Part shown: one piece after another, positions 1 to 64,000 of the stretch
Numbering within the stretch: the first letter of the stretch is position 1
Layout of the letters: each line of letters opens with the position of its first letter
Origin: Bispira polyomma
Lineage: Eukaryota
DNA length: 64,000 nucleotides
Assembly (NCBI GenBank): GCA_965649765.1
Contig: OZ287751.1
Location: forward strand, 5,332,001 to 5,396,000
Reading direction: 5' to 3'
The notes under the pieces: model-generated
The model's input: the letters and a program-made list of their open reading frames with translations, nothing else
What the model was told of the DNA's origin: nothing
The model's database searches: none
Position numbers and translations under genes: made by a program

Positions 1-53
1 AAAACAGAACTGATAATCATGAGTCTATTTTTTTGCTGTTGTATTTTGTAAAG

Positions 54-120
54 GGTCTTGTGGTGTAGTGGTTATCACATCTGCTTTACACGCAGAAGGT
101 CATAAGTTCGATCAAGATCT
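54..120 (+). pseudogene. tRNA-Val(TAC) pseudogene with 6-bp T-arm deletion (same allele at 1479, 2904, 4329, 5754)
   Basis: GTTCGATCAAGATC in place of GTTCGATCCTCATCAAGACC removes the 3' strand of the T stem. Confidence 0.85.
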
Positions 121-874
121 TTAATACTTTTAATCTGACGAAACATTGCACATGTCATTGAACATTGTCTCATTAGAAATAATCAATTAACATTTCACAA
201 CATGACATGTTGTATTAGTATTCATGTGTTGGCTTTCAATGGCTACCTAAAATTAAATATAAGGCACACAAACTTTTGTTTTGCTTCTGACACTATTTCT
301 GCTGAATATGTGTGTTTCAAAGACAATCTATTGTTGATGTTTACTAGTTGAACCTGAATGCTGATAGAAGGAAAGTGTTGCCGAATCTTCAAGTAATGGA
401 CTAATTAAAAAATTTTCAGCAGCAATACTTCTACTTGTTTTCTCATTTTACCTCTTGAACCATGGCAAAAGTGGATAGCTGCATGAATTTTATACATGTG
501 TGGTGAGGTGAATTTTGATTTGAATCTTGTTAACTATTAAATATAACAGATAGTCAACATTACAAATGTTGAATACTTTGTTTGAATCTTGCATTTAAGA
601 TTCTTTAGTTCTAAAACACCTTTGGTAAATCATGTACAGTAAGGAATCTGATCTTTGCTAATCATCTGTAATGTGTTGCGTCTAAAGTCAGTCTTAAAAA
701 TGCAGACAACATTCATTTAAAGACTGTTCATGAATTTTGTTATGACAAAACCTGCACATTGTCCGACAGAAAGTGTGTATATATTATTGTAGCTTGATAT
801 GCGATTCATTTCTCTCAATTCTAGAACAAACAAAAGGAATTGAAATATAGTGTGTATAACATTAACTATCCTTC

Positions 875-947
875 AACCACCGGCGGGACTCGAACCCGCA
901 ATCCCCGGCTTAGGAGGCCGATGCCTTATCCATTGGGCCACGGTGGC
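875..947 (-). tRNA. trnR: tRNA-Arg(CCT), canonical
   Basis: GCCACCG TG GCCCAATGGATAAGGC A TCGGC CT-CCT-AA GCCGG GGATT GCGGG TTCGAGT CCCGC CGGTGGT T; full cloverleaf, A20, intact A/B boxes. Confidence 0.95.
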
Positions 948-1224
948 TTTTCAGTCTTTAGGTTTTGAATAAATTTTTAGAATTTAATGCTCTCTAACAT
1001 ATGGGCGCCTATGTCAATGACTGGAAGACAAGATCTGCTATGGAGTTCTATAAATTGCTCAGTATGGCAGTAATATTATTCTGTTGACTCTTTCTGCATC
1101 TTTTGCATATCAAACATATTATAAAAATTACTTTACTAATTTTGCAGGAAAAAGGCCTAACAATACGTTTGATGTAATGTTACATTTTGTAGGTTTACAA
1201 AAGTGTTTACGTGTTCCTCAAGCA

Positions 1225-1297
1225 GATCTTATGGTGTAGTGGTTATCACATCTGCTTAACACGCGGAAGGTCATGAGTTCGATCCTCATCAGGACCT
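1225..1297 (+). pseudogene. tRNA-Val(AAC), acceptor-stem mismatches (GATCTTA); similar alleles at 2650, 4075, 5500
   Basis: G2A (plus G7A here and at 2650) unpairs the acceptor stem. Confidence 0.7.
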
Positions 1298-2299
1298 CAA
1301 CATTTAACCAAGGGCATTACTTAGTAACAAGCAATTACTTTTTGTACACAAAAGAGATTGTTACAAAGGTGTTTGTTCTAATAATTAGAAATAATATTTT
1401 AATAGATTTCAATTCTCCCTCTTTAAAACAGAACTGATAATCATGAGTCTAATTTTTTTGCTGTTGTATTTTGTAAAGGGTCTTGTGGTGTAGTGGTTAT
1501 CACATCTGCTTTACACGCAGAAGGTCATAAGTTCGATCAAGATCTTTAATACTTTTAATCTGACGAAACATTGCACATGTCATTGAACATTGTCTCATTA
1601 GAAATAATCAATTAACATTTCACAACATGACATGTTGTATTAGTATTCATGTGTTGGCTTTCAATGGCTACCTAAAATTAAATATAAGGCACACAAACTT
1701 TTGTTTTGCTTCTGACACTATTTCTGCTGAATATGTGTGTTTCAAAGACAATCTATTGTTGATGTTTACTAGTTGAACCTGAATGCTGATAGAAGGAAAG
1801 TGTTGCCGAATCTTCAAGTAATGGACTGATTAAAAAATTTTCAGCAGCAATACTTCTACTTGTTTTCTCATTTTACTTCTTGAACCATGGCAAAAGTGGA
1901 TAGCTGCATGAATTTTATACATGTGTGGTGAGGTGAATTTTGATTTGAATCTTGTTAACTATTAAATATAACAGATAGTCAACATTACAAATGTTGAATA
2001 CTTTGTTTGAATCTTGCATTTAAGATTCTTTAGTTCTAAAACACCTTTGGTAAATCATGTACAGTAAGGAATCTGATCTTTGCTAATCATCTGTAATGTG
2101 TTGCGTCTAAAGTCAGTCTTAAAAATGCAGACAACATTCATTTAAAGACTGTTCATGAATTTTGTTATGACAAAACCTGCACATTGTCCGACAGAAAGTG
2201 TGTATATATTATTGTAGCTTGATATGCGATTCATTTCTCTCAATTCTAGAACAAACAAAAGGAATTGAAATATAGTGTGTATAACATTAACTATCATTC

Positions 2300-2372
2300 A
2301 ACCACCAGCGGGACTCGAACCCGCAATCCCCCGCTTAGGAGGCCGATGCCTTATCCATTGGGCCACGGTGGC
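2300..2372 (-). tRNA. trnR: tRNA-Arg(CCT), anticodon-stem mismatch
   Basis: B box intact; G29:G41 mismatch, G7-U66. Confidence 0.7.
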
Positions 2373-3724
2373 TTTTCAGTCTTTAGGTTTTGAATAAATT
2401 TTTAGAATTTAATGCTCTCTAACATATGGGCGCCTATGTCAATGACTGGAAGACAAGATCTGCTATGGAGTTCTATAAATTGCTCAGTATGGCAGTAATA
2501 TTATTCTGTTGACTCTTTCTGCATCTTTTGCATATCAAACATATTATAAAAATTACTTTACTAATTTTGCAGGAAAAAGGCCTAACAATACGTTTGATGT
2601 AATGTTACATTTTGTAGGTTTACAAAAGTGTTTACGTGTTCCTCAAGCAGATCTTATGGTGTAGTGGTTATCACATCTGCTTAACATGCAGAAGGTCATG
2701 AGTTCGATCCTCATCAGGACCTCAACATTTAACCAAGGGCATTACTTAGTAACAAGCAATTACTTTTTGTACACAAAAGAGATTGTTACAAAGGTGTTTG
2801 TTCTAATAATTAGAAATAATATTTTAATAGATTTCAATTCTCCCTCTTTAAAACAGAACTGATAATCATGAGTCTAATTTTTTTGCTGTTGTATTTTGTA
2901 AAGGGTCTTGTGGTGTAGTGGTTATCACATCTGCTTTACACGCAGAAGGTCATAAGTTCGATCAAGATCTTTAATACTTTTAATCTGACGAAACATTGCA
3001 CATGTCATTGAACATTGTCTCATTAGAAATAATCAATTAACATTTCACAACATGACATGTTGTATTAGTATTCATGTGTTGGCTTTCAATGGCTACCTAA
3101 AATTAAATATAAGGCACACAAACTTTTGTTTTGCTTCTGACACTATTTCTGCTGAATATGTGTGTTTCAAAGACAATCTATTGTTGATGTTTACTAGTTG
3201 AACCTGAATGCTGATAGAAGGAAAGTGTTGCCGAATCTTCAAGTAATGGACTGATTAAAAAATTTTCAGCAGCAATACTTCTACTTGTTTTCTCATTTTA
3301 CCTCTTGAACCATGGCAAAAGTGGATAGCTGCATGAATTTTATACATGTGTGGTGAGGTGAATTTTGATTTGAATCTTGTTAACTATTAAATATAACAGA
3401 TAGTCAACATTACAAATGTTGAATACTTTGTTTGAATCTTGCATTTAAGATTCTTTAGTTCTAAAACACCTTTGGTAAATCATGTACAGTAAGGAATCTG
3501 ATCTTTGCTAATCATCTGTAATGTGTTGCGTCTAAAGTCAGTCTTAAAAATGCAGACAACATTCATTTAAAGACTGTTCATGAATTTTGTTATGACAAAA
3601 CCTGCACATTGTCCGACAGAAAGTGTGTATATATTATTGTAGCTTGATATGCGATTCATTTCTCTCAATTCTAGAACAAACAAAAGGAATTGAAATATAG
3701 TGTGTATAACATTAACTACCCATC

Positions 3725-3797
3725 AACCACCGGCAGGACTCCAACCCGCAATCCCCGGCTTAGGAGGCCGATGCCTTATCCATTGGGCCACGGTGGC
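3725..3797 (-). pseudogene. tRNA-Arg(CCT), C56G B-box allele
   Basis: T loop TTGGAGT. Confidence 0.8.
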
Positions 3798-5149
3798 TTT
3801 TCAGTCTGCAGATTCTGAAAAAAATTTTAGAATTTAATGCTCTCTAACATATGGGAGCCTATGTCAATGACTGGAAGACAAGATCTGCTATGGAGTTCTA
3901 TAAATTGCTCAGTATGGCAGTAATATTATTCTGTTGACTCTTTCTGCATCTTTTGCATATCAAACATATTATAAAAATTACTTTACTAATTTTGCAGGAA
4001 AAAGGCCTAACAATACGTTTGATGTAATGTTACATTTTGTAGGTTTACAAAAGTGTTTACGTGTTCCTCAAGCAGATCTTGTGGTGTAGTGGTTATCACA
4101 TCTGCTTAACACGCAGAAGGTCATGAGTTCGATCCTCATCAGGACCTCAACATTTAACCAAGGGCATTACTTAGTAACAAGCAATTACTTTTTGTACACA
4201 AAAGAGATTGTTACAAAGGTGTTTGTTCTAATAATTAGAAATAATATTTTAATAGATTTCAATTCTCCCTCTTTAAAACAGAACTGATAATCATGAGTCT
4301 AATTTTTTTGCTGTTGTATTTTGTAAAGGGTCTTGTGGTGTAGTGGTTATCACATCTGCTTTACACGCAGAAGGTCATAAGTTCGATCAAGATCTTTAAT
4401 ACTTTTAATCTGACGAAACATTGCACATGTCATTGAACATTGTCTCATTAGAAATAATCAATTAACATTTCACAACATGACATGTTGTATTAGTATTCAT
4501 GTGTTGGCTTTCAATGGCTACCTAAAATTAAATATAAGGCACACAAACTTTTGTTTTGCTTCTGACACTATTTCTGCTGAATATGTGTGTTTCAAAGACA
4601 ATCTATTGTTGATGTTTACTAGTTGAACCTGAATGCTGATAGAAGGAAAGTGTTGCCGAATCTTCAAGTAATGGACTGATTAAAAAATTTTCAGCAGCAA
4701 TACTTCTACTTGTTTTCTCATTTTACCTCTTGAACCATGGCAAAAGTGGATAGCTGCATGAATTTTATACATGTGTGGTGAGGTGAATTTTGATTTGAAT
4801 CTTGTTAACTATTAAATATAACAGATAGTCAACATTACAAATGTTGAATACTTTGTTTGAATCTTGCATTTAAGATTCTTTAGTTCTAAAACACCTTTGG
4901 TAAATCATGTACAGTAAGGAATCTGATCTTTGCTAATCATCTGTAATGTGTTGCGTCTAAAGTCAGTCTTAAAAATGCAGACAACATTCATTTAAAGACT
5001 GTTCATGAATTTTGTTATGACAAAACCTGCACATTGTCCGACAGAAAGTGTGTATATATTATTGTAGCTTGATATGCGATTCATTTCTCTCAATTCTAGA
5101 ACAAACAAAAGGAATTGAAATATAGTGTGTATAACATTAACTACCCATC

Positions 5150-5222
5150 AACCACCGGCAGGACTCCAACCCGCAATCCCCGGCTTAGGAGGCCGATGCC
5201 TTATCCATTGGGCCACGGTGGC
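5150..5222 (-). pseudogene. tRNA-Arg(CCT), C56G
   Basis: T loop TTGGAGT. Confidence 0.8.
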
Positions 5223-6574
5223 TTTTCAGTCTGCAGATTCTGAAAAAAATTTTAGAATTTAATGCTCTCTAACATATGGGAGCCTATGTCAATGACTGGA
5301 AGACAAGATCTGCTATGGAGTTCTATAAATTGCTCAGTATGGCAGTAATATTATTCTGTTGACTCTTTCTGCATCTTTTGCATATCAAACATATTATAAA
5401 AATTACTTTACTAATTTTGCAGGAAAAAGGCCTAACAATACGTTTGATGTAATGTTACATTTTGTAGGTTTACAAAAGTGTTTACGTGTTCCTCAAGCAG
5501 ATCTTGTGGTGTAGTGGTTATCACATCTGCTTAACACGCAGAAGGTCATGAGTTCGATCCTCATCAGGACCTCAACATTTAACCAAGGGCATTACTTAGT
5601 AACAAGCAATTACTTTTTGTACACAAAAGAGATTGTTACAAAGGTGTTTGTTCTAATAATTAGAAATAATATTTTAATAGATTTCAATTCTCCCTCTTTA
5701 AAACAGAACTGATAATCATGAGTCTAATTTTTTTGCTGTTGTATTTTGTAAAGGGTCTTGTGGTGTAGTGGTTATCACATCTGCTTTACACGCAGAAGGT
5801 CATAAGTTCGATCAAGATCTTTAATACTTTTAATCTGACGAAACATTGCACATGTCATTGAACATTGTCTCATTAGAAATAATCAATTAACATTTCACAA
5901 CATGACATGTTGTATTAGTATTCATGTGTTGGCTTTCAATGGCTACCTAAAATTAAATATAAGGCACACAAACTTTTGTTTTGCTTCTGACACTATTTCT
6001 GCTGAATATGTGTGTTTCAAAGACAATCTATTGTTGATGTTTACTAGTTGAACCTGAATGCTGATAGAAGGAAAGTGTTGCCGAATCTTCAAGTAATGGA
6101 CTGATTAAAAAATTTTCAGCAGCAATACTTCTACTTGTTTTCTCATTTTACCTCTTGAACCATGGCAAAAGTGGATAGCTGCATGAATTTTATACATGTG
6201 TGGTGAGGTGAATTTTGATTTGAATCTTGTTAACTATTAAATATAACAGATAGTCAACATTACAAATGTTGAATACTTTGTTTGAATCTTGCATTTAAGA
6301 TTCTTTAGTTCTAAAACACCTTTGGTAAATCATGTACAGTAAGGAATCTGATCTTTGCTAATCATCTGTAATGTGTTGCGTCTAAAGTCAGTCTTAAAAA
6401 TGCAGACAACATTCATTTAAAGACTGTTCATGAATTTTGTTATGACAAAACCTGCACATTGTCCGACAGAAAGTGTGTATATATTATTGTAGCTTGATAT
6501 GCGATTCATTTCTCTCAATTCTAGAACAAACAAAAGGAATTGAAATATAGTGTGTATAACATTAACTACCCATC

Positions 6575-6647
6575 AACCACCGGCAGGACTCCAACCCGCA
6601 ATCCCCGGCTTAGGAGGCCGATGCCTTATCCATTGGGCCACGGTGGC
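6575..6647 (-). pseudogene. tRNA-Arg(CCT), C56G
   Basis: T loop TTGGAGT. Confidence 0.8.
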
Positions 6648-6924
6648 TTTTCAGTCTGCAGATTCTGAAAAAATTTTTAGAATTTAATGCTTTCTAACAT
6701 ATGGGAGCCTATGTCAATGACTGGAAGACAAGATCTGCTATGGAGTTCTATAAATTGCTCAGTATGGCAGTAATATTATTCTGTTGCCTCTTTCTTCATC
6801 TTTTGCATATCAAACATATTATAAAAATTACTTTACTAATTTTGCAGGAAAAAGGCCTAACAATACGTTTGATGTAATGTTACATTTTGTAGGTTTACAA
6901 AAGTGTTTACGTGTTCCTCAAGCA

Positions 6925-6997
6925 GGTGTTGTGGTGTAGTGGTTATCACATCTGCTTAACACGCAGAAGGTCATGAGTTCGATCATCATCAGGACAT
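6925..6997 (+). pseudogene. tRNA-Val(AAC) GGTGTTG/CAGGACA allele (also 9118, 10803, 14423, 18301, 19732, 23356, 25042)
   Basis: G1:A72 and G4:G69 mismatches, C61A in the B box. Confidence 0.75.
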
Positions 6998-7178
6998 CAA
7001 CATTTAACCAAGGGCATTGCTTAGTAACAAGCAATTACTTTTTGTACACAAAAGAGATTGTTACAAAGGTGTTTGTTCTGATAATTAGAAATAATATTTT
7101 AATAGATTTCAATTCTCCCTCTTTAAAACAGAACTGATAATCATGAGTCTGATTTTTTTGCTGTTGTATTTAGTAAAG

Positions 7179-7251
7179 GGTCTTGTGGTGTAGTGGTTAT
7201 CACATCTGCTTAACACGCAGAAGGTCATGAGTTCGATCCTCATCAGGACCT
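7179..7251 (+). tRNA. trnV: tRNA-Val(AAC), intact
   Basis: GGTCTTG TG GTGTAGTGGTTATCAC A TCTGC TT-AAC-AC GCAGA AGGTC ATGAG TTCGATC CTCAT CAGGACC T. Confidence 0.88.
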
Positions 7252-7940
7252 CAACATTTAACGAAGGGCATTGCTTAGTAACAAGCAATTTCTTTTTGTA
7301 CACAAAAGAGATTGTTACAAAGGTGTTTGTTCTAATAATTAGAAATAATATTTTAATAGATTTCAATTCTCTCCCTTTAAAACAGAACTGATAATCATGA
7401 GTCTGATTTTTTTGCTGTTGTATTTTGTAAATGGTCTTGTGGTGTAGTGGTTATCACATCTGCTTAACACGCAGAAGGTCATGAGTTCGATCATCATCAG
7501 GACATCAACATTTAACCAAGGGCATTGCTTAGTAACAAGCAATTACTTTTTGTACACAAAAGAGATTGTTACAAAGGTGTTTGTTCTGATAATTAGAAAT
7601 AATATTTTAATAGATTTCAATTCTCCCTCTTTAAAACAGAACTGATAATCATGAGTCTGATTTTTTTGCTGTTGTATTTAGTAAAGGGTCTTGTGGTGTA
7701 GTGGTTATCACATCTGCTTAACACGCAGAAGATCATGAGTTCGATCCTCATCAGGACCTCAACATTTAACCAAGGGCATTGCTTAGTAACAAGCAATTTC
7801 TTTTTGTACACAAAAGAGATTGTTACAAAGTTGTTTGTTCTAATAATTAGAAATAATATTTTAATAGATTTCAATTCTCTCCCTTTAAAACAGAACTGAT
7901 AATCATGAGTCTGATTTTTTTGCTGTTGTATTTTGTAAAT

Positions 7941-8013
7941 GGTCTTGTGGTGTAGTGGTTATCACATCTGCTTTACACGCAGAAGGTCATGAGTTCGATC
8001 CTCATCAAGACCT
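7941..8013 (+). tRNA. trnV: tRNA-Val(TAC), intact
   Basis: Same body with TT-TAC-AC loop; acceptor stem GGTCTTG/CAAGACC fully paired. Confidence 0.9.
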
Positions 8014-8767
8014 TTAATACTTCTAATCTGACGAAACATTGCACATGTCATTGAAAATTGTCTCATTAGAAATAATCAATTAACATTTCACAACATGACA
8101 TGTTGTATTAGTATTCATGTGTTGGCTTTCAATGGCTACCTAAAATTAAATATAAGGCACACAAACTTTTGTTTTGCTTCTGACACTATTTCTGCTGAAT
8201 ATGTGTGTTTCAAAGACAATCTATTGTTGATGTTTACTAGTTGAACCTGAATGCTGATAGAAGGAAAGTGTTGCCGAATCTTCAAGTAATGGACTGATTA
8301 AAAAATTTTCAGCAGCAATACTTCTACTTGTTTTCTCATTTTACCTCTTGAACCATGGCAAAAGTGGATAGCTGCATGAATTTTATACATGTGTGGTGAG
8401 GTGAATTTTGATTTGAATCTTGTTAACTATTAAATATAACAGATAGTCAACATTACAAATGTTGAATACTTTGTTTGAATCTTGCATTTAAGATTCTTTA
8501 GTTCTAAAACACCTTTGGTAAATCATGTACAGTAAGGAATCTGATCTTTGCTAATCATCTGTAATGTGTTGCGTCTAAAGTCAGTCTTAAAAATGCAGAC
8601 AACATTCATTTAAAGACTGTTCATGAATTTTGTTATGACAAAACCTGCACATTGTCCGACAGAAAGTGTGTATATATTATTGTAGCTTGATATGCGATTC
8701 ATTTCTCTCAATTCTAGAACAAACAAAAGGAATTGAAATATAGTGTGTATAACATTAACTACCCATC

Positions 8768-8840
8768 AACCACCGGCAGGACTCCAACCCGCAATCCCCG
8801 GCTTAGGAGGCCGATGCCTTATCCATTGGGCCACGGTGGC
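8768..8840 (-). pseudogene. tRNA-Arg(CCT), C56G
   Basis: T loop TTGGAGT. Confidence 0.8.
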
Positions 8841-9371
8841 TTTTCAGTCTGTAGATTCTGAAAAAATTTTTAGAATTTAATGCTCTCTAACATATGGGAG
8901 CCTATGTCAATGACTGGAAGACAAGATCTGCTATGGAGTTCTATAAATTGCTCAGTATGGCAGTAATATTATTCTGTTGCCTCTTTCTTCATCTTTTGCA
9001 TATCAAACATATTATAAAAATTACTTTACTAATTTTGCAGGAAAAAGGCCAAACAATACGTTTGATGTAATGTTACATTTTGTAGGTTTACAAAAGTGTT
9101 TACGTGTTCCTCAAGCAGGTGTTGTGGTGTAGTGGTTATCACATCTGCTTAACACGCAGAAGGTCATGAGTTCGATCATCATCAGGACATCAACATTTAA
9201 CCAAGGGCATTGCTTAGTAACAAGCAATTACTTTTTGTACACAAAAGAGATTGTTACAAAGGTGTTTGTTCTGATAATTAGAAATAATATTTTAATAGAT
9301 TTCAATTCTCCCTCTTTAAAACAGAACTGATAATCATGAGTCTGATTTTTTTGCTGTTGTATTTAGTAACG

Positions 9372-9444
9372 GGTCTTGTGGTGTAGTGGTTATCACATCT
9401 GCTTAACACGCAGAAGGTCATGAGTTCGATCCTCATCAAGACCT
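9372..9444 (+). tRNA. trnV: tRNA-Val(AAC), intact
   Basis: Full cloverleaf, CAAGACC 3' strand. Confidence 0.88.
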
Positions 9445-9625
9445 CAACATTTAACCAAGGGCATTGCTTAGTAACAAGCAATTTCTTTTTGTACACAAAA
9501 GAGATTGTTACAAAGGTGTTTGTTCTAATAATTAGAAATAATATTTTAATAGATTTCAATTCTCTCCCTTTAAAACAGAACTGATAATCATGAGTCTGAT
9601 TTTTTTGCTGTTGTATTTTGTAAAT

Positions 9626-9698
9626 GGTCTTGTGGTGTAGTGGTTATCACATCTGCTTTACACGCAGAAGGTCATGAGTTCGATCCTCATCAAGATCT
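9626..9698 (+). tRNA. trnV: tRNA-Val(TAC), G2-U71 variant (also 20240)
   Basis: Cloverleaf with CAAGATC 3' strand. Confidence 0.85.
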
Positions 9699-10452
9699 TT
9701 AATACTTTTAATCTGACGAAACATTGCACATGTCATTGAACATTGTCTCATTAGAAATAATCAATTAACATTTCACAACATGACATGTTGTATTAGTATT
9801 CATGTGTTGGCTTTCAATGGCTACCTAAAATTAAATATAAGGCACACAAACTTTTGTTTTGCTTCTGACACTATTTCTGCTGAATATGTGTGTTTCAAAG
9901 ACAATCTATTGTTGATGTTTACTAGTTGAACCTGAATGCTGATAGAAGGAAAGTGTTGCCGAATCTTCAAGTAATGGACTGATTAAAAAATTTTCAGCAG
10001 CAATACTTCTACTTGTTTTCTCATTTTACCTCTTGAACCATGGCAAAAGTGGATAGCTGCATGAATTTTATACATGTGTGGTGAGGTGAATTTTGATTTG
10101 AATCTTGTTAACTATTAAATATAACAGATAGTCAACATTACAAATGTTGAATACTTTGTTTGAATCTTGCATTTAAGATTCTTTAGTTCTAAAACACCTT
10201 TGGTAAATCATGTACAGTAAGGAATCTGATCTTTGCTAATCATCTGTAATGTGTTGCGTCTAAAGTCAGTCTTAAAAATGCAGACAACATTCATTTAAAG
10301 ACTGTTCATGAATTTTGTTATGACAAAACCTGCACATTGTCCGACAGAAAGTGTGTATATATTATTGTAGCTTGATATGCGATTCATTTCTCTCAATTCT
10401 AGAACAAACAAAAGGAATTGAAATATAGTGTGTATAACATTAACTACCCATC

Positions 10453-10525
10453 AACCACCGGCAGGACTCCAACCCGCAATCCCCGGCTTAGGAGGCCGAT
10501 GCCTTATCCATTGGGCCACGGTGGC
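10453..10525 (-). pseudogene. tRNA-Arg(CCT), C56G
   Basis: T loop TTGGAGT. Confidence 0.8.
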
Positions 10526-11056
10526 TTTTCAGTCTGCAGATTCTGAAAAATTTTTTAGAATTTAATGCTCTCTAACATATGGGAGCCTATGTCAATGACT
10601 GGAAGACAAGATCTGCTATGGAGTTCTATAAATTGCTCAGTATGGCAGTAATATTATTCTGTTGCCTCTTTCTTCATCTTTTGCATATCAAACATATTAT
10701 AAAAATTACTTTACTAATTTTGCAGGAAAAAGGCCTAACAATACGTTTGATGTAATGTTACATTTTGTAGGTTTACAAAAGTGTTTACGTGTTCCTCAAG
10801 CAGGTGTTGTGGTGTAGTGGTTATCACATCTGCTTAACACGCAGAAGGTCATGAGTTCGATCATCATCAGGACATCAACATTTAACCAAGGGCATTGCTT
10901 AGTAACAAGCAATTACTTTTTGTACACAAAAGAGATTGTTACAAAGGTGTTTGTTCTGATAATTAGAAATAATATTTTAATAGATTTCAATTCTCCCTCT
11001 TTAAAACAGAACTGATAATCATGAGTCTGATTTTTTTGCTGTTGTATTTAGTAAAG

Positions 11057-11129
11057 GGTCTTGTGGTGTAGTGGTTATCACATCTGCTTTACACGCAGAA
11101 GGTCATGAGTTCGATCCTCATCAAGACCT
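11057..11129 (+). tRNA. trnV: tRNA-Val(TAC), intact
   Basis: Full cloverleaf. Confidence 0.9.
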
Positions 11130-11883
11130 TTAATACTTCTAATCTGACGAAACATTGCACATGTCATTGAACATTGTCTCATTAGAAATAATCAATTAAC
11201 ATTTCACAACATGACATGTTGTATTAGTATTCATGTGTTGGCTTTCAATGGCTACCTAAAATTAAATATAAGGCACACAAACTTTTGTTTTGCTTCTGAC
11301 ACTATTTCTGCTGAATATGTGTGTTTCAAAGACAATCTATTGTTGATGTTTACTAGTTGAACCTGAATGCTGATAGAAGGAAAGTGTTGCCGAATCTTCA
11401 AGTAATGGACTGATTAAAAAATTTTCAGCAGCAATACTTCTACTTGTTTTCTCATTTTACCTCTTGAACCATGGCAAAAGTGGATAGCTGCATGAATTTT
11501 ATACATGTGTGGTGAGGTGAATTTTGATTTGAATCTTGTTAACTATTAAATATAACAGATAGTCAACATTACAAATGTTGAATACTTTGTTTGAATCTTG
11601 CATTTAAGATTCTTTAGTTCTAAAACACCTTTGGTAAATCATGTACAGTAAGGAATCTGATCTTTGCTAATCATCTGTAATGTGTTGCGTCTAAAGTCAG
11701 TCTTAAAAATGCAGACAACATTCATTTAAAGACTGTTCATGAATTTTGTTATGACAAAACCTGCACATTGTCCGACAGAAAGTGTGTATATATTATTGTA
11801 GCTTGATATGCGATTCATTTCTCTCAATTCTAGAACAAACAAAAGGAATTGAAATATAGTGTGTATAACATTAACTACCCATC

Positions 11884-11956
11884 AACCACCGGCAGGACTC
11901 CAACCCGCAATCCCCGGCTTAGGAGGCCGATGCCTTATCCATTGGGCCACAGTGGC
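11884..11956 (-). pseudogene. tRNA-Arg(CCT), C56G
   Basis: T loop TTGGAGT. Confidence 0.8.
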
Positions 11957-13249
11957 TTTTCAGTCTGTAGATTCTGAAAAAATTTTTAGAATTTAATGCT
12001 CTCTAACATATGGGAGCCTATGTCAATGACTGGAAGACAAGATCTGCTATGGAGTTCTATAAATTGCTCAGTATGGCAGTAATATTATTCTGTTGCCTCT
12101 TTCTTCATCTTTTGCATATCAAACATATTATAAAAATTACTTTACTAATTTTGCAGGAAAAAGGCCAAACAATACGTTTGATGTAATGTTACATTTTGTA
12201 GGTTTACAAAAGTGTTTACGTGTTCCTCAAGCAGGTCTTGTGGTGTAGTGGTTATCACATCTGCTTAACCCGCAGAAGGTCATGAGTTCGATCCTCATCA
12301 AGACATCAACATTTAACCAAGGGCATTGCTTAGTAACAAGCAATTACTTTTTGTACACAAAAGAGATTGTTACAAAGGTGTTTGTTCTGATAATTAGAAA
12401 TAATATTTTAATAGATTTCAATTCTCCCTCTTTAAAACAGAACTGATAATCATGAGTCTGATTTTTTTGCTGTTGTATTTTATAAAGGGTCTTGTGGTAT
12501 AGTGGTTATCACATCTGCTTAACACGCAGAAGGTCATGAGTTCGATCCTTATCAGGACCTTAACATTTAACCAAGGGCATTGCTTAGTAACAAGCAATTT
12601 CTTTTTGTACACAAAAGAGATTGTTACAAAGGTGTTTGTTCTAATAATTAGAAATAATATTTTAATAGATTTCAATTCTCTCCCTTTAAAACAGAACTGA
12701 TAATCATGAGTCTGATTTTTTTGCTGTTGTATTTTGTAAATGGTCTTGTGGTGTAGTGGTTATCACATCTGCTTAACCTGCAGAAGGTCATGAGTTCGAT
12801 CCTCATCAGGACCTCAACATTTAACCAAGGGCATTGCTTAGTAACAAGCAATTACTTTTTGTACACAAAAGAGATTGTTACAAAGGTGTTTGTTCTGATA
12901 ATTAGAAATAATATTTTAATAGATTTCAATTCTCCCTCTTTAAAACAGAACTGATAATCATGAGTCTGATTTTTTTGCTGTTGTATTTTGTAAAGGGTCT
13001 TGTGGTGTAGTGGTTATCACATCTGCTTAACACGCAGAAGGTCATGAGTTAGATCCTCATCAGGACCTCAACATTTAACCAAGGGCATTGCTTAGTAACA
13101 AGCAATTACTTTTTGTACACAAAAGAGATTGTTACAAAGGTGTTTGTTCTGATAATTAGAAATAATATTTTAATAGATTTCAATTCTCCCTCTTTAAAAC
13201 AGAACTGATAATCATGAGTCTAATTTTTTTGCTGTTGTATTTTGTAAAG

Positions 13250-13318
13250 GGTCTTGTGGTGTAGTGGTTATCACATCTGCTTTACACGCAGAAGGTCTCA
13301 CGATCCTCATCAAGACCT
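13250..13318 (+). pseudogene. tRNA-Val(TAC) with disrupted T arm
   Basis: AGGTCTCACGATCC replaces AGGTCATGAGTTCGATCC (net -4 bp, B box lost). Confidence 0.8.
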
Positions 13319-14072
13319 TTAATACTTTTAATCTGACGAAACATTGCACATGTCATTGAACATTGTCTCATTAGAAATAATCAATTAACATTTCACAACA
13401 TGACATGTTGTATTAGTATTCATGTGTTGGCTTTCAATGGCTACCTAAAATTAAATATAAGGCACACAAACTTTTGTTTTGCTTCTGACACTATTTCTGC
13501 TGAATATGTGTGTTTCAAAGACAATCTATTGTTGATGTTTACTAGTTGAACCTGATTGCTGATAGAAGGAAAGTGTTGCCGAATCTTCAAGTAATGGACT
13601 GATTAAAAAATTTTCAGCAGCAATACTTCTACTTGTTTTCTCATTTTACCTCTTGAACCATGGCAAAAGTGGATAGCTGCATGAATTTTATACATGTGTG
13701 GTGAGGTGAATTTTGATTTGAATCTTGTTAACTATTAAATATAACAGATAGTCAACATTACAAATGTTGAATACTTTGTTTGAATCTTGCATTTAAGATT
13801 CTTTAGTTCTAAAACACCTTTGGTAAATCATGTACAGTAAGGAATCTGATCTTTGCTAATCATCTGTAATGTGTTGCGTCTAAAGTCAGTCTTAAAAATG
13901 CAGACAACATTCATTTAAAGACTGTTCATGAATTTTGTTATGACAAAACCTGCACATTGTCCGACAGAAAGTGTGTATATATTATTGTAGCTTGATATGC
14001 GATTCATTTCTCTCAATTCTAGAACAAACAAAAGGAATTGAAATATAGTGTGTATAACATTAACTACCCATC

Positions 14073-14145
14073 AACCACCGGCAGGACTCCAACCCGCAAT
14101 CCGCGGCTTAGGAGGCCGATGCCTTATCCATTGGGCCACGGTGGC
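14073..14145 (-). pseudogene. tRNA-Arg(CCT), C56G
   Basis: T loop TTGGAGT. Confidence 0.8.
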
Positions 14146-15184
14146 TTTTCAGTCTGCAGATTCTGAAAAAATTTTTAGAATTTAATGCTCTCTAACATAT
14201 GGGAGCCTATGTCAATGACTGGAAGACAAGATCTGCTATGGAGTTCTATAAATTGCTCAGTATGGCAGTAATATTATTCTGTTGCCTCTTTCTTCATCTT
14301 TTGCATATCAAACATATTATAAAAATTACTTTACTAATTTTGCAGGAAAAAGGCCTAACAATACGTTTGATGTAATGTTACATTTTGTAGGTTTACAAAA
14401 GTGTTTACGTGTTCCTCAAGCAGGTGTTGTGGTGTAGTGGTTATCACATCTGCTTAACACGCAGAAGGTCATGAGTTCGATCATCATCAGGACATCAACA
14501 TTTAACCAAGGGCATTGCTTAGTAACAAGCAATTACTTTTTGTACACAAAAGAGATTGTTACAAAGGTGTTTGTTCTGATAATTAGAAATAATATTTTAA
14601 TAGATTTCAATTCTCCCTCTTTAAAACAGAACTGATAATCATGAGTCTGATTTTTTTGCTGTTGTATTTTGTAAAGGGTCTTGTGGTGTAGTGGTTATCA
14701 CATCTGCTTAACACGCAGAAGGTCATGAGTTCAATCCTCATCAGGACCTCAACATTTAACCAAGGGCATTGCTTAGTAACAAGCAATTACTTTTTGTACA
14801 CAAAAGAGATTGTTACAAAGGTGTTTGTTCTGATAATTAGAAATAATATTTTAATAGATTTCAATTCTCCCTCTTTAAAACAGAACTGATAATCATGAGT
14901 CTGATTTTTTTGCTGTTGTATTTTGTAAATGGTCTTGTGGTGTAGTGGTTATCACATCTGCTTAACACGCAGAAGGTCATGAGTTAGATCCTCATCAGGA
15001 CCTCAACATTTAACCAAGGGCATTGCTTAGTAACAAGCAATTACTTTTTGTACACAAAAGAGATTGTTACAAAGGTGTTTGTTCTGATAATTAGAAATAA
15101 TATTTTAATAGATTTCAATTCTCCCTCTTTAAAACAGAACTGATAATCATGAGTCTAATTTTTTTGCTGTTGTATTTTGTAAAG

Positions 15185-15257
15185 GGTCTTGTGGTGTAGT
15201 GGTTATCACATCTGCTTTACACGCAGAAGGTCATGAGTTCGATCCTCATCAAGACCT
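15185..15257 (+). tRNA. trnV: tRNA-Val(TAC), intact
   Basis: Full cloverleaf, TTTT about 8 nt downstream. Confidence 0.9.
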
Positions 15258-16011
15258 TTAATACTTTTAATCTGACGAAACATTGCACATGTCATTGAAC
15301 ATTGTCTCATTAGAAATAATCAATTAACATTTCACAACATGACATGTTGTATTAGTATTCATGTGTTGGCTTTCAATGGCTACCTAAAATTAAATATAAG
15401 GCACACAAACTTTTGTTTTGCTTCTGACACTATTTCTGCTGAATATGTGTGTTTCAAAGACAATCTATTGTTGATGTTTACTAGTTGAACCTGAATGCTG
15501 ATAGAAGGAAAGTGTTGCCGAATCTTCAAGTAATGGACTGATTAAAAAATTTTCAGCAGCAATACTTCTACTTGTTTTCTCATTTTACCTCTTGAACCAT
15601 GGCAAAAGTGGATAGCTGCATGAATTTTATACATGTGTGGTGAGGTGAATTTTGATTTGAATCTTGTTAACTATTAAATATAACAGATAGTCAACATTAC
15701 AAATGTTGAATACTTTGTTTGAATCTTGCATTTAAGATTCTTTAGTTCTAAAACACCTTTGGTAAATCATGTACAGTAAGGAATCTGATCTTTGCTAATC
15801 ATCTGTAATGTGTTGCGTCTAAAGTCAGTCTTAAAAATGCAGACAACATTCATTTAAAGACTGTTCATGAATTTTGTTATGACAAAACCTGCACATTGTC
15901 CGACAGAAAGTGTGTATATATTATTGTAGCTTGATATGCGATTCATTTCTCTCAATTCTAGAACAAACAAAAGGAATTGAAATATAGTGTGTATAACATT
16001 AACTATCCTTC

Positions 16012-16084
16012 AACCACCGGCGGGACTCGAACCCGCAATCCCCGGCTTAGGAGGCCGATGCCTTATCCATTGGGCCACGGTGGC
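16012..16084 (-). tRNA. trnR: tRNA-Arg(CCT), canonical
   Basis: Identical to 875..947. Confidence 0.95.
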
Positions 16085-16869
16085 TTTTCAGTCTTTAGGT
16101 TCTGAATAAATTTTTAGAATTTAATGCTCTCTAACATATGGGAGCCTATGTCAATGACTGGAAGACAAGATCTGCTATGGAGTTCTATAAATTGCTCAGT
16201 ATGGCAGTAATATTATTCTGTTGACTCTTTCTGCATCTTTTGCATATCAAACATATTATAAAAATTACTTTACTAATTTTGCAGGAAAAAGGCCTAACAA
16301 TACGTTTGATGTAATGTTACATTTTGTAGGTTTACAAAAGTGTTTACGTGTTCCTCAAGCAGGTCTTGTGGTGTAGTGGTTATCACATCTGCTTAACCCG
16401 CAGAAGGTCATGAGTTCGATCCTCATCAAGACCTCAACATTTAACCAAGGGCATTGCTTAGTAACAAGCAATTACTTTTTGTACACAAAAGAGATTGTTA
16501 CAAAGGTGTTTGTTCTGATAATTAGAAATAATATTTTAATAGATTTCAATTCTCCCTCTTTAAAACAGAACTGATAATCATGAGTCTGATTTTTTTGCTG
16601 TTGTATTTAGTAAAGGGTCTTGTGGTGTAGTGGTTATCACATCCGCTTTACAAGCAGAAGGTCATGAGTTCGATCCTCATCAGGACCTCAACATTTAACC
16701 AAGGGCATTGCTTAGTAACAAGCAATTAATTTTTGTACACAAAAGAGATTGTTACAAAGGTGTTTGTTCTGATAATTAGAAATAATATTTTAATAGATTT
16801 CAATTCTCCCTCTTTAAAACAGAACTGATAATCATGAGTCTGATTTTTTTGCTGTTGTATTTTGTAAAG

Positions 16870-16942
16870 GGTCTTGTGGTGTAGTGGTTATCACATCTGC
16901 TTAACACGCAGAAGGTCATGAGTTCGATCCTCATCAGGACCT
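16870..16942 (+). tRNA. trnV: tRNA-Val(AAC), intact
   Basis: Full cloverleaf. Confidence 0.88.
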
Positions 16943-17123
16943 CAACATTTAACCAAGGGCATTGCTTAGTAACAAGCAATTACTTTTTGTACACAAAAGA
17001 GATTGTTACAAAGGTGTTTGTTCTGATAATTAGAAATAATATTTTAATAGATTTCAATTCTCCCGCTTTAAAACAGAACTGATAATCATGAGTCTAATTT
17101 TTTTGCTGTTGTATTTTGTAAAG

Positions 17124-17196
17124 GGTCTTGTGGTGTAGTGGTTATCACATCTGCTTTACACGCAGAAGGTCATGAGTTCGATCCTCATCAAGACCT
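17124..17196 (+). tRNA. trnV: tRNA-Val(TAC), intact
   Basis: Full cloverleaf. Confidence 0.9.
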
Positions 17197-17950
17197 TTAA
17201 TACTTTTAATCTGACGAAACATTGCACATGTCATTGAACATTGTCTCATTAGAAATAATCAATTAACATTTCACAACATGTCATGTTGTATTAGTATTCA
17301 TGTGTTGGCTTTCAATGGCTACCTAAAATTAAATATAAGGCACACAAACTTTTGTTTTGCTTCTGACACTATTTCTGCTGAATATGTGTGTTTCAAAGAC
17401 AATCTATTGTTGATGTTTACTAGTTGAACCTGATTGCTGATAGAAGGAAAGTGTTGCCGAATCTTCAAGTAATGGACTGATTAAAAAATTTTCAGCAGCA
17501 ATACTTCTACTTGTTTTCTCATTTTACCTCTTGAACCATGGCAAAAGTGGATAGCTGCATGAATTTTATACATGTGTGGTGAGGTGAATTTTGATTTGAA
17601 TCTTGTTAACTATTAAATATAACAGATAGTCAACATTACAAATGTTGAATACTTTGTTTGAATCTTGCATTTAAGATTCTTTAGTTCTAAAACACCTTTG
17701 GTAAATCATGTACAGTAAGGAATCTGAACTTTACTAATCATCTGTAATGTGTTGCGTCTAAAGTCAGTCTTAAAAATGCAGACAACATTCATTTGAAGAC
17801 TGTTCATGAATTTTGTTATGACAAAACCTGCACATTGTCCGACAGAAAGTGTGTATATATTATTGTAGCTTGATATGCGATTCATTTCTCTCAATTCTAG
17901 AACAAACAAAAGGAATTGAAATATAGTGTGTATAACATTAACTATCGTTC

Positions 17951-18023
17951 AACCACCGGTGGGACTCCAACCCCCAATCCCCGGCTTAGGAGGCCGATGC
18001 CTTATCCATTGGCCCACGGTGGC
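17951..18023 (-). pseudogene. tRNA-Arg(CCT), C56G plus T-stem and D-arm changes
   Basis: GGGGG TTGGAGT CCCAC. Confidence 0.8.
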
Positions 18024-18554
18024 CTTTCAGTCTTTAGGTTCTGAATAAATTTTTAGAATTTAATGCTCTCTAACATATGGGAGCCTATGTCAATGACTGG
18101 AAGACAAGATCTGCTATGGAGTTCTATAAATTGCTCAGTATGGCAGTAATATTATTCTGTTGCCTCTTTCTTCATCTTTTGCATATCAAACATATTATAA
18201 AAATTACTTTACTAATTTTGCAGGAAAAAGGCCTAACAATACGTTTGATGTAATGTTACATTTTGTAGGTTTACAAAAGTGTTTACGTGTTCCTCAAGCA
18301 GGTGTTGTGGTGTAGTGGTTATCACATCTGCTTAACACGCAGAAGGTCATGAGTTCAATCATCATCAGGACATCAACATTTAACCAAGGGCATTGCTTAG
18401 TAACAAGCAATTACTTTTTGTACACAAAAGAGATTGTTACAAAGGTGTTTGTTCTGATAATTAGAAATAATATTTTAATAGATTTCAATTCTCCCTCTTT
18501 AAAACAGAACTGATAATCATGAGTCTGATTTTTTTGCTGTTGTATTTAGTAAAG

Positions 18555-18627
18555 GGTCTTGTGGTGTAGTGGTTATCACATCTGCTTTACACGCAGAAGG
18601 TCATGAGTTCGATCCTCATCAAGACCT
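18555..18627 (+). tRNA. trnV: tRNA-Val(TAC), intact
   Basis: Full cloverleaf. Confidence 0.9.
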
Positions 18628-19381
18628 TTAATACTTCTAATCTGACGAAACATTGCACATGTCATTGAACATTGTCTCATTAGAAATAATCAATTAACAT
18701 TTCACAACATGACATGTTGTATTAGTATTCATGTGTTGGCTTTCAATGGCTACCTAAAATTAAATATAAGGCACACAAACTTTTGTTTTGCTTCTGACAC
18801 TATTTCTGCTGAATATGTGTGTTTCAAAGACAATCTATTGTTGATGTTTACTAGTTGAACCTGAATGCTGATAGAAGGAAAGTGTTGCCGAATCTTCAAG
18901 TAATGGACTGATTAAAAAATTTTCAGCAGCAATACTTCTACTTGTTTTCTCATTTTACCTCTTGAACCATGGCAAAAGTGGATAGCTGCATGAATTTTAT
19001 ACATGTGTGGTGAGGTGAATTTTGATTTGAATCTTGTTAACTATTAAATATAACAGATAGTCAACATTACAAATGTTGAATACTTTGTTTGAATCTTGCA
19101 TTTAAGATTCTTTAGTTCTAAAACACCTTTGGTAAATCATGTACAGTAAGGAATCTGATCTTTGCTAATCATCTGTAATGTGTTGCGTCTAAAGTCAGTC
19201 TTAAAAATGCAGACAACATTCATTTAAAGACTGTTCATGAATTTTGTTATGACAAAACCTGCACATTGTCCGACAGAAAGTGTGTATATATTATTGTAGC
19301 TTGATATGCGATTCATTTCTCTCAATTCTAGAACAAACAAAAGGAATTGAAATATAGTGTGTATAACATTAACTACCCATC

Positions 19382-19454
19382 AACCACCGGCAGGACTCCA
19401 ACCCGCAATCCCCGGCTTAGGAGGCCGATGCCTTATCCATTGGGCCACGGTGGC
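19382..19454 (-). pseudogene. tRNA-Arg(CCT), C56G
   Basis: T loop TTGGAGT. Confidence 0.8.
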
Positions 19455-19985
19455 TTTTCAGTCTGTAGATTCTGAAAAAATTTTTAGAATTTAATGCTCT
19501 CTAACATATGGGAGCCTATGTCAATGACTGGAAGACAAGATCTGCTATGGAGTTCTATAAATTGCTCAGTATGGCAGTAATATTATTCTGTTGCCTCTTT
19601 CTTCATCTTTTGCATATCAAACATATTATAAAAATTACTTTACTAATTTTGCAGGAAAAAGGCCAAACAATACGTTTGATGTAATGTTACATTTTGTAGG
19701 TTTACAAAAGTGTTTACGTGTTCCTCAAGCAGGTGTTGTGGTGTAGTGGTTATCACATCTGCTTAACACGCAGAGGGTCATGAGTTCGATCATCATCAGG
19801 ACATCAACATTTAACCAAGGGCATTGCTTAGTAACAAGCAATTACTTTTTGTACACAAAAGAGATTGTTACAAAGGTGTTTGTTCTGATAATTAGAAATA
19901 ATATTTTAATAGATTTCAATTCTCCCTCTTTAAAACAGAACTGATAATCATGAGTCTGATTTTTTTGCTGTTGTATTTAGTAAAG

Positions 19986-20058
19986 GGTCTTGTGGTGTAG
20001 TGGTTATCACATCTGCTTAACACGCAGAAGGTCATGAGTTCGATCCTCATCAGGACCT
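19986..20058 (+). tRNA. trnV: tRNA-Val(AAC), intact
   Basis: Full cloverleaf. Confidence 0.88.
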
Positions 20059-21066
20059 CAACATTTAACCAAGGGCATTGCTTAGTAACAAGCAATTTCT
20101 TTTTGTACACAAAAGAGATTGTTACAAAGGTGTTTGTTCTAATAATTAGAAATAATATTTTAATAGATTTCAATTCTCTCCCTTTAAAACAGAACTGATA
20201 ATCATGAGTCTGATTTTTTTGCTGTTGTATTTTGTAAATGGTCTTGTGGTGTAGTGGTTATCACATCTGCTTTACACGCAGAAGGTCATGAGTTCGATCC
20301 TCATCAAGATCTTTAATACTTTTAATCTGACGAAACATTGCACATGTCATTGAACATTGTCTCATTAGAAATAATCAATTAACATTTCACAACATGACAT
20401 GTTGTATTAGTATTCATGTGTTGGCTTTCAATGGCTACCTAAAATTAAATATAAGGCACACAAACTTTTGTTTTGCTTCTGACACTATTTCTGCTGAATA
20501 TGTGTGTTTCAAAGACAATCTATTGTTGATGTTTACTAGTTGAACCTGAATGCTGATAGAAGGAAAGTGTTGCCGAATCTTCAAGTAATGGACTGATTAA
20601 AAAATTTTCAGCAGCAATACTTCTACTTGTTTTCTCATTTTACCTCTTGAACCATGGCAAAAGTGGATAGCTGCATGAATTTTATACATGTGTGGTGAGG
20701 TGAATTTTGATTTGAATCTTGTTAACTATTAAATATAACAGATAGTCAACATTACAAATGTTGAATACTTTGTTTGAATCTTGCATTTAAGATTCTTTAG
20801 TTCTAAAACACCTTTGGTAAATCATGTACAGTAAGGAATCTGATCTTTGCTAATCATCTGTAATGTGTTGCGTCTAAAGTCAGTCTTAAAAATGCAGACA
20901 ACATTCATTTAAAGACTGTTCATGAATTTTGTTATGACAAAACCTGCACATTGTCCGACAGAAAGTGTGTATATATTATTGTAGCTTGATATGCGATTCA
21001 TTTCTCTCAATTCTAGAACAAACAAAAGGAATTGAAATATAGTGTGTATAACATTAACTACCCATC

Positions 21067-21139
21067 AACCACCGGCAGGACTCCAACCCGCAATCCCCGG
21101 CTTAGGAGGCCGATGCCTTATCCATTGGGCCACGGTGGC
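21067..21139 (-). pseudogene. tRNA-Arg(CCT), C56G
   Basis: T loop TTGGAGT. Confidence 0.8.
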
Positions 21140-22178
21140 TTTTCAGTCTGCAGATTCTGAAAAAATTTTTAGAATTTAATGCTCTCTAACATATGGGAGC
21201 CTATGTCAATGACTGGAAGACAAGATCTGCTATGGAGTTCTATAAATTGCTCAGTATGGCAGTAATATTATTCTGTTGCCTCTTTCTTCATCTTTTGCAT
21301 ATCAAACATATTATAAAAATTACTTTACTAATTTTGCAGGAAAAAGGCCTAACAATACGTTTGATGTAATGTTACATTTTGTAGGTTTACAAAAGTGTTT
21401 ACGTGTTCCTCAAGCAGGTCTTGTGGTGTAGTGGTTATCACATCTGCTTAACCCGCAGAAGGTCATGAGTTCGATCCTCATCAAGACATCAACATTTAAC
21501 CAAGGGCATTGCTTAGTAACAAGCAATTACTTTTTGTACACAAAAGAGATTGTTACAAAGGTGTTTGTTCTGATAATTAGAAATAATATTTTAATAGATT
21601 TCAATTCTCCCTCTTTAAAACAGAACTGATAATCATGAGTCTGATTTTTTTGCTGTTGTATTTTATAAAGGGTCTTGTGGTATAGTGGTTATCACATCTG
21701 CTTAACACGCAGAAGGTCATGAGTTCGATCCTCATCAGGACCTCAACATTTAACCAAGGGCATTGCTTAGTAACAAGCAATTTCTTTTTGTACACAAAAG
21801 AGATTGTTACAAAGGTGTTTGTTCTAATAATTAGAAATAATATTTTAATAGATTTCAATTCTCTCCCTTTAAAACAGAACTGATAATCATGAGTCTGATT
21901 TTTTTGCTGTTGTATTTTGTAAATGGTCTTGTGGTGTAGTGGTTATCACATCTGCTTAACACGCAGAAGGTCATGAGTTAGATCCTCATCAGGACCTCAA
22001 CATTTAACCAAGGGCATTGCTTAGTAACAAGCAATTACTTTTTGTACACAAAAGAGATTGTTACAAAGGTGTTTGTTCTGATAATTAGAAATAATATTTT
22101 AATAGATTTCAATTCTCCCTCTTTAAAACAGAACTGATAATCATGAGTCTAATTTTTTTGCTGTTGTATTTTGTAAAG

Positions 22179-22251
22179 GGTCTTGTGGTGTAGTGGTTAT
22201 CACATCTGCTTTACACGCAGAAGGTCATGAGTTCGATCCTCATCAAGACCT
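22179..22251 (+). tRNA. trnV: tRNA-Val(TAC), intact
   Basis: Full cloverleaf. Confidence 0.9.
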
Positions 22252-23005
22252 TTAATACTTTTAATCTGACGAAACATTGCACATGTCATTGAACATTGTC
22301 TCATTAGAAATAATCAATTAACATTTCACAACATGACATGTTGTATTAGTATTCATGTGTTGGCTTTCAATGGCTACCTAAAATTAAATATAAGGCACAC
22401 AAACTTTTGTTTTGCTTCTGACACTATTTCTGCTGAATATGTGTGTTTCAAAGACAATCTATTGTTGATGTTTACTAGTTGAACCTGATTCCTGATAGAA
22501 GGAAAGTGTTGCCGAATCTTCAAGTAATGGACTGATTAAAAAATTTTCAGCAGCAATACTTCTACTTGTTTTCTCATTTTACCTCTTGAACCATGGCAAA
22601 AGTGGATAGCTGCATGAATTTTATACATGTGTGGTGAGGTGAATTTTGATTTGAATCTTGTTAACTATTAAATATAACAGATAGTCAACATTACAAATGT
22701 TGAATACTTTGTTTGAATCTTGCATTTAAGATTCTTTAGTTCTAAAACACCTTTGGTAAATCATGTACAGTAAGGAATCTGATCTTTGCTAATCATCTGT
22801 AATGTGTTGCGTCTAAAGTCAGTCTTAAAAATGCAGACAACATTCATTTAAAGACTGTTCATGAATTTTGTTATGACAAAACCTGCACATTGTCCGACAG
22901 AAAGTGTGTATATATTATTGTAGCTTGATATGCGATTCATTTCTCTCAATTCTAGAACAAACAAAAGGAATTGAAATATAGTGTGTATAACATTAACTAC
23001 CCATC

Positions 23006-23078
23006 AACCACCGGCAGGACTCCAACCCGCAATCCCCGGCTTAGGAGGCCGATGCCTTATCCATTGGGCCACGGTGGC
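23006..23078 (-). pseudogene. tRNA-Arg(CCT), C56G
   Basis: T loop TTGGAGT. Confidence 0.8.
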
Positions 23079-23863
23079 TTTTCAGTCTGCAGATTCTGAA
23101 AATTTTTTTAGAATTTAATGCTCTCTAACATATGGGAGCCTATGTCAATGACTGGAAGACAAGATCTGCTATGGAGTTCTATAAATTGCTCAGTATGGCA
23201 GTAATATTATTCTGTTGCCTCTTTCTTCATCTTTTGCATATCAAACATATTATAAAAATTACTTTACTAATTTTGCAGGAAAAAGGCCTAACAATACGTT
23301 TGATGTAATGTTACATTTTGTAGGTTTACAAAAGTGTTTACGTGTTCCTCAAGCAGGTGTTGTGGTGTAGTGGTTATCACATCTGCTTAACACGCAGAAG
23401 GTCATGAGTTCGATCATCATCAGGACATCAACATTTAACCAAGGGCATTGCTTAGTAACAAGCAATTACTTTTTGTACACAAAAGAGATTGTTACAAAGG
23501 TGTTTGTTCTGATAATTAGAAATAATATTTTAATAGATTTCAATTCTCCCTCTTTAAAACAGAACTGATAATCATGAGTCTGATTTTTTTGCTGTTGTAT
23601 TTAGTGAAGGGTCTTGTGGTGTAGTGGTTATCACATCCGCTTTACAAGCAGAAGGTCATGAGTTCGATCCTCATCAGGACCTCAACATTTAACCAAGGGC
23701 ATTGCTTAGTAACAAGCAATTTCTTTTTGTACACAAAAGAGATTGTTACAAAGGTGTTTGTTCTAATAATTAGAAATAATATTTTAATAGATTTCAATTC
23801 TCTCCCTTTAAAACAGAACTGATAATCATGAGTCTGATTTTTTTGCTGTTGTATTTTGTAAAT

Positions 23864-23936
23864 GGTCTTGTGGTGTAGTGGTTATCACATCTGCTTTACA
23901 CGCAGAAGGTCATGAGTTCGATCCTCATCAAGACCT
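23864..23936 (+). tRNA. trnV: tRNA-Val(TAC), intact
   Basis: Full cloverleaf. Confidence 0.9.
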
Positions 23937-24690
23937 TTAATACTTTTAATCTGACGAAACATTGCACATGTCATTGAACATTGTCTCATTAGAAATAATC
24001 AATTAACATTTCACAACATGACATGTTGTATTAGTATTCATGTGTTGGCTTTCAATGGCTACCTAAAATTAAATATAAGGCACACAAACTTTTGTTTTGC
24101 TTCTGACACTATTTCTGCTGAATATGTGTGTTTCAAAGACAATCTATTGTTGATGTTTACTAGTTGAACCTGATTGCTGATAGAAGGAAAGTGTTGCCGA
24201 ATCTTCAAGTAATGGACTGATTAAAAAATTTTCAGCAGCAATACTTCTACTTGTTTTCTCATTTTACCTCTTGAACCATGGCAAAAGTGGATAGCTGCAT
24301 GAATTTTATACATGTGTGGTGAGGTGAATTTTGATTTGAATCTTGTTAACTATTAAATATAACAGATAGTCAACATTACAAATGTTGAATACTTTGTTTG
24401 AATCTTGCATTTAAGATTCTTTAGTTCTAAAACACCTTTGGTAAATCATGTACAGTAAGGAATCTGATCTTTGCTAATCATCTGTAATGTGTTGCGTCTA
24501 AAGTCAGTCTTAAAAATGCAGACAACATTCATTTAAAGACTGTTCATGAATTTTGTTATGACAAAACCTGCACATTGTCCGACAGAAAGTGTGTATATAT
24601 TATTGTAGCTTGATATGCGATTCATTTCTCTCAATTCTAGAACAAACAAAAGGAATTGAAATATAGTGTGTATAACATTAACCACCCATC

Positions 24691-24763
24691 AACCACCGGC
24701 AGGACTCGAACCCACAATCCCCGGCTTAGGAGGCCGATGCCTTATCCATTGGGCCACGGTGGC
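24691..24763 (-). tRNA. trnR: tRNA-Arg(CCT), B box intact, two G-U pairs in T stem
   Basis: GTGGG TTCGAGT CCTGC. Confidence 0.8.
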
Positions 24764-25549
24764 TTTTCAGTCTGCAGATTCTGAAAAAATTTTTTAGAAT
24801 TTAATGCTCTCTAACATATGGGAGCCTATGTCAATGACTGGAAGACAAGATCTGCTATGGAGTTCTATAAATTGCTCAGTATGGCAGTAATATTATTCTG
24901 TTGCCTCTTTCTTCATCTTTTGCATATCAAACATATTATAAAAATTACTTTACTAATTTTGCAGGAAAAAGGCCAAACAATACGTTTGATGTAATGTTAC
25001 ATTTTGTAGGTTTACAAAAGTGTTTACGTGTTCCTCAAGCAGGTGTTGTGGTGTAGTGGTTATCACATCTGCTTAACACGCAGAAGGTCATGAGTTCGAT
25101 CATCATCAGGACATCAACATTTAACCAAGGGCATTGCTTAGTAACAAGCAATTACTTTTTGTACACAAAAGAGATTGTTACAAAGGTGTTTGTTCTGATA
25201 ATTAGAAATAATATTTTAATAGATTTCAATTCTCCCTCTTTAAAACAGAACTGATAATCATGAGTCTGATTTTTTTGCTGTTGTATTTTGTAAAGGGTCT
25301 TGTGGTGTAGTGGTTATCACATCTGCTTAACACGCAGAAGGTCATGAGTTCAATCCTCATCAGGACCTCAACATTTAACCAAGGGCATTGCTTAGTAACA
25401 AGCAATTACTTTTTGTACACAAAAGAGATTGTTACAAAGGTGTTTGTTCTGATAATTAGAAATAATATTTTAATAGATTTCAATTCTCCCTCTTTAAAAC
25501 AGAACTGATAATCATGAGTCTGATTTTTTTGCTGTTGTATTTTGTAAAG

Positions 25550-25622
25550 GGTCTTGTGGTGTAGTGGTTATCACATCTGCTTTACACGCAGAAGGTCATG
25601 AGTTCGATCCTCATCAAGACCT
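25550..25622 (+). tRNA. trnV: tRNA-Val(TAC), intact
   Basis: Full cloverleaf. Confidence 0.9.
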
Positions 25623-26376
25623 TTAATACTTTTAATCTGACGAAACATTGCACATGTCATTGAACATTGTCTCATTAGAAATAATCAATTAACATTTCAC
25701 AACATGACATGTTGTATTAGTATTCATGTGTTGGCTTTCAATGGCTACCTAAAATTAAATATAAGGCACACAAACTTTTGTTTTGCTTCTGACACTATTT
25801 CTGCTGAATATGTGTGTTTCAAAGACAATCTATTGTTGATGTTTACTAGTTGAACCTGAATGCTGATAGAAGGAAAGTGTTGCCGAATCTTCAAGTAATG
25901 GACTGATAAAAAAATTTTCAGCAGCAATACTTCTACTTGTTTTCTCATTTTACCTCTTGAACCATGGCAAAAGTGGATAGCTGCATGAATTTTATACATG
26001 TGTGGTGAGGTGAATTTTGATTTGAATCTTGTTAACTATTAAATATAACAGATAGTCAACATTACAAATGTTGAATACTTTGTTTGAATCTTGCATTTAA
26101 GATTCTTTAGTTCTAAAACACCTTTGGTAAATCATGTACAGTAAGGAATCTGATCTTTGCTAATCATCTGTAATGTGTTGCGTCTAAAGTCAGTCTTAAA
26201 AATGCAGACAACATTCATTTAAAGACTGTTCATGAATTTTGTTATGACAAAACCTGCACATTGTCCGACAGAAAGTGTGTATATATTATTGTAGCTTGAT
26301 ATGCGATTCATTTCTCTCAATTCTAGAACAAACAAAAGGAATTGAAATATAGTGTGTATAACATTAACTATCCTTC

Positions 26377-26449
26377 AACCACCGGCGGGACTCAAACCCG
26401 CAATCCCCGGCTTAGGAGGCCGATGCCTTATCCATTGGGCCACAGTGGC
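26377..26449 (-). pseudogene. tRNA-Arg(CCT), C56T
   Basis: T loop TTTGAGT. Confidence 0.75.
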
Positions 26450-26980
26450 TTTTCAGTCTTTAGGTTCTGAATAAATTTTTAGAATTTAATGCTCTCTAAC
26501 ATATGGGAGCCTATGTCAATGACTGGAAGACAAGATCTGCTATGGAGTTCTATAAATTGCTCAGTATGGCAGTAATATTATTCTGTTGACTCTTTCTGCA
26601 TCTTTTGCATATCAAACATATTATAAAAATGACTTTACTAATTTTGCAGGAAAAAGGCCTAACAATACGTTTGATGTAATGTTACATTTTGTAGGTTTAC
26701 AAAAGTGTTTACGTGTTCCTCAAGCAGGTGTTGTGGTGTAGTGGTTATCACATCTGCTTAACCCGCAGAAGGTCATGAGTTCGATCCTCATCAAGACCTC
26801 AACATTTAACCAAGGGCATTGCTTAGTAACAAGCAATTACTTTTTGTACACAAAAGAGATTGTTACAAAGGTGTTTGTTCTGATAATTAGAAATAATATT
26901 TTAATAGATTTCAATTCTCCCTCTTTAAAACAGAACTGATAATCATGAGTCTGATTTTTTTGCTGTTGTATTTTGTAAAG

Positions 26981-27053
26981 GGTCTTGTGGTGTAGTGGTT
27001 ATCACATCTGCTTAACACGCAGAAGGTCATGAGTTCGATCCTCATCAGGACCT
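26981..27053 (+). tRNA. trnV: tRNA-Val(AAC), intact
   Basis: Full cloverleaf. Confidence 0.88.
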
Positions 27054-27488
27054 CAACATTTAACCAAGGGCATTGCTTAGTAACAAGCAATTACTTTTTG
27101 TACACAAAAGAGATTGTTACAAAGGTGTTTGTTCTAATAATTAGAAATAATATTTTAATAGATTTCAATTCTCCCCCTTTAAAACAGAACTGATAATCAT
27201 GAGTCTGATTTTTTTGCCATTGTATTTTGTAAAGGGTCTTGTGGTGTAGTGGTTATCACATCTGCTTAACCTGCAGAAGGTCATGAGTTCGATCCTCATC
27301 AGGACCTCAACATTTAACCAAGGGCATTGCTTAGTAACAAGCAATTAATTTTTGTACACAAAAGAGATTGTTACAAAGGTGTTTGTTCTGATAATTAGAA
27401 ATAATATTTTAATAGATTTCAATTCTCCCTCTTTAAAACAGAACTGATAATCATGAGTCTGATTTTTTTGCTGTTGTATTTTGTAAAG

Positions 27489-27561
27489 GGTCTTGTGGTG
27501 TAGTGGTTATCACATCTGCTTAACACGCAGAAGGTCATGAGTTCGATCCTCATCAGGACCT
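27489..27561 (+). tRNA. trnV: tRNA-Val(AAC), intact
   Basis: Full cloverleaf. Confidence 0.88.
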
Positions 27562-27742
27562 CAACATTTAACCAAGGGCATTGCTTAGTAACAAGCAATT
27601 ACTTTTTGTACACAAAAGAGATTGTTACAAAGGTGTTTGTTCTGATAATTAGAAATAATATTTTAATAGATTTCAATTCTCCCTCTTTAAAACAGAACTG
27701 ATAATCATGAGTCTGATTTTTTTGCTGTTGTATTTTGTAAAG

Positions 27743-27815
27743 GGTCTTGTGGTGTAGTGGTTATCACATCTGCTTTACACGCAGAAGGTCATGAGTTCGA
27801 TCCTCATCAAGACCT
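27743..27815 (+). tRNA. trnV: tRNA-Val(TAC), intact
   Basis: Full cloverleaf. Confidence 0.9.
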
Positions 27816-28569
27816 TTAATACTTTTAATCTGACGAAACATTGCACATGTCATTGAACATTGTCTCATTAGAAATAATCAATTAACATTTCACAACATGA
27901 CATGTTGTATTAGTATTCATGTGTTGGCTTTCAATGGCTACCTAAAATTAAATATAAGGCACACAAACTTTTGTTTTGCTTCTGACACTATTTCTGCTGA
28001 ATATGTGTGTTTCAAAGACAATCTATTGTTGATGTTTACTAGTTGAACCTGAATGCTGATAGAAGGAAAGTGTTGCCGAATCTTCAAGTAATGTACTGAT
28101 AAAAAAATTTTCAGCAGCAATACTTCTACTTGTTTTCTCATTTTACCTCTTGAACCATGGCAAAAGTGGATAGCTGCATGAATTTTATACATGTGTGGTG
28201 AGGTGAATTTTGATTTGAATCTTGTTAACTATTAAATATAACAGATAGTCAACATTACAAATGTTGAATACTTTGTTTGAATCTTGCATTTAAGATTCTT
28301 TAGTTCTAAAACACCTTTGGTAAATCATGTACAGTAAGGAATCTGATCTTTGCTAATCATCTGTAATGTGTTGCGTCTAAAGTCAGTCTTAAAAATGCAG
28401 ACAACATTCATTTAAAGACTGTTCATGAATTTTGTTATGACAAAACCTGCACATTGTCCGACAGAAAGTGTGTATATATTATTGTAGCTTGATATGCGAT
28501 TCATTTCTCTCAATTCTAGAACAAACAAAAGGAATTGAAATATAGTGTGTATAACATTAACTATCCTTC

Positions 28570-28642
28570 AACCACCGGCGGGACTCGAACCCGCAATCCC
28601 CGGCTTAGGAGGCCGATGCCTTATCCATTGGGCCACGGTGGC
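28570..28642 (-). tRNA. trnR: tRNA-Arg(CCT), canonical
   Basis: Identical to 875..947. Confidence 0.95.
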
Positions 28643-29173
28643 TTTTCAGTCTTTAGGTTCTGAATAAATTTTTAGAATTTAATGCTCTCTAACATATGGG
28701 AGCCTATGTCAATGACTGGAAGACAAGATCTGCTATGGAGTTCTATAAATTGCTCAGTATGGCAGTAATATTATTCTGTTGACTCTTTCTGCATCTTTTG
28801 CATATCAAACATATTATAAAAATGACTTTACTAATTTTGCAGGAAAAAGGCCTAACAATACGTTTGATGTAATGTTACATTTTGTAGGTTTACAAAAGTG
28901 TTTACGTGTTCCTCAAGCAGGTCTTGTGGTGTAGTGGTTATCACATCTGCTTAACCCGCAGAAGGTCATGAGTTCGATCCTCATCAAGACCTCAACATTT
29001 AACCAAGGGCATTGCTTAGTAACAAGCAATTACTTTTTGTACACAAAAGAGATTGTTACAAAGGTGTTTGTTCTGATAATTAGAAATAATATTTTAATAG
29101 ATTTCAATTCTCCCTCTTTAAAACAGAACTGATAATCATGAGTCTGATTTTTTTGCTGTTGTATTTTGTAAAG

Positions 29174-29246
29174 GGTCTTGTGGTGTAGTGGTTATCACAT
29201 CTGCTTAACACGCAGAAGGTCATGAGTTCGATCCTCATCAGGACCT
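29174..29246 (+). tRNA. trnV: tRNA-Val(AAC), intact
   Basis: Full cloverleaf. Confidence 0.88.
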
Positions 29247-29427
29247 CAACATTTAACCAAGGGCATTGCTTAGTAACAAGCAATTACTTTTTGTACACAA
29301 AAGAGATTGTTACAAAGGTGTTTGTTCTGATAATTAGAAATAATATTTTAATAGATTTCAATTCTCCCTCTTTAAAACAGAACTGATAATCATGAGTCTA
29401 ATTTTTTTGCTGTTGTATTTTGTAAAG

Positions 29428-29500
29428 GGTCTTGTGGTGTAGTGGTTATCACATCTGCTTTACACGCAGAAGGTCATGAGTTCGATCCTCATCAAGACCT
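29428..29500 (+). tRNA. trnV: tRNA-Val(TAC), intact
   Basis: Full cloverleaf. Confidence 0.9.
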
Positions 29501-30254
29501 TTAATACTTTTAATCTGACGAAACATTGCACATGTCATTGAACATTGTCTCATTAGAAATAATCAATTAACATTTCACAACATGTCATGTTGTATTAGTA
29601 TTCATGTGTTGGCTTTCAATGGCTACCTAAAATTAAATATAAGGCACACAAACTTTTGTTTTGCTTCTGACACTATTTCTGCTGAATATGTGTGTTTCAA
29701 AGACAATCTATTGTTGATGTTTACTAGTTGAACCTGATTGCTGATAGAAGGAAAGTGTTGCCGAATCTTCAAGTAATGGACTGATTAAAAAATTTTCAGC
29801 AGCAATACTTCTACTTGTTTTCTCATTTTACCTCTTGAACCATGGCAAAAGTGGATAGCTGCATGAATTTTATACATGTGTGGTGAGGTGAATTTTGATT
29901 TGAATCTTGTTAACTATTAAATATAACAGATAGTCAACATTACAAATGTTGAATACTTTGTTTGAATCTTGCATTTAAGATTCTTTAGTTCTAAAACACC
30001 TTTGGTAAATCATGTACAGTAAGGAATCTGATCTTTGCTAATCATCTGTAATGTGTTGCGTCTAAAGTCAGTCTTAAAAATGCAGACAACATTCATTTAA
30101 AGACTGTTCATGAATTTTGTTATGACAAAACCTGCACATTGTCCGACAGAAAGTGTGTATATATTATTGTAGCTTGATATGCGATTCATTTCTCTCAATT
30201 CTAGAACAAACAAAAGGAATTGAAATATAGTGTGTATAACATTAACTATCCTTC

Positions 30255-30327
30255 AACCACCGGCGGGACTCGAACCCGCAATCCCCGGCTTAGGAGGCCG
30301 ATGCCTTATCCATTGGGCCACGGTGGC
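30255..30327 (-). tRNA. trnR: tRNA-Arg(CCT), canonical
   Basis: Identical to 875..947. Confidence 0.95.
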
Positions 30328-31939
30328 TTTTCAGTCTTTAGGTTCTGAATAAATTTTTAGAATTTAATGCTCTCTAACATATGGGAGCCTATGTCAATGA
30401 CTGGAAGACAAGATCTGCTATGGAGTTCTATAAATTGCTCAGTATGGCAGTAATATTATTCTGTTGACTCTTTCTGCATCTTTTGCATATCAAACATATT
30501 ATAAAAATTACTTTACTAATTTTGCAGGAAAAAGGCCTAACAATACGTTTGATGTAATGTTACATTTTGTAGGTTTACAAAAGTGTTTACGTGTTCCTCA
30601 AGCAGGTCTTGTGGTGTAGTGGTTATCACATCTGCTTAACCCGCAGAAGGTCATGAGTTCGATCCTCATCAAGACCTCAACATTTAACCAAGGGCATTGC
30701 TTAGTAACAAGCAATTACTTTTTGTACACAAAAGAGATTGTTACAAAGGTGTTTGTTCTGATAATTAGAAATAATATTTTAATAGATTTCAATTCTCCCT
30801 CTTTAAAACAGAACTGATAATCATGAGTCTGATTTTTTTGCTGTTGTATTTTATAAAGGGTCTTGTGGTGTAGTGGTTATCACATCTGCTTAACACGCAA
30901 AAGGTCATGAGTTCGATCCTCATCAGGACTCCAACATTTAACCAAGGGCATTGCTTAGTAACAAGCAATTACTTTTTGTACACAAAAGAGATTGTTACAA
31001 AGGTGTTTGTTCTAATAATTAGAAATAATATTTTAATAGATTTCAATTCTCTCCCTTTAAAACAGAACTGATAATCATGAGTCTGATTTTTTTGCTGTTG
31101 TATTTTGTAAAGGGTCTTGTGGTGTAGTGGTTATCACATCTGCTTTACACGCAGAAGGTCATGAGTTCAATCCTCATCAAGATCTTTAATACTTTTAATC
31201 TGACGAAACATTGCACATGTCATTGAACGTTGTCTCATTAGAAATAATCAATTAACATTTCACAACATGACATGTTGTATTAGTATTCATGTGTTGGCTT
31301 TCAATGGCTACCTAAAATTAAATATAAGGGACACAAACTTTTGTTTTGCTTCTGACACTATTTCTGCTGAATATGTGTGTTTCAAAGACAATCTATTGTT
31401 GATGTTTACTAGTTGAACCTGAATGCTGATAGAAGGAAAGTGTTGCCGAATCTTCAAGTAATGGACTGATTAAAAAATTTTCAGCAGCAATACTTCTACT
31501 TGTTTTCTCATTTTACCTCTTGAACCATGGCAAAAGTGGATAGCTGCATGAATTTTATACATGTGTGGTGAGGTGAATTTTGATTTGAATCTTGTTAACT
31601 ATTAAATATAACAGATAGTCAACATTACAAATGTTGAATATTTTGTTTGAATCTTGCATTTAAGATTCTTTAGTTCTAAAACACCTTTGGTAAATCATGT
31701 ACAGTAAGGAATCTGAACTTTACTAATCATCTGTAATGTGTTGCGTCTAAAGTCAGTCTTAAAAATGCAGACAACATTCATTTAAAGACTGTTCATGAAT
31801 TTTGTTATGACAAAACCTGCACATTGTCCGACAGAAAGTGTGTATATATTATTGTAGCTTGATATGCGATTCATTTCTCTCAATTCTAGAACAAACAAAA
31901 GGAATTGAAATATAGTGTGTATAACATTAACTATCCTTC

Positions 31940-32012
31940 AACCACCGGTGGGACTCCAACCCCCAATCCCCGGCTTAGGAGGCCGATGCCTTATCCATTG
32001 GGCCACAGTGGC
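31940..32012 (-). pseudogene. tRNA-Arg(CCT), C56G plus T-stem mismatch
   Basis: GGGGG TTGGAGT CCCAC. Confidence 0.8.
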
Positions 32013-33370
32013 CTTTCAGTCTTTAGGTTCTGAATAAATTTTTAGAATTTAATGCTCTCTAACATATGGGCGCCTATGTCAATGACTGGAAGACAAGATC
32101 TGCTATGGAGTTCTACAAATTGCTCAGTATGGCAGTAATATTATTCTGTTGACTCTTTCTGCATCTTTTACATATCAAACATATTATAAAAATTACTTTA
32201 CTAATTTTGCAGGAAAAAGGCCTAACAATACGTTTGATGTAATGTTACATTTTGTAGGTTTACAAAAGTGTTTACATGTTCCTCAAGCAGGTGTTGTGGT
32301 GTAGTGGTTATCACATCTGCTTAACCGGCAGAAGGTCATGAGTTCGATCCTCATCAGGACCTCAACATTTAACCAAGGGCATTGCTTAGTAACAAGCAAT
32401 TTCTTTTTGTACACAACAGAAATTGTTACAAAGGTGTTTGTTCTAATAATTAGAAATAATATTTTAATAGATTTCAATTCTCTCCCTTTAAAACAGAACT
32501 GATAATCATGAGTCTGATTTTTTTGCTGTTGTATTTTGTTAAGGGTCTTGTGGTGTAGTGGTTATCACATCTGCTTTACACGCAGCAGGTCATGAGTTCA
32601 ATCCTCATCAAGATCTTTAATACTTTTAATCTGACGAAACATTGCACATGTCATTGAACATTGTCTCATTAGAAATAATCAATTAACATTTCACAACATG
32701 ACATGTTGTATTAGTATTCATGTGTTGGCTTTCAATGGCTACCTAAAATTAAATATAAGGGACACAAACTTTTGTTTTGCTTCTGACACTATTTCTGCTG
32801 AATATGTGTGTTTCAAAGACAATCTATTGTTGATGTTTACTAGTTGAACCTGAATGCTGATAGAAGGAAAGTGTTGCCGAATCTTCAAGTAATGGACTGA
32901 TTAAAAAATTTTCAGCAGCAATACTTCTACTTGTTTTCTCATTTTACCTCTTGAACCATGGCAAAAGTGGATAGCTGCATGAATTTTATACATGTGTGGT
33001 GAGGTGAATTTTGATTTGAATCTTGTTAACTATTAAATATAACAGATAGTCAACATTACAAATGTTGAATACTTTGTTTGAATCTTGCATTTAAGATTCT
33101 TTAGTTCTAAAACACCTTTGGTAAATCATGTACAGTAAGGAATCTGAACTTTGCTAATCATCTGTAATGTGTTGCGTCTAAAGTCAGTCTTAAAAATGCA
33201 GACAACATTCATTTAAAGACTGTTCATGAATTTTGTTATGACAAAACCTGCACATTGTCCGACAGAAAGTGTGTATATATTATTGTAGCTTGATATGCGA
33301 TTCATTTCTCTCAATTCTAGAACAAACAAAAGGAATTGAAATATAGTGTGTATAACATTAACTACCCATC

Positions 33371-33443
33371 AACCACCGGCAGGACTCGAACCCACAATCC
33401 CCGGCTTAGGAGGCCGATGCCTTATCCATTGGGCCACGGTGGC
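33371..33443 (-). tRNA. trnR: tRNA-Arg(CCT), B box intact, two G-U pairs in T stem
   Basis: GTGGG TTCGAGT CCTGC. Confidence 0.8.
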
Positions 33444-33716
33444 TTTTCAGTCTGTAGATTCTGAAAAAATTTTTAGAATTTAATGCTCTCTAACATATGG
33501 GAGCCTATGTCAATGACTGGAAGACAAGATCTGCTATGGAGTTCTATAAATTGCTCAGTATGGCAGTAATATTATTCTGTTGACTCTTCATCTTTTGCAT
33601 ATCAAACATATTATAAAAATTACTTTACTAATTTTGCAGGAAAAAGGCCAAACAATACGTTTGATGTAATGTTACATTTTGTAGGTTTACAAAAGTGTTC
33701 ATGCGTTCCTCAAGCA

Positions 33717-33789
33717 GGTCTTGTGGTGTAGTGGTTATCACATCTGCTTAACACGCAGAAGGTCATGAGTTCGATCCTCATCAGGACCT
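33717..33789 (+). tRNA. trnV: tRNA-Val(AAC), intact, proximal T4 terminator
   Basis: Full cloverleaf followed by CAACTTTT. Confidence 0.9.
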
Positions 33790-35051
33790 CAACTTTTAAC
33801 CAAGCGCATTGCTTAATAACAAGCAATTACATTTTGTACACAAAAGAGATTGTTACAAAGGTGTTTGTTTTAATAATTAGAAATAATATTTTAATAGATT
33901 TCAATTCTCCCCCTTTAAAACAGAACTGATAATCATGAGTCTGATTTTTTTGCTCTTGTTCTTTGTGAAGGGTCTTGTGGTGTAGTGGTTATCACATCTG
34001 CTTAACACGCAGAAGGTCATGAGTTCAATCCTCATCAGGACCTCAACATTTAACCAAGGGCATTGCTTAGTAACAAGCAATTACTTTTTGTACACAACAG
34101 AAATTGTTACAAAGGTGTTTGTTCTAATAATTAGAAATAATATTTTAATAGATTTCAATTCTCTCCCTTTAAAACAGAACTGATAATCATGAGTCTGATT
34201 TTTTTGCTGTTGTATTTTGTTAAGGGTCTTGTGGTGTAGTGGTTATCACATCTGCTTTACACGCAGCAGGTCATGAGTTCAATCCTCATCAAGATCTTTA
34301 ATACTTTTAATCTGACGAAACATTGCACATGTCATTGAACATTGTCTCATTAGAAATAATCAATTAACATTTCACAACATGACATGTTGTATTAGTATTC
34401 ATGTGTTGGCTTTCAATGGCTACCTAAAATTAAATATAAGGGACACAAACTTTTGTTTTGCTTCTGACACTATTTCTGCTGAATATGTGTGTTTCAAAGA
34501 CAATCTATTGTTGATGTTTACTAGTTGAACCTGAATGCTGATAGAAGGAAAGTGTTGCCGAATCTTCAAGTAATGGACTGATTAAAAAATTTTCAGCAGC
34601 AATACTTCTACTTGTTTTCTCATTTTACCTCTTGAACCATGGCAAAAGTGGATAGCTGCATGAATTTTATACATGTGTGGTGAGGTGAATTTTGATTTGA
34701 ATCTTGTTAACTATTAAATATAACAGATAGTCAACATTACAAATGTTGAATACTTTGTTTGAATCTTGCATTTAAGATTCTTTAGTTCTAAAACACCTTT
34801 GGTAAATCATGTACAGTAAGGAATCTGAACTTTGCTAATCATCTGTAATGTGTTGCGTCTAAAGTCAGTCTTAAAAATGCAGACAACATTCATTTAAAGA
34901 CTGTTCATGAATTTTGTTATGACAAAACCTGCACATTGTCCGACAGAAAGTGTGTATATATTATTGTAGCTTGATATGCGATTCATTTCTCTCAATTCTA
35001 GAACAAACAAAAGGAATTGAAATATAGTGTGTATAACATTAACTACCCATC

Positions 35052-35124
35052 AACCACCGGCAGGACTCGAACCCGCAATCCCCGGCTTAGGAGGCCGATG
35101 CCTTATCCATTGGGCCACGGTGGC
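35052..35124 (-). tRNA. trnR: tRNA-Arg(CCT), B box intact
   Basis: GCGGG TTCGAGT CCTGC. Confidence 0.87.
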
Positions 35125-35397
35125 TTTTCAGTCTGTAGATTCTGAAAAAATTTTTAGAATTTAATGCTCTCTAACATATGGGAGCCTATGTCAATGACTG
35201 GAAGACAAGATCTGCTATGGAGTTCTATAAATTGCTCAGTATGGCAGTAATATTATTCTGTTGACTCTTCATCTTTTGCATATCAAACATATTATAAAAA
35301 TTACTTTACTAATTTTGCAGGAAAAAGGCCAAACAATACGTTTGATGTAATGTTACATTTTGTAGGTTTACAAAAGTGTTCATGCGTTCCTCAAGCA

Positions 35398-35470
35398 GGT
35401 CTTGTGGTGTAGTGGTTATCACATCTGCTTAACACGCAGAAGGTCATGAGTTCGATCCTCATCAGGACCT
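35398..35470 (+). tRNA. trnV: tRNA-Val(AAC), intact, proximal T4 terminator
   Basis: Full cloverleaf followed by CAACTTTT. Confidence 0.9.
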
Positions 35471-36478
35471 CAACTTTTAACCAAGCGCATTGCTTAATAA
35501 CAAGCAATTACATTTTGTACACAAAAGAGATTGTTACAAAGGTGTTTGTTTTAATAATTAGAAATAATATTTTAATAGATTTCAATTCTCCCCCTTTAAA
35601 ACAGAACTGATAATCATGAGTCTGATTTTTTTGCTCTTGTTCTTTGTGAAGGGTCTTGTGGTGTAGTGGTTATCACATCTGCTTTACACGCAGAAGGTCA
35701 TGAGTTCAATCCTCATCAAGATCTTTAATACTTTTAATCTGACGAAACATTGCACATGTCATTGAACATTGTCTCATTAGAAATAATCAATTAACATTTC
35801 ACAACATGACATGTTGTATTAGTATTCATGTGTTGGCTTTCAATGGCTACCTAAAATTAAATATAAGGGACACAAACTTTTGTTTTGCTTCTGACACTAT
35901 TTCTGCTGAATATGTGTGTTTCAAAGACAATCTATTGTTGATGTTTACTAGTTGAACCTGAATGCTGATAGAAGGAAAGTGTTGCCGAATCTTCAAGTAA
36001 TGGACTGATTAAAAAATTTTCAGCAGCAATACTTCTACTTGTTTTCTCATTTTACCTCTTGAACCATGGCAAAAGTGGATAGCTGCATGAATTTTATACA
36101 TGTGTGGTGAGGTGAATTTTGATTTGAATCTTGTTAACTATTAAATATAACAGATAGTCAACATTACAAATGTTGAATACTTTGTTTGAATCTTGCATTT
36201 AAGATTCTTTAGTTCTAAAACACCTTTGGTAAATCATGTACAGTAAGGAATCTGAACTTTGCTAATCATCTGTAATGTGTTGCGTCTAAAGTCAGTCTTA
36301 AAAATGCAGACAACATTCATTTAAAGACTGTTCATGAATTTTGTTATGACAAAACCTGCACATTGTCCGACAGAAAGTGTGTATATATTATTGTAGCTTG
36401 ATATGCGATTCATTTCTCTCAATTCTAGAACAAACAAAAGGAATTGAAATATAGTGTGTATAACATTAACTACCCATC

Positions 36479-36551
36479 AACCACCGGCAGGACTCGAACC
36501 CGCAATCCCCGGCTTAGGAGGCCGATGCCTTATCCATTGGGCCATGGTGGC
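36479..36551 (-). tRNA. trnR: tRNA-Arg(CCT), A7:C66 mismatch
   Basis: B box intact, 5' strand GCCACCA. Confidence 0.75.
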
Positions 36552-36824
36552 GTTTCAGTCTGTAGATTCTGAAAAAATTTTTAGAATTTAATGCTCTCTA
36601 ACATATGGGAGCCTATGTCAATGACTGGAAGACAAGATCTGCTATGGAGTTCTATAAATTGCTCAGTATGGCAGTAATATTATTCTGTTGACTCTTCATC
36701 TTTTGCATATCAAACATATTATAAAAATTACTTTACTAATTTTGCAGGAAAAAGGCCAAACAATACGTTTGATGTAATGTTACATTTTGTAGGTTTACAA
36801 AAGTGTTCATGTGTTCCTCAAGCA

Positions 36825-36897
36825 GGTCTTGTGGTGTAGTGGTTATCACATCTGCTTAACACGCAGAAGGTCATGAGTTCGATCCTCATCAGGACCT
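36825..36897 (+). tRNA. trnV: tRNA-Val(AAC), intact, proximal T4 terminator
   Basis: Full cloverleaf followed by CAACTTTT. Confidence 0.9.
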
Positions 36898-37078
36898 CAA
36901 CTTTTAACCAAGCGCATTGCTTAATAACAAGCAATTACATTTTGTACACAAAAGAGATTGTTACAAAGGTGTTTGTTTTAATAATTAGAAATAATATTTT
37001 AATAGATTTCAATTCTCCCCCTTTAAAACAGAACTGATAATCATGAGTCTGATTTTTTTGCTCTTGTTCTTTGTGAAG

Positions 37079-37151
37079 GGTCTTGTGGTGTAGTGGTTAT
37101 CACATCTGCTTTACACGCAGAAGGTCATGAGTTCGATCCTCATCAAGACCT
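37079..37151 (+). tRNA. trnV: tRNA-Val(TAC), intact; last gene of the array
   Basis: Full cloverleaf. Confidence 0.9.
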
Positions 37152-37760
37152 TTAATCTGACGAGAAACGGATAGCTGCATGAATTTTATACATCTTGTTA
37201 ACTATTAAATATGCCAGAAATAGTGTGCATAACATTTACTAACCATCAGCCGGATTAAAATGGGTTAATTCAGTTATTTTCCCATACCTTTCTTTGATAA
37301 AAACAATTATACGTGATTGTTTGTAGTACAATATGTGTCATATATGATACACAAATGTATTATAAGCACTGTGACTGACAAAATATATGCATGTAAAATT
37401 GCATGTACAACTTAAACAAGTAAAAATTAAGCAACATAAATTAACAGTAATGCTTGTAAAATATATTATTTATTTATGTATACATTTTTATGTTAAGTTC
37501 GAAATATGAAATTGATCATATAATGAAACAGCAAAAAAAAATGCCCATATCTTTAAATGATCATTCAATTATATATTATATGAAATGAGCAATTTCACAT
37601 TTGTGGTGCAACATATACACATGAAAAACTACGTGTAACACATACAAATTAAAATATTTTTAGCGTCTTTGTATGACAATAATACATGTAACACAATTGG
37701 ACATGCGTTTTAATTTTAGAAATATACACTAACAAGTAAAAACAATAAAAAAATATACAA

Positions 37761-37837
37761 AATATGACCACAACAGAGAATGTATGTATTCATTGAGATT
37801 TTCAGGGAATACGCATATTCTCTGTTTTGGACATATT
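37761..37837. repeat. Imperfect 77-bp palindrome (related core at ~38664-38712)
   Basis: AATATGACCACAACAGAGAAT...ATTCTCTGTTTTGGACATATT. Confidence 0.75.
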
Positions 37838-38973
37838 CACTGAATTTGATTTTTGTATTTCGTAATATTATCAGGTAGATCTTATACATATTCATTGAAC
37901 CAAATTCAGTGAATTAGTGATTGTGAATGAAAGTCATTTTAACATTACATTAATGTAACAATATGCACAGAAAATGGTTTTGGGATTCTTTGAATGAAAC
38001 TAATTAATATCAGATACAAGCATAACTGTTCAGTTTTGCCCATCTCATTTTTTTTTTTAAGCGTCCAGTCATTTTTACATAAAATTAATTTGATAATATA
38101 GACTTCAAACGGTTCATAGATTCATACAAGTATAACTGTTTAGTTTCGCACATATGATTTAATATGTGTACAATTTTCCTATGAGGGATAATACATATAC
38201 ATGTACTGTATTAATATTAATAGGATTAATATTTTTCAATAATTTAAGTTACAACCCTCATTGGTTTTTCATGATAACCTAGAAATTGTTCTTAAACATT
38301 TCTTTAAAGTTCCAAAAAACCTGATGTCTTCTCAAAATTAAATGATACCTTCCAATCAAGAAATTAACATAAAAAGATAAAAATAAATATTATTAATGCA
38401 CATTTATTGCTGGGGGTTATAAAGCTAATAAGATTACTTGAAGATGTACAGTTGACTGCTTTCAAGTATAGAGCAAACCATTTGGAATGTAATAGGCTTA
38501 TTTCAGAATTCAGATGTACACCTTATTGTAATGGCTTCTCACCTTCATTTTCTTTTCATTGGAAAGAAACATCAAATACCATGCAATGTAAAATGATAAA
38601 TTACACTGTATTGACTGTTTCAATACATTTTCAAACATTGAAATAACTTTGTTTAACCTAATTCAGAGAACTTGCGTATTCCCTGTAAATTTTAGGGAAT
38701 ACACATATTACCTGACCAAAACAATCTCTTATTACACATATTTACTGTAACATATACAAGCAAAACAATGAAATATATCAATTGGCTGGAGATTTGGCTG
38801 CAACATAGAATAGATTGAGATGATTAATAATCCGAAAATTAATAAAATAATTAAATTGAAACCTATGAATTCAATAGTTCTAATTGTAGCCAAATTAAAT
38901 GTCTGCCACACCATACAGTACAACAGCAGTGATATTTTCAATATTAAATTTAACTGACATTGGTATACTCTTT

Positions 38974-39520
38974 TTATTTATTTAACATCCACACAACATT
39001 TACCCCATGTTCACACAGGTATTGGACTCGCTCCTTTTCCATTTTCCTCCTCTTTGGATGATCTGGAATGCACCTGGCCCGCCACTCTACCACATTCTGT
39101 TGGGTCTTCCTCTTCCTCCAGTCACGTTGACGTGGCTTTGTTGAAGTTGCCTGAGGCTGCTATTCTATTGCAGCAGATGGAGGTGGTGGTGGTGGACGAG
39201 TAGCACTTTGAGGATGAGGGTACCGTGGGTAACTGTAATTGCTACCCCACTGACCTGGCCAAAAGGGCCAGTGTTGTGAAACTTCTGCTTGTTGAGATGG
39301 AATGCTTTTCCTGACAACACTGGATTTCTTCTGCCTTTTCTTAGGCTTAGGATTTTGCCCTTCCTTGTTTCCAGGCTCTTGGAATTGAAGCAGATGGGTG
39401 TGGGATATGGAAAAGGTAGGCCGTTTCCTGACACTTGGCAGTGGTTCACTTGCCAAGGTAACTTTTAAGCCTGTCTATAGTTTCCCACCCTGGATTGTCA
39501 TTTGCGTCACACTGGGTCTC
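38974..39520 (-). pseudogene. Decayed terminal exon of a transposon-like protein gene (possibly DUF6729-type family)
   Basis: Acceptor ttttag at 39521; ETQCDANDNPGWETIDRLKSYL, frameshift, Pro/Gln-rich tract, internal TAG at 39160, then KPRQRDWRKRK...KERVQYLCEHG; family assignment is from memory only. Confidence 0.4.
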
Positions 39521-40003
39521 CTAAAACATACTTAGTTCCCAGGTATTTATGATAACACAGAAAAAGATTACGATACATAGTTTATTAGTGACTAGATGTT
39601 AGAATACTAAGATTACTATATACAGTTTGAGGTGACCTTAGATCAGTTGAATGAGTTTTAGGTAACCAGAAAGTTCAAAGATAGGGCTACCATAACTTTC
39701 ATTCTTAAACTGAGTTTAAGATAACCATAACTCAAGGGGTAATTTGAAGATAAATAAGGTCACCCTAAGTTGAATTTGTAACTGAGTTTAAGAATGTTAG
39801 GTTTAGACTTAATGAGATTAGTTAAATGTGAATTAGTTTATAATTTATAGTTGAAAGTGATATGGAAGAGTACATTATAACCTTATTCCCCAATATACTG
39901 TGATTTATTTAATTTTATATTTGGATTTATAAGAATTTAAACATGTAAAACTTTTGTTTTGCAGGTGACAAGAGATGTCCCAGACTAACAAACACCAGAT
40001 ACA

Positions 40004-40935
40004 CTAGGGAGTATTTTGTAGGGCACAAGCAAATGAGTCAGCCACTTGAGTGCCGACCATAGCAGATTCAGTAATATACCGCCAGGCGCAGTCCGACGTC
40101 CAGGTGGAAACATTGTTATTAAATGTAAATGTGGCACCTGAACGTCGGAAAGCGTGCAAACTAAGGTTCAAATGGTGCAAATTCAATGTGTCTAGCAATT
40201 TTTTTAGATGGCGCCTGACTCTGCTATCCGTCATGGGGACCCTAGAACTACTCACCTTGTACTGGAATAATGGGGCATTCTGGCCAGAGGGGGACAGAGC
40301 TAGGGCCGTTATAATAGCAGCCACTGGGCACAGGTTAGACGAAGGTAAAGCTGGCAGTGACAGTAGTTTGACTGCATCATTAGTCTGTATAGTTTTATTC
40401 CAATTGACTAAAATGATCACATACCCAAGTTTAAAAAGAACGTCCCCTCTGGCCAAGTGCTTTAGTGGTGAAAAAGCCGCCATAGAATGGGGGCAGAGAT
40501 TAGACAGACGCAAAAAACTGAAAAAGCGAGTCAGATAGATTGCTTTGAAAATCTGGCCCATATAGGTTAGATTATATATCACTACTAGATTCAACATAAG
40601 TAGTATATCAATTGCACTCTTTAGTTTAACCTGGAGGGGTCTATTGACTAGTAGCGCCCTGGTAAAGTACGAGATTCTTGGATCTGAGAAAGAATCCACT
40701 CTAATGTGAAACAATGTACATTTTGCTTTAATGGCAGATAAATGATTGGCAATTTGAGAAGGAGACACACTGTTGAAGCTTAAGAATTCTAAGTAAGATG
40801 ACAACTAAATGACATTTATCTGAGACTCTGTCCAGTTCATGAAAATACTAAAGGCCAGGAATAACCTGAACATGCTGTTGTAAGCAAAATTGGTTAAAGA
40901 AGCCAGAGCAGTGTGCATCCTTTGATAAGCCATAC
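40004..40935 (-). pseudogene. Tyrosine recombinase of the DIRS/Ngaro element
   Basis: FLRLSNL, CPV, HAFRRSGAT, TWTSD...RY give R-H-R-Y catalytic residues; one stop near 40805; short deletion before TWTSD. Confidence 0.9.
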
Positions 40936-40958
40936 TGGTAAGGAAGGTTCCCAATGGA

Positions 40959-41195
40959 TTAGCACGTGAAATACGAAGGTAATTTATAAACTTGACCAGC
41001 GTATATCTCCCCCCCCCTCATCCTAGTGAGACATGCATCAAACTCTACCTGAGCGTCTATGGGCTTATGGGCAAAGAAACTGGTACCATTGAATTGTTGC
41101 ATGAAGGTTGTAAACCAGTAGAGGTCCCTTTTGAATTCAATTGTTACTGAAAACCATTTCTTCGTATGATTATCTCTTAGCAATTGTAACATTCT
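40959..41195 (-). pseudogene. DIRS/Ngaro pol 3' part (RT C-terminus/RNase H start)
   Basis: RMLQLLR...FKRDLYWF...FNGTSFF...FDACLT; frame joins 45731 after LINE removal. Confidence 0.8.
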
Positions 41196-41803
41196 AAATA
41201 TTAGATTTCTCGTTGACAAAGTGATATATCAAATCGGATTAGTATTAGTTTTAAATTTGTAATTAATTCATGTTTGGCCATCATGGACTGAATTTCCACT
41301 AATCCCTTCAGAAATGAAGCTATTCAGATACCAAGTTTAATATTCAATCTGGTTAAAATTTGTAGCTGATTAAATATTAGATTTCTCGTTGACAAAGTGA
41401 TATATCAAATCGGATTAGTATTAGTTTTAAATTTGTAATTAATTCATGTTAGGCCATCATGGACTGAATTTCCACTAATCGCTTCAGAAATGAAGCTTTT
41501 CAGATATGAACCTATCATTTTGGTGTTATATTAGCACTCCTGTGATGGATTAGTTAATGAATTATCCTATTATTTGGTTATGTATTTATCTGTGAACTTA
41601 ATTTATATAAAAACTGTAATTTGCTATACTGCAATTTATGGTGGCTCAGCTAAGTAAAATTTATTATTTGGTTATGTATTTATCTGTGAACTTAATTTAT
41701 AAAAAAACTGTAATTGGCTACACTGCAATTGATGGTGGCTCAGCTAAGTAAAATTTATGATTCATATAATTAAACTCAATTTTTCTAAATTAGTTAGTCC
41801 TGT

Positions 41804-41834
<31 letters not shown>

Positions 41835-44800
41835 TAAAATAAAATAAAAAATTAGTAACTCATGATAGATACTGATCAATGTTGTTACATAAACACTCCT
41901 GAGGGGATCAGTTAGTTAATGGGTAACTTAATTAAATATTTTTCTATTATTTTGTTATTTGTATATATTGATGAACTCTATTTACAAAGTATTGGATTTC
42001 CAAGAGCATTGATGGATATAAAATGCAAGAGTAGAAGTGATTCAGATCATTGTATTTTTGTGTATTTGCAAAGGTTAGTTGATGATTATAACTGTAGCAT
42101 TTCCATCTTCTTTAGAAGCTATCATCCACCATGATAGATTCAGTTTTTTTACAGGGCAGCAAAAGGACACGATGCACTAAAGTTTTGTGACAAATATTAT
42201 TTAATATTGTCACATATAAAAATTCATAGAAATGTCAATATTAAGTTTCTGTTATATACTATTGTTTATTTGATACTTAAGTGTGGTGATGTTCAACCAA
42301 ATCCTGGTCCCTCATCAGGTATTGGCTCTACATTTTTCAAAATGTGTCATGTAAATGTTAGAAGTTTATGCTCTAATAATTTCAGTAAGGTTGACATAAT
42401 AAGAACAAAATTATCCATACAGGAAGGATATGATATCATATGTGTTGGGGAAACTTAGTTGGATTCTTCAATATTGGACAGTGATATTAGGTTGGAGGGA
42501 TATTGTATATTTCGCAGGGACCGTAATAGGCATGGCGGAGAAGTAGCTATGTACATTTCAGATCACTTAGGTTTTCAACACGTAACCGACACTGACACTT
42601 TTGATACTGAAACATTAATCATAGAATTAGTAATAAATGGTAAAAAAGTCTTTGTTTTGTGCTGTTATAGGCCACCTGGCTTTTCTGCTGAGCAAGTTGA
42701 CGAATATTTAGTAAAATTCCAATCAATCTTAGACTCACTTTACATTAAAAAATATGATGCCATCCTCATATTTGGAGATTTTAATGATTGTTGTATTGAC
42801 TGGAATGACGAACATCCAGCAAGTGAACTGAAATCTAAATTTCGAAATCTGATTTCACATAACAATTTGATTCAGATTATAAGTGAACCAACACATGTTA
42901 CTCCCACATCAGCTTATCTGTTAGACCTAATAATTACTGATTCTCCAAGTTTGATAATGGACCAAGGTATCGACGAGCCAATTGGTGATCCTTATCATAG
43001 TATGGTATATTGTAATGTAACTTGTACCAATACTAAAGATAGAGCCTACACTAGAAATGTATGGCATTATGACAAGGGGAAGTATGAAAGTTTCAGGACT
43101 GAATTAGGATGTATGCCTTGGCATGTTATGGATAACTTTGAAATTAGTGAATGGGCTGAACTTTGGACTAATGAATTTTTAAGTATAGCAAAAAAAAAAT
43201 TCCGTTTAGACAGGTAAAAATTAAACCAAATGACAAATACTACATAACATCTGAGATCAAAAGGATGTTACAAAAAAAAATAGAATGTGGAAAATGTGGC
43301 ATAGAACAAAAAACTACAATTATTATGAACGCTTTAGTGTGTTAAGGAAGGAAGTGAAATTTACAATAAAAAATTCAAAACATTACTTTGATAATAAAAA
43401 CATAGAAAAATTGAATAGTCCCCATTGTTCAACTAAAGATTACTGGCATCTATTAAAGACAATTTATGGCAATAAGCATAAACCTAGTATACCAAGTATC
43501 ATAGATGGTGATAATATAATATCAGTGACAAAACAGAAAACGGACTTGTTTAATCAATATTTCCGTTTAAAAGCTCAACTTCCTGACAACAGTAACTTAC
43601 CACAGCTTCCCAAAATATTTGAAGTACCAAAGTACTGTTTATCTTCAATTAACACAAATGAAGAAGAGATAGAAAAGATTATTAGTTCTTTGAATGTAAA
43701 AAAAGCTAATGGTCCAGATAATATCAGTAATAAACTCTTAAAAGAAGCCTCCTCAAGTATATCCAGTTCCCTATGTTGTTTATTCAATTCTTCTCTGTCA
43801 AAGGGGACAGTACCTCAATGTTGGAAAATGGCTAATGTCACACCTGTATTCAAAGGAAAGGGTAGTAAGCAGGAAACAAAACATTATCGCCCTATCTCAT
43901 TGCTATCAAATGTAGGAAAATTAATGGAACGTATTGTGTTTAAACATGTGTATAAATACTGTTTTGAAAACAAAATTTTAACATGGAGAAATTCGGGTTA
44001 TAAACCGAATGACTCCACAGTTAATCAACTATTAGCTATTACCCATAAAATCTATCAGGCCTTAGAAAAGGGTGAAGATTATTGCTTTATATCATTAGAT
44101 GCAACCGCTGCATTTGACCGAGTATGGCATGCAGGGATGATTTATAAACTGCAAAAAATTGGTATTACTGGGCTCCTTTTAGAATGGTTTATTGATTATT
44201 TAAAGGATAGAAAACAGAGAGTGGTCATTGGAGGACAAAATTCTGAATATGTCAGTATAACAAGTGGAGTTCCACAAGGCTCTATACTGGGTCCATTGCT
44301 ATTTCTAATCTACTTTAATGATATGATAGATGACATAAAAACTGAGAGCTTTCTTTATGCAGATGACACCTCCCTGTGTGAAGCTATATCAGACAGTCAG
44401 AGTTGTTTTGAAAAGTTAAATCAGGATTTAAAAATAATAGAAAATTGGGGTAAGCATTGGCTTGTAAAGTTTAATCCCACTAAAACAAAATATATTATTT
44501 TTTCAAAAAGATTAAATCAGCCTCATTATCCAAATTTATATTTTGGAGATGAAACAATTCAGTGTGTAAATACCCTAACACATTTAGGGATAACATTTAA
44601 TTCAAAACTGACATGGAATAATCAAATAGAAAAGATCCTAGACCGAGCATACAAATCACTATCACAACTAAAAAGGGTTTCATTCCAGTTACCACGTTTA
44701 GCAAAAAGGCAAATTTATATAAGTTTTGTGCGTCCGATCCTAGAATATGGTGCAGAACTGTTTGACAACTGTACCGAAGAACAAAGTAAATTGTTGGAAA

Positions 44801-45730
44801 AGATTCAACGTGATTTTTGCTTAACAATAACTGGTGCATATAAAAAAACAAGTCATAATTCTCTGTTGTCTGAGTGTGGCTTTCAACCACTAAAACAAAG
44901 ACGTAAATTAAAAAAGCTTCACCTTATGTATAAGCTACAAAATGGCCTTGTGCCGGAATATCTCAGACAAATATGTCCCCCTGTTGTGTCTGTTACATCA
45001 AATTATAAATTAAGATATGGTAAGAAAATAAAGCCAATAAAAACTAAAAAGAATTACTTTCATACATCATTTCTTCCGTCCACTATAAGAGAATGGAACC
45101 TCCTTAATCCAAGTGTACAAGCTGCATTGTCAATAGAAACATTCAAATCAAAATTGAAAGCAAAACATAAATTTTTCAAAGTGTATCTATGGCACTACAG
45201 TAAAGCCGCTGTCCATCATAGTAGGATCAGAATGGGTTTGAGTGCTTTAAATCAACACAGAAAATTGTATAATGTCATTGATTCGGGGGTATGCTCTTAT
45301 TGTGGCGCAATTAAGGAGGATGCCAAACATTTCTTTTTGACATGTCCATCCTTTGCTGCTCTGAGGTTGGAAATGCTACAGAAAGTAAACATAGAAATAC
45401 CTGAAATGAAAATTAACTTTAATGCAAATAAACTACTTCAAATAATTATAAATGGCACCGGTAGTTTTGATGTAGATAAAAAATTATTTGAATGTGTGCA
45501 CTCATATATAGGAAATTCCAAAAGGTTCAGTTAATTGTAAATTGTATATCTGTATCATTGATAAATGTATGATGTATTGTAATAACGATGTTATGTGTAG
45601 CCTATATTTATTATTGTTATAATGCAGTTTGTAATTGATTTGTTAATTTTGGACAAGAGCCTCTAGTGGCCTCACGGCTGTGGGCAATTGTCATAAAATA
45701 AATAATGTTTAAATAAAAAAAACAAAAAAA
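41196..45730 (+). mobile_element. CR1-group APE-type LINE, near full length
   Basis: TSD AACATTCT at 41188-41195 and 45731-45738; A-rich tail; 3' hairpin GCCTCAC-GGCT-GTGGGC; APE + RT + CCHC finger. Confidence 0.92.
41919..45534 (+). pseudogene. LINE ORF2 polyprotein: leader, 2A-like motif, APE endonuclease, RT, C-terminal zinc finger (disrupted)
   Basis: HVNVRSL, VGET*L, RRDR, CYRPP, GDFN, LDLII; YRPISLL, AFDRVWH, GVPQGSILGPLLF, YADD; CSYC...EDAKHFFLTCP; stops at 42132/42135 and 42456; -1 shifts in A runs at 43190 and 43272; RT part open 43285-45534. Confidence 0.92.
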
Positions 45731-46640
45731 AACATTCTGTTTAGATATACGTGAGCATATCTTATACATTTAGATACATATAAGAGGGACCCAAGCAGCG
45801 ATTGTAGTTCAGTCTGGGTGTTTGTTTGCTTCCCCTCTCACATTTGACATAATGCTCTAATTTCCCCCATTTTCTCCAAAGAAATAGAAGTGGTAAAATC
45901 CACTGTATTTATTAGAATCCCTAGGCATATTACCTCAGTACTGGGGGAAACGAGTTTCTTGGGGTTAACCGTTAGACCCAGGTCAGCCAGGAGAGCCTGT
46001 AATCTGTCATAAATTTTGGTTATTTTACTAGGTAATGCCATACATAGGTAGTCGTCAATGTACGTGTGTACATGTAAGCCTTTCTGGGCCATTATATCTT
46101 TCACGGCATCAAAAATTCACTGAAAAATAGTTGATCCGTTTTGATAATCGAAGGGGAGGGATCTGTCCAGATAATAGGAGTCCCAGTTCAGACCTAATAA
46201 ATCTACATCTCCTGGATCAATAGGCACGTGCCTAAATGCACGGCTTATGTTAACCTTAAATATATGGTAGCCTCTGCCTAATTTGGAAACCTCACTAGTT
46301 AGATTGTCCAAAGATGGGTATGACAATAAGAAATCTGTACTTAGGTATATAGGGTAAAGCCCCAGAATTGACTGACTGCCCAACTGGCCAACTCAGATCG
46401 ACAATAACCCGCCTGTTACTGGAACTTGGTTCATTACGAGTCACCATGGGAGAGAAGTGCATATTTTCTATAGGTGAACTACTGAACGACCCTGAGATGG
46501 CGCCATGATTACATTTCTCACTCAAGTAGGTATCCACGTGGTCTGAAAATTCAATAGCCGACTTGTGATTACTGCCATCTAATTGGCCAATATTCTATCG
46601 ATTTACATTTAAAGGATAACCGTACTTGACCAGTAAGGAA
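45731..46640 (-). pseudogene. DIRS/Ngaro reverse transcriptase (5' part of pol)
   Basis: YGYPL...NHKSA, RRVIVDLSWP, KVNISRAFRHVPIDP, YYLDRSLPF, YIDD, CLGI, LQSLLGSL. Confidence 0.9.
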
Positions 46641-47099
46641 TTCTATCAGAATCTGTAAACCTTTAAAATTTTGCTCTTTTCTTAATATATGGTGCATTTG
46701 CACAATGTCGGAGCTGTAATTCGAGGCCTTACTGTCCCAAACCCTACACCCTAAGTCGGATAATAAAATGAAATCATACTCAACCTACTCAACGCCATTC
46801 CTAGTGAGTTGTGTTATTTCGCGCTTTACTTAGCAGTTCTTTTTTGTTGACATTAAGTTCCAAGGCATACTTATCATTATCCAGACTGTCGTCGGTACTG
46901 GAACTTTTGTTTGAACACTACTGGCCCGGCATTTATTGACATGCTTTTTGTTAATTTTAGTACCCACTGCATCAAAGCGAGTTCGGTCGCCACTCTCAGT
47001 ACCCATTTGCACTGTCCGATTCACATCATTACTGACCATAGTATGGGTTAAGTCCGGCAACACTAAAGCTTGAAACCTGTTGCATAACTTTAATTGATT

Positions 47100-48170
47100 T
47101 ACTCCATCAAACCCGCCATATAATCAAGCATGATTTCTTTAACTTCCTGAGATTTCTCATCTTGTATGACGCGAGTAAATACACAAACCCACTGACTGAG
47201 GAACAGGTCATCATAGCTAGGCCCGGTCTTAAAGTTACCTAACAACACGTGGTTTTGTGGCCATACGATCAGTTTAATGAGCCACTGCTTGACCTGAGTC
47301 TAAATGGCATTTGTTTGAAATCTACACTTGGGATAATACCCTCGACACTGTCTAAACTGGATTTTTGGAGCTAACCGGATCGCCACTGGCATTGGAATTA
47401 TTACTTGTATGCTTTTAAACCGAGTCTGTTGCCAAAGCTGCTTCCGTTACAAGCACCTGCTTATCTAGACGCCCCATCATTGCGCCTATGTTTTGCAGCT
47501 GGAGCAGAATCTTGCTCTACACTTCTGCTAAGCCATCAGGGGTGTCCGAATTTGTCACCTCTTCAAGATCCTCCTCGAAAATGGACTCCTCATGTATTAC
47601 TTTTACTACCGACCAGATTTTGTACTGAAAAAAAAAGAGAAAGCACATACACATTTCCACAAGCTGCAGATAAAATTTGTTAAACATCTGACAAGAATAA
47701 ATGTAATATTTTTCTTTGACTTGTGCAACAGGTCATCATAGCTAGGCCTGGTCTTAAAGTTACCCAACAACACGTGGTTTTGTGGCCATACGACCAGCCA
47801 TTTAACCAATACATCGACCCCACCTCCCCTCTGGGACTTGATCTTACCTTTCTTGGGGTTTTTGTTTATTTATTTCAGTTTAACGAGCCACTGCTTGACC
47901 TGAGTCTAAATGGCATTTGTTTGAAATCTACACTGGGGATAACGCCCTCGACACTGTCTGAACTAGATTTTTGGAGCTAACCGGATCGCCACTGGCATTG
48001 GAATTATTACTAGTATACTTTTGAACCGAGTCCGTTGCCAAAGCTGCTTCCGTTACAAGCACCTGTTTATCCAGACGCTCCACCGTTGTGCCTATGTTTT
48101 GCAGCTCGAGCAGAATCTTGCTCGACACTTCCACTAAGCCATCAGGGGTGTCCGAATTAGTCACCTATTC
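47100..48170 (-). pseudogene. DIRS/Ngaro gag-like ORF1 remnant, partly duplicated
   Basis: Coiled-coil-like ILLELQNIGTTVERLDKQV; KIKSQRGG...WPQNHVL...RPSYDDLFLSQWV; lies upstream of pol. Confidence 0.65.
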
Positions 48171-48330
48171 AAGATCCTCCTCGAAAATGGACTCCTCATG
48201 TATTACTTTTACTACCGACCAAATTTTGTACTGAAAAAAAGAGAAAGCACATACACATTTCCCCAAGCTGCAGATAAAATTCGTTAAACATCTGACAAGA
48301 ATAAATGTAATATTTTTCTTTGACTTGTGC
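47202..48330. repeat. Diverged tandem duplication 47202-47726 / 47727-48330
   Basis: Both copies start AACAGGTCATCATAGCTAGG and end GACTTGTGC; first copy lacks about 79 bp. Confidence 0.9.
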
Positions 48331-48569
48331 ACATTCATTTATCAGTACTTTAATTATACATAAGTAAAGTAAAATAATGCTTGTTCACTTGTTGTTTTAA
48401 AACATCTTTTACTTTCTGTAATAGGCAAACATTAACTAGACCTAGTGCATCGAAGAACCGATGCATATTTGTATCCACCAGAAAGACAAAGGTAGCAAGC
48501 ACCCTAGCTAGCAACCAAGATAGAAGCCTATGATAGGGCATTTATGCTAAAGCCTCAAATGGCATAAGT

Positions 48570-48890
48570 GGGTTTCACATTGCAAACCTGTGGGACCAAT
48601 AATAAGTGTGAGATAGGCACTTTAAAGTTTGCCTATCGATTTGACCTTGCACAAGGGATCCAACCACAGCAAAAAATTACCAGCCCATGATTTCCTATAG
48701 GTTGGTCTCTCATCCCAAACCTCTATGGCCAAACATAAGCGAGATATAGGCACTTTAAGTTTGACCAAGACTGACCTTGAACAAGGGGCCAAAGGTCAAA
48801 TTGGACCACATCTATAGATTCCCAGGCCATGATATCCTATAGGTTGGTTTCACATCTAAAACCTGTTTGACCAAACATAAGCAAGATACA
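48570..48890. repeat. About 2.4 copies of a diverged 130-145 bp monomer with TGACCTT/AAGGTCA motifs
   Basis: Recurrent GGTTTCACAT..AAACC, CATGAT.TCCTATAGGTTGGT, TAGGCACTTTAA, TGACCTTG.ACAAGGG. Confidence 0.7.
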
Positions 48891-49350
48891 GGCAAATGTG
48901 GGTAGCTGCACGAGTTTTATATATGTATGGTAAGGTGAACTTGCTTTGAATCTTGTTAACTATTAAATATAGAAGATAGTCAACATTACAAATGTTGAAT
49001 ACTTTGTTTGAATCTTGCATTCAAACTTAGGGTTAATTGCTCTGGATATCTGACTGGAAAAATTACCTTGGATATTCCTTAGTTGAATAACACCTTTGGT
49101 AAGTCATGTAAAGTAAAGAATCCGAACAAATCTTCTGTAATGTGTTGCGTCTGAAATCAGTCTTAAAAATGCAGAGAAATTCATTTCAGGATTGTTCATG
49201 AATTTTGTTATGACAAAACAGAACGTGTTCATATATTGTTGCAGCTAGATATGTGATTCATTTCTCTAGAACGAAAAAGGCATTGATGATATAGTGTGTA
49301 AAACGTTTACTATGCACCAACTGTTCGATCCTAGTCAAGATCTGTAATAC
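48891..49350 (+). repeat. Diverged relic of the tRNA-array spacer fused to the 3' end of tRNA-Val
   Basis: Colinear with array spacer ~463-877; ends GTTCGATCCTAGTCAAGATCTGTAATAC. Confidence 0.9.
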
Positions 49351-50437
49351 ATTCAAGTGTCAGTTCTTTTTAAAATGCTTAAATTATCAAAATAAATCTG
49401 AACTTTTACCATGGCAACCACAGCAGAAGTGTATATTTTTAAAACTTTGCATTTGGAAACACTTCAGACTGCCCTCATGAAGACAGTCCCACAAAAAGTG
49501 TGGACATTATACCTGATAGAAAATTGCACGAATTTCCAGAGAATTTTACAAAGAAATATTTGTTTTTACTTTTAACATGGTTTTAGCTCAATGATTTCAC
49601 AAAGGTTTAAATATTCCATTAAAAATGTAAGTGTCGCTATGCAACATCAAGTAGCTAAAATTGGGATCCAAGCTGCGCAGAGATGATGTCCACTTTTACA
49701 GCACAATATGCTGGGGGGGGGGGGGGGTAACATTATCAAAACGGGGCTCTTGTCACCCAAACCTCCCCCAATCACCCAATTCCCCCCATCTCTAAACAGT
49801 CTCTCACTAATATCACTTCGCTGGAGCGGAAAATACCCTTTGAAGGGGAGATAAATGATTTGCTGTGTTTATGTGGTTATTAGAGGGGTTAAAAGGCGCT
49901 GCCTAATGCCATTAGATCCAGAAGGTCAAACTGCGTCCAAAATCAGCTGAGTAACCAGTCCATGTAGGGATGAGATTATATAAACTCCTGCTTCTTAAGG
50001 AGGACCACATGTTTTTTTTAGTTCACAACTCTAATCTGGTTCTTACATTCCACCATTTGTAGAGATGTTTTCTTTATATATACTTCCTAAACGTAAATCA
50101 CGTCTTTCAATTGACATTTGCATCCATTGTCTGATTGAAAAGACATAACTAGACAAACCCCTTCCACTATTCCACACCCAACCTCATACAAATTATTTTA
50201 AATATGCCTAATATTTGCTGAAAAGTCCTTTTTTTTAGATTTCTATTATCCGAACCTGTTGGTAGAGCTAGATTTTGTTCAGATAATAGAAGGTTTATAT
50301 ATAATGAAAGAGGTATTTCTGTATAAAACAATAGGAAACCCCTAAATTTGGGCAAAGTCAAAATTAATTCATAAAATTTAACATTTGCATAATAGAAGTT
50401 AGGATATTAAAGGTTCTAATGTATTGAGTATCTAATA

Positions 50438-50545
50438 CAAGTATTTCAGACAGCCTCTCTGTGTACCCAATTTAGATAAAAACATACCCTCTAAGGCAAG
50501 TATTACAGACAGCCACTCTTTGTACCCAATTTAGATATAATCCCC
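50438..50545. repeat. 59-bp tandem duplication
   Basis: CAAGTATT.CAGACAGCC.CTCT.TGTACCCAATTTAGATA at 50438 and 50497. Confidence 0.8.
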
Positions 50546-52601
50546 TCCTGCCGAGTAGATCATTTTAATGCATTATACTTGTCAGTAAGCGTTTTGCGTT
50601 CTTTTTATTTACAGAGGTGTTGATAGTATTTTAAAGTATGGATACAGTGTGTAATGCATGTCTCCATCATCTAGGGAGTTTGTGCTCAAAGAGTAGATCC
50701 AGTCCTACAACATAGTATAAGTCGTCATCAGTAGGCAATGGCCTGAATACCTCTTGTGCAAGGCTGTTAACATCCCATGAATCATTGTTAGTATGATTAT
50801 TTAAGGAATAACACATGATAAAGCATGGTGTACGGCAATTTTTACCACATCTGGAAGCGTAGTAACAAAATGAAGGCGACACCTGAGTGTTTTCTAAAAA
50901 TTTATTCTTTTCTCAAATTGACATATACCATGCTTTGACAAATTACCAGAAAATTTTCAGCAAATAGCAAGTTAGTTATAAGGATTTTGACATCACACAA
51001 TTTTGTTGTAAAATACACATGGCAGAATGGACGTCAAAATACCCATGCCGTTTTAGTTACTGCTACTAATTATATCTTTCATTCATGATGTAAGGTCACC
51101 GTAAGATGTATCGAAAATAATTTAGTGACAAAAAGCTATTCGAATCCCTCTTAAAAGAAAGGAATAAATTGTGAAGATTTATGGGCAGTATTTCAGTCAA
51201 TAATAATGCATTTGGGATTTTTGTCAAATATTTCAAATCCTGTCATTGGAGTTCCATATTCTGCCAAAACTTTCTGACAGCTATCCCGAATGGGGTTTCT
51301 GTCAATAGAAATCTTCCTCAGACTACTTGTCGACAAACGAAATAAAGCAACTAAATGTGACATTTTCTAACAAGGCATAAGTAAGTATGGACATCAGTGT
51401 TAGCATTAATTGTTACATTTGGAGTATTGTACAAAAACAACCCAACATATGATCTTAAAAAATTATGGCTATCAAGAAGTCGTTTAGAAGTTTCTTAGTT
51501 TAGAATTTAAGTATGACAACACTGGAGATGTTTAAATTACAGGGGAAAAACAGATAGTGTAAGTGACCACAAAGACACCAATAGTAAATGGTTCTATAGA
51601 ACGCAACGGTGTAAATCCCATCTGTAATTTTTGTGTAAACTTTTAACAGAAGACGGGGGATGCCAAATTCATGAATATTCAGTTATATAAATATGTACAA
51701 AGTAACTCAATTTGGGTACAATGTCTAAATACCAAATGTATGACGTCATATATGCATATATGACCCAAGAAAAAAATGTTGCCAGAGAAAACATTTTAAG
51801 CAAGGTTGAAATGCTTACGCCTAAGTGTAAAGTTTCTTTTAAAAAGGACCAACTCTGCGGTGTTTCTAAATTACAGAAAAAGAACCCAGAACAGCTTGAA
51901 CCCAATCTAGTCAATGATTATTCAGAAGCATGGAGAATTTTCCCCGGCTTTGACAGAAAACCTGCTATATTTAGACTCCTATTAGTGTTTGAAAATACAC
52001 TGTAATTGGTGAAAATGTCAAAACCCCGGAAAAAAGAAGCACACATAAAGTGTTTCTGCAGTATTTTTTATGCCCCTCAATTATTGTTATAAGCTCAATA
52101 AATGGAAGGATGCATTTATTACCTGAGAAATGATTAGAGTTGGTCATATTTTCATATGCATAAGCGAGAGTAAATGACACGCTTAAAGGGGTTGGGTTAC
52201 AACATCTGCATGTATTTGTGGCAGGAGCATTTTAAAAAAACTGTATCATTTTTTGCAAGAAAAATCTCTTCTTAATAAAGCTGCTCAGTCTAGTTGTTTG
52301 GTTTTTTAAATCACAGCCATTAGCTTTAATTTATTGTATGAAGTATATAAAAGGTTTGCAAACTAATCTGTCTGGTCGAAATCCACGAAAACATTTTGGT
52401 TATGCCAAGGACCTACACGTACGATCGTAGCAATCGGGACACCTCAACATTTTTTAAATTGTTATTAAAATGTGGTCCAAACATAGAAAACAATGCCATA
52501 TTCCTATATGGCAAAGTCGTATTACCATGTTTATGGAACCGATGAAGTTCCGAAGATAAAATTAACACTCTGAATGTCTCCAATCATTGTTCTCTGGACA
52601 G

Positions 52602-52840
52602 TATTATTATTACTATGAATTACTAACGCGAACGGTTTATTGATCCTAGGCATTTTCTAAAGTGCAACAGTGGAATCAGTGATCTAATCGTATAGCAAGG
52701 TTATAAGGAAAGAGAGGGGAAACTTAGGTGGGTAGGCAAGGTTGAAAAGATAGTGTTTGAGCTTTTTTCTAAAACCAATCAGTTTATCTACTGATCTGAG
52801 GTCAACTGGGAGACTGTTCAACATAACAAGGGAGCATTAT
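52602..52840 (-). mobile_element. L2-type LINE 3' end fragment
   Basis: APLL(W)NSLPVDLRSVDKLIGFRKKLKHYLFNLAYPP, then a short 3' UTR and (TAA)n tail. Confidence 0.7.
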
Positions 52841-53039
52841 GATGCTATGAGGCTCCATACGACACTTCAGCTGAATCAGCAATATGGCAAAACATTGCAA
52901 AATGTTGCACATCATTTATTATTATCCCCATATATGGAAGATCTTTGTTTTACAAGGGTTGTATAATCTTTTCACACAAGTTCTTAATTTTAATAATGAA
53001 GGCAGTACATGGTGTTATGTTGGCTGAATGGTAAAATGA

Positions 53040-53150
53040 TTACATATGGATGCGTCCGTTTGGTGGAATTGAACTGGATGCCCACAAATTAAGACAAACA
53101 CAAAAGAAACTTAGGTTATTTGCAACGATTTGAAATCAGTCATGAACGTA
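53040..53150 (-). mobile_element. Highly decayed LINE RT fragment
   Basis: DFKSLQ...GIQFNSTK resembles the LQxDL..W...FN..K motif; frameshifted. Confidence 0.3.
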
Positions 53151-54920
53151 GCGGTAAACAGAAAAGGTGTGACCAGAGGCAGAAATAGGACAAGATTTTT
53201 TTTCAATTTAAAAATGGAACAAAAAAAAACTACTTATCCTAGTAGCTTTTGAGGTATAATGTATATATAAAGGTACTCACTTGGCCTTATCCAGATTGGC
53301 TCTTCCACCAAGACATCACAGTATTAAAAATATATATAATAAATCCTGCATCCACTCTTCCACCTGGAACCTCTACAAATGTCAAAAATGTATATTTTTC
53401 TTTCTATCTCTGTACATTGGATATGGAAACAATTCAAGTATTTATAGAAGGTCCTGCAATTTACCTACAGCTTGGACAATTGTCTATCAAATAAGAAAAA
53501 CTGAACTTAATTACTAGTGAAAATATGTAAAAATAATCCATAAAGAAACTTTTTAGTAGACCAGTATCCCTATTACTAGAGCAATTGTCATTATTATAAG
53601 ATGGAGGGAACAGTGTTGCAGCTGCCTTTTGGTTGGGACAAACATACTCTCTTTTATTGTAAAGTTCGTGGTGAATAAGCCTTAAAAGTACATAAGTTAA
53701 GGATTAAACAATGCTCTTAAAACTAGCAAAAATTACAAAATTTATCTGACAAAAAAATCCAAGCCTTATTTGGTTGTTTTTTCTCTTTTATTTAGTCCAG
53801 AGAAAGGTAGTGGTACAATTACCGATGGGCGATAATGTAGGGGCTTCACAGTAGTAAATCAATGGCTCTTCCAAATGCATCCAAATAGCTTATTATATCA
53901 TGGTGGTTTCAAGATGTGGACGAAGTGAGAAATCCCCCAGTTGCTTGATGCCAGTATACTATTAACTCTGACATTGTAAGTGCCCTTAAAACTCTCCAGT
54001 ATGAAGCACGTGTATTGTTTGCTGTCAATATAATAGACCAGTGTGACAATCTTTTACATTCAAAAATATGCACTGCTATAAAAGCCCAGAAGTGCCATTT
54101 CTTTTGTTTAAGTAAGTGGTACTTGCAACTTACAAGTTTGTACTCTCAACTTATCGTACGTACCACATAGCAAATTTGTATATACAAGCGATTAATTCCT
54201 ACTTTCCAGTAGTTTCTGTGACTCAAAATATGAAAAAGGTCAAAGAAATGTCGAAAAGACTGGTAAAAGAAATGTATAATTGGAGAATGGTGTTATCTAG
54301 GGCAGATATTATCAGCCATATCTGAATCAGCCATATAAACAACCAGTATTTTACAAGGACATTGATGAGGTTTTTTTTTTTCCCTTATTTATAAAATTTC
54401 AAATATTAATTACAGTTTCCCCACATAGCATTAACACCTCAGTTCAAGGTCAAAAGAGATCGACACTCAAAAACACAGGGAAAACACAGTAATGCTGGAC
54501 ATAGATATTTATTTAGAGTATCTCCGATCTGTTTATTATGTACACTTCCAAGTTACTACAATATGATTGTAAAACAAATACTAACGACACATATTACATA
54601 TTAGTACAAATTACACTGGCCTCAGGTAATTTTTAAGGCCAAAACTTTAAAATAAAATTACTTTAAGAACAATTTTAAATTAAACTCAACTTGAGTTTTG
54701 TTAACCCCTAATGTGGCAGTCACACTGTCCAAGTTCAGGCCACGTTTATGCCAGTTCACTCCTGATCATTGGAACTTGGCTGGTCAGGAGAGAAAGGTGG
54801 GAAAATGTCCATTTGTATTTGCATATATTGCATCCCCTGTTTATGCTCAGGATATGCCCAGTTTTGACTAGATATCCCCATTTTATGACAAATTTATGCC
54901 CAGACCTGACCAGACCTTAT

Positions 54921-55160
54921 AGCCTAGTCACACTTATACGTGCTAACGTCCCACAACGTAGCACAGCAATATAAACTGAAAACGTGGTAGTTACATGTCA
55001 AAGTGACGTCATTTTCATGAAGGCATTTCCAGAACAATATAATCCATTAAGCAACGTCACGAAACCAACGCACCAGGGATCCTCAATTTGGCATTACCTT
55101 CTACTACGTTTCAAAAACGTCAAACACATAGCTCCAACATGCGCTTGGTGTGACCTGGCT
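54921..55160. mobile_element. Harbinger-like MITE (nested)
   Basis: TIR AGCCTAGTCACAC / GTGTGACCTGGCT (11/13), T/A-rich flanks. Confidence 0.6.
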
Positions 55161-55346
55161 TTAAGCAATTCATCACACGTTCATCTAACGTTTGCTCCAA
55201 ATTAACCAAAAGACTCCAGTTTTGGTCAGATCACACAAGCTCTAAGAAGTTTAAGCCCAGTTTACACAAGTTCTGAGCAGTTTATGCCCCGTTTATGCCC
55301 CGACCACACACTTTTGTCCAGTTCTCTTAAGATGTGCTTTCAAAAC

Positions 55347-55537
55347 CAGGGGAGTAGCTAGGAGTTTTTATTTTGTACTCTCCAATTTATCCAAACATTA
55401 TGCTTATTTTAGTGCTCCCATAAATTTGATTTGTGTCATTAATTTTTTTCTAATTCCTTTTGCTTTAATGCTACCATTAAGTCGAGAGTTTTTAATAATT
55501 TTTTGGCTTACTGGCTACTGCACTAGCTACTCCCTTA
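55347..55537. mobile_element. hAT-like MITE (nested)
   Basis: TIR CAGGGGAGTAGCTAG / CTAGCTACTCCCTT; no clear TSD. Confidence 0.5.
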
Positions 55538-55764
55538 AGAGCCGACCACCCACAGAAGATTTGAACATGTTCAAAATTTCCAGCTCTGCCTCCTGTTCCT
55601 GCTGATCTCACCCGTGCATGCCCAGATGTTGGTCGTTTACTTCAGTTCACACAGGTTCTCAGAATGGGGCTCGACCGGTGCAGAGAACGAGAATAGTGAA
55701 AACGCTACATAAGAAGTCTTTACACTTGACCAATCCAAAATGAGAGACGGGGGTCTAGGGATCA

Positions 55765-56092
55765 CAGGGGCGTAGCCAGCGTTAACGCCAGTACGCCCAG
55801 GCGTACCAATTTAATGACAGGAAAGAAAAAAATTTAAAAAAATTATTTTAATAACATAACCCCCCCCCCTTTTCCCCCATTTTTTTTTTCAAAACTCATT
55901 CTTTTCTATTAATTTATTTGTCATACACAAAGTATTGTTTAAAGTAATTTAAAATATCAAAGAAGGTACAATGAAAGAGGTTTACTAATAAGCACTTGAG
56001 TAAACATTTTAATATACAGAAAAAATAGTGAGAGAGAAAAGAGAAAAAGACAAATGATGCCTGGGTGTTTATATGAGCCTGCTACGGCTATC
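55765..56092. mobile_element. Degenerate hAT-like MITE
   Basis: 5' CAGGGGCGTAGCCAG...TACGCCCAGGCGTA; weak inverse GCCTGGGTG...GCTACGG. Confidence 0.35.
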
Positions 56093-57109
56093 ATGCAGAA
56101 GATGACGTCATCAGGACGTGTTATACACATGTTTTCTCTTAATATTAAGACAACCTCAGAATATCAAGATAACATGTCCTATAACAACTGGTGTTTATAA
56201 AAGTGAGACAAATATTTTTTTAAAAAGAATAACAAACAAATAATCTAATTAACTTGCCGACACCTTCATATTCTATTTAACTAAACCATTTTTTCACTGT
56301 TTCACTATTTATTTTCAATATTGACGAAAGATTATTTTTCTTTAAAATCAATTTAAATCTAAGTGCGCACTGTGTAAATAATGGTTACCCTTCAAACTAA
56401 TCTACTTAACTACTAAACATAACCGAGTCGTTGTAATAGGAACATGCAACATATTTTACATTTACACCTTTTTTCTACAGACCTTAAGTATTGGTCGTAA
56501 ATTCAGTTTAGCAATTATATGGTAAATGTTCATAACACCCCCAAGCACGATATTATAGCATAAAAATAACAAGTGGATTACAGAAAAAAAAACAATTGCT
56601 GAGTAAAGTCGATGTTTTTTTCCTCTTTACATTTCTGTTCCTCTCAAGAGGACCTTTTTAATGGGTGTGACAATTATCACTGAGAGAATTGCTTCCAAAG
56701 TGGTTCAATCAACTAGACACAACACACACCTTGTGATGATGTTTTTCAATCACTGTTTTCACTGTTTATTCACCTAAAGCAACTACTTAAAAGGACAATC
56801 ACTGTTTGAATAATTGGACCATGTAAAAAAAACATGTTAATTTACTTTGCCAATATTTTTAGCAATTTTTGGGAAAAAAAGTATACTCAAACCACATGTT
56901 GTAGCAAATTTTTGGCCTCTAGCCATTAGCAAATCTGATCCCCCAGAAATAAGAAGAATTTAAAACGGAAAATCCATTACACAACCGGATAATACGCAAC
57001 AGCTAGACTCTGAAAATGGAGTTTTATTATTTACTTATCATTGTCCGTGTACAGGTACACATAATTCCATCACAAATGAAGGCCAGTGTTATCTGTATTT
57101 AGTCCAATG

Positions 57110-57790
57110 TGTCACTTACCCCTTACATCCACCTTCTTGGCTTTGTCTACAAACCTTCTTTAGGTCTCTTCGTTCGGCCTCTGTTTCTCTTTTCTGTTAG
57201 CGTCCATCCCATGGATACCTCAGGAATGGAATCAGGATGCATTCTGCCCACTTGTCCTCTTATCCAATGCCAAACATCTCTTTCATGCCAGTAATGTTGT
57301 GTTTGTCATTTCATAAAGGTTTCCATTGAAGCTCATTTAGTTTGGATAAAAGCAGGTTCATGAATAAAGGAATATTTTGGTATAAATTTACACATAATGC
57401 AAATTTGGTAAAGTGACAGTATATACATGAATTCTAATGAAAGAATCTTCATTAGAGATGCTATTTGGCCAGAATAGTTTTTATGATTCTTTAGAATTGG
57501 CTTTTTGGAAAGCCTTCTAGTATTTGGATGATGGTTTAAGTGGTTTTCCAGGCCTCAGTAATGTATAACAGGACACTCAGTGTGTCAACTTTGAATACAT
57601 CCTTTTTGGATTTTATCCTGATATCAAAGGGAACTCAACATAATCTTCAATGCATTCCATAATGATTTAGGAATTTTCAAGCATTCCATAATGATTTAAG
57701 GGAATTTTCCTAGGACTGTTATGTTCATGCTGTCAAAAGCTTTTGCAAAGTCATTGAAATTTGCAAAAAAGTTAAAGTCCCATGCTTTTA
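57110..57790 (-). mobile_element. Decayed, internally deleted RTE-clade LINE
   Basis: FNDFAKAFDSM; LSVLLYITEAW; FWPNSISNED; WHWIRGQVGRMHPDSIPEVSMGWTLTEKRNRGR. Confidence 0.8.
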
Positions 57791-58049
57791 CTTTGTTCTA
57801 CGACTTGTTAATTTGCAAGGCTTAAATTAAAAAAAACAATGAAATAAAATGCTAAATTTGTTTGACCATTCCAAAATGCTAGCATGTTACAATTAAATGT
57901 TGCTATTATACATAATCATCAAACCGACATTTGCCAGTACAAAATCAACGACTTTAGTTTTACCTGTGCATATTTTTGGCCCTCTTTAAAGACTGTATTG
58001 GAACAATAGCTTTCACAATGCATCCTTTAATAACATACTGCAAATAGAC

Positions 58050-58351
58050 TGCAAATTCAATGATCAAACATGTATATAACTACTCCAAACTAAAACTACA
58101 CCTGGACAAAACGGAATTCATTCTTAATATAGAACAAGAAAAACGGTGAATTCTTAAAACGCTCGTTCCCTATTCTCCTTTCGGGAAAAGACATCCTACC
58201 TTCCGAAAATGCAAAAAACCTGGGTGTCACTTGTAAATCAGTTTTTTGTTTTTTTTTGTTTGACACTCATATTTTCAACATCTGCCGCTCCTGCTACTAC
58301 CACATTCAGGACATCAAAAGAATATTAAAGCACCTGTCAATGGATTCTGCA
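58050..58351 (+). mobile_element. L2-type LINE ORF2 fragment
   Basis: KLKLHLDKTEFIL; SENAKNLGVT; FDTHIFNICRSCYYHIQDIKRILKHL. Confidence 0.8.
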
Positions 58352-58356
58352 ATAAT

Positions 58357-58464
58357 TGTGGTTATGTTTTACCTATGTCCATATTCACCTTTGTCAATGT
58401 GGTTATGTTTTACCCATGTCCATCTTCACCTTTGTCAATGTGGGTATGTTTTACTCATGTCCAT
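58357..58464. repeat. 41-bp minisatellite, about 2.6 copies
   Basis: TGTGGTTATGTTTTACCYATGTCCATMTTCACCTTTGTCAA. Confidence 0.85.
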
Positions 58465-59346
58465 TGCTTGGTTGGTTGTCACTATGATTATATAAAACCT
58501 ACCGATGGTTGAATGTGGTTCATGGATGCAGCTATATAATTTAATAGTACACAGCACAACTAAGGTTTTACCTTTATTATACACTATATTTTATCATTGC
58601 CATGCTTAAAATCTAACAAAATAGAAGAAAAATAATCCCTGTGGATATTTTTATGCACTCTAATTTTGTTTCCAGATCTTTATAACGTCATAAGGGATTA
58701 TATAGTTGACACAGAGAAAATGAAATCCAACACACGCTCGTAAATAACACCTCTAAACCCGATACGCAGACTGAACATCAAAGTCTTTCATACCCTTTCA
58801 ATACAATATTTATATTTTGTCTTTTAACTATACTTAGTCATATGTATATAAACAGGGTTTTTTTATAGGTATACCATATATTTTTAAAGTCCGGTATAAC
58901 ATTTATGTCACATACGGTCGAATAATTAGGCGTATGTTTTGGCTGTTCCAACATTTTATCTGTAACCCTAGTTATATGAAGTCTGATCATAGTTCACATT
59001 CTACCACTTCTGCAGTGATTGACTGAGCTGTCGATAATAATTGGTTGACAAACCGCCAAGATCGGGGAGGGATTTCGGTGTCAACTTTCAAATACATCAT
59101 TTCTGTCACAAAATATACCCCCTCCCCACGGAAATCATCAACTCTGGGGTAACATATGGGAAAAAAGTGGAGGGTGCAGGGTTTGTGAGGAAAATAGCCC
59201 ACTTGTGGCAGAAACTCGGGTGTTATTGCATGGGGTTTATTGTGATAGAGAATTAGGTCATAACTTTTGTATCTACAGGGCTTTTTTAGACTACTTCATT
59301 GTATATCAATTTATTGCTGACAATTTATTCAGCTTCATCTTATTAA

Positions 59347-59652
59347 CCCTTTCGAGCCGAAGACAAAACTATCTCCGGGAAAATTTTTTTTTCTAGAACA
59401 GGTTTCAGATAGTTGGAGGCACTAAAACACACTCAGCAGACTAAAAAAGAGAGTTCTGAAAAAAGACGCGTTGAAAAACAGTCTTACATATCTTTTTCTA
59501 AGCAAATGAGTCTGCTGTATTAACAGTATCTTTTTGCGAAGAACTGAAGGGAAACCATTAATATTTTGGTGTGTCGACTGCTCGCCGACAGACAGGTTCT
59601 TAGAGTAATAAATGCAGTTGACCGCTTGCCGACAACCTAGGAGTCAAAAGGG
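59347..59652. mobile_element. piggyBac-like MITE
   Basis: TTAA-CCCTTTCGA ... TCAAAAGGG-TTAA. Confidence 0.72.
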
Positions 59653-60384
59653 TTAATTCAGTAATTTGAGTTGTTGTTTTACTGATATCCTATTAAGGTT
59701 GTTACAGGTGGCCATGTGTTGTTTTTATAATCTGTCAACTGACATTCATCAATAACTCTTTCATTGCAGACATATACAAGAAACATACTGACTCTATGGT
59801 ATGTGTTTTAGGGTAGGTATATCTCTTTATCAGTGTTCATATTTTCAATACAGCTATGTAGCAAACTCACCTGTTGCCCCCATGTAGAAGTACGTGGGTT
59901 TCAATCTTAGGCAAGGCATGTAGGCACAGAAACTTGGCCATAGACTTTGTGAATGTAGGTCGGTTGCATCAGCCTTCACCAACTACACATTCTGCTTTCC
60001 TGCACCAAAAAATTTACGGTGGTCAGAGATTGAAAGCCTTGTCTTAGATAAATGGGCTTTGCCAGTTATTTTATAATGGGAGTTTTAATAGGTGTTTTCA
60101 TAGGTACCACGGATGAGGCCCGTTTTTATGTCATATTATTTTTTCTTTATATTTTCAACAATTTTTGGTTGCCAGTTTTGTTTTGAGAATACCACTGATG
60201 TCACAATATTGCGTCCTCAAGATTAAGGAAGTTTACTGGAAAGATATATTCCTAGAAGGTGATAATATGGTGTCCTATGGAGTTTTATTACAAACCACGA
60301 TAAATCCACTAATGTTAATGATTGAACCTATGCCTTTGTGTTAAATAACCTCTAATTATAGACACCAGCGTGATCTTAAGTTAA

Positions 60385-60814
60385 CCCCCCCCCCCCCCTC
60401 CACCACCCCCACTCCCCTCTTCCACCCAGTGACTCTAAAGGGGGCAGAGAGATATGATTACTCATTATAGCCACAGAGAGAGCCAGTCAGTAGATAATGA
60501 GAACCTTCCTCATCCTCCAGCTTCATCTTAGACATCGCCCTCCCCAACTCCAAATAAATCCATTGAAAACACCCCCACCCCCGTCTTAACCGCCCCCCAC
60601 CCCCCCCCACCCCCCACCCCCCCACCCCCCCCACCCCCATCGTGTTGACAGTATAAGACGCGACATGATTTAAGAGCCTCGTTCACTGACCAATAGAAAG
60701 TATGCTTTCAGGGACCAGCCAATAGGAAGTCTCCTTTTAAATCTGGTAGGAAGAGAAGAAATCTATTGCCTTGTGTCTGTGTGTGGAAGAAAGTCTGGGA
60801 ACCATTAAGTAAGT
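60385..60814. promoter_or_regulatory. Candidate promoter: C-rich tracts, two CCAAT boxes, TATA-like TTTTAAA, downstream 5' splice donor
   Basis: GACCAATAG (CCAAT 60690) and AGCCAATAG (60719); TTTTAAAT ~60735; AA|GTAAGT 60809. Confidence 0.45.
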
Positions 60815-62240
60815 CTTTCACTCCTCACCAGTTCAGTGTTAGGGTTCAAGTAATCCCATTTACCGCATTGCTGGCTTCCCACAATACAAACAGCACTGCC
60901 TTATTATTCACTCATTGCAGTTTACAGCAATATAAAGTCTGTTCCCTCCAAGTCTCCCACTTGTGTTTTTTTGGGGTTTTTTTTTTTTGCACTTTGCTGT
61001 GTTTCTGGTTTAATGTGTGGTATATTTGGATGCAAAACATATATAACAACAGGAAGTGGCAATTGGTAGAGTGCATACTTCCACCAATACGCTACAGTAC
61101 CAAATATGATTTTAAACATAAGTCCTGCATCCGCCCATCTACTCGGATAGTCTCCAACCCTTACTGTCTACTTTCTTGGCCTATGCCCTATCTCTGCATT
61201 AAATTGTATACCTTATGTGATAACCACAACAAAAACATAACTTTCTTGACAGAGACAATACTAAAGATGATATTAAGAGGGTTTTTGTGATGTAAATATA
61301 AGAGAGCACCTGCTGGATGGTATGAGGTAGAACTTAATAGTTGACATAGGTTGTGACAAGCATCCAGGGTGGAGTCTCCAGAGAGATTTCTATGGACACT
61401 GGTTCCCTATTATGGTTTATGAGTGATATATATCTTCTGAATTTGAATTTCTTATTAAAATATGAAACAACTGCAACATTGTGGAATCTATTGGAATCAA
61501 GGCTTAATCTAGATTGGGATTTATTTCAACAATTGAGTATAGTATATGGTAGATGGTAGAAATTCTGCACTGTTTTTTGTGGATGCGTCTCATAGAAGTG
61601 ATGTTTATTTTAGTTAAATGCTGGATTCAAGAAAGCAGGATTTTACTGTACTAGAATCATCAATAAGAATACGTTAATAAAATCTTTAAAAGTATTCTGC
61701 ATTGTAAACAGTACATCTCACTATATCAGCATTACACTCTTCATATTGATCTTCTTTGCAGTTTATTGTTTTAATATAGTATGACATGACATAATAAAAA
61801 ATGGCAAAGGGAAGGGAAAACAATAAAACACAAAAACCTGGGCCAGCATCTAGTTCTAGCAGCTGTGAAGTCATTCAACTGACAACAATTGGAACTATGT
61901 CCCTTATACACTGCTCTTGTCACATGAATAGCCATATACCGTATACCCCCGAGTTGTGGCCAAGTCAAAATACAAGTATTGTACTATTATATTTGTCTGA
62001 CTCTCTCAGTGAGACAGGCCCAAGGCCAGTTTAACTATGTGTCTTAGTTTAACAAAAGACTCCTTAAACTTAGGGAATTAGGATAGGATAATTTGTTACA
62101 GGAGGCGTTTATCTGATATGAGCAGTTAGTGAAATGCATATGACATGTTTACATTGTAAATATATGTTTCACCAACTTTAAAAGTACAAGCATTTCTTTT
62201 ACTTTTTCCCCCTCTCCGTATTCCTTTACTTTTATCATGG

Positions 62241-62372
62241 NNNNNNNNNNNNNNNNNNNNNNNNNNNNNNNNNNNNNNNNNNNNNNNNNNNNNNNNNNNN
62301 NNNNNNNNNNNNNNNNNNNNNNNNNNNNNNNNNNNNNNNNNNNNNNNNNNNNNNNNNNNNNNNNNNNNNNNN
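62241..62372. other. Assembly gap
   Basis: 132 N. Confidence 1.
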
Positions 62373-62890
62373 CAAGCAGCCTAGACGTGTGTGGTTGAGT
62401 GTGTACATGCTTATGTGTGTGAACTCAGTAGATACCAGTGATTTTACATTGAGACGCAAGCAGAACTTTTTTCAGTTTACTCCAATTTGTCAAATACACA
62501 GGGGCTGATTACCTGAGTGGTTTCTGGGGGGAGAGAGAGAGGGAGGGGGAGAGCTCTAGCTTCTACTACTACTATAACTACAGCTGGTGGTAGTGGTTTT
62601 AACGGAAAGAGAGGATTAAAGAGAGAGCTATAAGAGACAAGGATAGACTCTGGTGGTTCAAAGCAGAGAGGGGGATACTGCTTGTTTCTGCTTCAAACTT
62701 AAGGCGTCTTGTGACACAGATAAAGCTACGTAAAGACAAAAACTATGTGCTGCCTGGATTCTGCCTTATTTAACACACACTCGTTTCTTGGGTACTTTAC
62801 TTTTGCTTCAATTGTGAGAAGGCTTTGTGAATAGTGACAGATTGATCTAGTGTTTGTGTGTGCAACTACATTTTGTCAATAAGCATAATA

Positions 62891-64000
62891 ATGCTTGGGA
62901 ATAGAAGTGAGTTAAAGCTATGGATTTTCATGATGATAACATTGGTTTTGTATGGAGGGGATACCATGGTTTGGTCCGTACAGGGAGAGGACATCTCCGA
63001 TGTATCAGGTCATAGGTCAAAGTCGGCTCAGATTACCGGAGACATCATGTTGGGAGGGCTGTTTCCCGTCCACAAGAAGACGGAGAACGAACTGCCGTGT
63101 GGGGAGATCCAGGATGGACGGGGCATCCAGAGACTAGAAGCCATGCTGTTCACCGTGGACCATATCAACAACAATCCCAGTGTGCTGCCAGGTGTCACAC
63201 TGGGAGCCAATATCCTGGATACCTGCTCCAGAGATACCTATGCCCTGGAAGAGTCTCTGGAGTATGTCAGGGGGTCGATGAGTTCATTCGATGACATGGC
63301 CTATGTCTGTCAGGACGGTTCTGTGCCTGAAGCAAAGAATGCACCAGTGTCAGTGGTGGGGGTCATCGGGGGGTCATATAGTAGTGTCTCTATCCAGGTA
63401 GCCAATCTGCTGCGACTGTTCAAAATCCCTCAGGTAAGCTATGCGTCCACAAGTGCAGCACTCAGCGACAAGGGCCGCTTTGACCTCTTTGCTAGAACTG
63501 TCCCACCAGATAACTACCAGGCCAAAGCTATGGTAGATATCGCTGAGTACTTTAACTGGTCCTACGTCAGTACAGTGGCAAGTGTAGGGGAATACGGGGA
63601 GAATGGCATCTACTCCTTCCAAACGGAGGCCCGGGCAAGGAATATATGCATAGCAATAGCAGAGAAGATTCCACAGTATGCCACACCAAGTGATTTTGAG
63701 AATGTCATTTATGCTCTGAAAAGGAAGCCAAATGCTCGGGTGGTGATCTTGTTTCTAAGAGCAGAAGATGCTACAAATTTGCTGAACGCAGCGAAAAAGT
63801 TTGATCCAGATCACAGTTTTGTATGGATTGCAAGTGACGGCTGGGGTAGAGAGGAAACGCCTGTGAGGGACAATATTGGCCCCGCTGCGGGGGCACTAAC
63901 TATAGAGTTGCAGTCCATGGCACTGCCTGGGTTTGATGACTATTTTAAAAATTTAAATCCTTTTACAAATCTAAGAAATCCATGGTTCAAAGAATACTGG
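62891..64000 (+). CDS. GRM3: Group II metabotropic glutamate receptor (GRM2/GRM3-like, invertebrate mGluRA type); signal peptide + Venus flytrap domain, partial at 3' end
   Basis: 370 open codons, MLGNRSELKLWIFMMITLVL...GDIMLGGLFPVH...RGIQRLEAML...ILDTCSRDTYALE...GVIGGSYSSVSIQVANLLRLF...SYASTS...FARTVPPD...ARARNICIA...WIASDGWG...RNPWFKEYW; upstream in-frame TGA at 62843. Confidence 0.96.
   Translation, partial: MLGNRSELKLWIFMMITLVLYGGDTMVWSVQGEDISDVSGHRSKSAQITGDIMLGGLFPVHKKTENELPCGEIQDGRGIQRLEAMLFTVDHINNNPSVLPGVTLGANILDTCSRDTYALEESLEYVRGSMSSFDDMAYVCQDGSVPEAKNAPVSVVGVIGGSYSSVSIQVANLLRLFKIPQVSYASTSAALSDKGRFDLFARTVPPDNYQAKAMVDIAEYFNWSYVSTVASVGEYGENGIYSFQTEARARNICIAIAEKIPQYATPSDFENVIYALKRKPNARVVILFLRAEDATNLLNAAKKFDPDHSFVWIASDGWGREETPVRDNIGPAAGALTIELQSMALPGFDDYFKNLNPFTNLRNPWFKEYW

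What the first reader, a model, noticed from the sequence alone, without database searches (positions are those of the whole stretch)
1..37151. Two-level tRNA-gene satellite in which the tRNA genes are the variable sub-repeat
Seen: a constant module (long spacer, Arg-CCT on minus, short spacer) alternates with 2-5 Val genes at an exact 254-bp period, giving the run pattern 2,2,2,2,5,3,2,5,4,4,2,3,4,3,3,5,3,3,2,3,2,2. Arg and Val are divergent across ~277 bp and convergent across ~755 bp. Known: tandem tRNA arrays exist (Entamoeba, Xenopus, human 1q23), and tRNA genes can act as TFIIIC-dependent insulators. Inference: this array can change Val(AAC) dosage independently of Arg and Val(TAC), or it may be a chromatin landmark of ~89 A/B-box sites about 26 kb upstream of a neuronal receptor gene.
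Basis: partly seen in the sequence, partly recalled or inferred. Interest (0 to 1): 0.8.

Follow-up and report, generated by a model that had tools for sequence, protein, structure and literature searches.

The report
Nested valine/arginine tRNA gene array
An invertebrate keeps about 120 valine and arginine tRNA genes in a 51-kb tandem array where the valine gene is itself repeated 2-5 times per unit; this looks like ordinary unequal recombination acting on a probably transcribed, partly decayed tRNA cluster rather than a dosage switch or an insulator, though the valine tRNA is an array-only variant that selection has kept foldable.

Summary
The array extends 14 kb left of the window (51 kb; 31 Arg, 90 Val). 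Chimeric Val genes show that run length changes by unequal exchange inside or between Val genes. AAC is copied most because the anticodon travels with the repeated spacer, and TAC was copied too. Only 36 of 89 genes pass a simple integrity test and 58 keep a canonical B box. Variation is 5-8 times higher in genes and immediate flanks than in the long spacer, as expected of Pol III-transcribed genes. Against an older sister cluster 1 Mb away, genes show 3 fixed differences in 219 sites versus 85 in 957 in spacers. The Val body differs from the dispersed Val(TAC) gene by four fully compensated base pairs and was found only in these two clusters. A second nested tRNA array lies on the same chromosome, and earlier scan notes report other tRNA arrays in this genome. 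Dosage tuning and insulation of the mGluR gene are unsupported and untested.

The parts
1..37151 (.). Right 37 kb of a 51-kb tandem tRNA gene array (units 1425-2193 bp = about 1177 bp + 254 bp x (n-1)); continues 13.9 kb left of the window
27816..28569 (.). Long spacer (754 bp), example; one per unit, least variable part (pi 0.003-0.005); T4 terminator of the terminal Val at about +8
28570..28642 (-). tRNA-Arg(CCT), example identical to the three dispersed genes; 22 copies in window, 9 with canonical B box, 7 fully intact, 4 identical to dispersed
28643..28919 (.). Short divergent spacer (277 bp), example; holds the 5' flanks of Arg and of the first Val, both mutation peaks
6925..6997 (+). First-position Val(AAC), example with broken pairs 1:72, 4:69, 53:61; only 3 of 22 first-position copies in the window are intact
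26981..27234 (+). 254-bp sub-repeat, example: intact array-type Val(AAC) (73 nt) plus 181-bp spacer; 11 of 20 internal AAC copies in the window are intact
27743..27815 (+). Terminal Val(TAC), example intact; 15 of 23 intact in the window
1479..1545 (+). Terminal Val(TAC) pseudogene with 6-bp T-arm deletion (same lesion at 54, 2904, 4329, 5754; a different deletion at 13250)
7433..7505 (+). Chimeric internal Val: 3' markers of a first-position copy (61A, 72A) without its 5' marker (4G), behind a sub-repeat spacer; exchange point inside the gene
16616..16688 (+). Chimeric internal Val(TAC): terminal-type anticodon with internal-type 3' end and spacer (second copy at 23610)
37152..37250 (.). Right edge: long spacer reduced to short pieces by deletions
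38205..39455 (.). Three patches 83-88% like the DNA flanking the end of the older cluster (C4:4.241 Mb); trace of the duplication that seeded this array
48891..49313 (+). Orphan remnant of the long spacer without tRNA genes, 73% like the young array and 79-84% like the older cluster

Best explanation
A Pol III tRNA gene cluster evolving as a nested tandem repeat by unequal exchange at two scales. An older unit (Arg on minus, Val-spacer-Val on plus) was duplicated in inverted orientation about 1 Mb along the chromosome and amplified to 31 units. Because Val occurs twice per unit, mispairing between Val genes adds or removes 254-bp blocks, giving runs of 2-5. AAC is the usual passenger because the anticodon half of the first/internal gene travels with the repeated spacer; two is a floor because going below it needs an exchange within only 73 bp. 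The genes are probably transcribed in the germ line, mutate several-fold faster than the spacer, and decay copy by copy, while selection on the array as a whole (or gene-limited conversion) keeps the consensus functional. Shown: anatomy, chimeras, sister cluster, mutation profile, long-term conservation. Inferred: exchange mechanism, direction of duplication, transcription, selection.
For: Chimeric Val genes and mosaic runs. Modules differing by 1-3 substitutions in 1093 bp carry different run lengths, e.g. 5/4/2 and 3/5. Older cluster already has runs of 1, 2 and 3, including the single-Val reciprocal product; its end flank matches window 38205-39455. Variable sites per base: long-spacer core 0.024, Arg 0.19 (8x, p=9e-8), CpG-free Arg flanks 0.175 (7x, p=3e-7), first Val 0.16; singletons alone 4-7x; 5' peaks at -10 to -18, matching PMC6130373 (7-10x, peak 12-15 nt upstream). 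C mutated more than G on the coding strand, 23:11 (p=0.015). Fixed old-versus-young differences: genes 3/219 (two at wobble position 34) versus spacer cores 85/957 (p=2e-5). Second nested array at C4:66.86-66.93 Mb.
Against: No RNA, ChIP or read evidence. Arg copies with dead B boxes carry as many rare flank/gene variants as intact ones (10 of 16 in 17 of 30 units, p=0.8), so the mutation peak is not tied to a copy's current B box; small sample, and conversion shuffles alleles. 10 of 16 Arg alleles are at CpG sites. With the strictest filter (non-CpG, rare, absent from old cluster) only pooled Arg flanks stay significant (p=0.02). Sites are not independent, so p values are optimistic. Gene-limited conversion could mimic selection for Arg, which has identical dispersed copies.
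Confidence: 0.68

Rival explanations
1. The array encodes a stage- or germline-specific ('oocyte-type') valine isodecoder family kept by selection, and run expansion is favoured because it regenerates intact Val(AAC) genes after the first-position copy decays.
For: Array Val differs from dispersed Val(TAC) at 9 positions, 8 forming four compensated pairs (5:68, 6:67, 49:65, 50:64); 0-1 in 60,000 simulations reach that. Body found only in the two chromosome-4 clusters. All anticodon variants stay valine (AAC, CAC, TAC). 16 of 19 intact AAC genes are internal; 13 of 15 two-gene units have none. Only about 10 dispersed Val and 3 dispersed Arg(CCT) genes found.
Against: No expression data. Compensation shows selection for folding, not stage specificity. 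The Arg gene is the ordinary one. Internal copies descend from few events. The variant folds less stably than the dispersed gene (-21 versus -28 kcal/mol) and its minimum-energy fold is not the cloverleaf.
Confidence: 0.17
2. A silent, decaying tRNA-derived satellite: once functional, now amplified neutrally; the excess variation in genes reflects CpG deamination and older coalescence.
For: 53 of 89 genes carry lesions, several at high frequency (C56G in 12 Arg copies, 6-bp deletion in 5 TAC copies); the T4 terminator next to non-terminal Val is lost in 56 of 59 copies; B-box test negative.
Against: CpG-free flanks and singletons show the same peak; spacer CpGs show no variants; consensus genes have barely moved since the split from the old cluster.
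Confidence: 0.1
3. The array is maintained as a TFIIIC chromatin boundary for the group II mGluR gene 26 kb away.
For: 58 canonical B boxes in the window; tRNA genes can be barriers (own knowledge); the human 1q23.3 tRNA repeat is implicated as a boundary (PMC4041453).
Against: B-box-destroying alleles spread in 18 of 31 Arg copies; the array is young relative to its flanks; tRNA arrays recur across the genome; the 1q23.3 case rests on a conserved CTCF site, with no equivalent shown here. An incidental boundary effect is not excluded.
Confidence: 0.04
4. The run pattern is an assembly artefact of a uniform repeat.
For: Raw reads were not checked; only the assembly was analysed.
Against: 0 of 28 adjacent sub-repeats identical, 45 of 59 distinct, 29 of 30 whole units distinct, with coherent shared haplotypes; the old cluster, with spacers about 9% diverged at consensus level, shows the same variation. 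Three public runs from two samples hold 50-55% of sampled words (one study, possibly the source).
Confidence: 0.02

Closest known systems
Xenopus borealis oocyte-type 5S DNA (Korn and Brown 1978, PMID 264240; citation seen, paper not held, content recalled from memory)
   Same: As recalled: Pol III genes in clusters of variable gene number with short internal spacers, separated by a long AT-rich spacer, i.e. the gene is the variable sub-repeat; a variant gene type distinct from the somatic one.
   Different: 5S rather than tRNA; oocyte specificity is demonstrated there and untested here; no second, oppositely oriented gene; no anticodon polarity.
Human 1q23.3 tRNA VNTR (PMC4041453)
   Same: Tandem tRNA units with copy number in the tens (9-43) and instability.
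   Different: 7.3-kb GC-rich unit with a conserved CTCF site; variation reported in unit number, not in nested gene runs; here 1.4-2.2-kb AT-rich units.
Entamoeba tRNA gene arrays (PMC2652664)
   Same: Tandem units with up to five tRNA genes; two-level variation inside units.
   Different: There the variable sub-repeats are short tandem repeats between genes and nearly all tRNA genes are arrayed; here the gene is the sub-repeat and dispersed canonical genes exist.
Transcription-associated mutagenesis at tRNA genes (PMC6130373; PMC13010820)
   Same: 7-10x excess of variation in genes and inner flanks, upstream peak, low long-term gene divergence.
   Different: Measured here among paralogues of one assembly, not among individuals; not lower in B-box-dead copies.
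Isoacceptor anticodon shifts in eukaryotic tRNA genes (PMC3923123, abstract only; PMC7919458)
   Same: One body carries AAC, CAC and TAC; two decayed Arg copies in the old cluster read CCA.
   Different: Here the shifts are tied to position in the run (terminal gene CAC in the old cluster, TAC in the young one).
Zebrafish chromosome 4 tRNA concentration (PMC11075544)
   Same: Large arrayed tRNA set alongside dispersed genes, hypothesised to be maternal.
   Different: Megabase scale and colocalised with maternal 5S/snRNA genes; maternal status is a hypothesis in that paper.

Membership tests
Tandem tRNA gene array under concerted/birth-and-death evolution | Head-to-tail units holding full-length tRNA genes | tested here: met
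   31 units, Rfam RF00005 48-68 bits
Tandem tRNA gene array under concerted/birth-and-death evolution | Units homogenised within the array, diverged from paralogous clusters | tested here: met
   Modules differ by 12 of 1093 bp on average; 78-89% identity to old cluster spacers
Tandem tRNA gene array under concerted/birth-and-death evolution | Mix of intact and pseudogenised copies | tested here: met
   36 of 89 intact in the window
Tandem tRNA gene array under concerted/birth-and-death evolution | Copy number varies between individuals | not testable with these tools
Actively transcribed tRNA locus (TAM signature) | Several-fold excess variation in genes and inner flanks with a peak 10-15 nt upstream | tested here: met
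Actively transcribed tRNA locus (TAM signature) | Excess depends on an intact promoter | tested here: inconclusive
   No drop in B-box-dead Arg copies, 16 events, p=0.8
Actively transcribed tRNA locus (TAM signature) | Pol III occupancy or transcripts | not testable with these tools
   No RNA run listed
Oocyte-type (dual-system) Pol III gene family | Arrayed variant distinct from dispersed type with compensated structure | tested here: met
   Met for Val (four compensated pairs), not for Arg
Oocyte-type (dual-system) Pol III gene family | Expression restricted to oocytes or early embryos | not testable with these tools
   No data
tRNA-derived SINE | Dispersed copies with tRNA head, unrelated body and tail | tested here: not met
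   Confined to two clusters; full 73-nt genes; spacers not dispersed
tDNA insulator | Intact B boxes maintained | tested here: inconclusive
   58 of 89 canonical; loss alleles common
tDNA insulator | TFIIIC binding and boundary activity | not testable with these tools
   Needs ChIP, Hi-C, reporter assay

The most novel reading that the evidence does not exclude
The array supplies a germline- or stage-specific valine isodecoder family, structurally re-tuned by four compensated pairs and serving all three valine anticodons, and the nested exchange is a selected repair and tuning route that rebuilds intact Val(AAC) genes from a damaged first copy and a terminal Val(TAC) copy.
Probability: 0.12. 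Interest if true: 0.7.

Novelty: new variant of a known kind. Interest (0 to 1): 0.36.

Why it matters
As it stands: a clean natural record of tRNA gene turnover, with exchange points mapped inside 73-bp genes, and mutation input and long-term constraint readable from one assembly. It also holds most Val(AAC), Val(TAC) and Arg(CCT) gene copies found in this genome, so annotation by raw count would badly overstate functional copy number. If the variant Val is oocyte-specific, it would extend dual translation-machinery systems to an invertebrate, with a distinguishing sequence that makes the test easy.

Tried and rejected
After that, no letters of that stretch, in any copy, went to a search tool: later searches used an Rfam accession, words, or tRNA positions 49-72 beside it. 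A scan of metagenome contigs for the array-type T-arm found nothing. Korn and Brown 1978 is not held; no paper on annelid nuclear tRNA arrays or on U73 in tRNA-Val turned up. U73 as a defect of the array genes was rejected because dispersed genes share it. SINE origin was rejected. Direct import of Arg haplotypes from the old cluster was rejected because both haplotypes mix ancestral and derived alleles. The 181-bp spacer is unrelated to the other spacers or to the spacer of the dispersed AAC pair. The large protein searches were not used. Taxon (probably an annelid) comes only from earlier unverified notes.

Full report
Observation. The window is C4:5,332,001-5,396,000 of a 1.035-Gb animal assembly. 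It holds 22 Arg(CCT) genes on minus and 67 Val genes on plus. The array begins 13.9 kb left of the window; in full it is 51 kb with 31 Arg and 90 Val (56 AAC, 33 TAC, 1 CAC), in runs of 2 (15 units), 3 (7), 4 (6) and 5 (3). Every run ends in TAC. The gene 25.8 kb to the right is a group II metabotropic glutamate receptor.

Integrity. Only 36 of the 89 genes in the window keep all stems, a canonical B box and a normal anticodon loop; 58 keep the B box. Twelve Arg copies carry C56G, which from my own knowledge is the classic mutation that abolishes TFIIIC binding; one carries C56T. Six terminal TAC copies have T-arm deletions. First-position AAC copies are mostly damaged (3 of 30 intact over the whole array), so 16 of the 19 intact AAC genes are internal, and 13 of 15 two-gene units have no intact AAC gene. 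The T4 next to non-terminal Val survives in 3 of 59 copies; the others would end at about +42.

How run length changes. Marker strings of Val genes and spacers show mosaics. The gene at 7433 has the 3' markers of a first-position copy but not its 5' marker, which places an exchange inside the gene and explains a five-gene run as two three-gene runs joined. The genes at 16616 and 23610 have the terminal anticodon with an internal 3' end. Modules that differ by 1-3 substitutions in 1093 bp carry runs of 5, 4 and 2, or 3 and 5, so run length turns over about as often as a module gains a point mutation (inference; module-run reassortment contributes). A two-gene unit offers only 73 bp of homology for shrinking further, a three-gene unit 327 bp, which accounts for a floor at two without selection (inference).

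Origin. A related cluster lies at C4:4.24-4.29 Mb in the opposite orientation, 78-89% identical in spacers. It has runs of one, two and three Val genes, mostly CAC in the terminal position, and two decayed Arg copies reading CCA. DNA right of the young array (38205-39455) matches the end flank of that cluster at 83-88%, and an orphan spacer remnant sits at 48891-49313. An inverted segmental duplication followed by amplification fits best.

Mutation and selection. Variable sites per base are 0.024 in the long-spacer core, against 0.19 in Arg, 0.175 in its CpG-free 40-bp flanks and 0.16 in the first Val. Singletons alone are 4-7 times higher, upstream variants cluster at -10 to -18, and Arg 3' variants all lie within 9 nt of the gene. 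This matches the published signature of transcription-associated mutagenesis (PMC6130373). Against the old cluster's consensus the genes have 3 fixed differences in 219 sites, two at the wobble base, versus 85 in 957 in spacer cores. High polymorphism with low divergence (33 and 3 in genes, 16 and 59 in the long spacer) is what high mutation input plus purifying selection gives. Caveats: Arg copies with dead B boxes are not less mutated (p=0.8, 16 events), many Arg variants are at CpG, sites are not independent, and gene-limited conversion could contribute.

The Val variant. Dispersed Val genes come in two bodies: four with the TAC-type body (2 TAC, 2 AAC) and six with another (2 AAC, 4 CAC); three dispersed Arg(CCT) genes are identical to five array copies. 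These counts are lower bounds. The array Val is related to the TAC-type body but differs at nine positions, eight of them in four compensated pairs, two of these changes being transversions; simulation gave 0 and 1 in 60,000. It was found only in the two chromosome-4 clusters. Which lineage changed is not known without an outgroup. This is the least ordinary feature and the basis of the oocyte-type rival.

Context and comparison. Nesting is not unique in this genome: at C4:66.86-66.93 Mb a Val(CAC)+Gly(TCC) pair recurs at 359 bp, one to three times, within a unit of about 957 bp. Regularly spaced tRNA hits also occur on C3 and C11 (structure not examined). Earlier scan notes report Lys and Asp arrays, one with the same mutation reading (unverified, not independent). 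Known parallels are the human 1q23.3 repeat (PMC4041453), Entamoeba arrays (PMC2652664) and, from memory, Xenopus borealis oocyte 5S DNA, where the gene itself varies in number per cluster. I found no paper describing a tRNA gene as the nested variable unit, but the search library is incomplete.

Verdict. A selected stage-specific Val family is possible (0.17), a dead satellite less so (0.10); insulator (0.04) and artefact (0.02) are unlikely. New variant of a known kind; interest 0.36.

Noticed in passing
L018-L020, L024-L026, L029 (dispersed Val genes); L021-L023 (Arg-CCT): All 10 dispersed tRNA-Val genes of two body types, and nearly all arrayed ones, have U at discriminator position 73; PMC9976931 describes A73 as a conserved valine identity element. 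The Arg(CCT) genes also have U73. Possibly a lineage-level change in ValRS recognition; no outgroup checked.
   Followed up: partly
C4:66.86-66.93 Mb (L012-L017, L030): Second nested tRNA array: Val(CAC) and Gly(TCC) convergent pair as a 350-359-bp sub-repeat in a 957-bp unit; its Val also differs from the dispersed gene by a compensated T-stem pair; single copies read CTC and CCC.
   Followed up: partly
C3:9.93-9.96 Mb, C3:12.38-12.43 Mb, C11:11.52-11.54 Mb: Further regularly spaced tRNA hits; the C3:12.4 Mb set has mixed short (about 400 bp) and long spacings and may also be nested. Could not be fetched.
   Followed up: no
window 62921-64000: First large coding exon of a group II mGluR (best matches mGluR3/2, E about 1e-124); an N stretch at 62241-62372 lies upstream and was left as is.
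   Followed up: partly
window 42207-45534: LINE with endonuclease-like part interrupted by a stop and an open 749-aa reverse transcriptase frame (PF00078).
   Followed up: partly
window 40004-41219 and 45838-46537: Minus-strand fragments resembling a tyrosine-recombinase (DIRS-like) retroelement, split by the LINE; judged by eye, no Pfam hit for the 266-aa frame.
   Followed up: no
window 48891-49313: Orphan long-spacer remnant ending at the Arg boundary, closer to the old cluster than to the young array.
   Followed up: yes
L020:3268-3586 (C4:80.248 Mb): Two dispersed Val(AAC) genes 246 bp apart with the TAC-type body, an independent AAC/TAC shift; their spacer is unrelated to the array's.
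   Followed up: partly
run X4 (organism B): A second organism holds 5% of the sampled words of window 26300-32200; could be a relative sharing part of the array.
   Followed up: no

Follow-up and report, generated by a model that had tools for sequence, protein, structure and literature searches.

The Val(AAC) genes of a large tRNA array in Bispira polyomma appear to be T34A variants of Val(TAC) that were amplified together with their neighbors and resized by unequal crossover inside the genes. Taken as a whole, and with the array likely being (or having been until recently) a birth-and-death reserve of germline-transcribed genes, this is an interpretation in which we place moderate confidence. 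The stretch of DNA analyzed, from here on the window, has a length of 64,000 nt and corresponds to positions 5,332,001-5,396,000 on the forward strand of contig OZ287751.1 (here C4) in assembly GCA_965649765.1, which comprises 1.035 Gb in 75 contigs.

Layout of the Arg-Val array

Based on a gene scan, a tandem array in which Arg(CCT) genes lie on the minus and Val genes on the plus strand occupies window positions 1 to 37151 and begins ~13.5 kb to the left of the window. Each unit consists of one Arg(CCT) gene and a run of two to five Val genes in steps of 254 bp (253 bp for one step). In total, the main array contains 31 Arg(CCT) genes and 31 Val runs with 90 genes between them; 15, 7, 6, and 3 of these runs have 2, 3, 4, and 5 genes, respectively. 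The window holds 67 Val copies, all on the plus strand; the run-first copies all read AAC (22/22), as do 20 of the 22 internal copies, the exceptions being TAC copies at 16616 and 23610, while TAC is found in every run-terminal copy (23/23), as reported in a preliminary description of this DNA. CAC is the anticodon of the leftmost gene in the array. ARAGORN called 61 of the 67 copies in the window, and the six missed are terminal copies with a deletion in the 3' half (6/23). One such deletion is common to five adjacent terminal TAC copies (window 54-5826), while the copy at 13250-13318 has another.

Units are exactly 1431 bp long in 7 of 30 cases, and the lengths of the others follow 1431 + 254k, give or take indels of no more than 7 bp, in agreement with the unit of Arg + Val(AAC) + Val(TAC) proposed earlier; an ancestral unit with AAC in the first and TAC in the last Val slot appears most likely. 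The 181-bp spacer on both sides of internal copies consists of the 5' flank of the terminal gene and the 3' flank of the first gene, so that internal copies combine a TAC-gene 5' flank with an AAC-gene 3' flank, as previously noted. An assembly artifact would have as its basis the general risk that comes with tandem repeats, and we regard it as a negligible explanation for the variable runs: 29 of the 30 units are distinct in sequence, shared haplotypes follow an orderly pattern, and all 30 bins into which the stretch of spacer and Arg gene was divided are covered by the contigs of a second B. polyomma sample, which is from the same study and not fully independent.

The AAC and TAC copies share one body, and the copies at 7941 (TAC) and 9372 (AAC) are identical when position 34 is masked. 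In the whole array, 84 copies are undeleted; all 25 terminal copies among them have A at position 68, and 49 of the 56 AAC copies have G. The earlier statement that AAC and TAC genes differ only at position 34 and usually at 68 holds for the consensus and for intact copies, defined as those with all stem pairs and 17 conserved positions kept, but not for all copies, which carry 30 different variant alleles across the 73 gene positions.

The longest type of run is illustrated by the five Val genes at 6925-8013, which score 37.5 to 68.4 bits against Rfam RF00005 (gathering score, 29) and, therefore, are not chance matches. The tRNA-Arg(CCT) gene of this unit (6575-6647, minus strand) carries C56G in the B box and scores 53.6 bits vs 61.5 bits for the dispersed gene. 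In the run-first Val(AAC) gene (6925-6997, plus strand, as are the remaining features of the run), G4, A61, and A72 break pairs 4:69, 53:61, and 1:72 (37.5 bits). The 181-bp spacer at 6998-7178, which together with the gene makes up the 254-bp repeat, has its first T4 run 42 bases past the gene. Three internal Val(AAC) genes follow, i.e., an intact gene with the TAC-derived body (7179-7251; 63.5 bits), a chimeric gene (7433-7505), and an A46 variant that is intact by the criteria used (7687-7759; 63.4 bits), and the run ends with an intact Val(TAC) gene with A68 (7941-8013; 68.4 bits).

A sister array with three valine anticodons on one body

A second array with the same Arg + Val unit lies on C4 at 4242300-4288900 (4.24-4.29 Mb), ~1 Mb from the main array and on the opposite strand. 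It is interrupted and older-looking, and its spacers are ~11% diverged from those of the main array. Among its 17 Val bodies, 10 read CAC, 4 read TAC, and 3 read AAC, and thus one body carries all three valine anticodons. The first slot accommodates all three AAC copies, four CAC copies, and one TAC copy, from which it follows that anticodons move between slots. Two of the Arg bodies read CCA, a Trp anticodon.

The array body is derived from Val(TAC)

Using genome-wide pattern searches, we identified at least two dispersed Val(AAC) genes (C1 and C3), at least four Val(CAC) genes (two on C1 and one each on C3 and C13), and at least two Val(TAC) genes (C1 and C2). These eight genes are a lower bound, as genes with other bodies could escape the patterns: the strict form of the pattern for ordinary AAC gave 0 matches and a looser form gave 22, while the TAC-body pattern with pyrimidines after position 46 matched only one array copy and a looser one was needed to find the two dispersed TAC genes. 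A genome Rfam search, in which 63 of ~154,000 candidates were scored, is likewise no census. Dispersed copies are identical within each anticodon, have unrelated flanks, and have a T4 run 3 to 5 bases downstream and, therefore, look like working genes.

The dispersed AAC and CAC genes have a common body, from which the two identical dispersed TAC genes differ at 21 positions besides position 34. All 56 AAC copies of the main array, compared with 2 ordinary Val(AAC) genes found elsewhere in the genome, are 7 to 12 changes away from dispersed TAC and 23 to 26 changes away from dispersed AAC. These distances support that the array AAC genes arose by an anticodon switch on a TAC-derived body. Of the 21 diagnostic sites, 16 are TAC-type in the consensus of the array, 1 is AAC-type, and 4 are private. 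Moreover, in a tree calculated with position 34 masked (63 distinct bodies, 72 columns, midpoint root, and a bootstrap that had not settled), all 45 array rows joined dispersed TAC with a support of 100/100; this tree left out the six deleted main-array copies as well as sister copies with indels or at least 15 changes. The anticodon switch on a shared body that had been suggested before is, thus, corroborated, and the distances and the tree now give it a direction, from TAC to AAC. Most simply, sequence comparison would explain the array AAC by one T34A change on the TAC-derived body. The paralog now stands in two copies beside Arg(CCT), the first with A34 and presumably acquired in that order, and the resulting 1431-bp unit would then have been amplified in what are today two arrays.

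Gene conversion between isoacceptors, the other route considered in the preliminary description, is not needed from ordinary AAC genes in light of the 16 TAC-type sites. In this scenario, the first slot would be an ordinary Val(AAC) gene overwritten by the TAC gene except for A34, or A34 would have been copied from a dispersed AAC gene. The movement of anticodons between the slots of the sister array is compatible with such events, and there is little homology between the flanks of the two slots (P = 0.044 for the spacer vs the terminal 3' flank and 0.79, 0.11, and 0.28 in the other comparisons), so that a simple duplication is not proven. However, the TAC-type sites include positions 32 and 41 near the anticodon, the only AAC-type site is position 47, and a converted tract would be confined to positions 33 to 40, for which one point change accounts as well. 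We therefore consider conversion very unlikely as the source of A34.

It is also conceivable that the body is an old second Val paralog of the whole lineage and that AAC long predates the array, in which case the switch would not be array-born. The body is separated from dispersed TAC by nine fixed changes, for which the genome yielded no intermediate gene, and AAC occupies the first slot in both arrays despite their divergence in the spacers, both of which would fit an old paralog. Against this stands that all 80 genome-wide matches to a pattern for the array body fall within the two arrays on C4, that these pattern searches of the assembly did not return the body at any dispersed locus, and that three sequencing runs of other organisms, when compared over the spacer and Arg stretch, cover the Arg gene only and not the spacer. 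The dispersed AAC genes of this assembly, in which an old lineage trait had been expected to become visible, share the CAC body and not the array body. On this evidence, an old paralog is an unlikely origin.

Probable recombination within the Val genes

A spacer shared by both sides of internal copies is expected of any tandem repeat, and private alleles are the informative marks. The five-gene run at 6925-8013 corresponds to the three-gene run at 9118-9698 (plus strand) taken twice with an overlap of one gene; a sequence comparison of the two runs gave 3 differences in 541 bases for the left half and 5 in 577 for the right half. The gene in the overlap, the internal copy at 7433, has the 5' flank and C4 of terminal copies together with A61 and A72 of the run-first haplotype. 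The join, thus, lies inside this gene with a breakpoint between positions 4 and 61, and, provided that the left parent was a terminal TAC copy, its alleles would narrow the breakpoint to between 4 and 34. C37, which is elsewhere a run-first allele, is carried by the copies at 12742 and 27235 and points to a second putative in-gene crossover. The reciprocal product, a single-gene run, is found in none of the 31 runs of the main array and in two units of the sister array, each of which has a single Val gene with a first-slot 5' flank and a terminal 3' flank.

The chimera at 7433 and the single-gene units of the sister array argue for the earlier proposal that unequal crossover between Val genes made the 254-bp repeat. 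Crossovers between the two near-identical Val bodies would have generated the three-gene and one-gene runs that are observed, and later crossovers anywhere in the 254-bp repeat would alter run length. Array size, thus, likely changes by recombination inside genes.

It had also been proposed that crossovers occurred at least twice, once on each side of the anticodon. The 5' side would be supported by the copy at 7433 if its left parent was a terminal TAC gene, whereas the 3' side is possible only. The internal TAC copies at 16616-16688 and 23610-23682 (plus strand), the first of which is damaged by C29 and A38, share precisely these two alleles, which are present in no terminal copy, and therefore they represent one lineage. 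This lineage may stem from a crossover between positions 34 and 68, from a short conversion, or from a point change at position 34, which fit equally well. We do not claim a bias of crossovers toward one side of the anticodon; the copy ratio of 26:2 reflects few events.

Evidence for past selection and for decay

Array TAC differs from dispersed TAC by nine changes, eight of which lie in four compensated stem pairs (5:68, 6:67, 49:65, and 50:64), and the AAC form retains a T-G pair at 5:68. In each of five neutral models (100,000 trials each), four or more compensated pairs arose from nine random changes with P ≤0.0018; these models ran up to a 100-fold CpG excess and left out hairpin-templated repair. 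The divergence of this Val(TAC) paralog would be the initial step in the history of the array, with selection for the cloverleaf as its probable cause. Differences between the consensus sequences of the two arrays amount to 9 in 219 gene sites vs 127 in 1196 spacer sites (Fisher P = 0.0017, with sites taken as independent and the sister consensus made from 4 to 10 copies). In addition, intact Val copies of the array have RF00005 scores of 63 to 68 bits vs 61 to 68 bits for the dispersed genes. Based on these sequence comparisons, the array body appears on balance to have been under selection while it formed and probably also after the two arrays split.

Intact Val genes make up 33 of the 90 copies, including 3 of 31 first, 15 of 28 internal, and 15 of 31 terminal copies, while 57 Val copies are damaged; for the Arg genes, 11 of 31 are intact and 20 of 31 are damaged. 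Thus, the run-first slot is the most affected (28/31), and its only three intact AAC genes, at 33717-33789 (plus strand), 35398, and 36825, each have a T4 run at +5. By comparison, the first T4 run is located at +42 in 56 of 59 non-terminal copies vs +3 to +5 in all 8 dispersed genes. The cloverleaf was kept after the switch in 18 of the 56 AAC copies (63 bits on RF00005), and the other 38 are damaged; together with the 15 intact TAC copies, these 18 are what fast copy decay would have left of the 90 genes. Lesions at positions 37, 56, 61, and 72, which include the B box, are spread across several units. Positions 35 and 36 show no variant in the 90 + 17 array Val copies, which is weak evidence from two sites only, and C38 is kept in intact copies and all dispersed genes, while position 38 varies in damaged copies.

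An alternative to which we give a smaller, though real, chance accepts the same origin and recombination but has the array as a now silent pseudogene satellite in which position 34 drifts without selection; the compensated pairs would then be inherited from a single functional ancestor or result from CpG decay with hairpin-templated repair. The extent of damage in both gene types and the amplification of damaging alleles support a satellite, as do the anticodons for other amino acids in the sister array and in other arrays (see below) and a cloverleaf energy of -19 kcal/mol for the array body vs -27 kcal/mol for dispersed TAC. Minimum-energy folds were set aside, as the cloverleaf was not recovered in them for array copies and only partly for dispersed genes. 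CpG transitions account for 5 of the 9 body changes, and the CpG sites of the Arg gene have 10 alleles at 12 sites vs 0 at 10 in the spacer, which is also in line with a satellite. However, G6T/C67A is a double transversion, and CpG decay does not give such a pair. Also, the gene consensus is conserved between the arrays relative to the spacers, and 5 of the 31 Arg copies are identical to the dispersed Arg gene, which was seen three times (C8, C9, and C12), despite the ~11% divergence of the spacers.

Within the array, genes have 0.19 to 0.22 alleles per site vs 0.049 in the long spacer. The long spacer is thus the less variable of the two, and nothing indicates that purifying selection presently acts on individual copies. 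We observed 16 variant alleles in the 73 sites of the Arg gene and 10 and 7 in 40 sites of the 5' flanks vs a background of 26 in 871. For the Arg gene and for the 40 bases next to three of the four gene ends tested, this corresponds to an allele density 6 to 8 times that of the far spacer. This pile-up in and near genes resembles transcription-associated mutagenesis as outlined in the part of PMC6130373 available to us. No such excess is seen in the terminal TAC genes, with 4 alleles in 73 sites, or in the flank 3' of them, with 1 in 40, and most alleles of the Arg 5' flank belong to two haplotypes; conversion or methylation could, therefore, also yield the pile-up.

U73 and the predicted charging of the array tRNAs

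All eight dispersed Val genes, with AAC, CAC, and TAC anticodons and with both bodies, have T73 (L063:4511-4583, L064:4314-4386, L068:3881-3953 and 8687-8759, L070, L042, and L061), as do 83 of the 84 undeleted main-array copies. Among other tRNA genes of this genome, those for Ala, Leu, and Ile keep A73, while those for Thr mostly have T73. Comparison with the valine identity set in the available part of Giege and Eriani 2023 (PMC9976931) showed that A35, C36, and C38 are likewise present in intact array copies and all dispersed genes, whereas A73 of that set is replaced by U73. In the same material, A73 is called a conserved, universal valine determinant, and it is reported to be without effect for the wheat-germ enzyme on a viral substrate; the supplement, as far as available, gives position 73 for bacterial Val and omits it for eukaryotic Val. 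Given this omission and the presence of U73 in all dispersed Val genes, U73 is no mark of a dead array. Among the literature on the tRNA-Val discriminator and U73, to the extent that its text was accessible, we found no report of U73 in animal tRNA-Val. As the Val genes of nematodes may likewise have a terminal U, it is possible that U73 has been described already. A genome search for class I synthetase genes did not identify valyl-tRNA synthetase but returned exon fragments and one long frame, which we take to be mitochondrial IleRS. Independently of the array, the U73 of the dispersed Val genes, which is found in all eight, offers a starting point for asking how rigid the identity rules of animal tRNAs are.

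Valine charging is predicted for the array tRNAs because A35, C36, C38, and position 73 match the dispersed genes, and transcripts of the intact AAC genes would carry I34 after editing and accept valine. Eukaryotic ADAT2/3 selects its substrates by sequence-independent contacts, according to the part of PMC9643335 available, and I34 on the array AAC body would therefore be expected rather than strange. Whether ADAT edits a newborn A34 on a body that evolved with U34 is directly testable; ordinary tRNA-seq can separate the two AAC bodies, since they differ at more than 20 positions.

Anticodon drift in other tRNA arrays

Val(CAC) and Gly(TCC) genes, a large part of them degenerate, form an array at C4:66870000-66926000, and single Val bodies in it read TAC, CTC, or CCC. 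TAC on the AAC/CAC body in this array (66.87-66.93 Mb) is a reverse switch. Further tRNA arrays are located at C3:9.92-9.96 Mb (Thr(TGT) and Thr(CGT)), at C3:12.38-12.43 Mb (Ser(TGA), Leu(TAA), and intron-bearing Ile(TAT), with the Ser body reading TGC in several units), and at C11:11.51-11.54 Mb (Ala(TGC)). Anticodons for other amino acids on unchanged bodies, thus, comprise Arg with CCA, Val with CTC and CCC, and Ser with TGC. Judged from the gene sequences, the arrays of this genome are prone to anticodon drift, which makes the Val switch less surprising. Compensated GC-to-AT stem pairs relative to the dispersed counterpart are found in three arrays, which have 4, 2, and 1 such pairs (examples at window 7941-8013, L090:1501-1573, and L071:9918-9990), and pairs 6:67 and 49:65 are changed in both the Val and Thr arrays.

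Relation to known systems

Isoacceptor shifts and tRNA arrays are already known, and the present case is an unusually well resolved one. In the available part of Rogers and Griffiths-Jones 2014 (PMC3923123), 39 of 44 isoacceptor shifts involve the first anticodon base, shifts occur in 14 of 19 families with Val not among the five exception families, and gene redundancy is described as favoring shifts. The switch in the array is like those shifts in that a single first-anticodon-base change keeps the amino acid. By contrast, the published shifts, as presented there, are between syntenic orthologs of different species, whereas the 56 switched copies vs 2 ordinary genes described here reside in one genome, in which three anticodons are found on one body within two arrays. 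The supplementary list of that study may hold a Val TAC/AAC case. Isoacceptor shifts were found again in Drosophila clusters (PMC7919458, available part). A narrow literature search on anticodon-shift arrays and molluscan arrays found no case like this array. What distinguishes it is a clean, directional wobble-base change, with the switched gene outnumbering the ordinary one (18 intact copies vs 2) and recombination products preserved copy by copy.

The 90 + 17 array Val copies beside at least eight dispersed genes represent clustered divergent isodecoders next to solitary genes. In zebrafish, clustered maternal-type and solitary somatic-type tRNA isodecoders are distinguished (bioRxiv 10.1101/869651, available part); this system and the 3.18-kb tRNA repeat of Xenopus with oocyte-type genes (cited in PMC1635290) resemble B. 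polyomma in having few solitary genes and large clusters of divergent isodecoders with extra anticodons. However, egg expression was measured in the zebrafish system, while the array here is known from gene sequences alone. Among the 17 sequencing runs listed with this DNA, none is recorded as RNA, which speaks neither for nor against expression. Moreover, the zebrafish preprint, in the part available, found no sequence signature, whereas three arrays here have compensated GC-to-AT pairs. Birth-and-death evolution with transcription-associated mutagenesis, as described in the available parts of PMC6130373 and PMC13010820, resembles the array in the high load in and 5' of tRNA genes, the anticodon variants, and the dead alleles; it differs in that those comparisons are across individuals or species and mostly concern single-copy loci, whereas ours is across copies, where conversion is a confounding factor.

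A more far-reaching and, in our view, improbable interpretation is a two-tier system, in which a few GC-rich solitary genes would be complemented by germline arrays whose gene variants are richer in AU and compensated in their stems. A single body derived from Val(TAC) would then supply I34, U34, and C34 and most of the Val(IAC) of the egg, and the lineage would have swapped A73 for U73 with a matching change in valyl-tRNA synthetase. Like editing of the new A34, the question of whether the tRNA arrays of invertebrates consist of maternal-type genes or of dead satellites is directly testable. For annotation, counting the array copies as Val(AAC) would inflate the gene number ~28-fold.

Neighboring elements

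To the right of the array by 12 kb, window positions 48891-49321 match the long spacer of the array at 73 to 80% and contain no tRNA genes; this match is either an old relic or a repeat contained in the spacer. Between the two, three consecutive open frames that are broken by stops lie on the plus strand at 42138-45534, presumably encoding the endonuclease and reverse transcriptase of a LINE. These LINE-like frames are flanked on either side by fragments on the minus strand (40004-40804 and 45838-46594), which we take to be the tyrosine recombinase and reverse transcriptase of a DIRS/Ngaro-type element.
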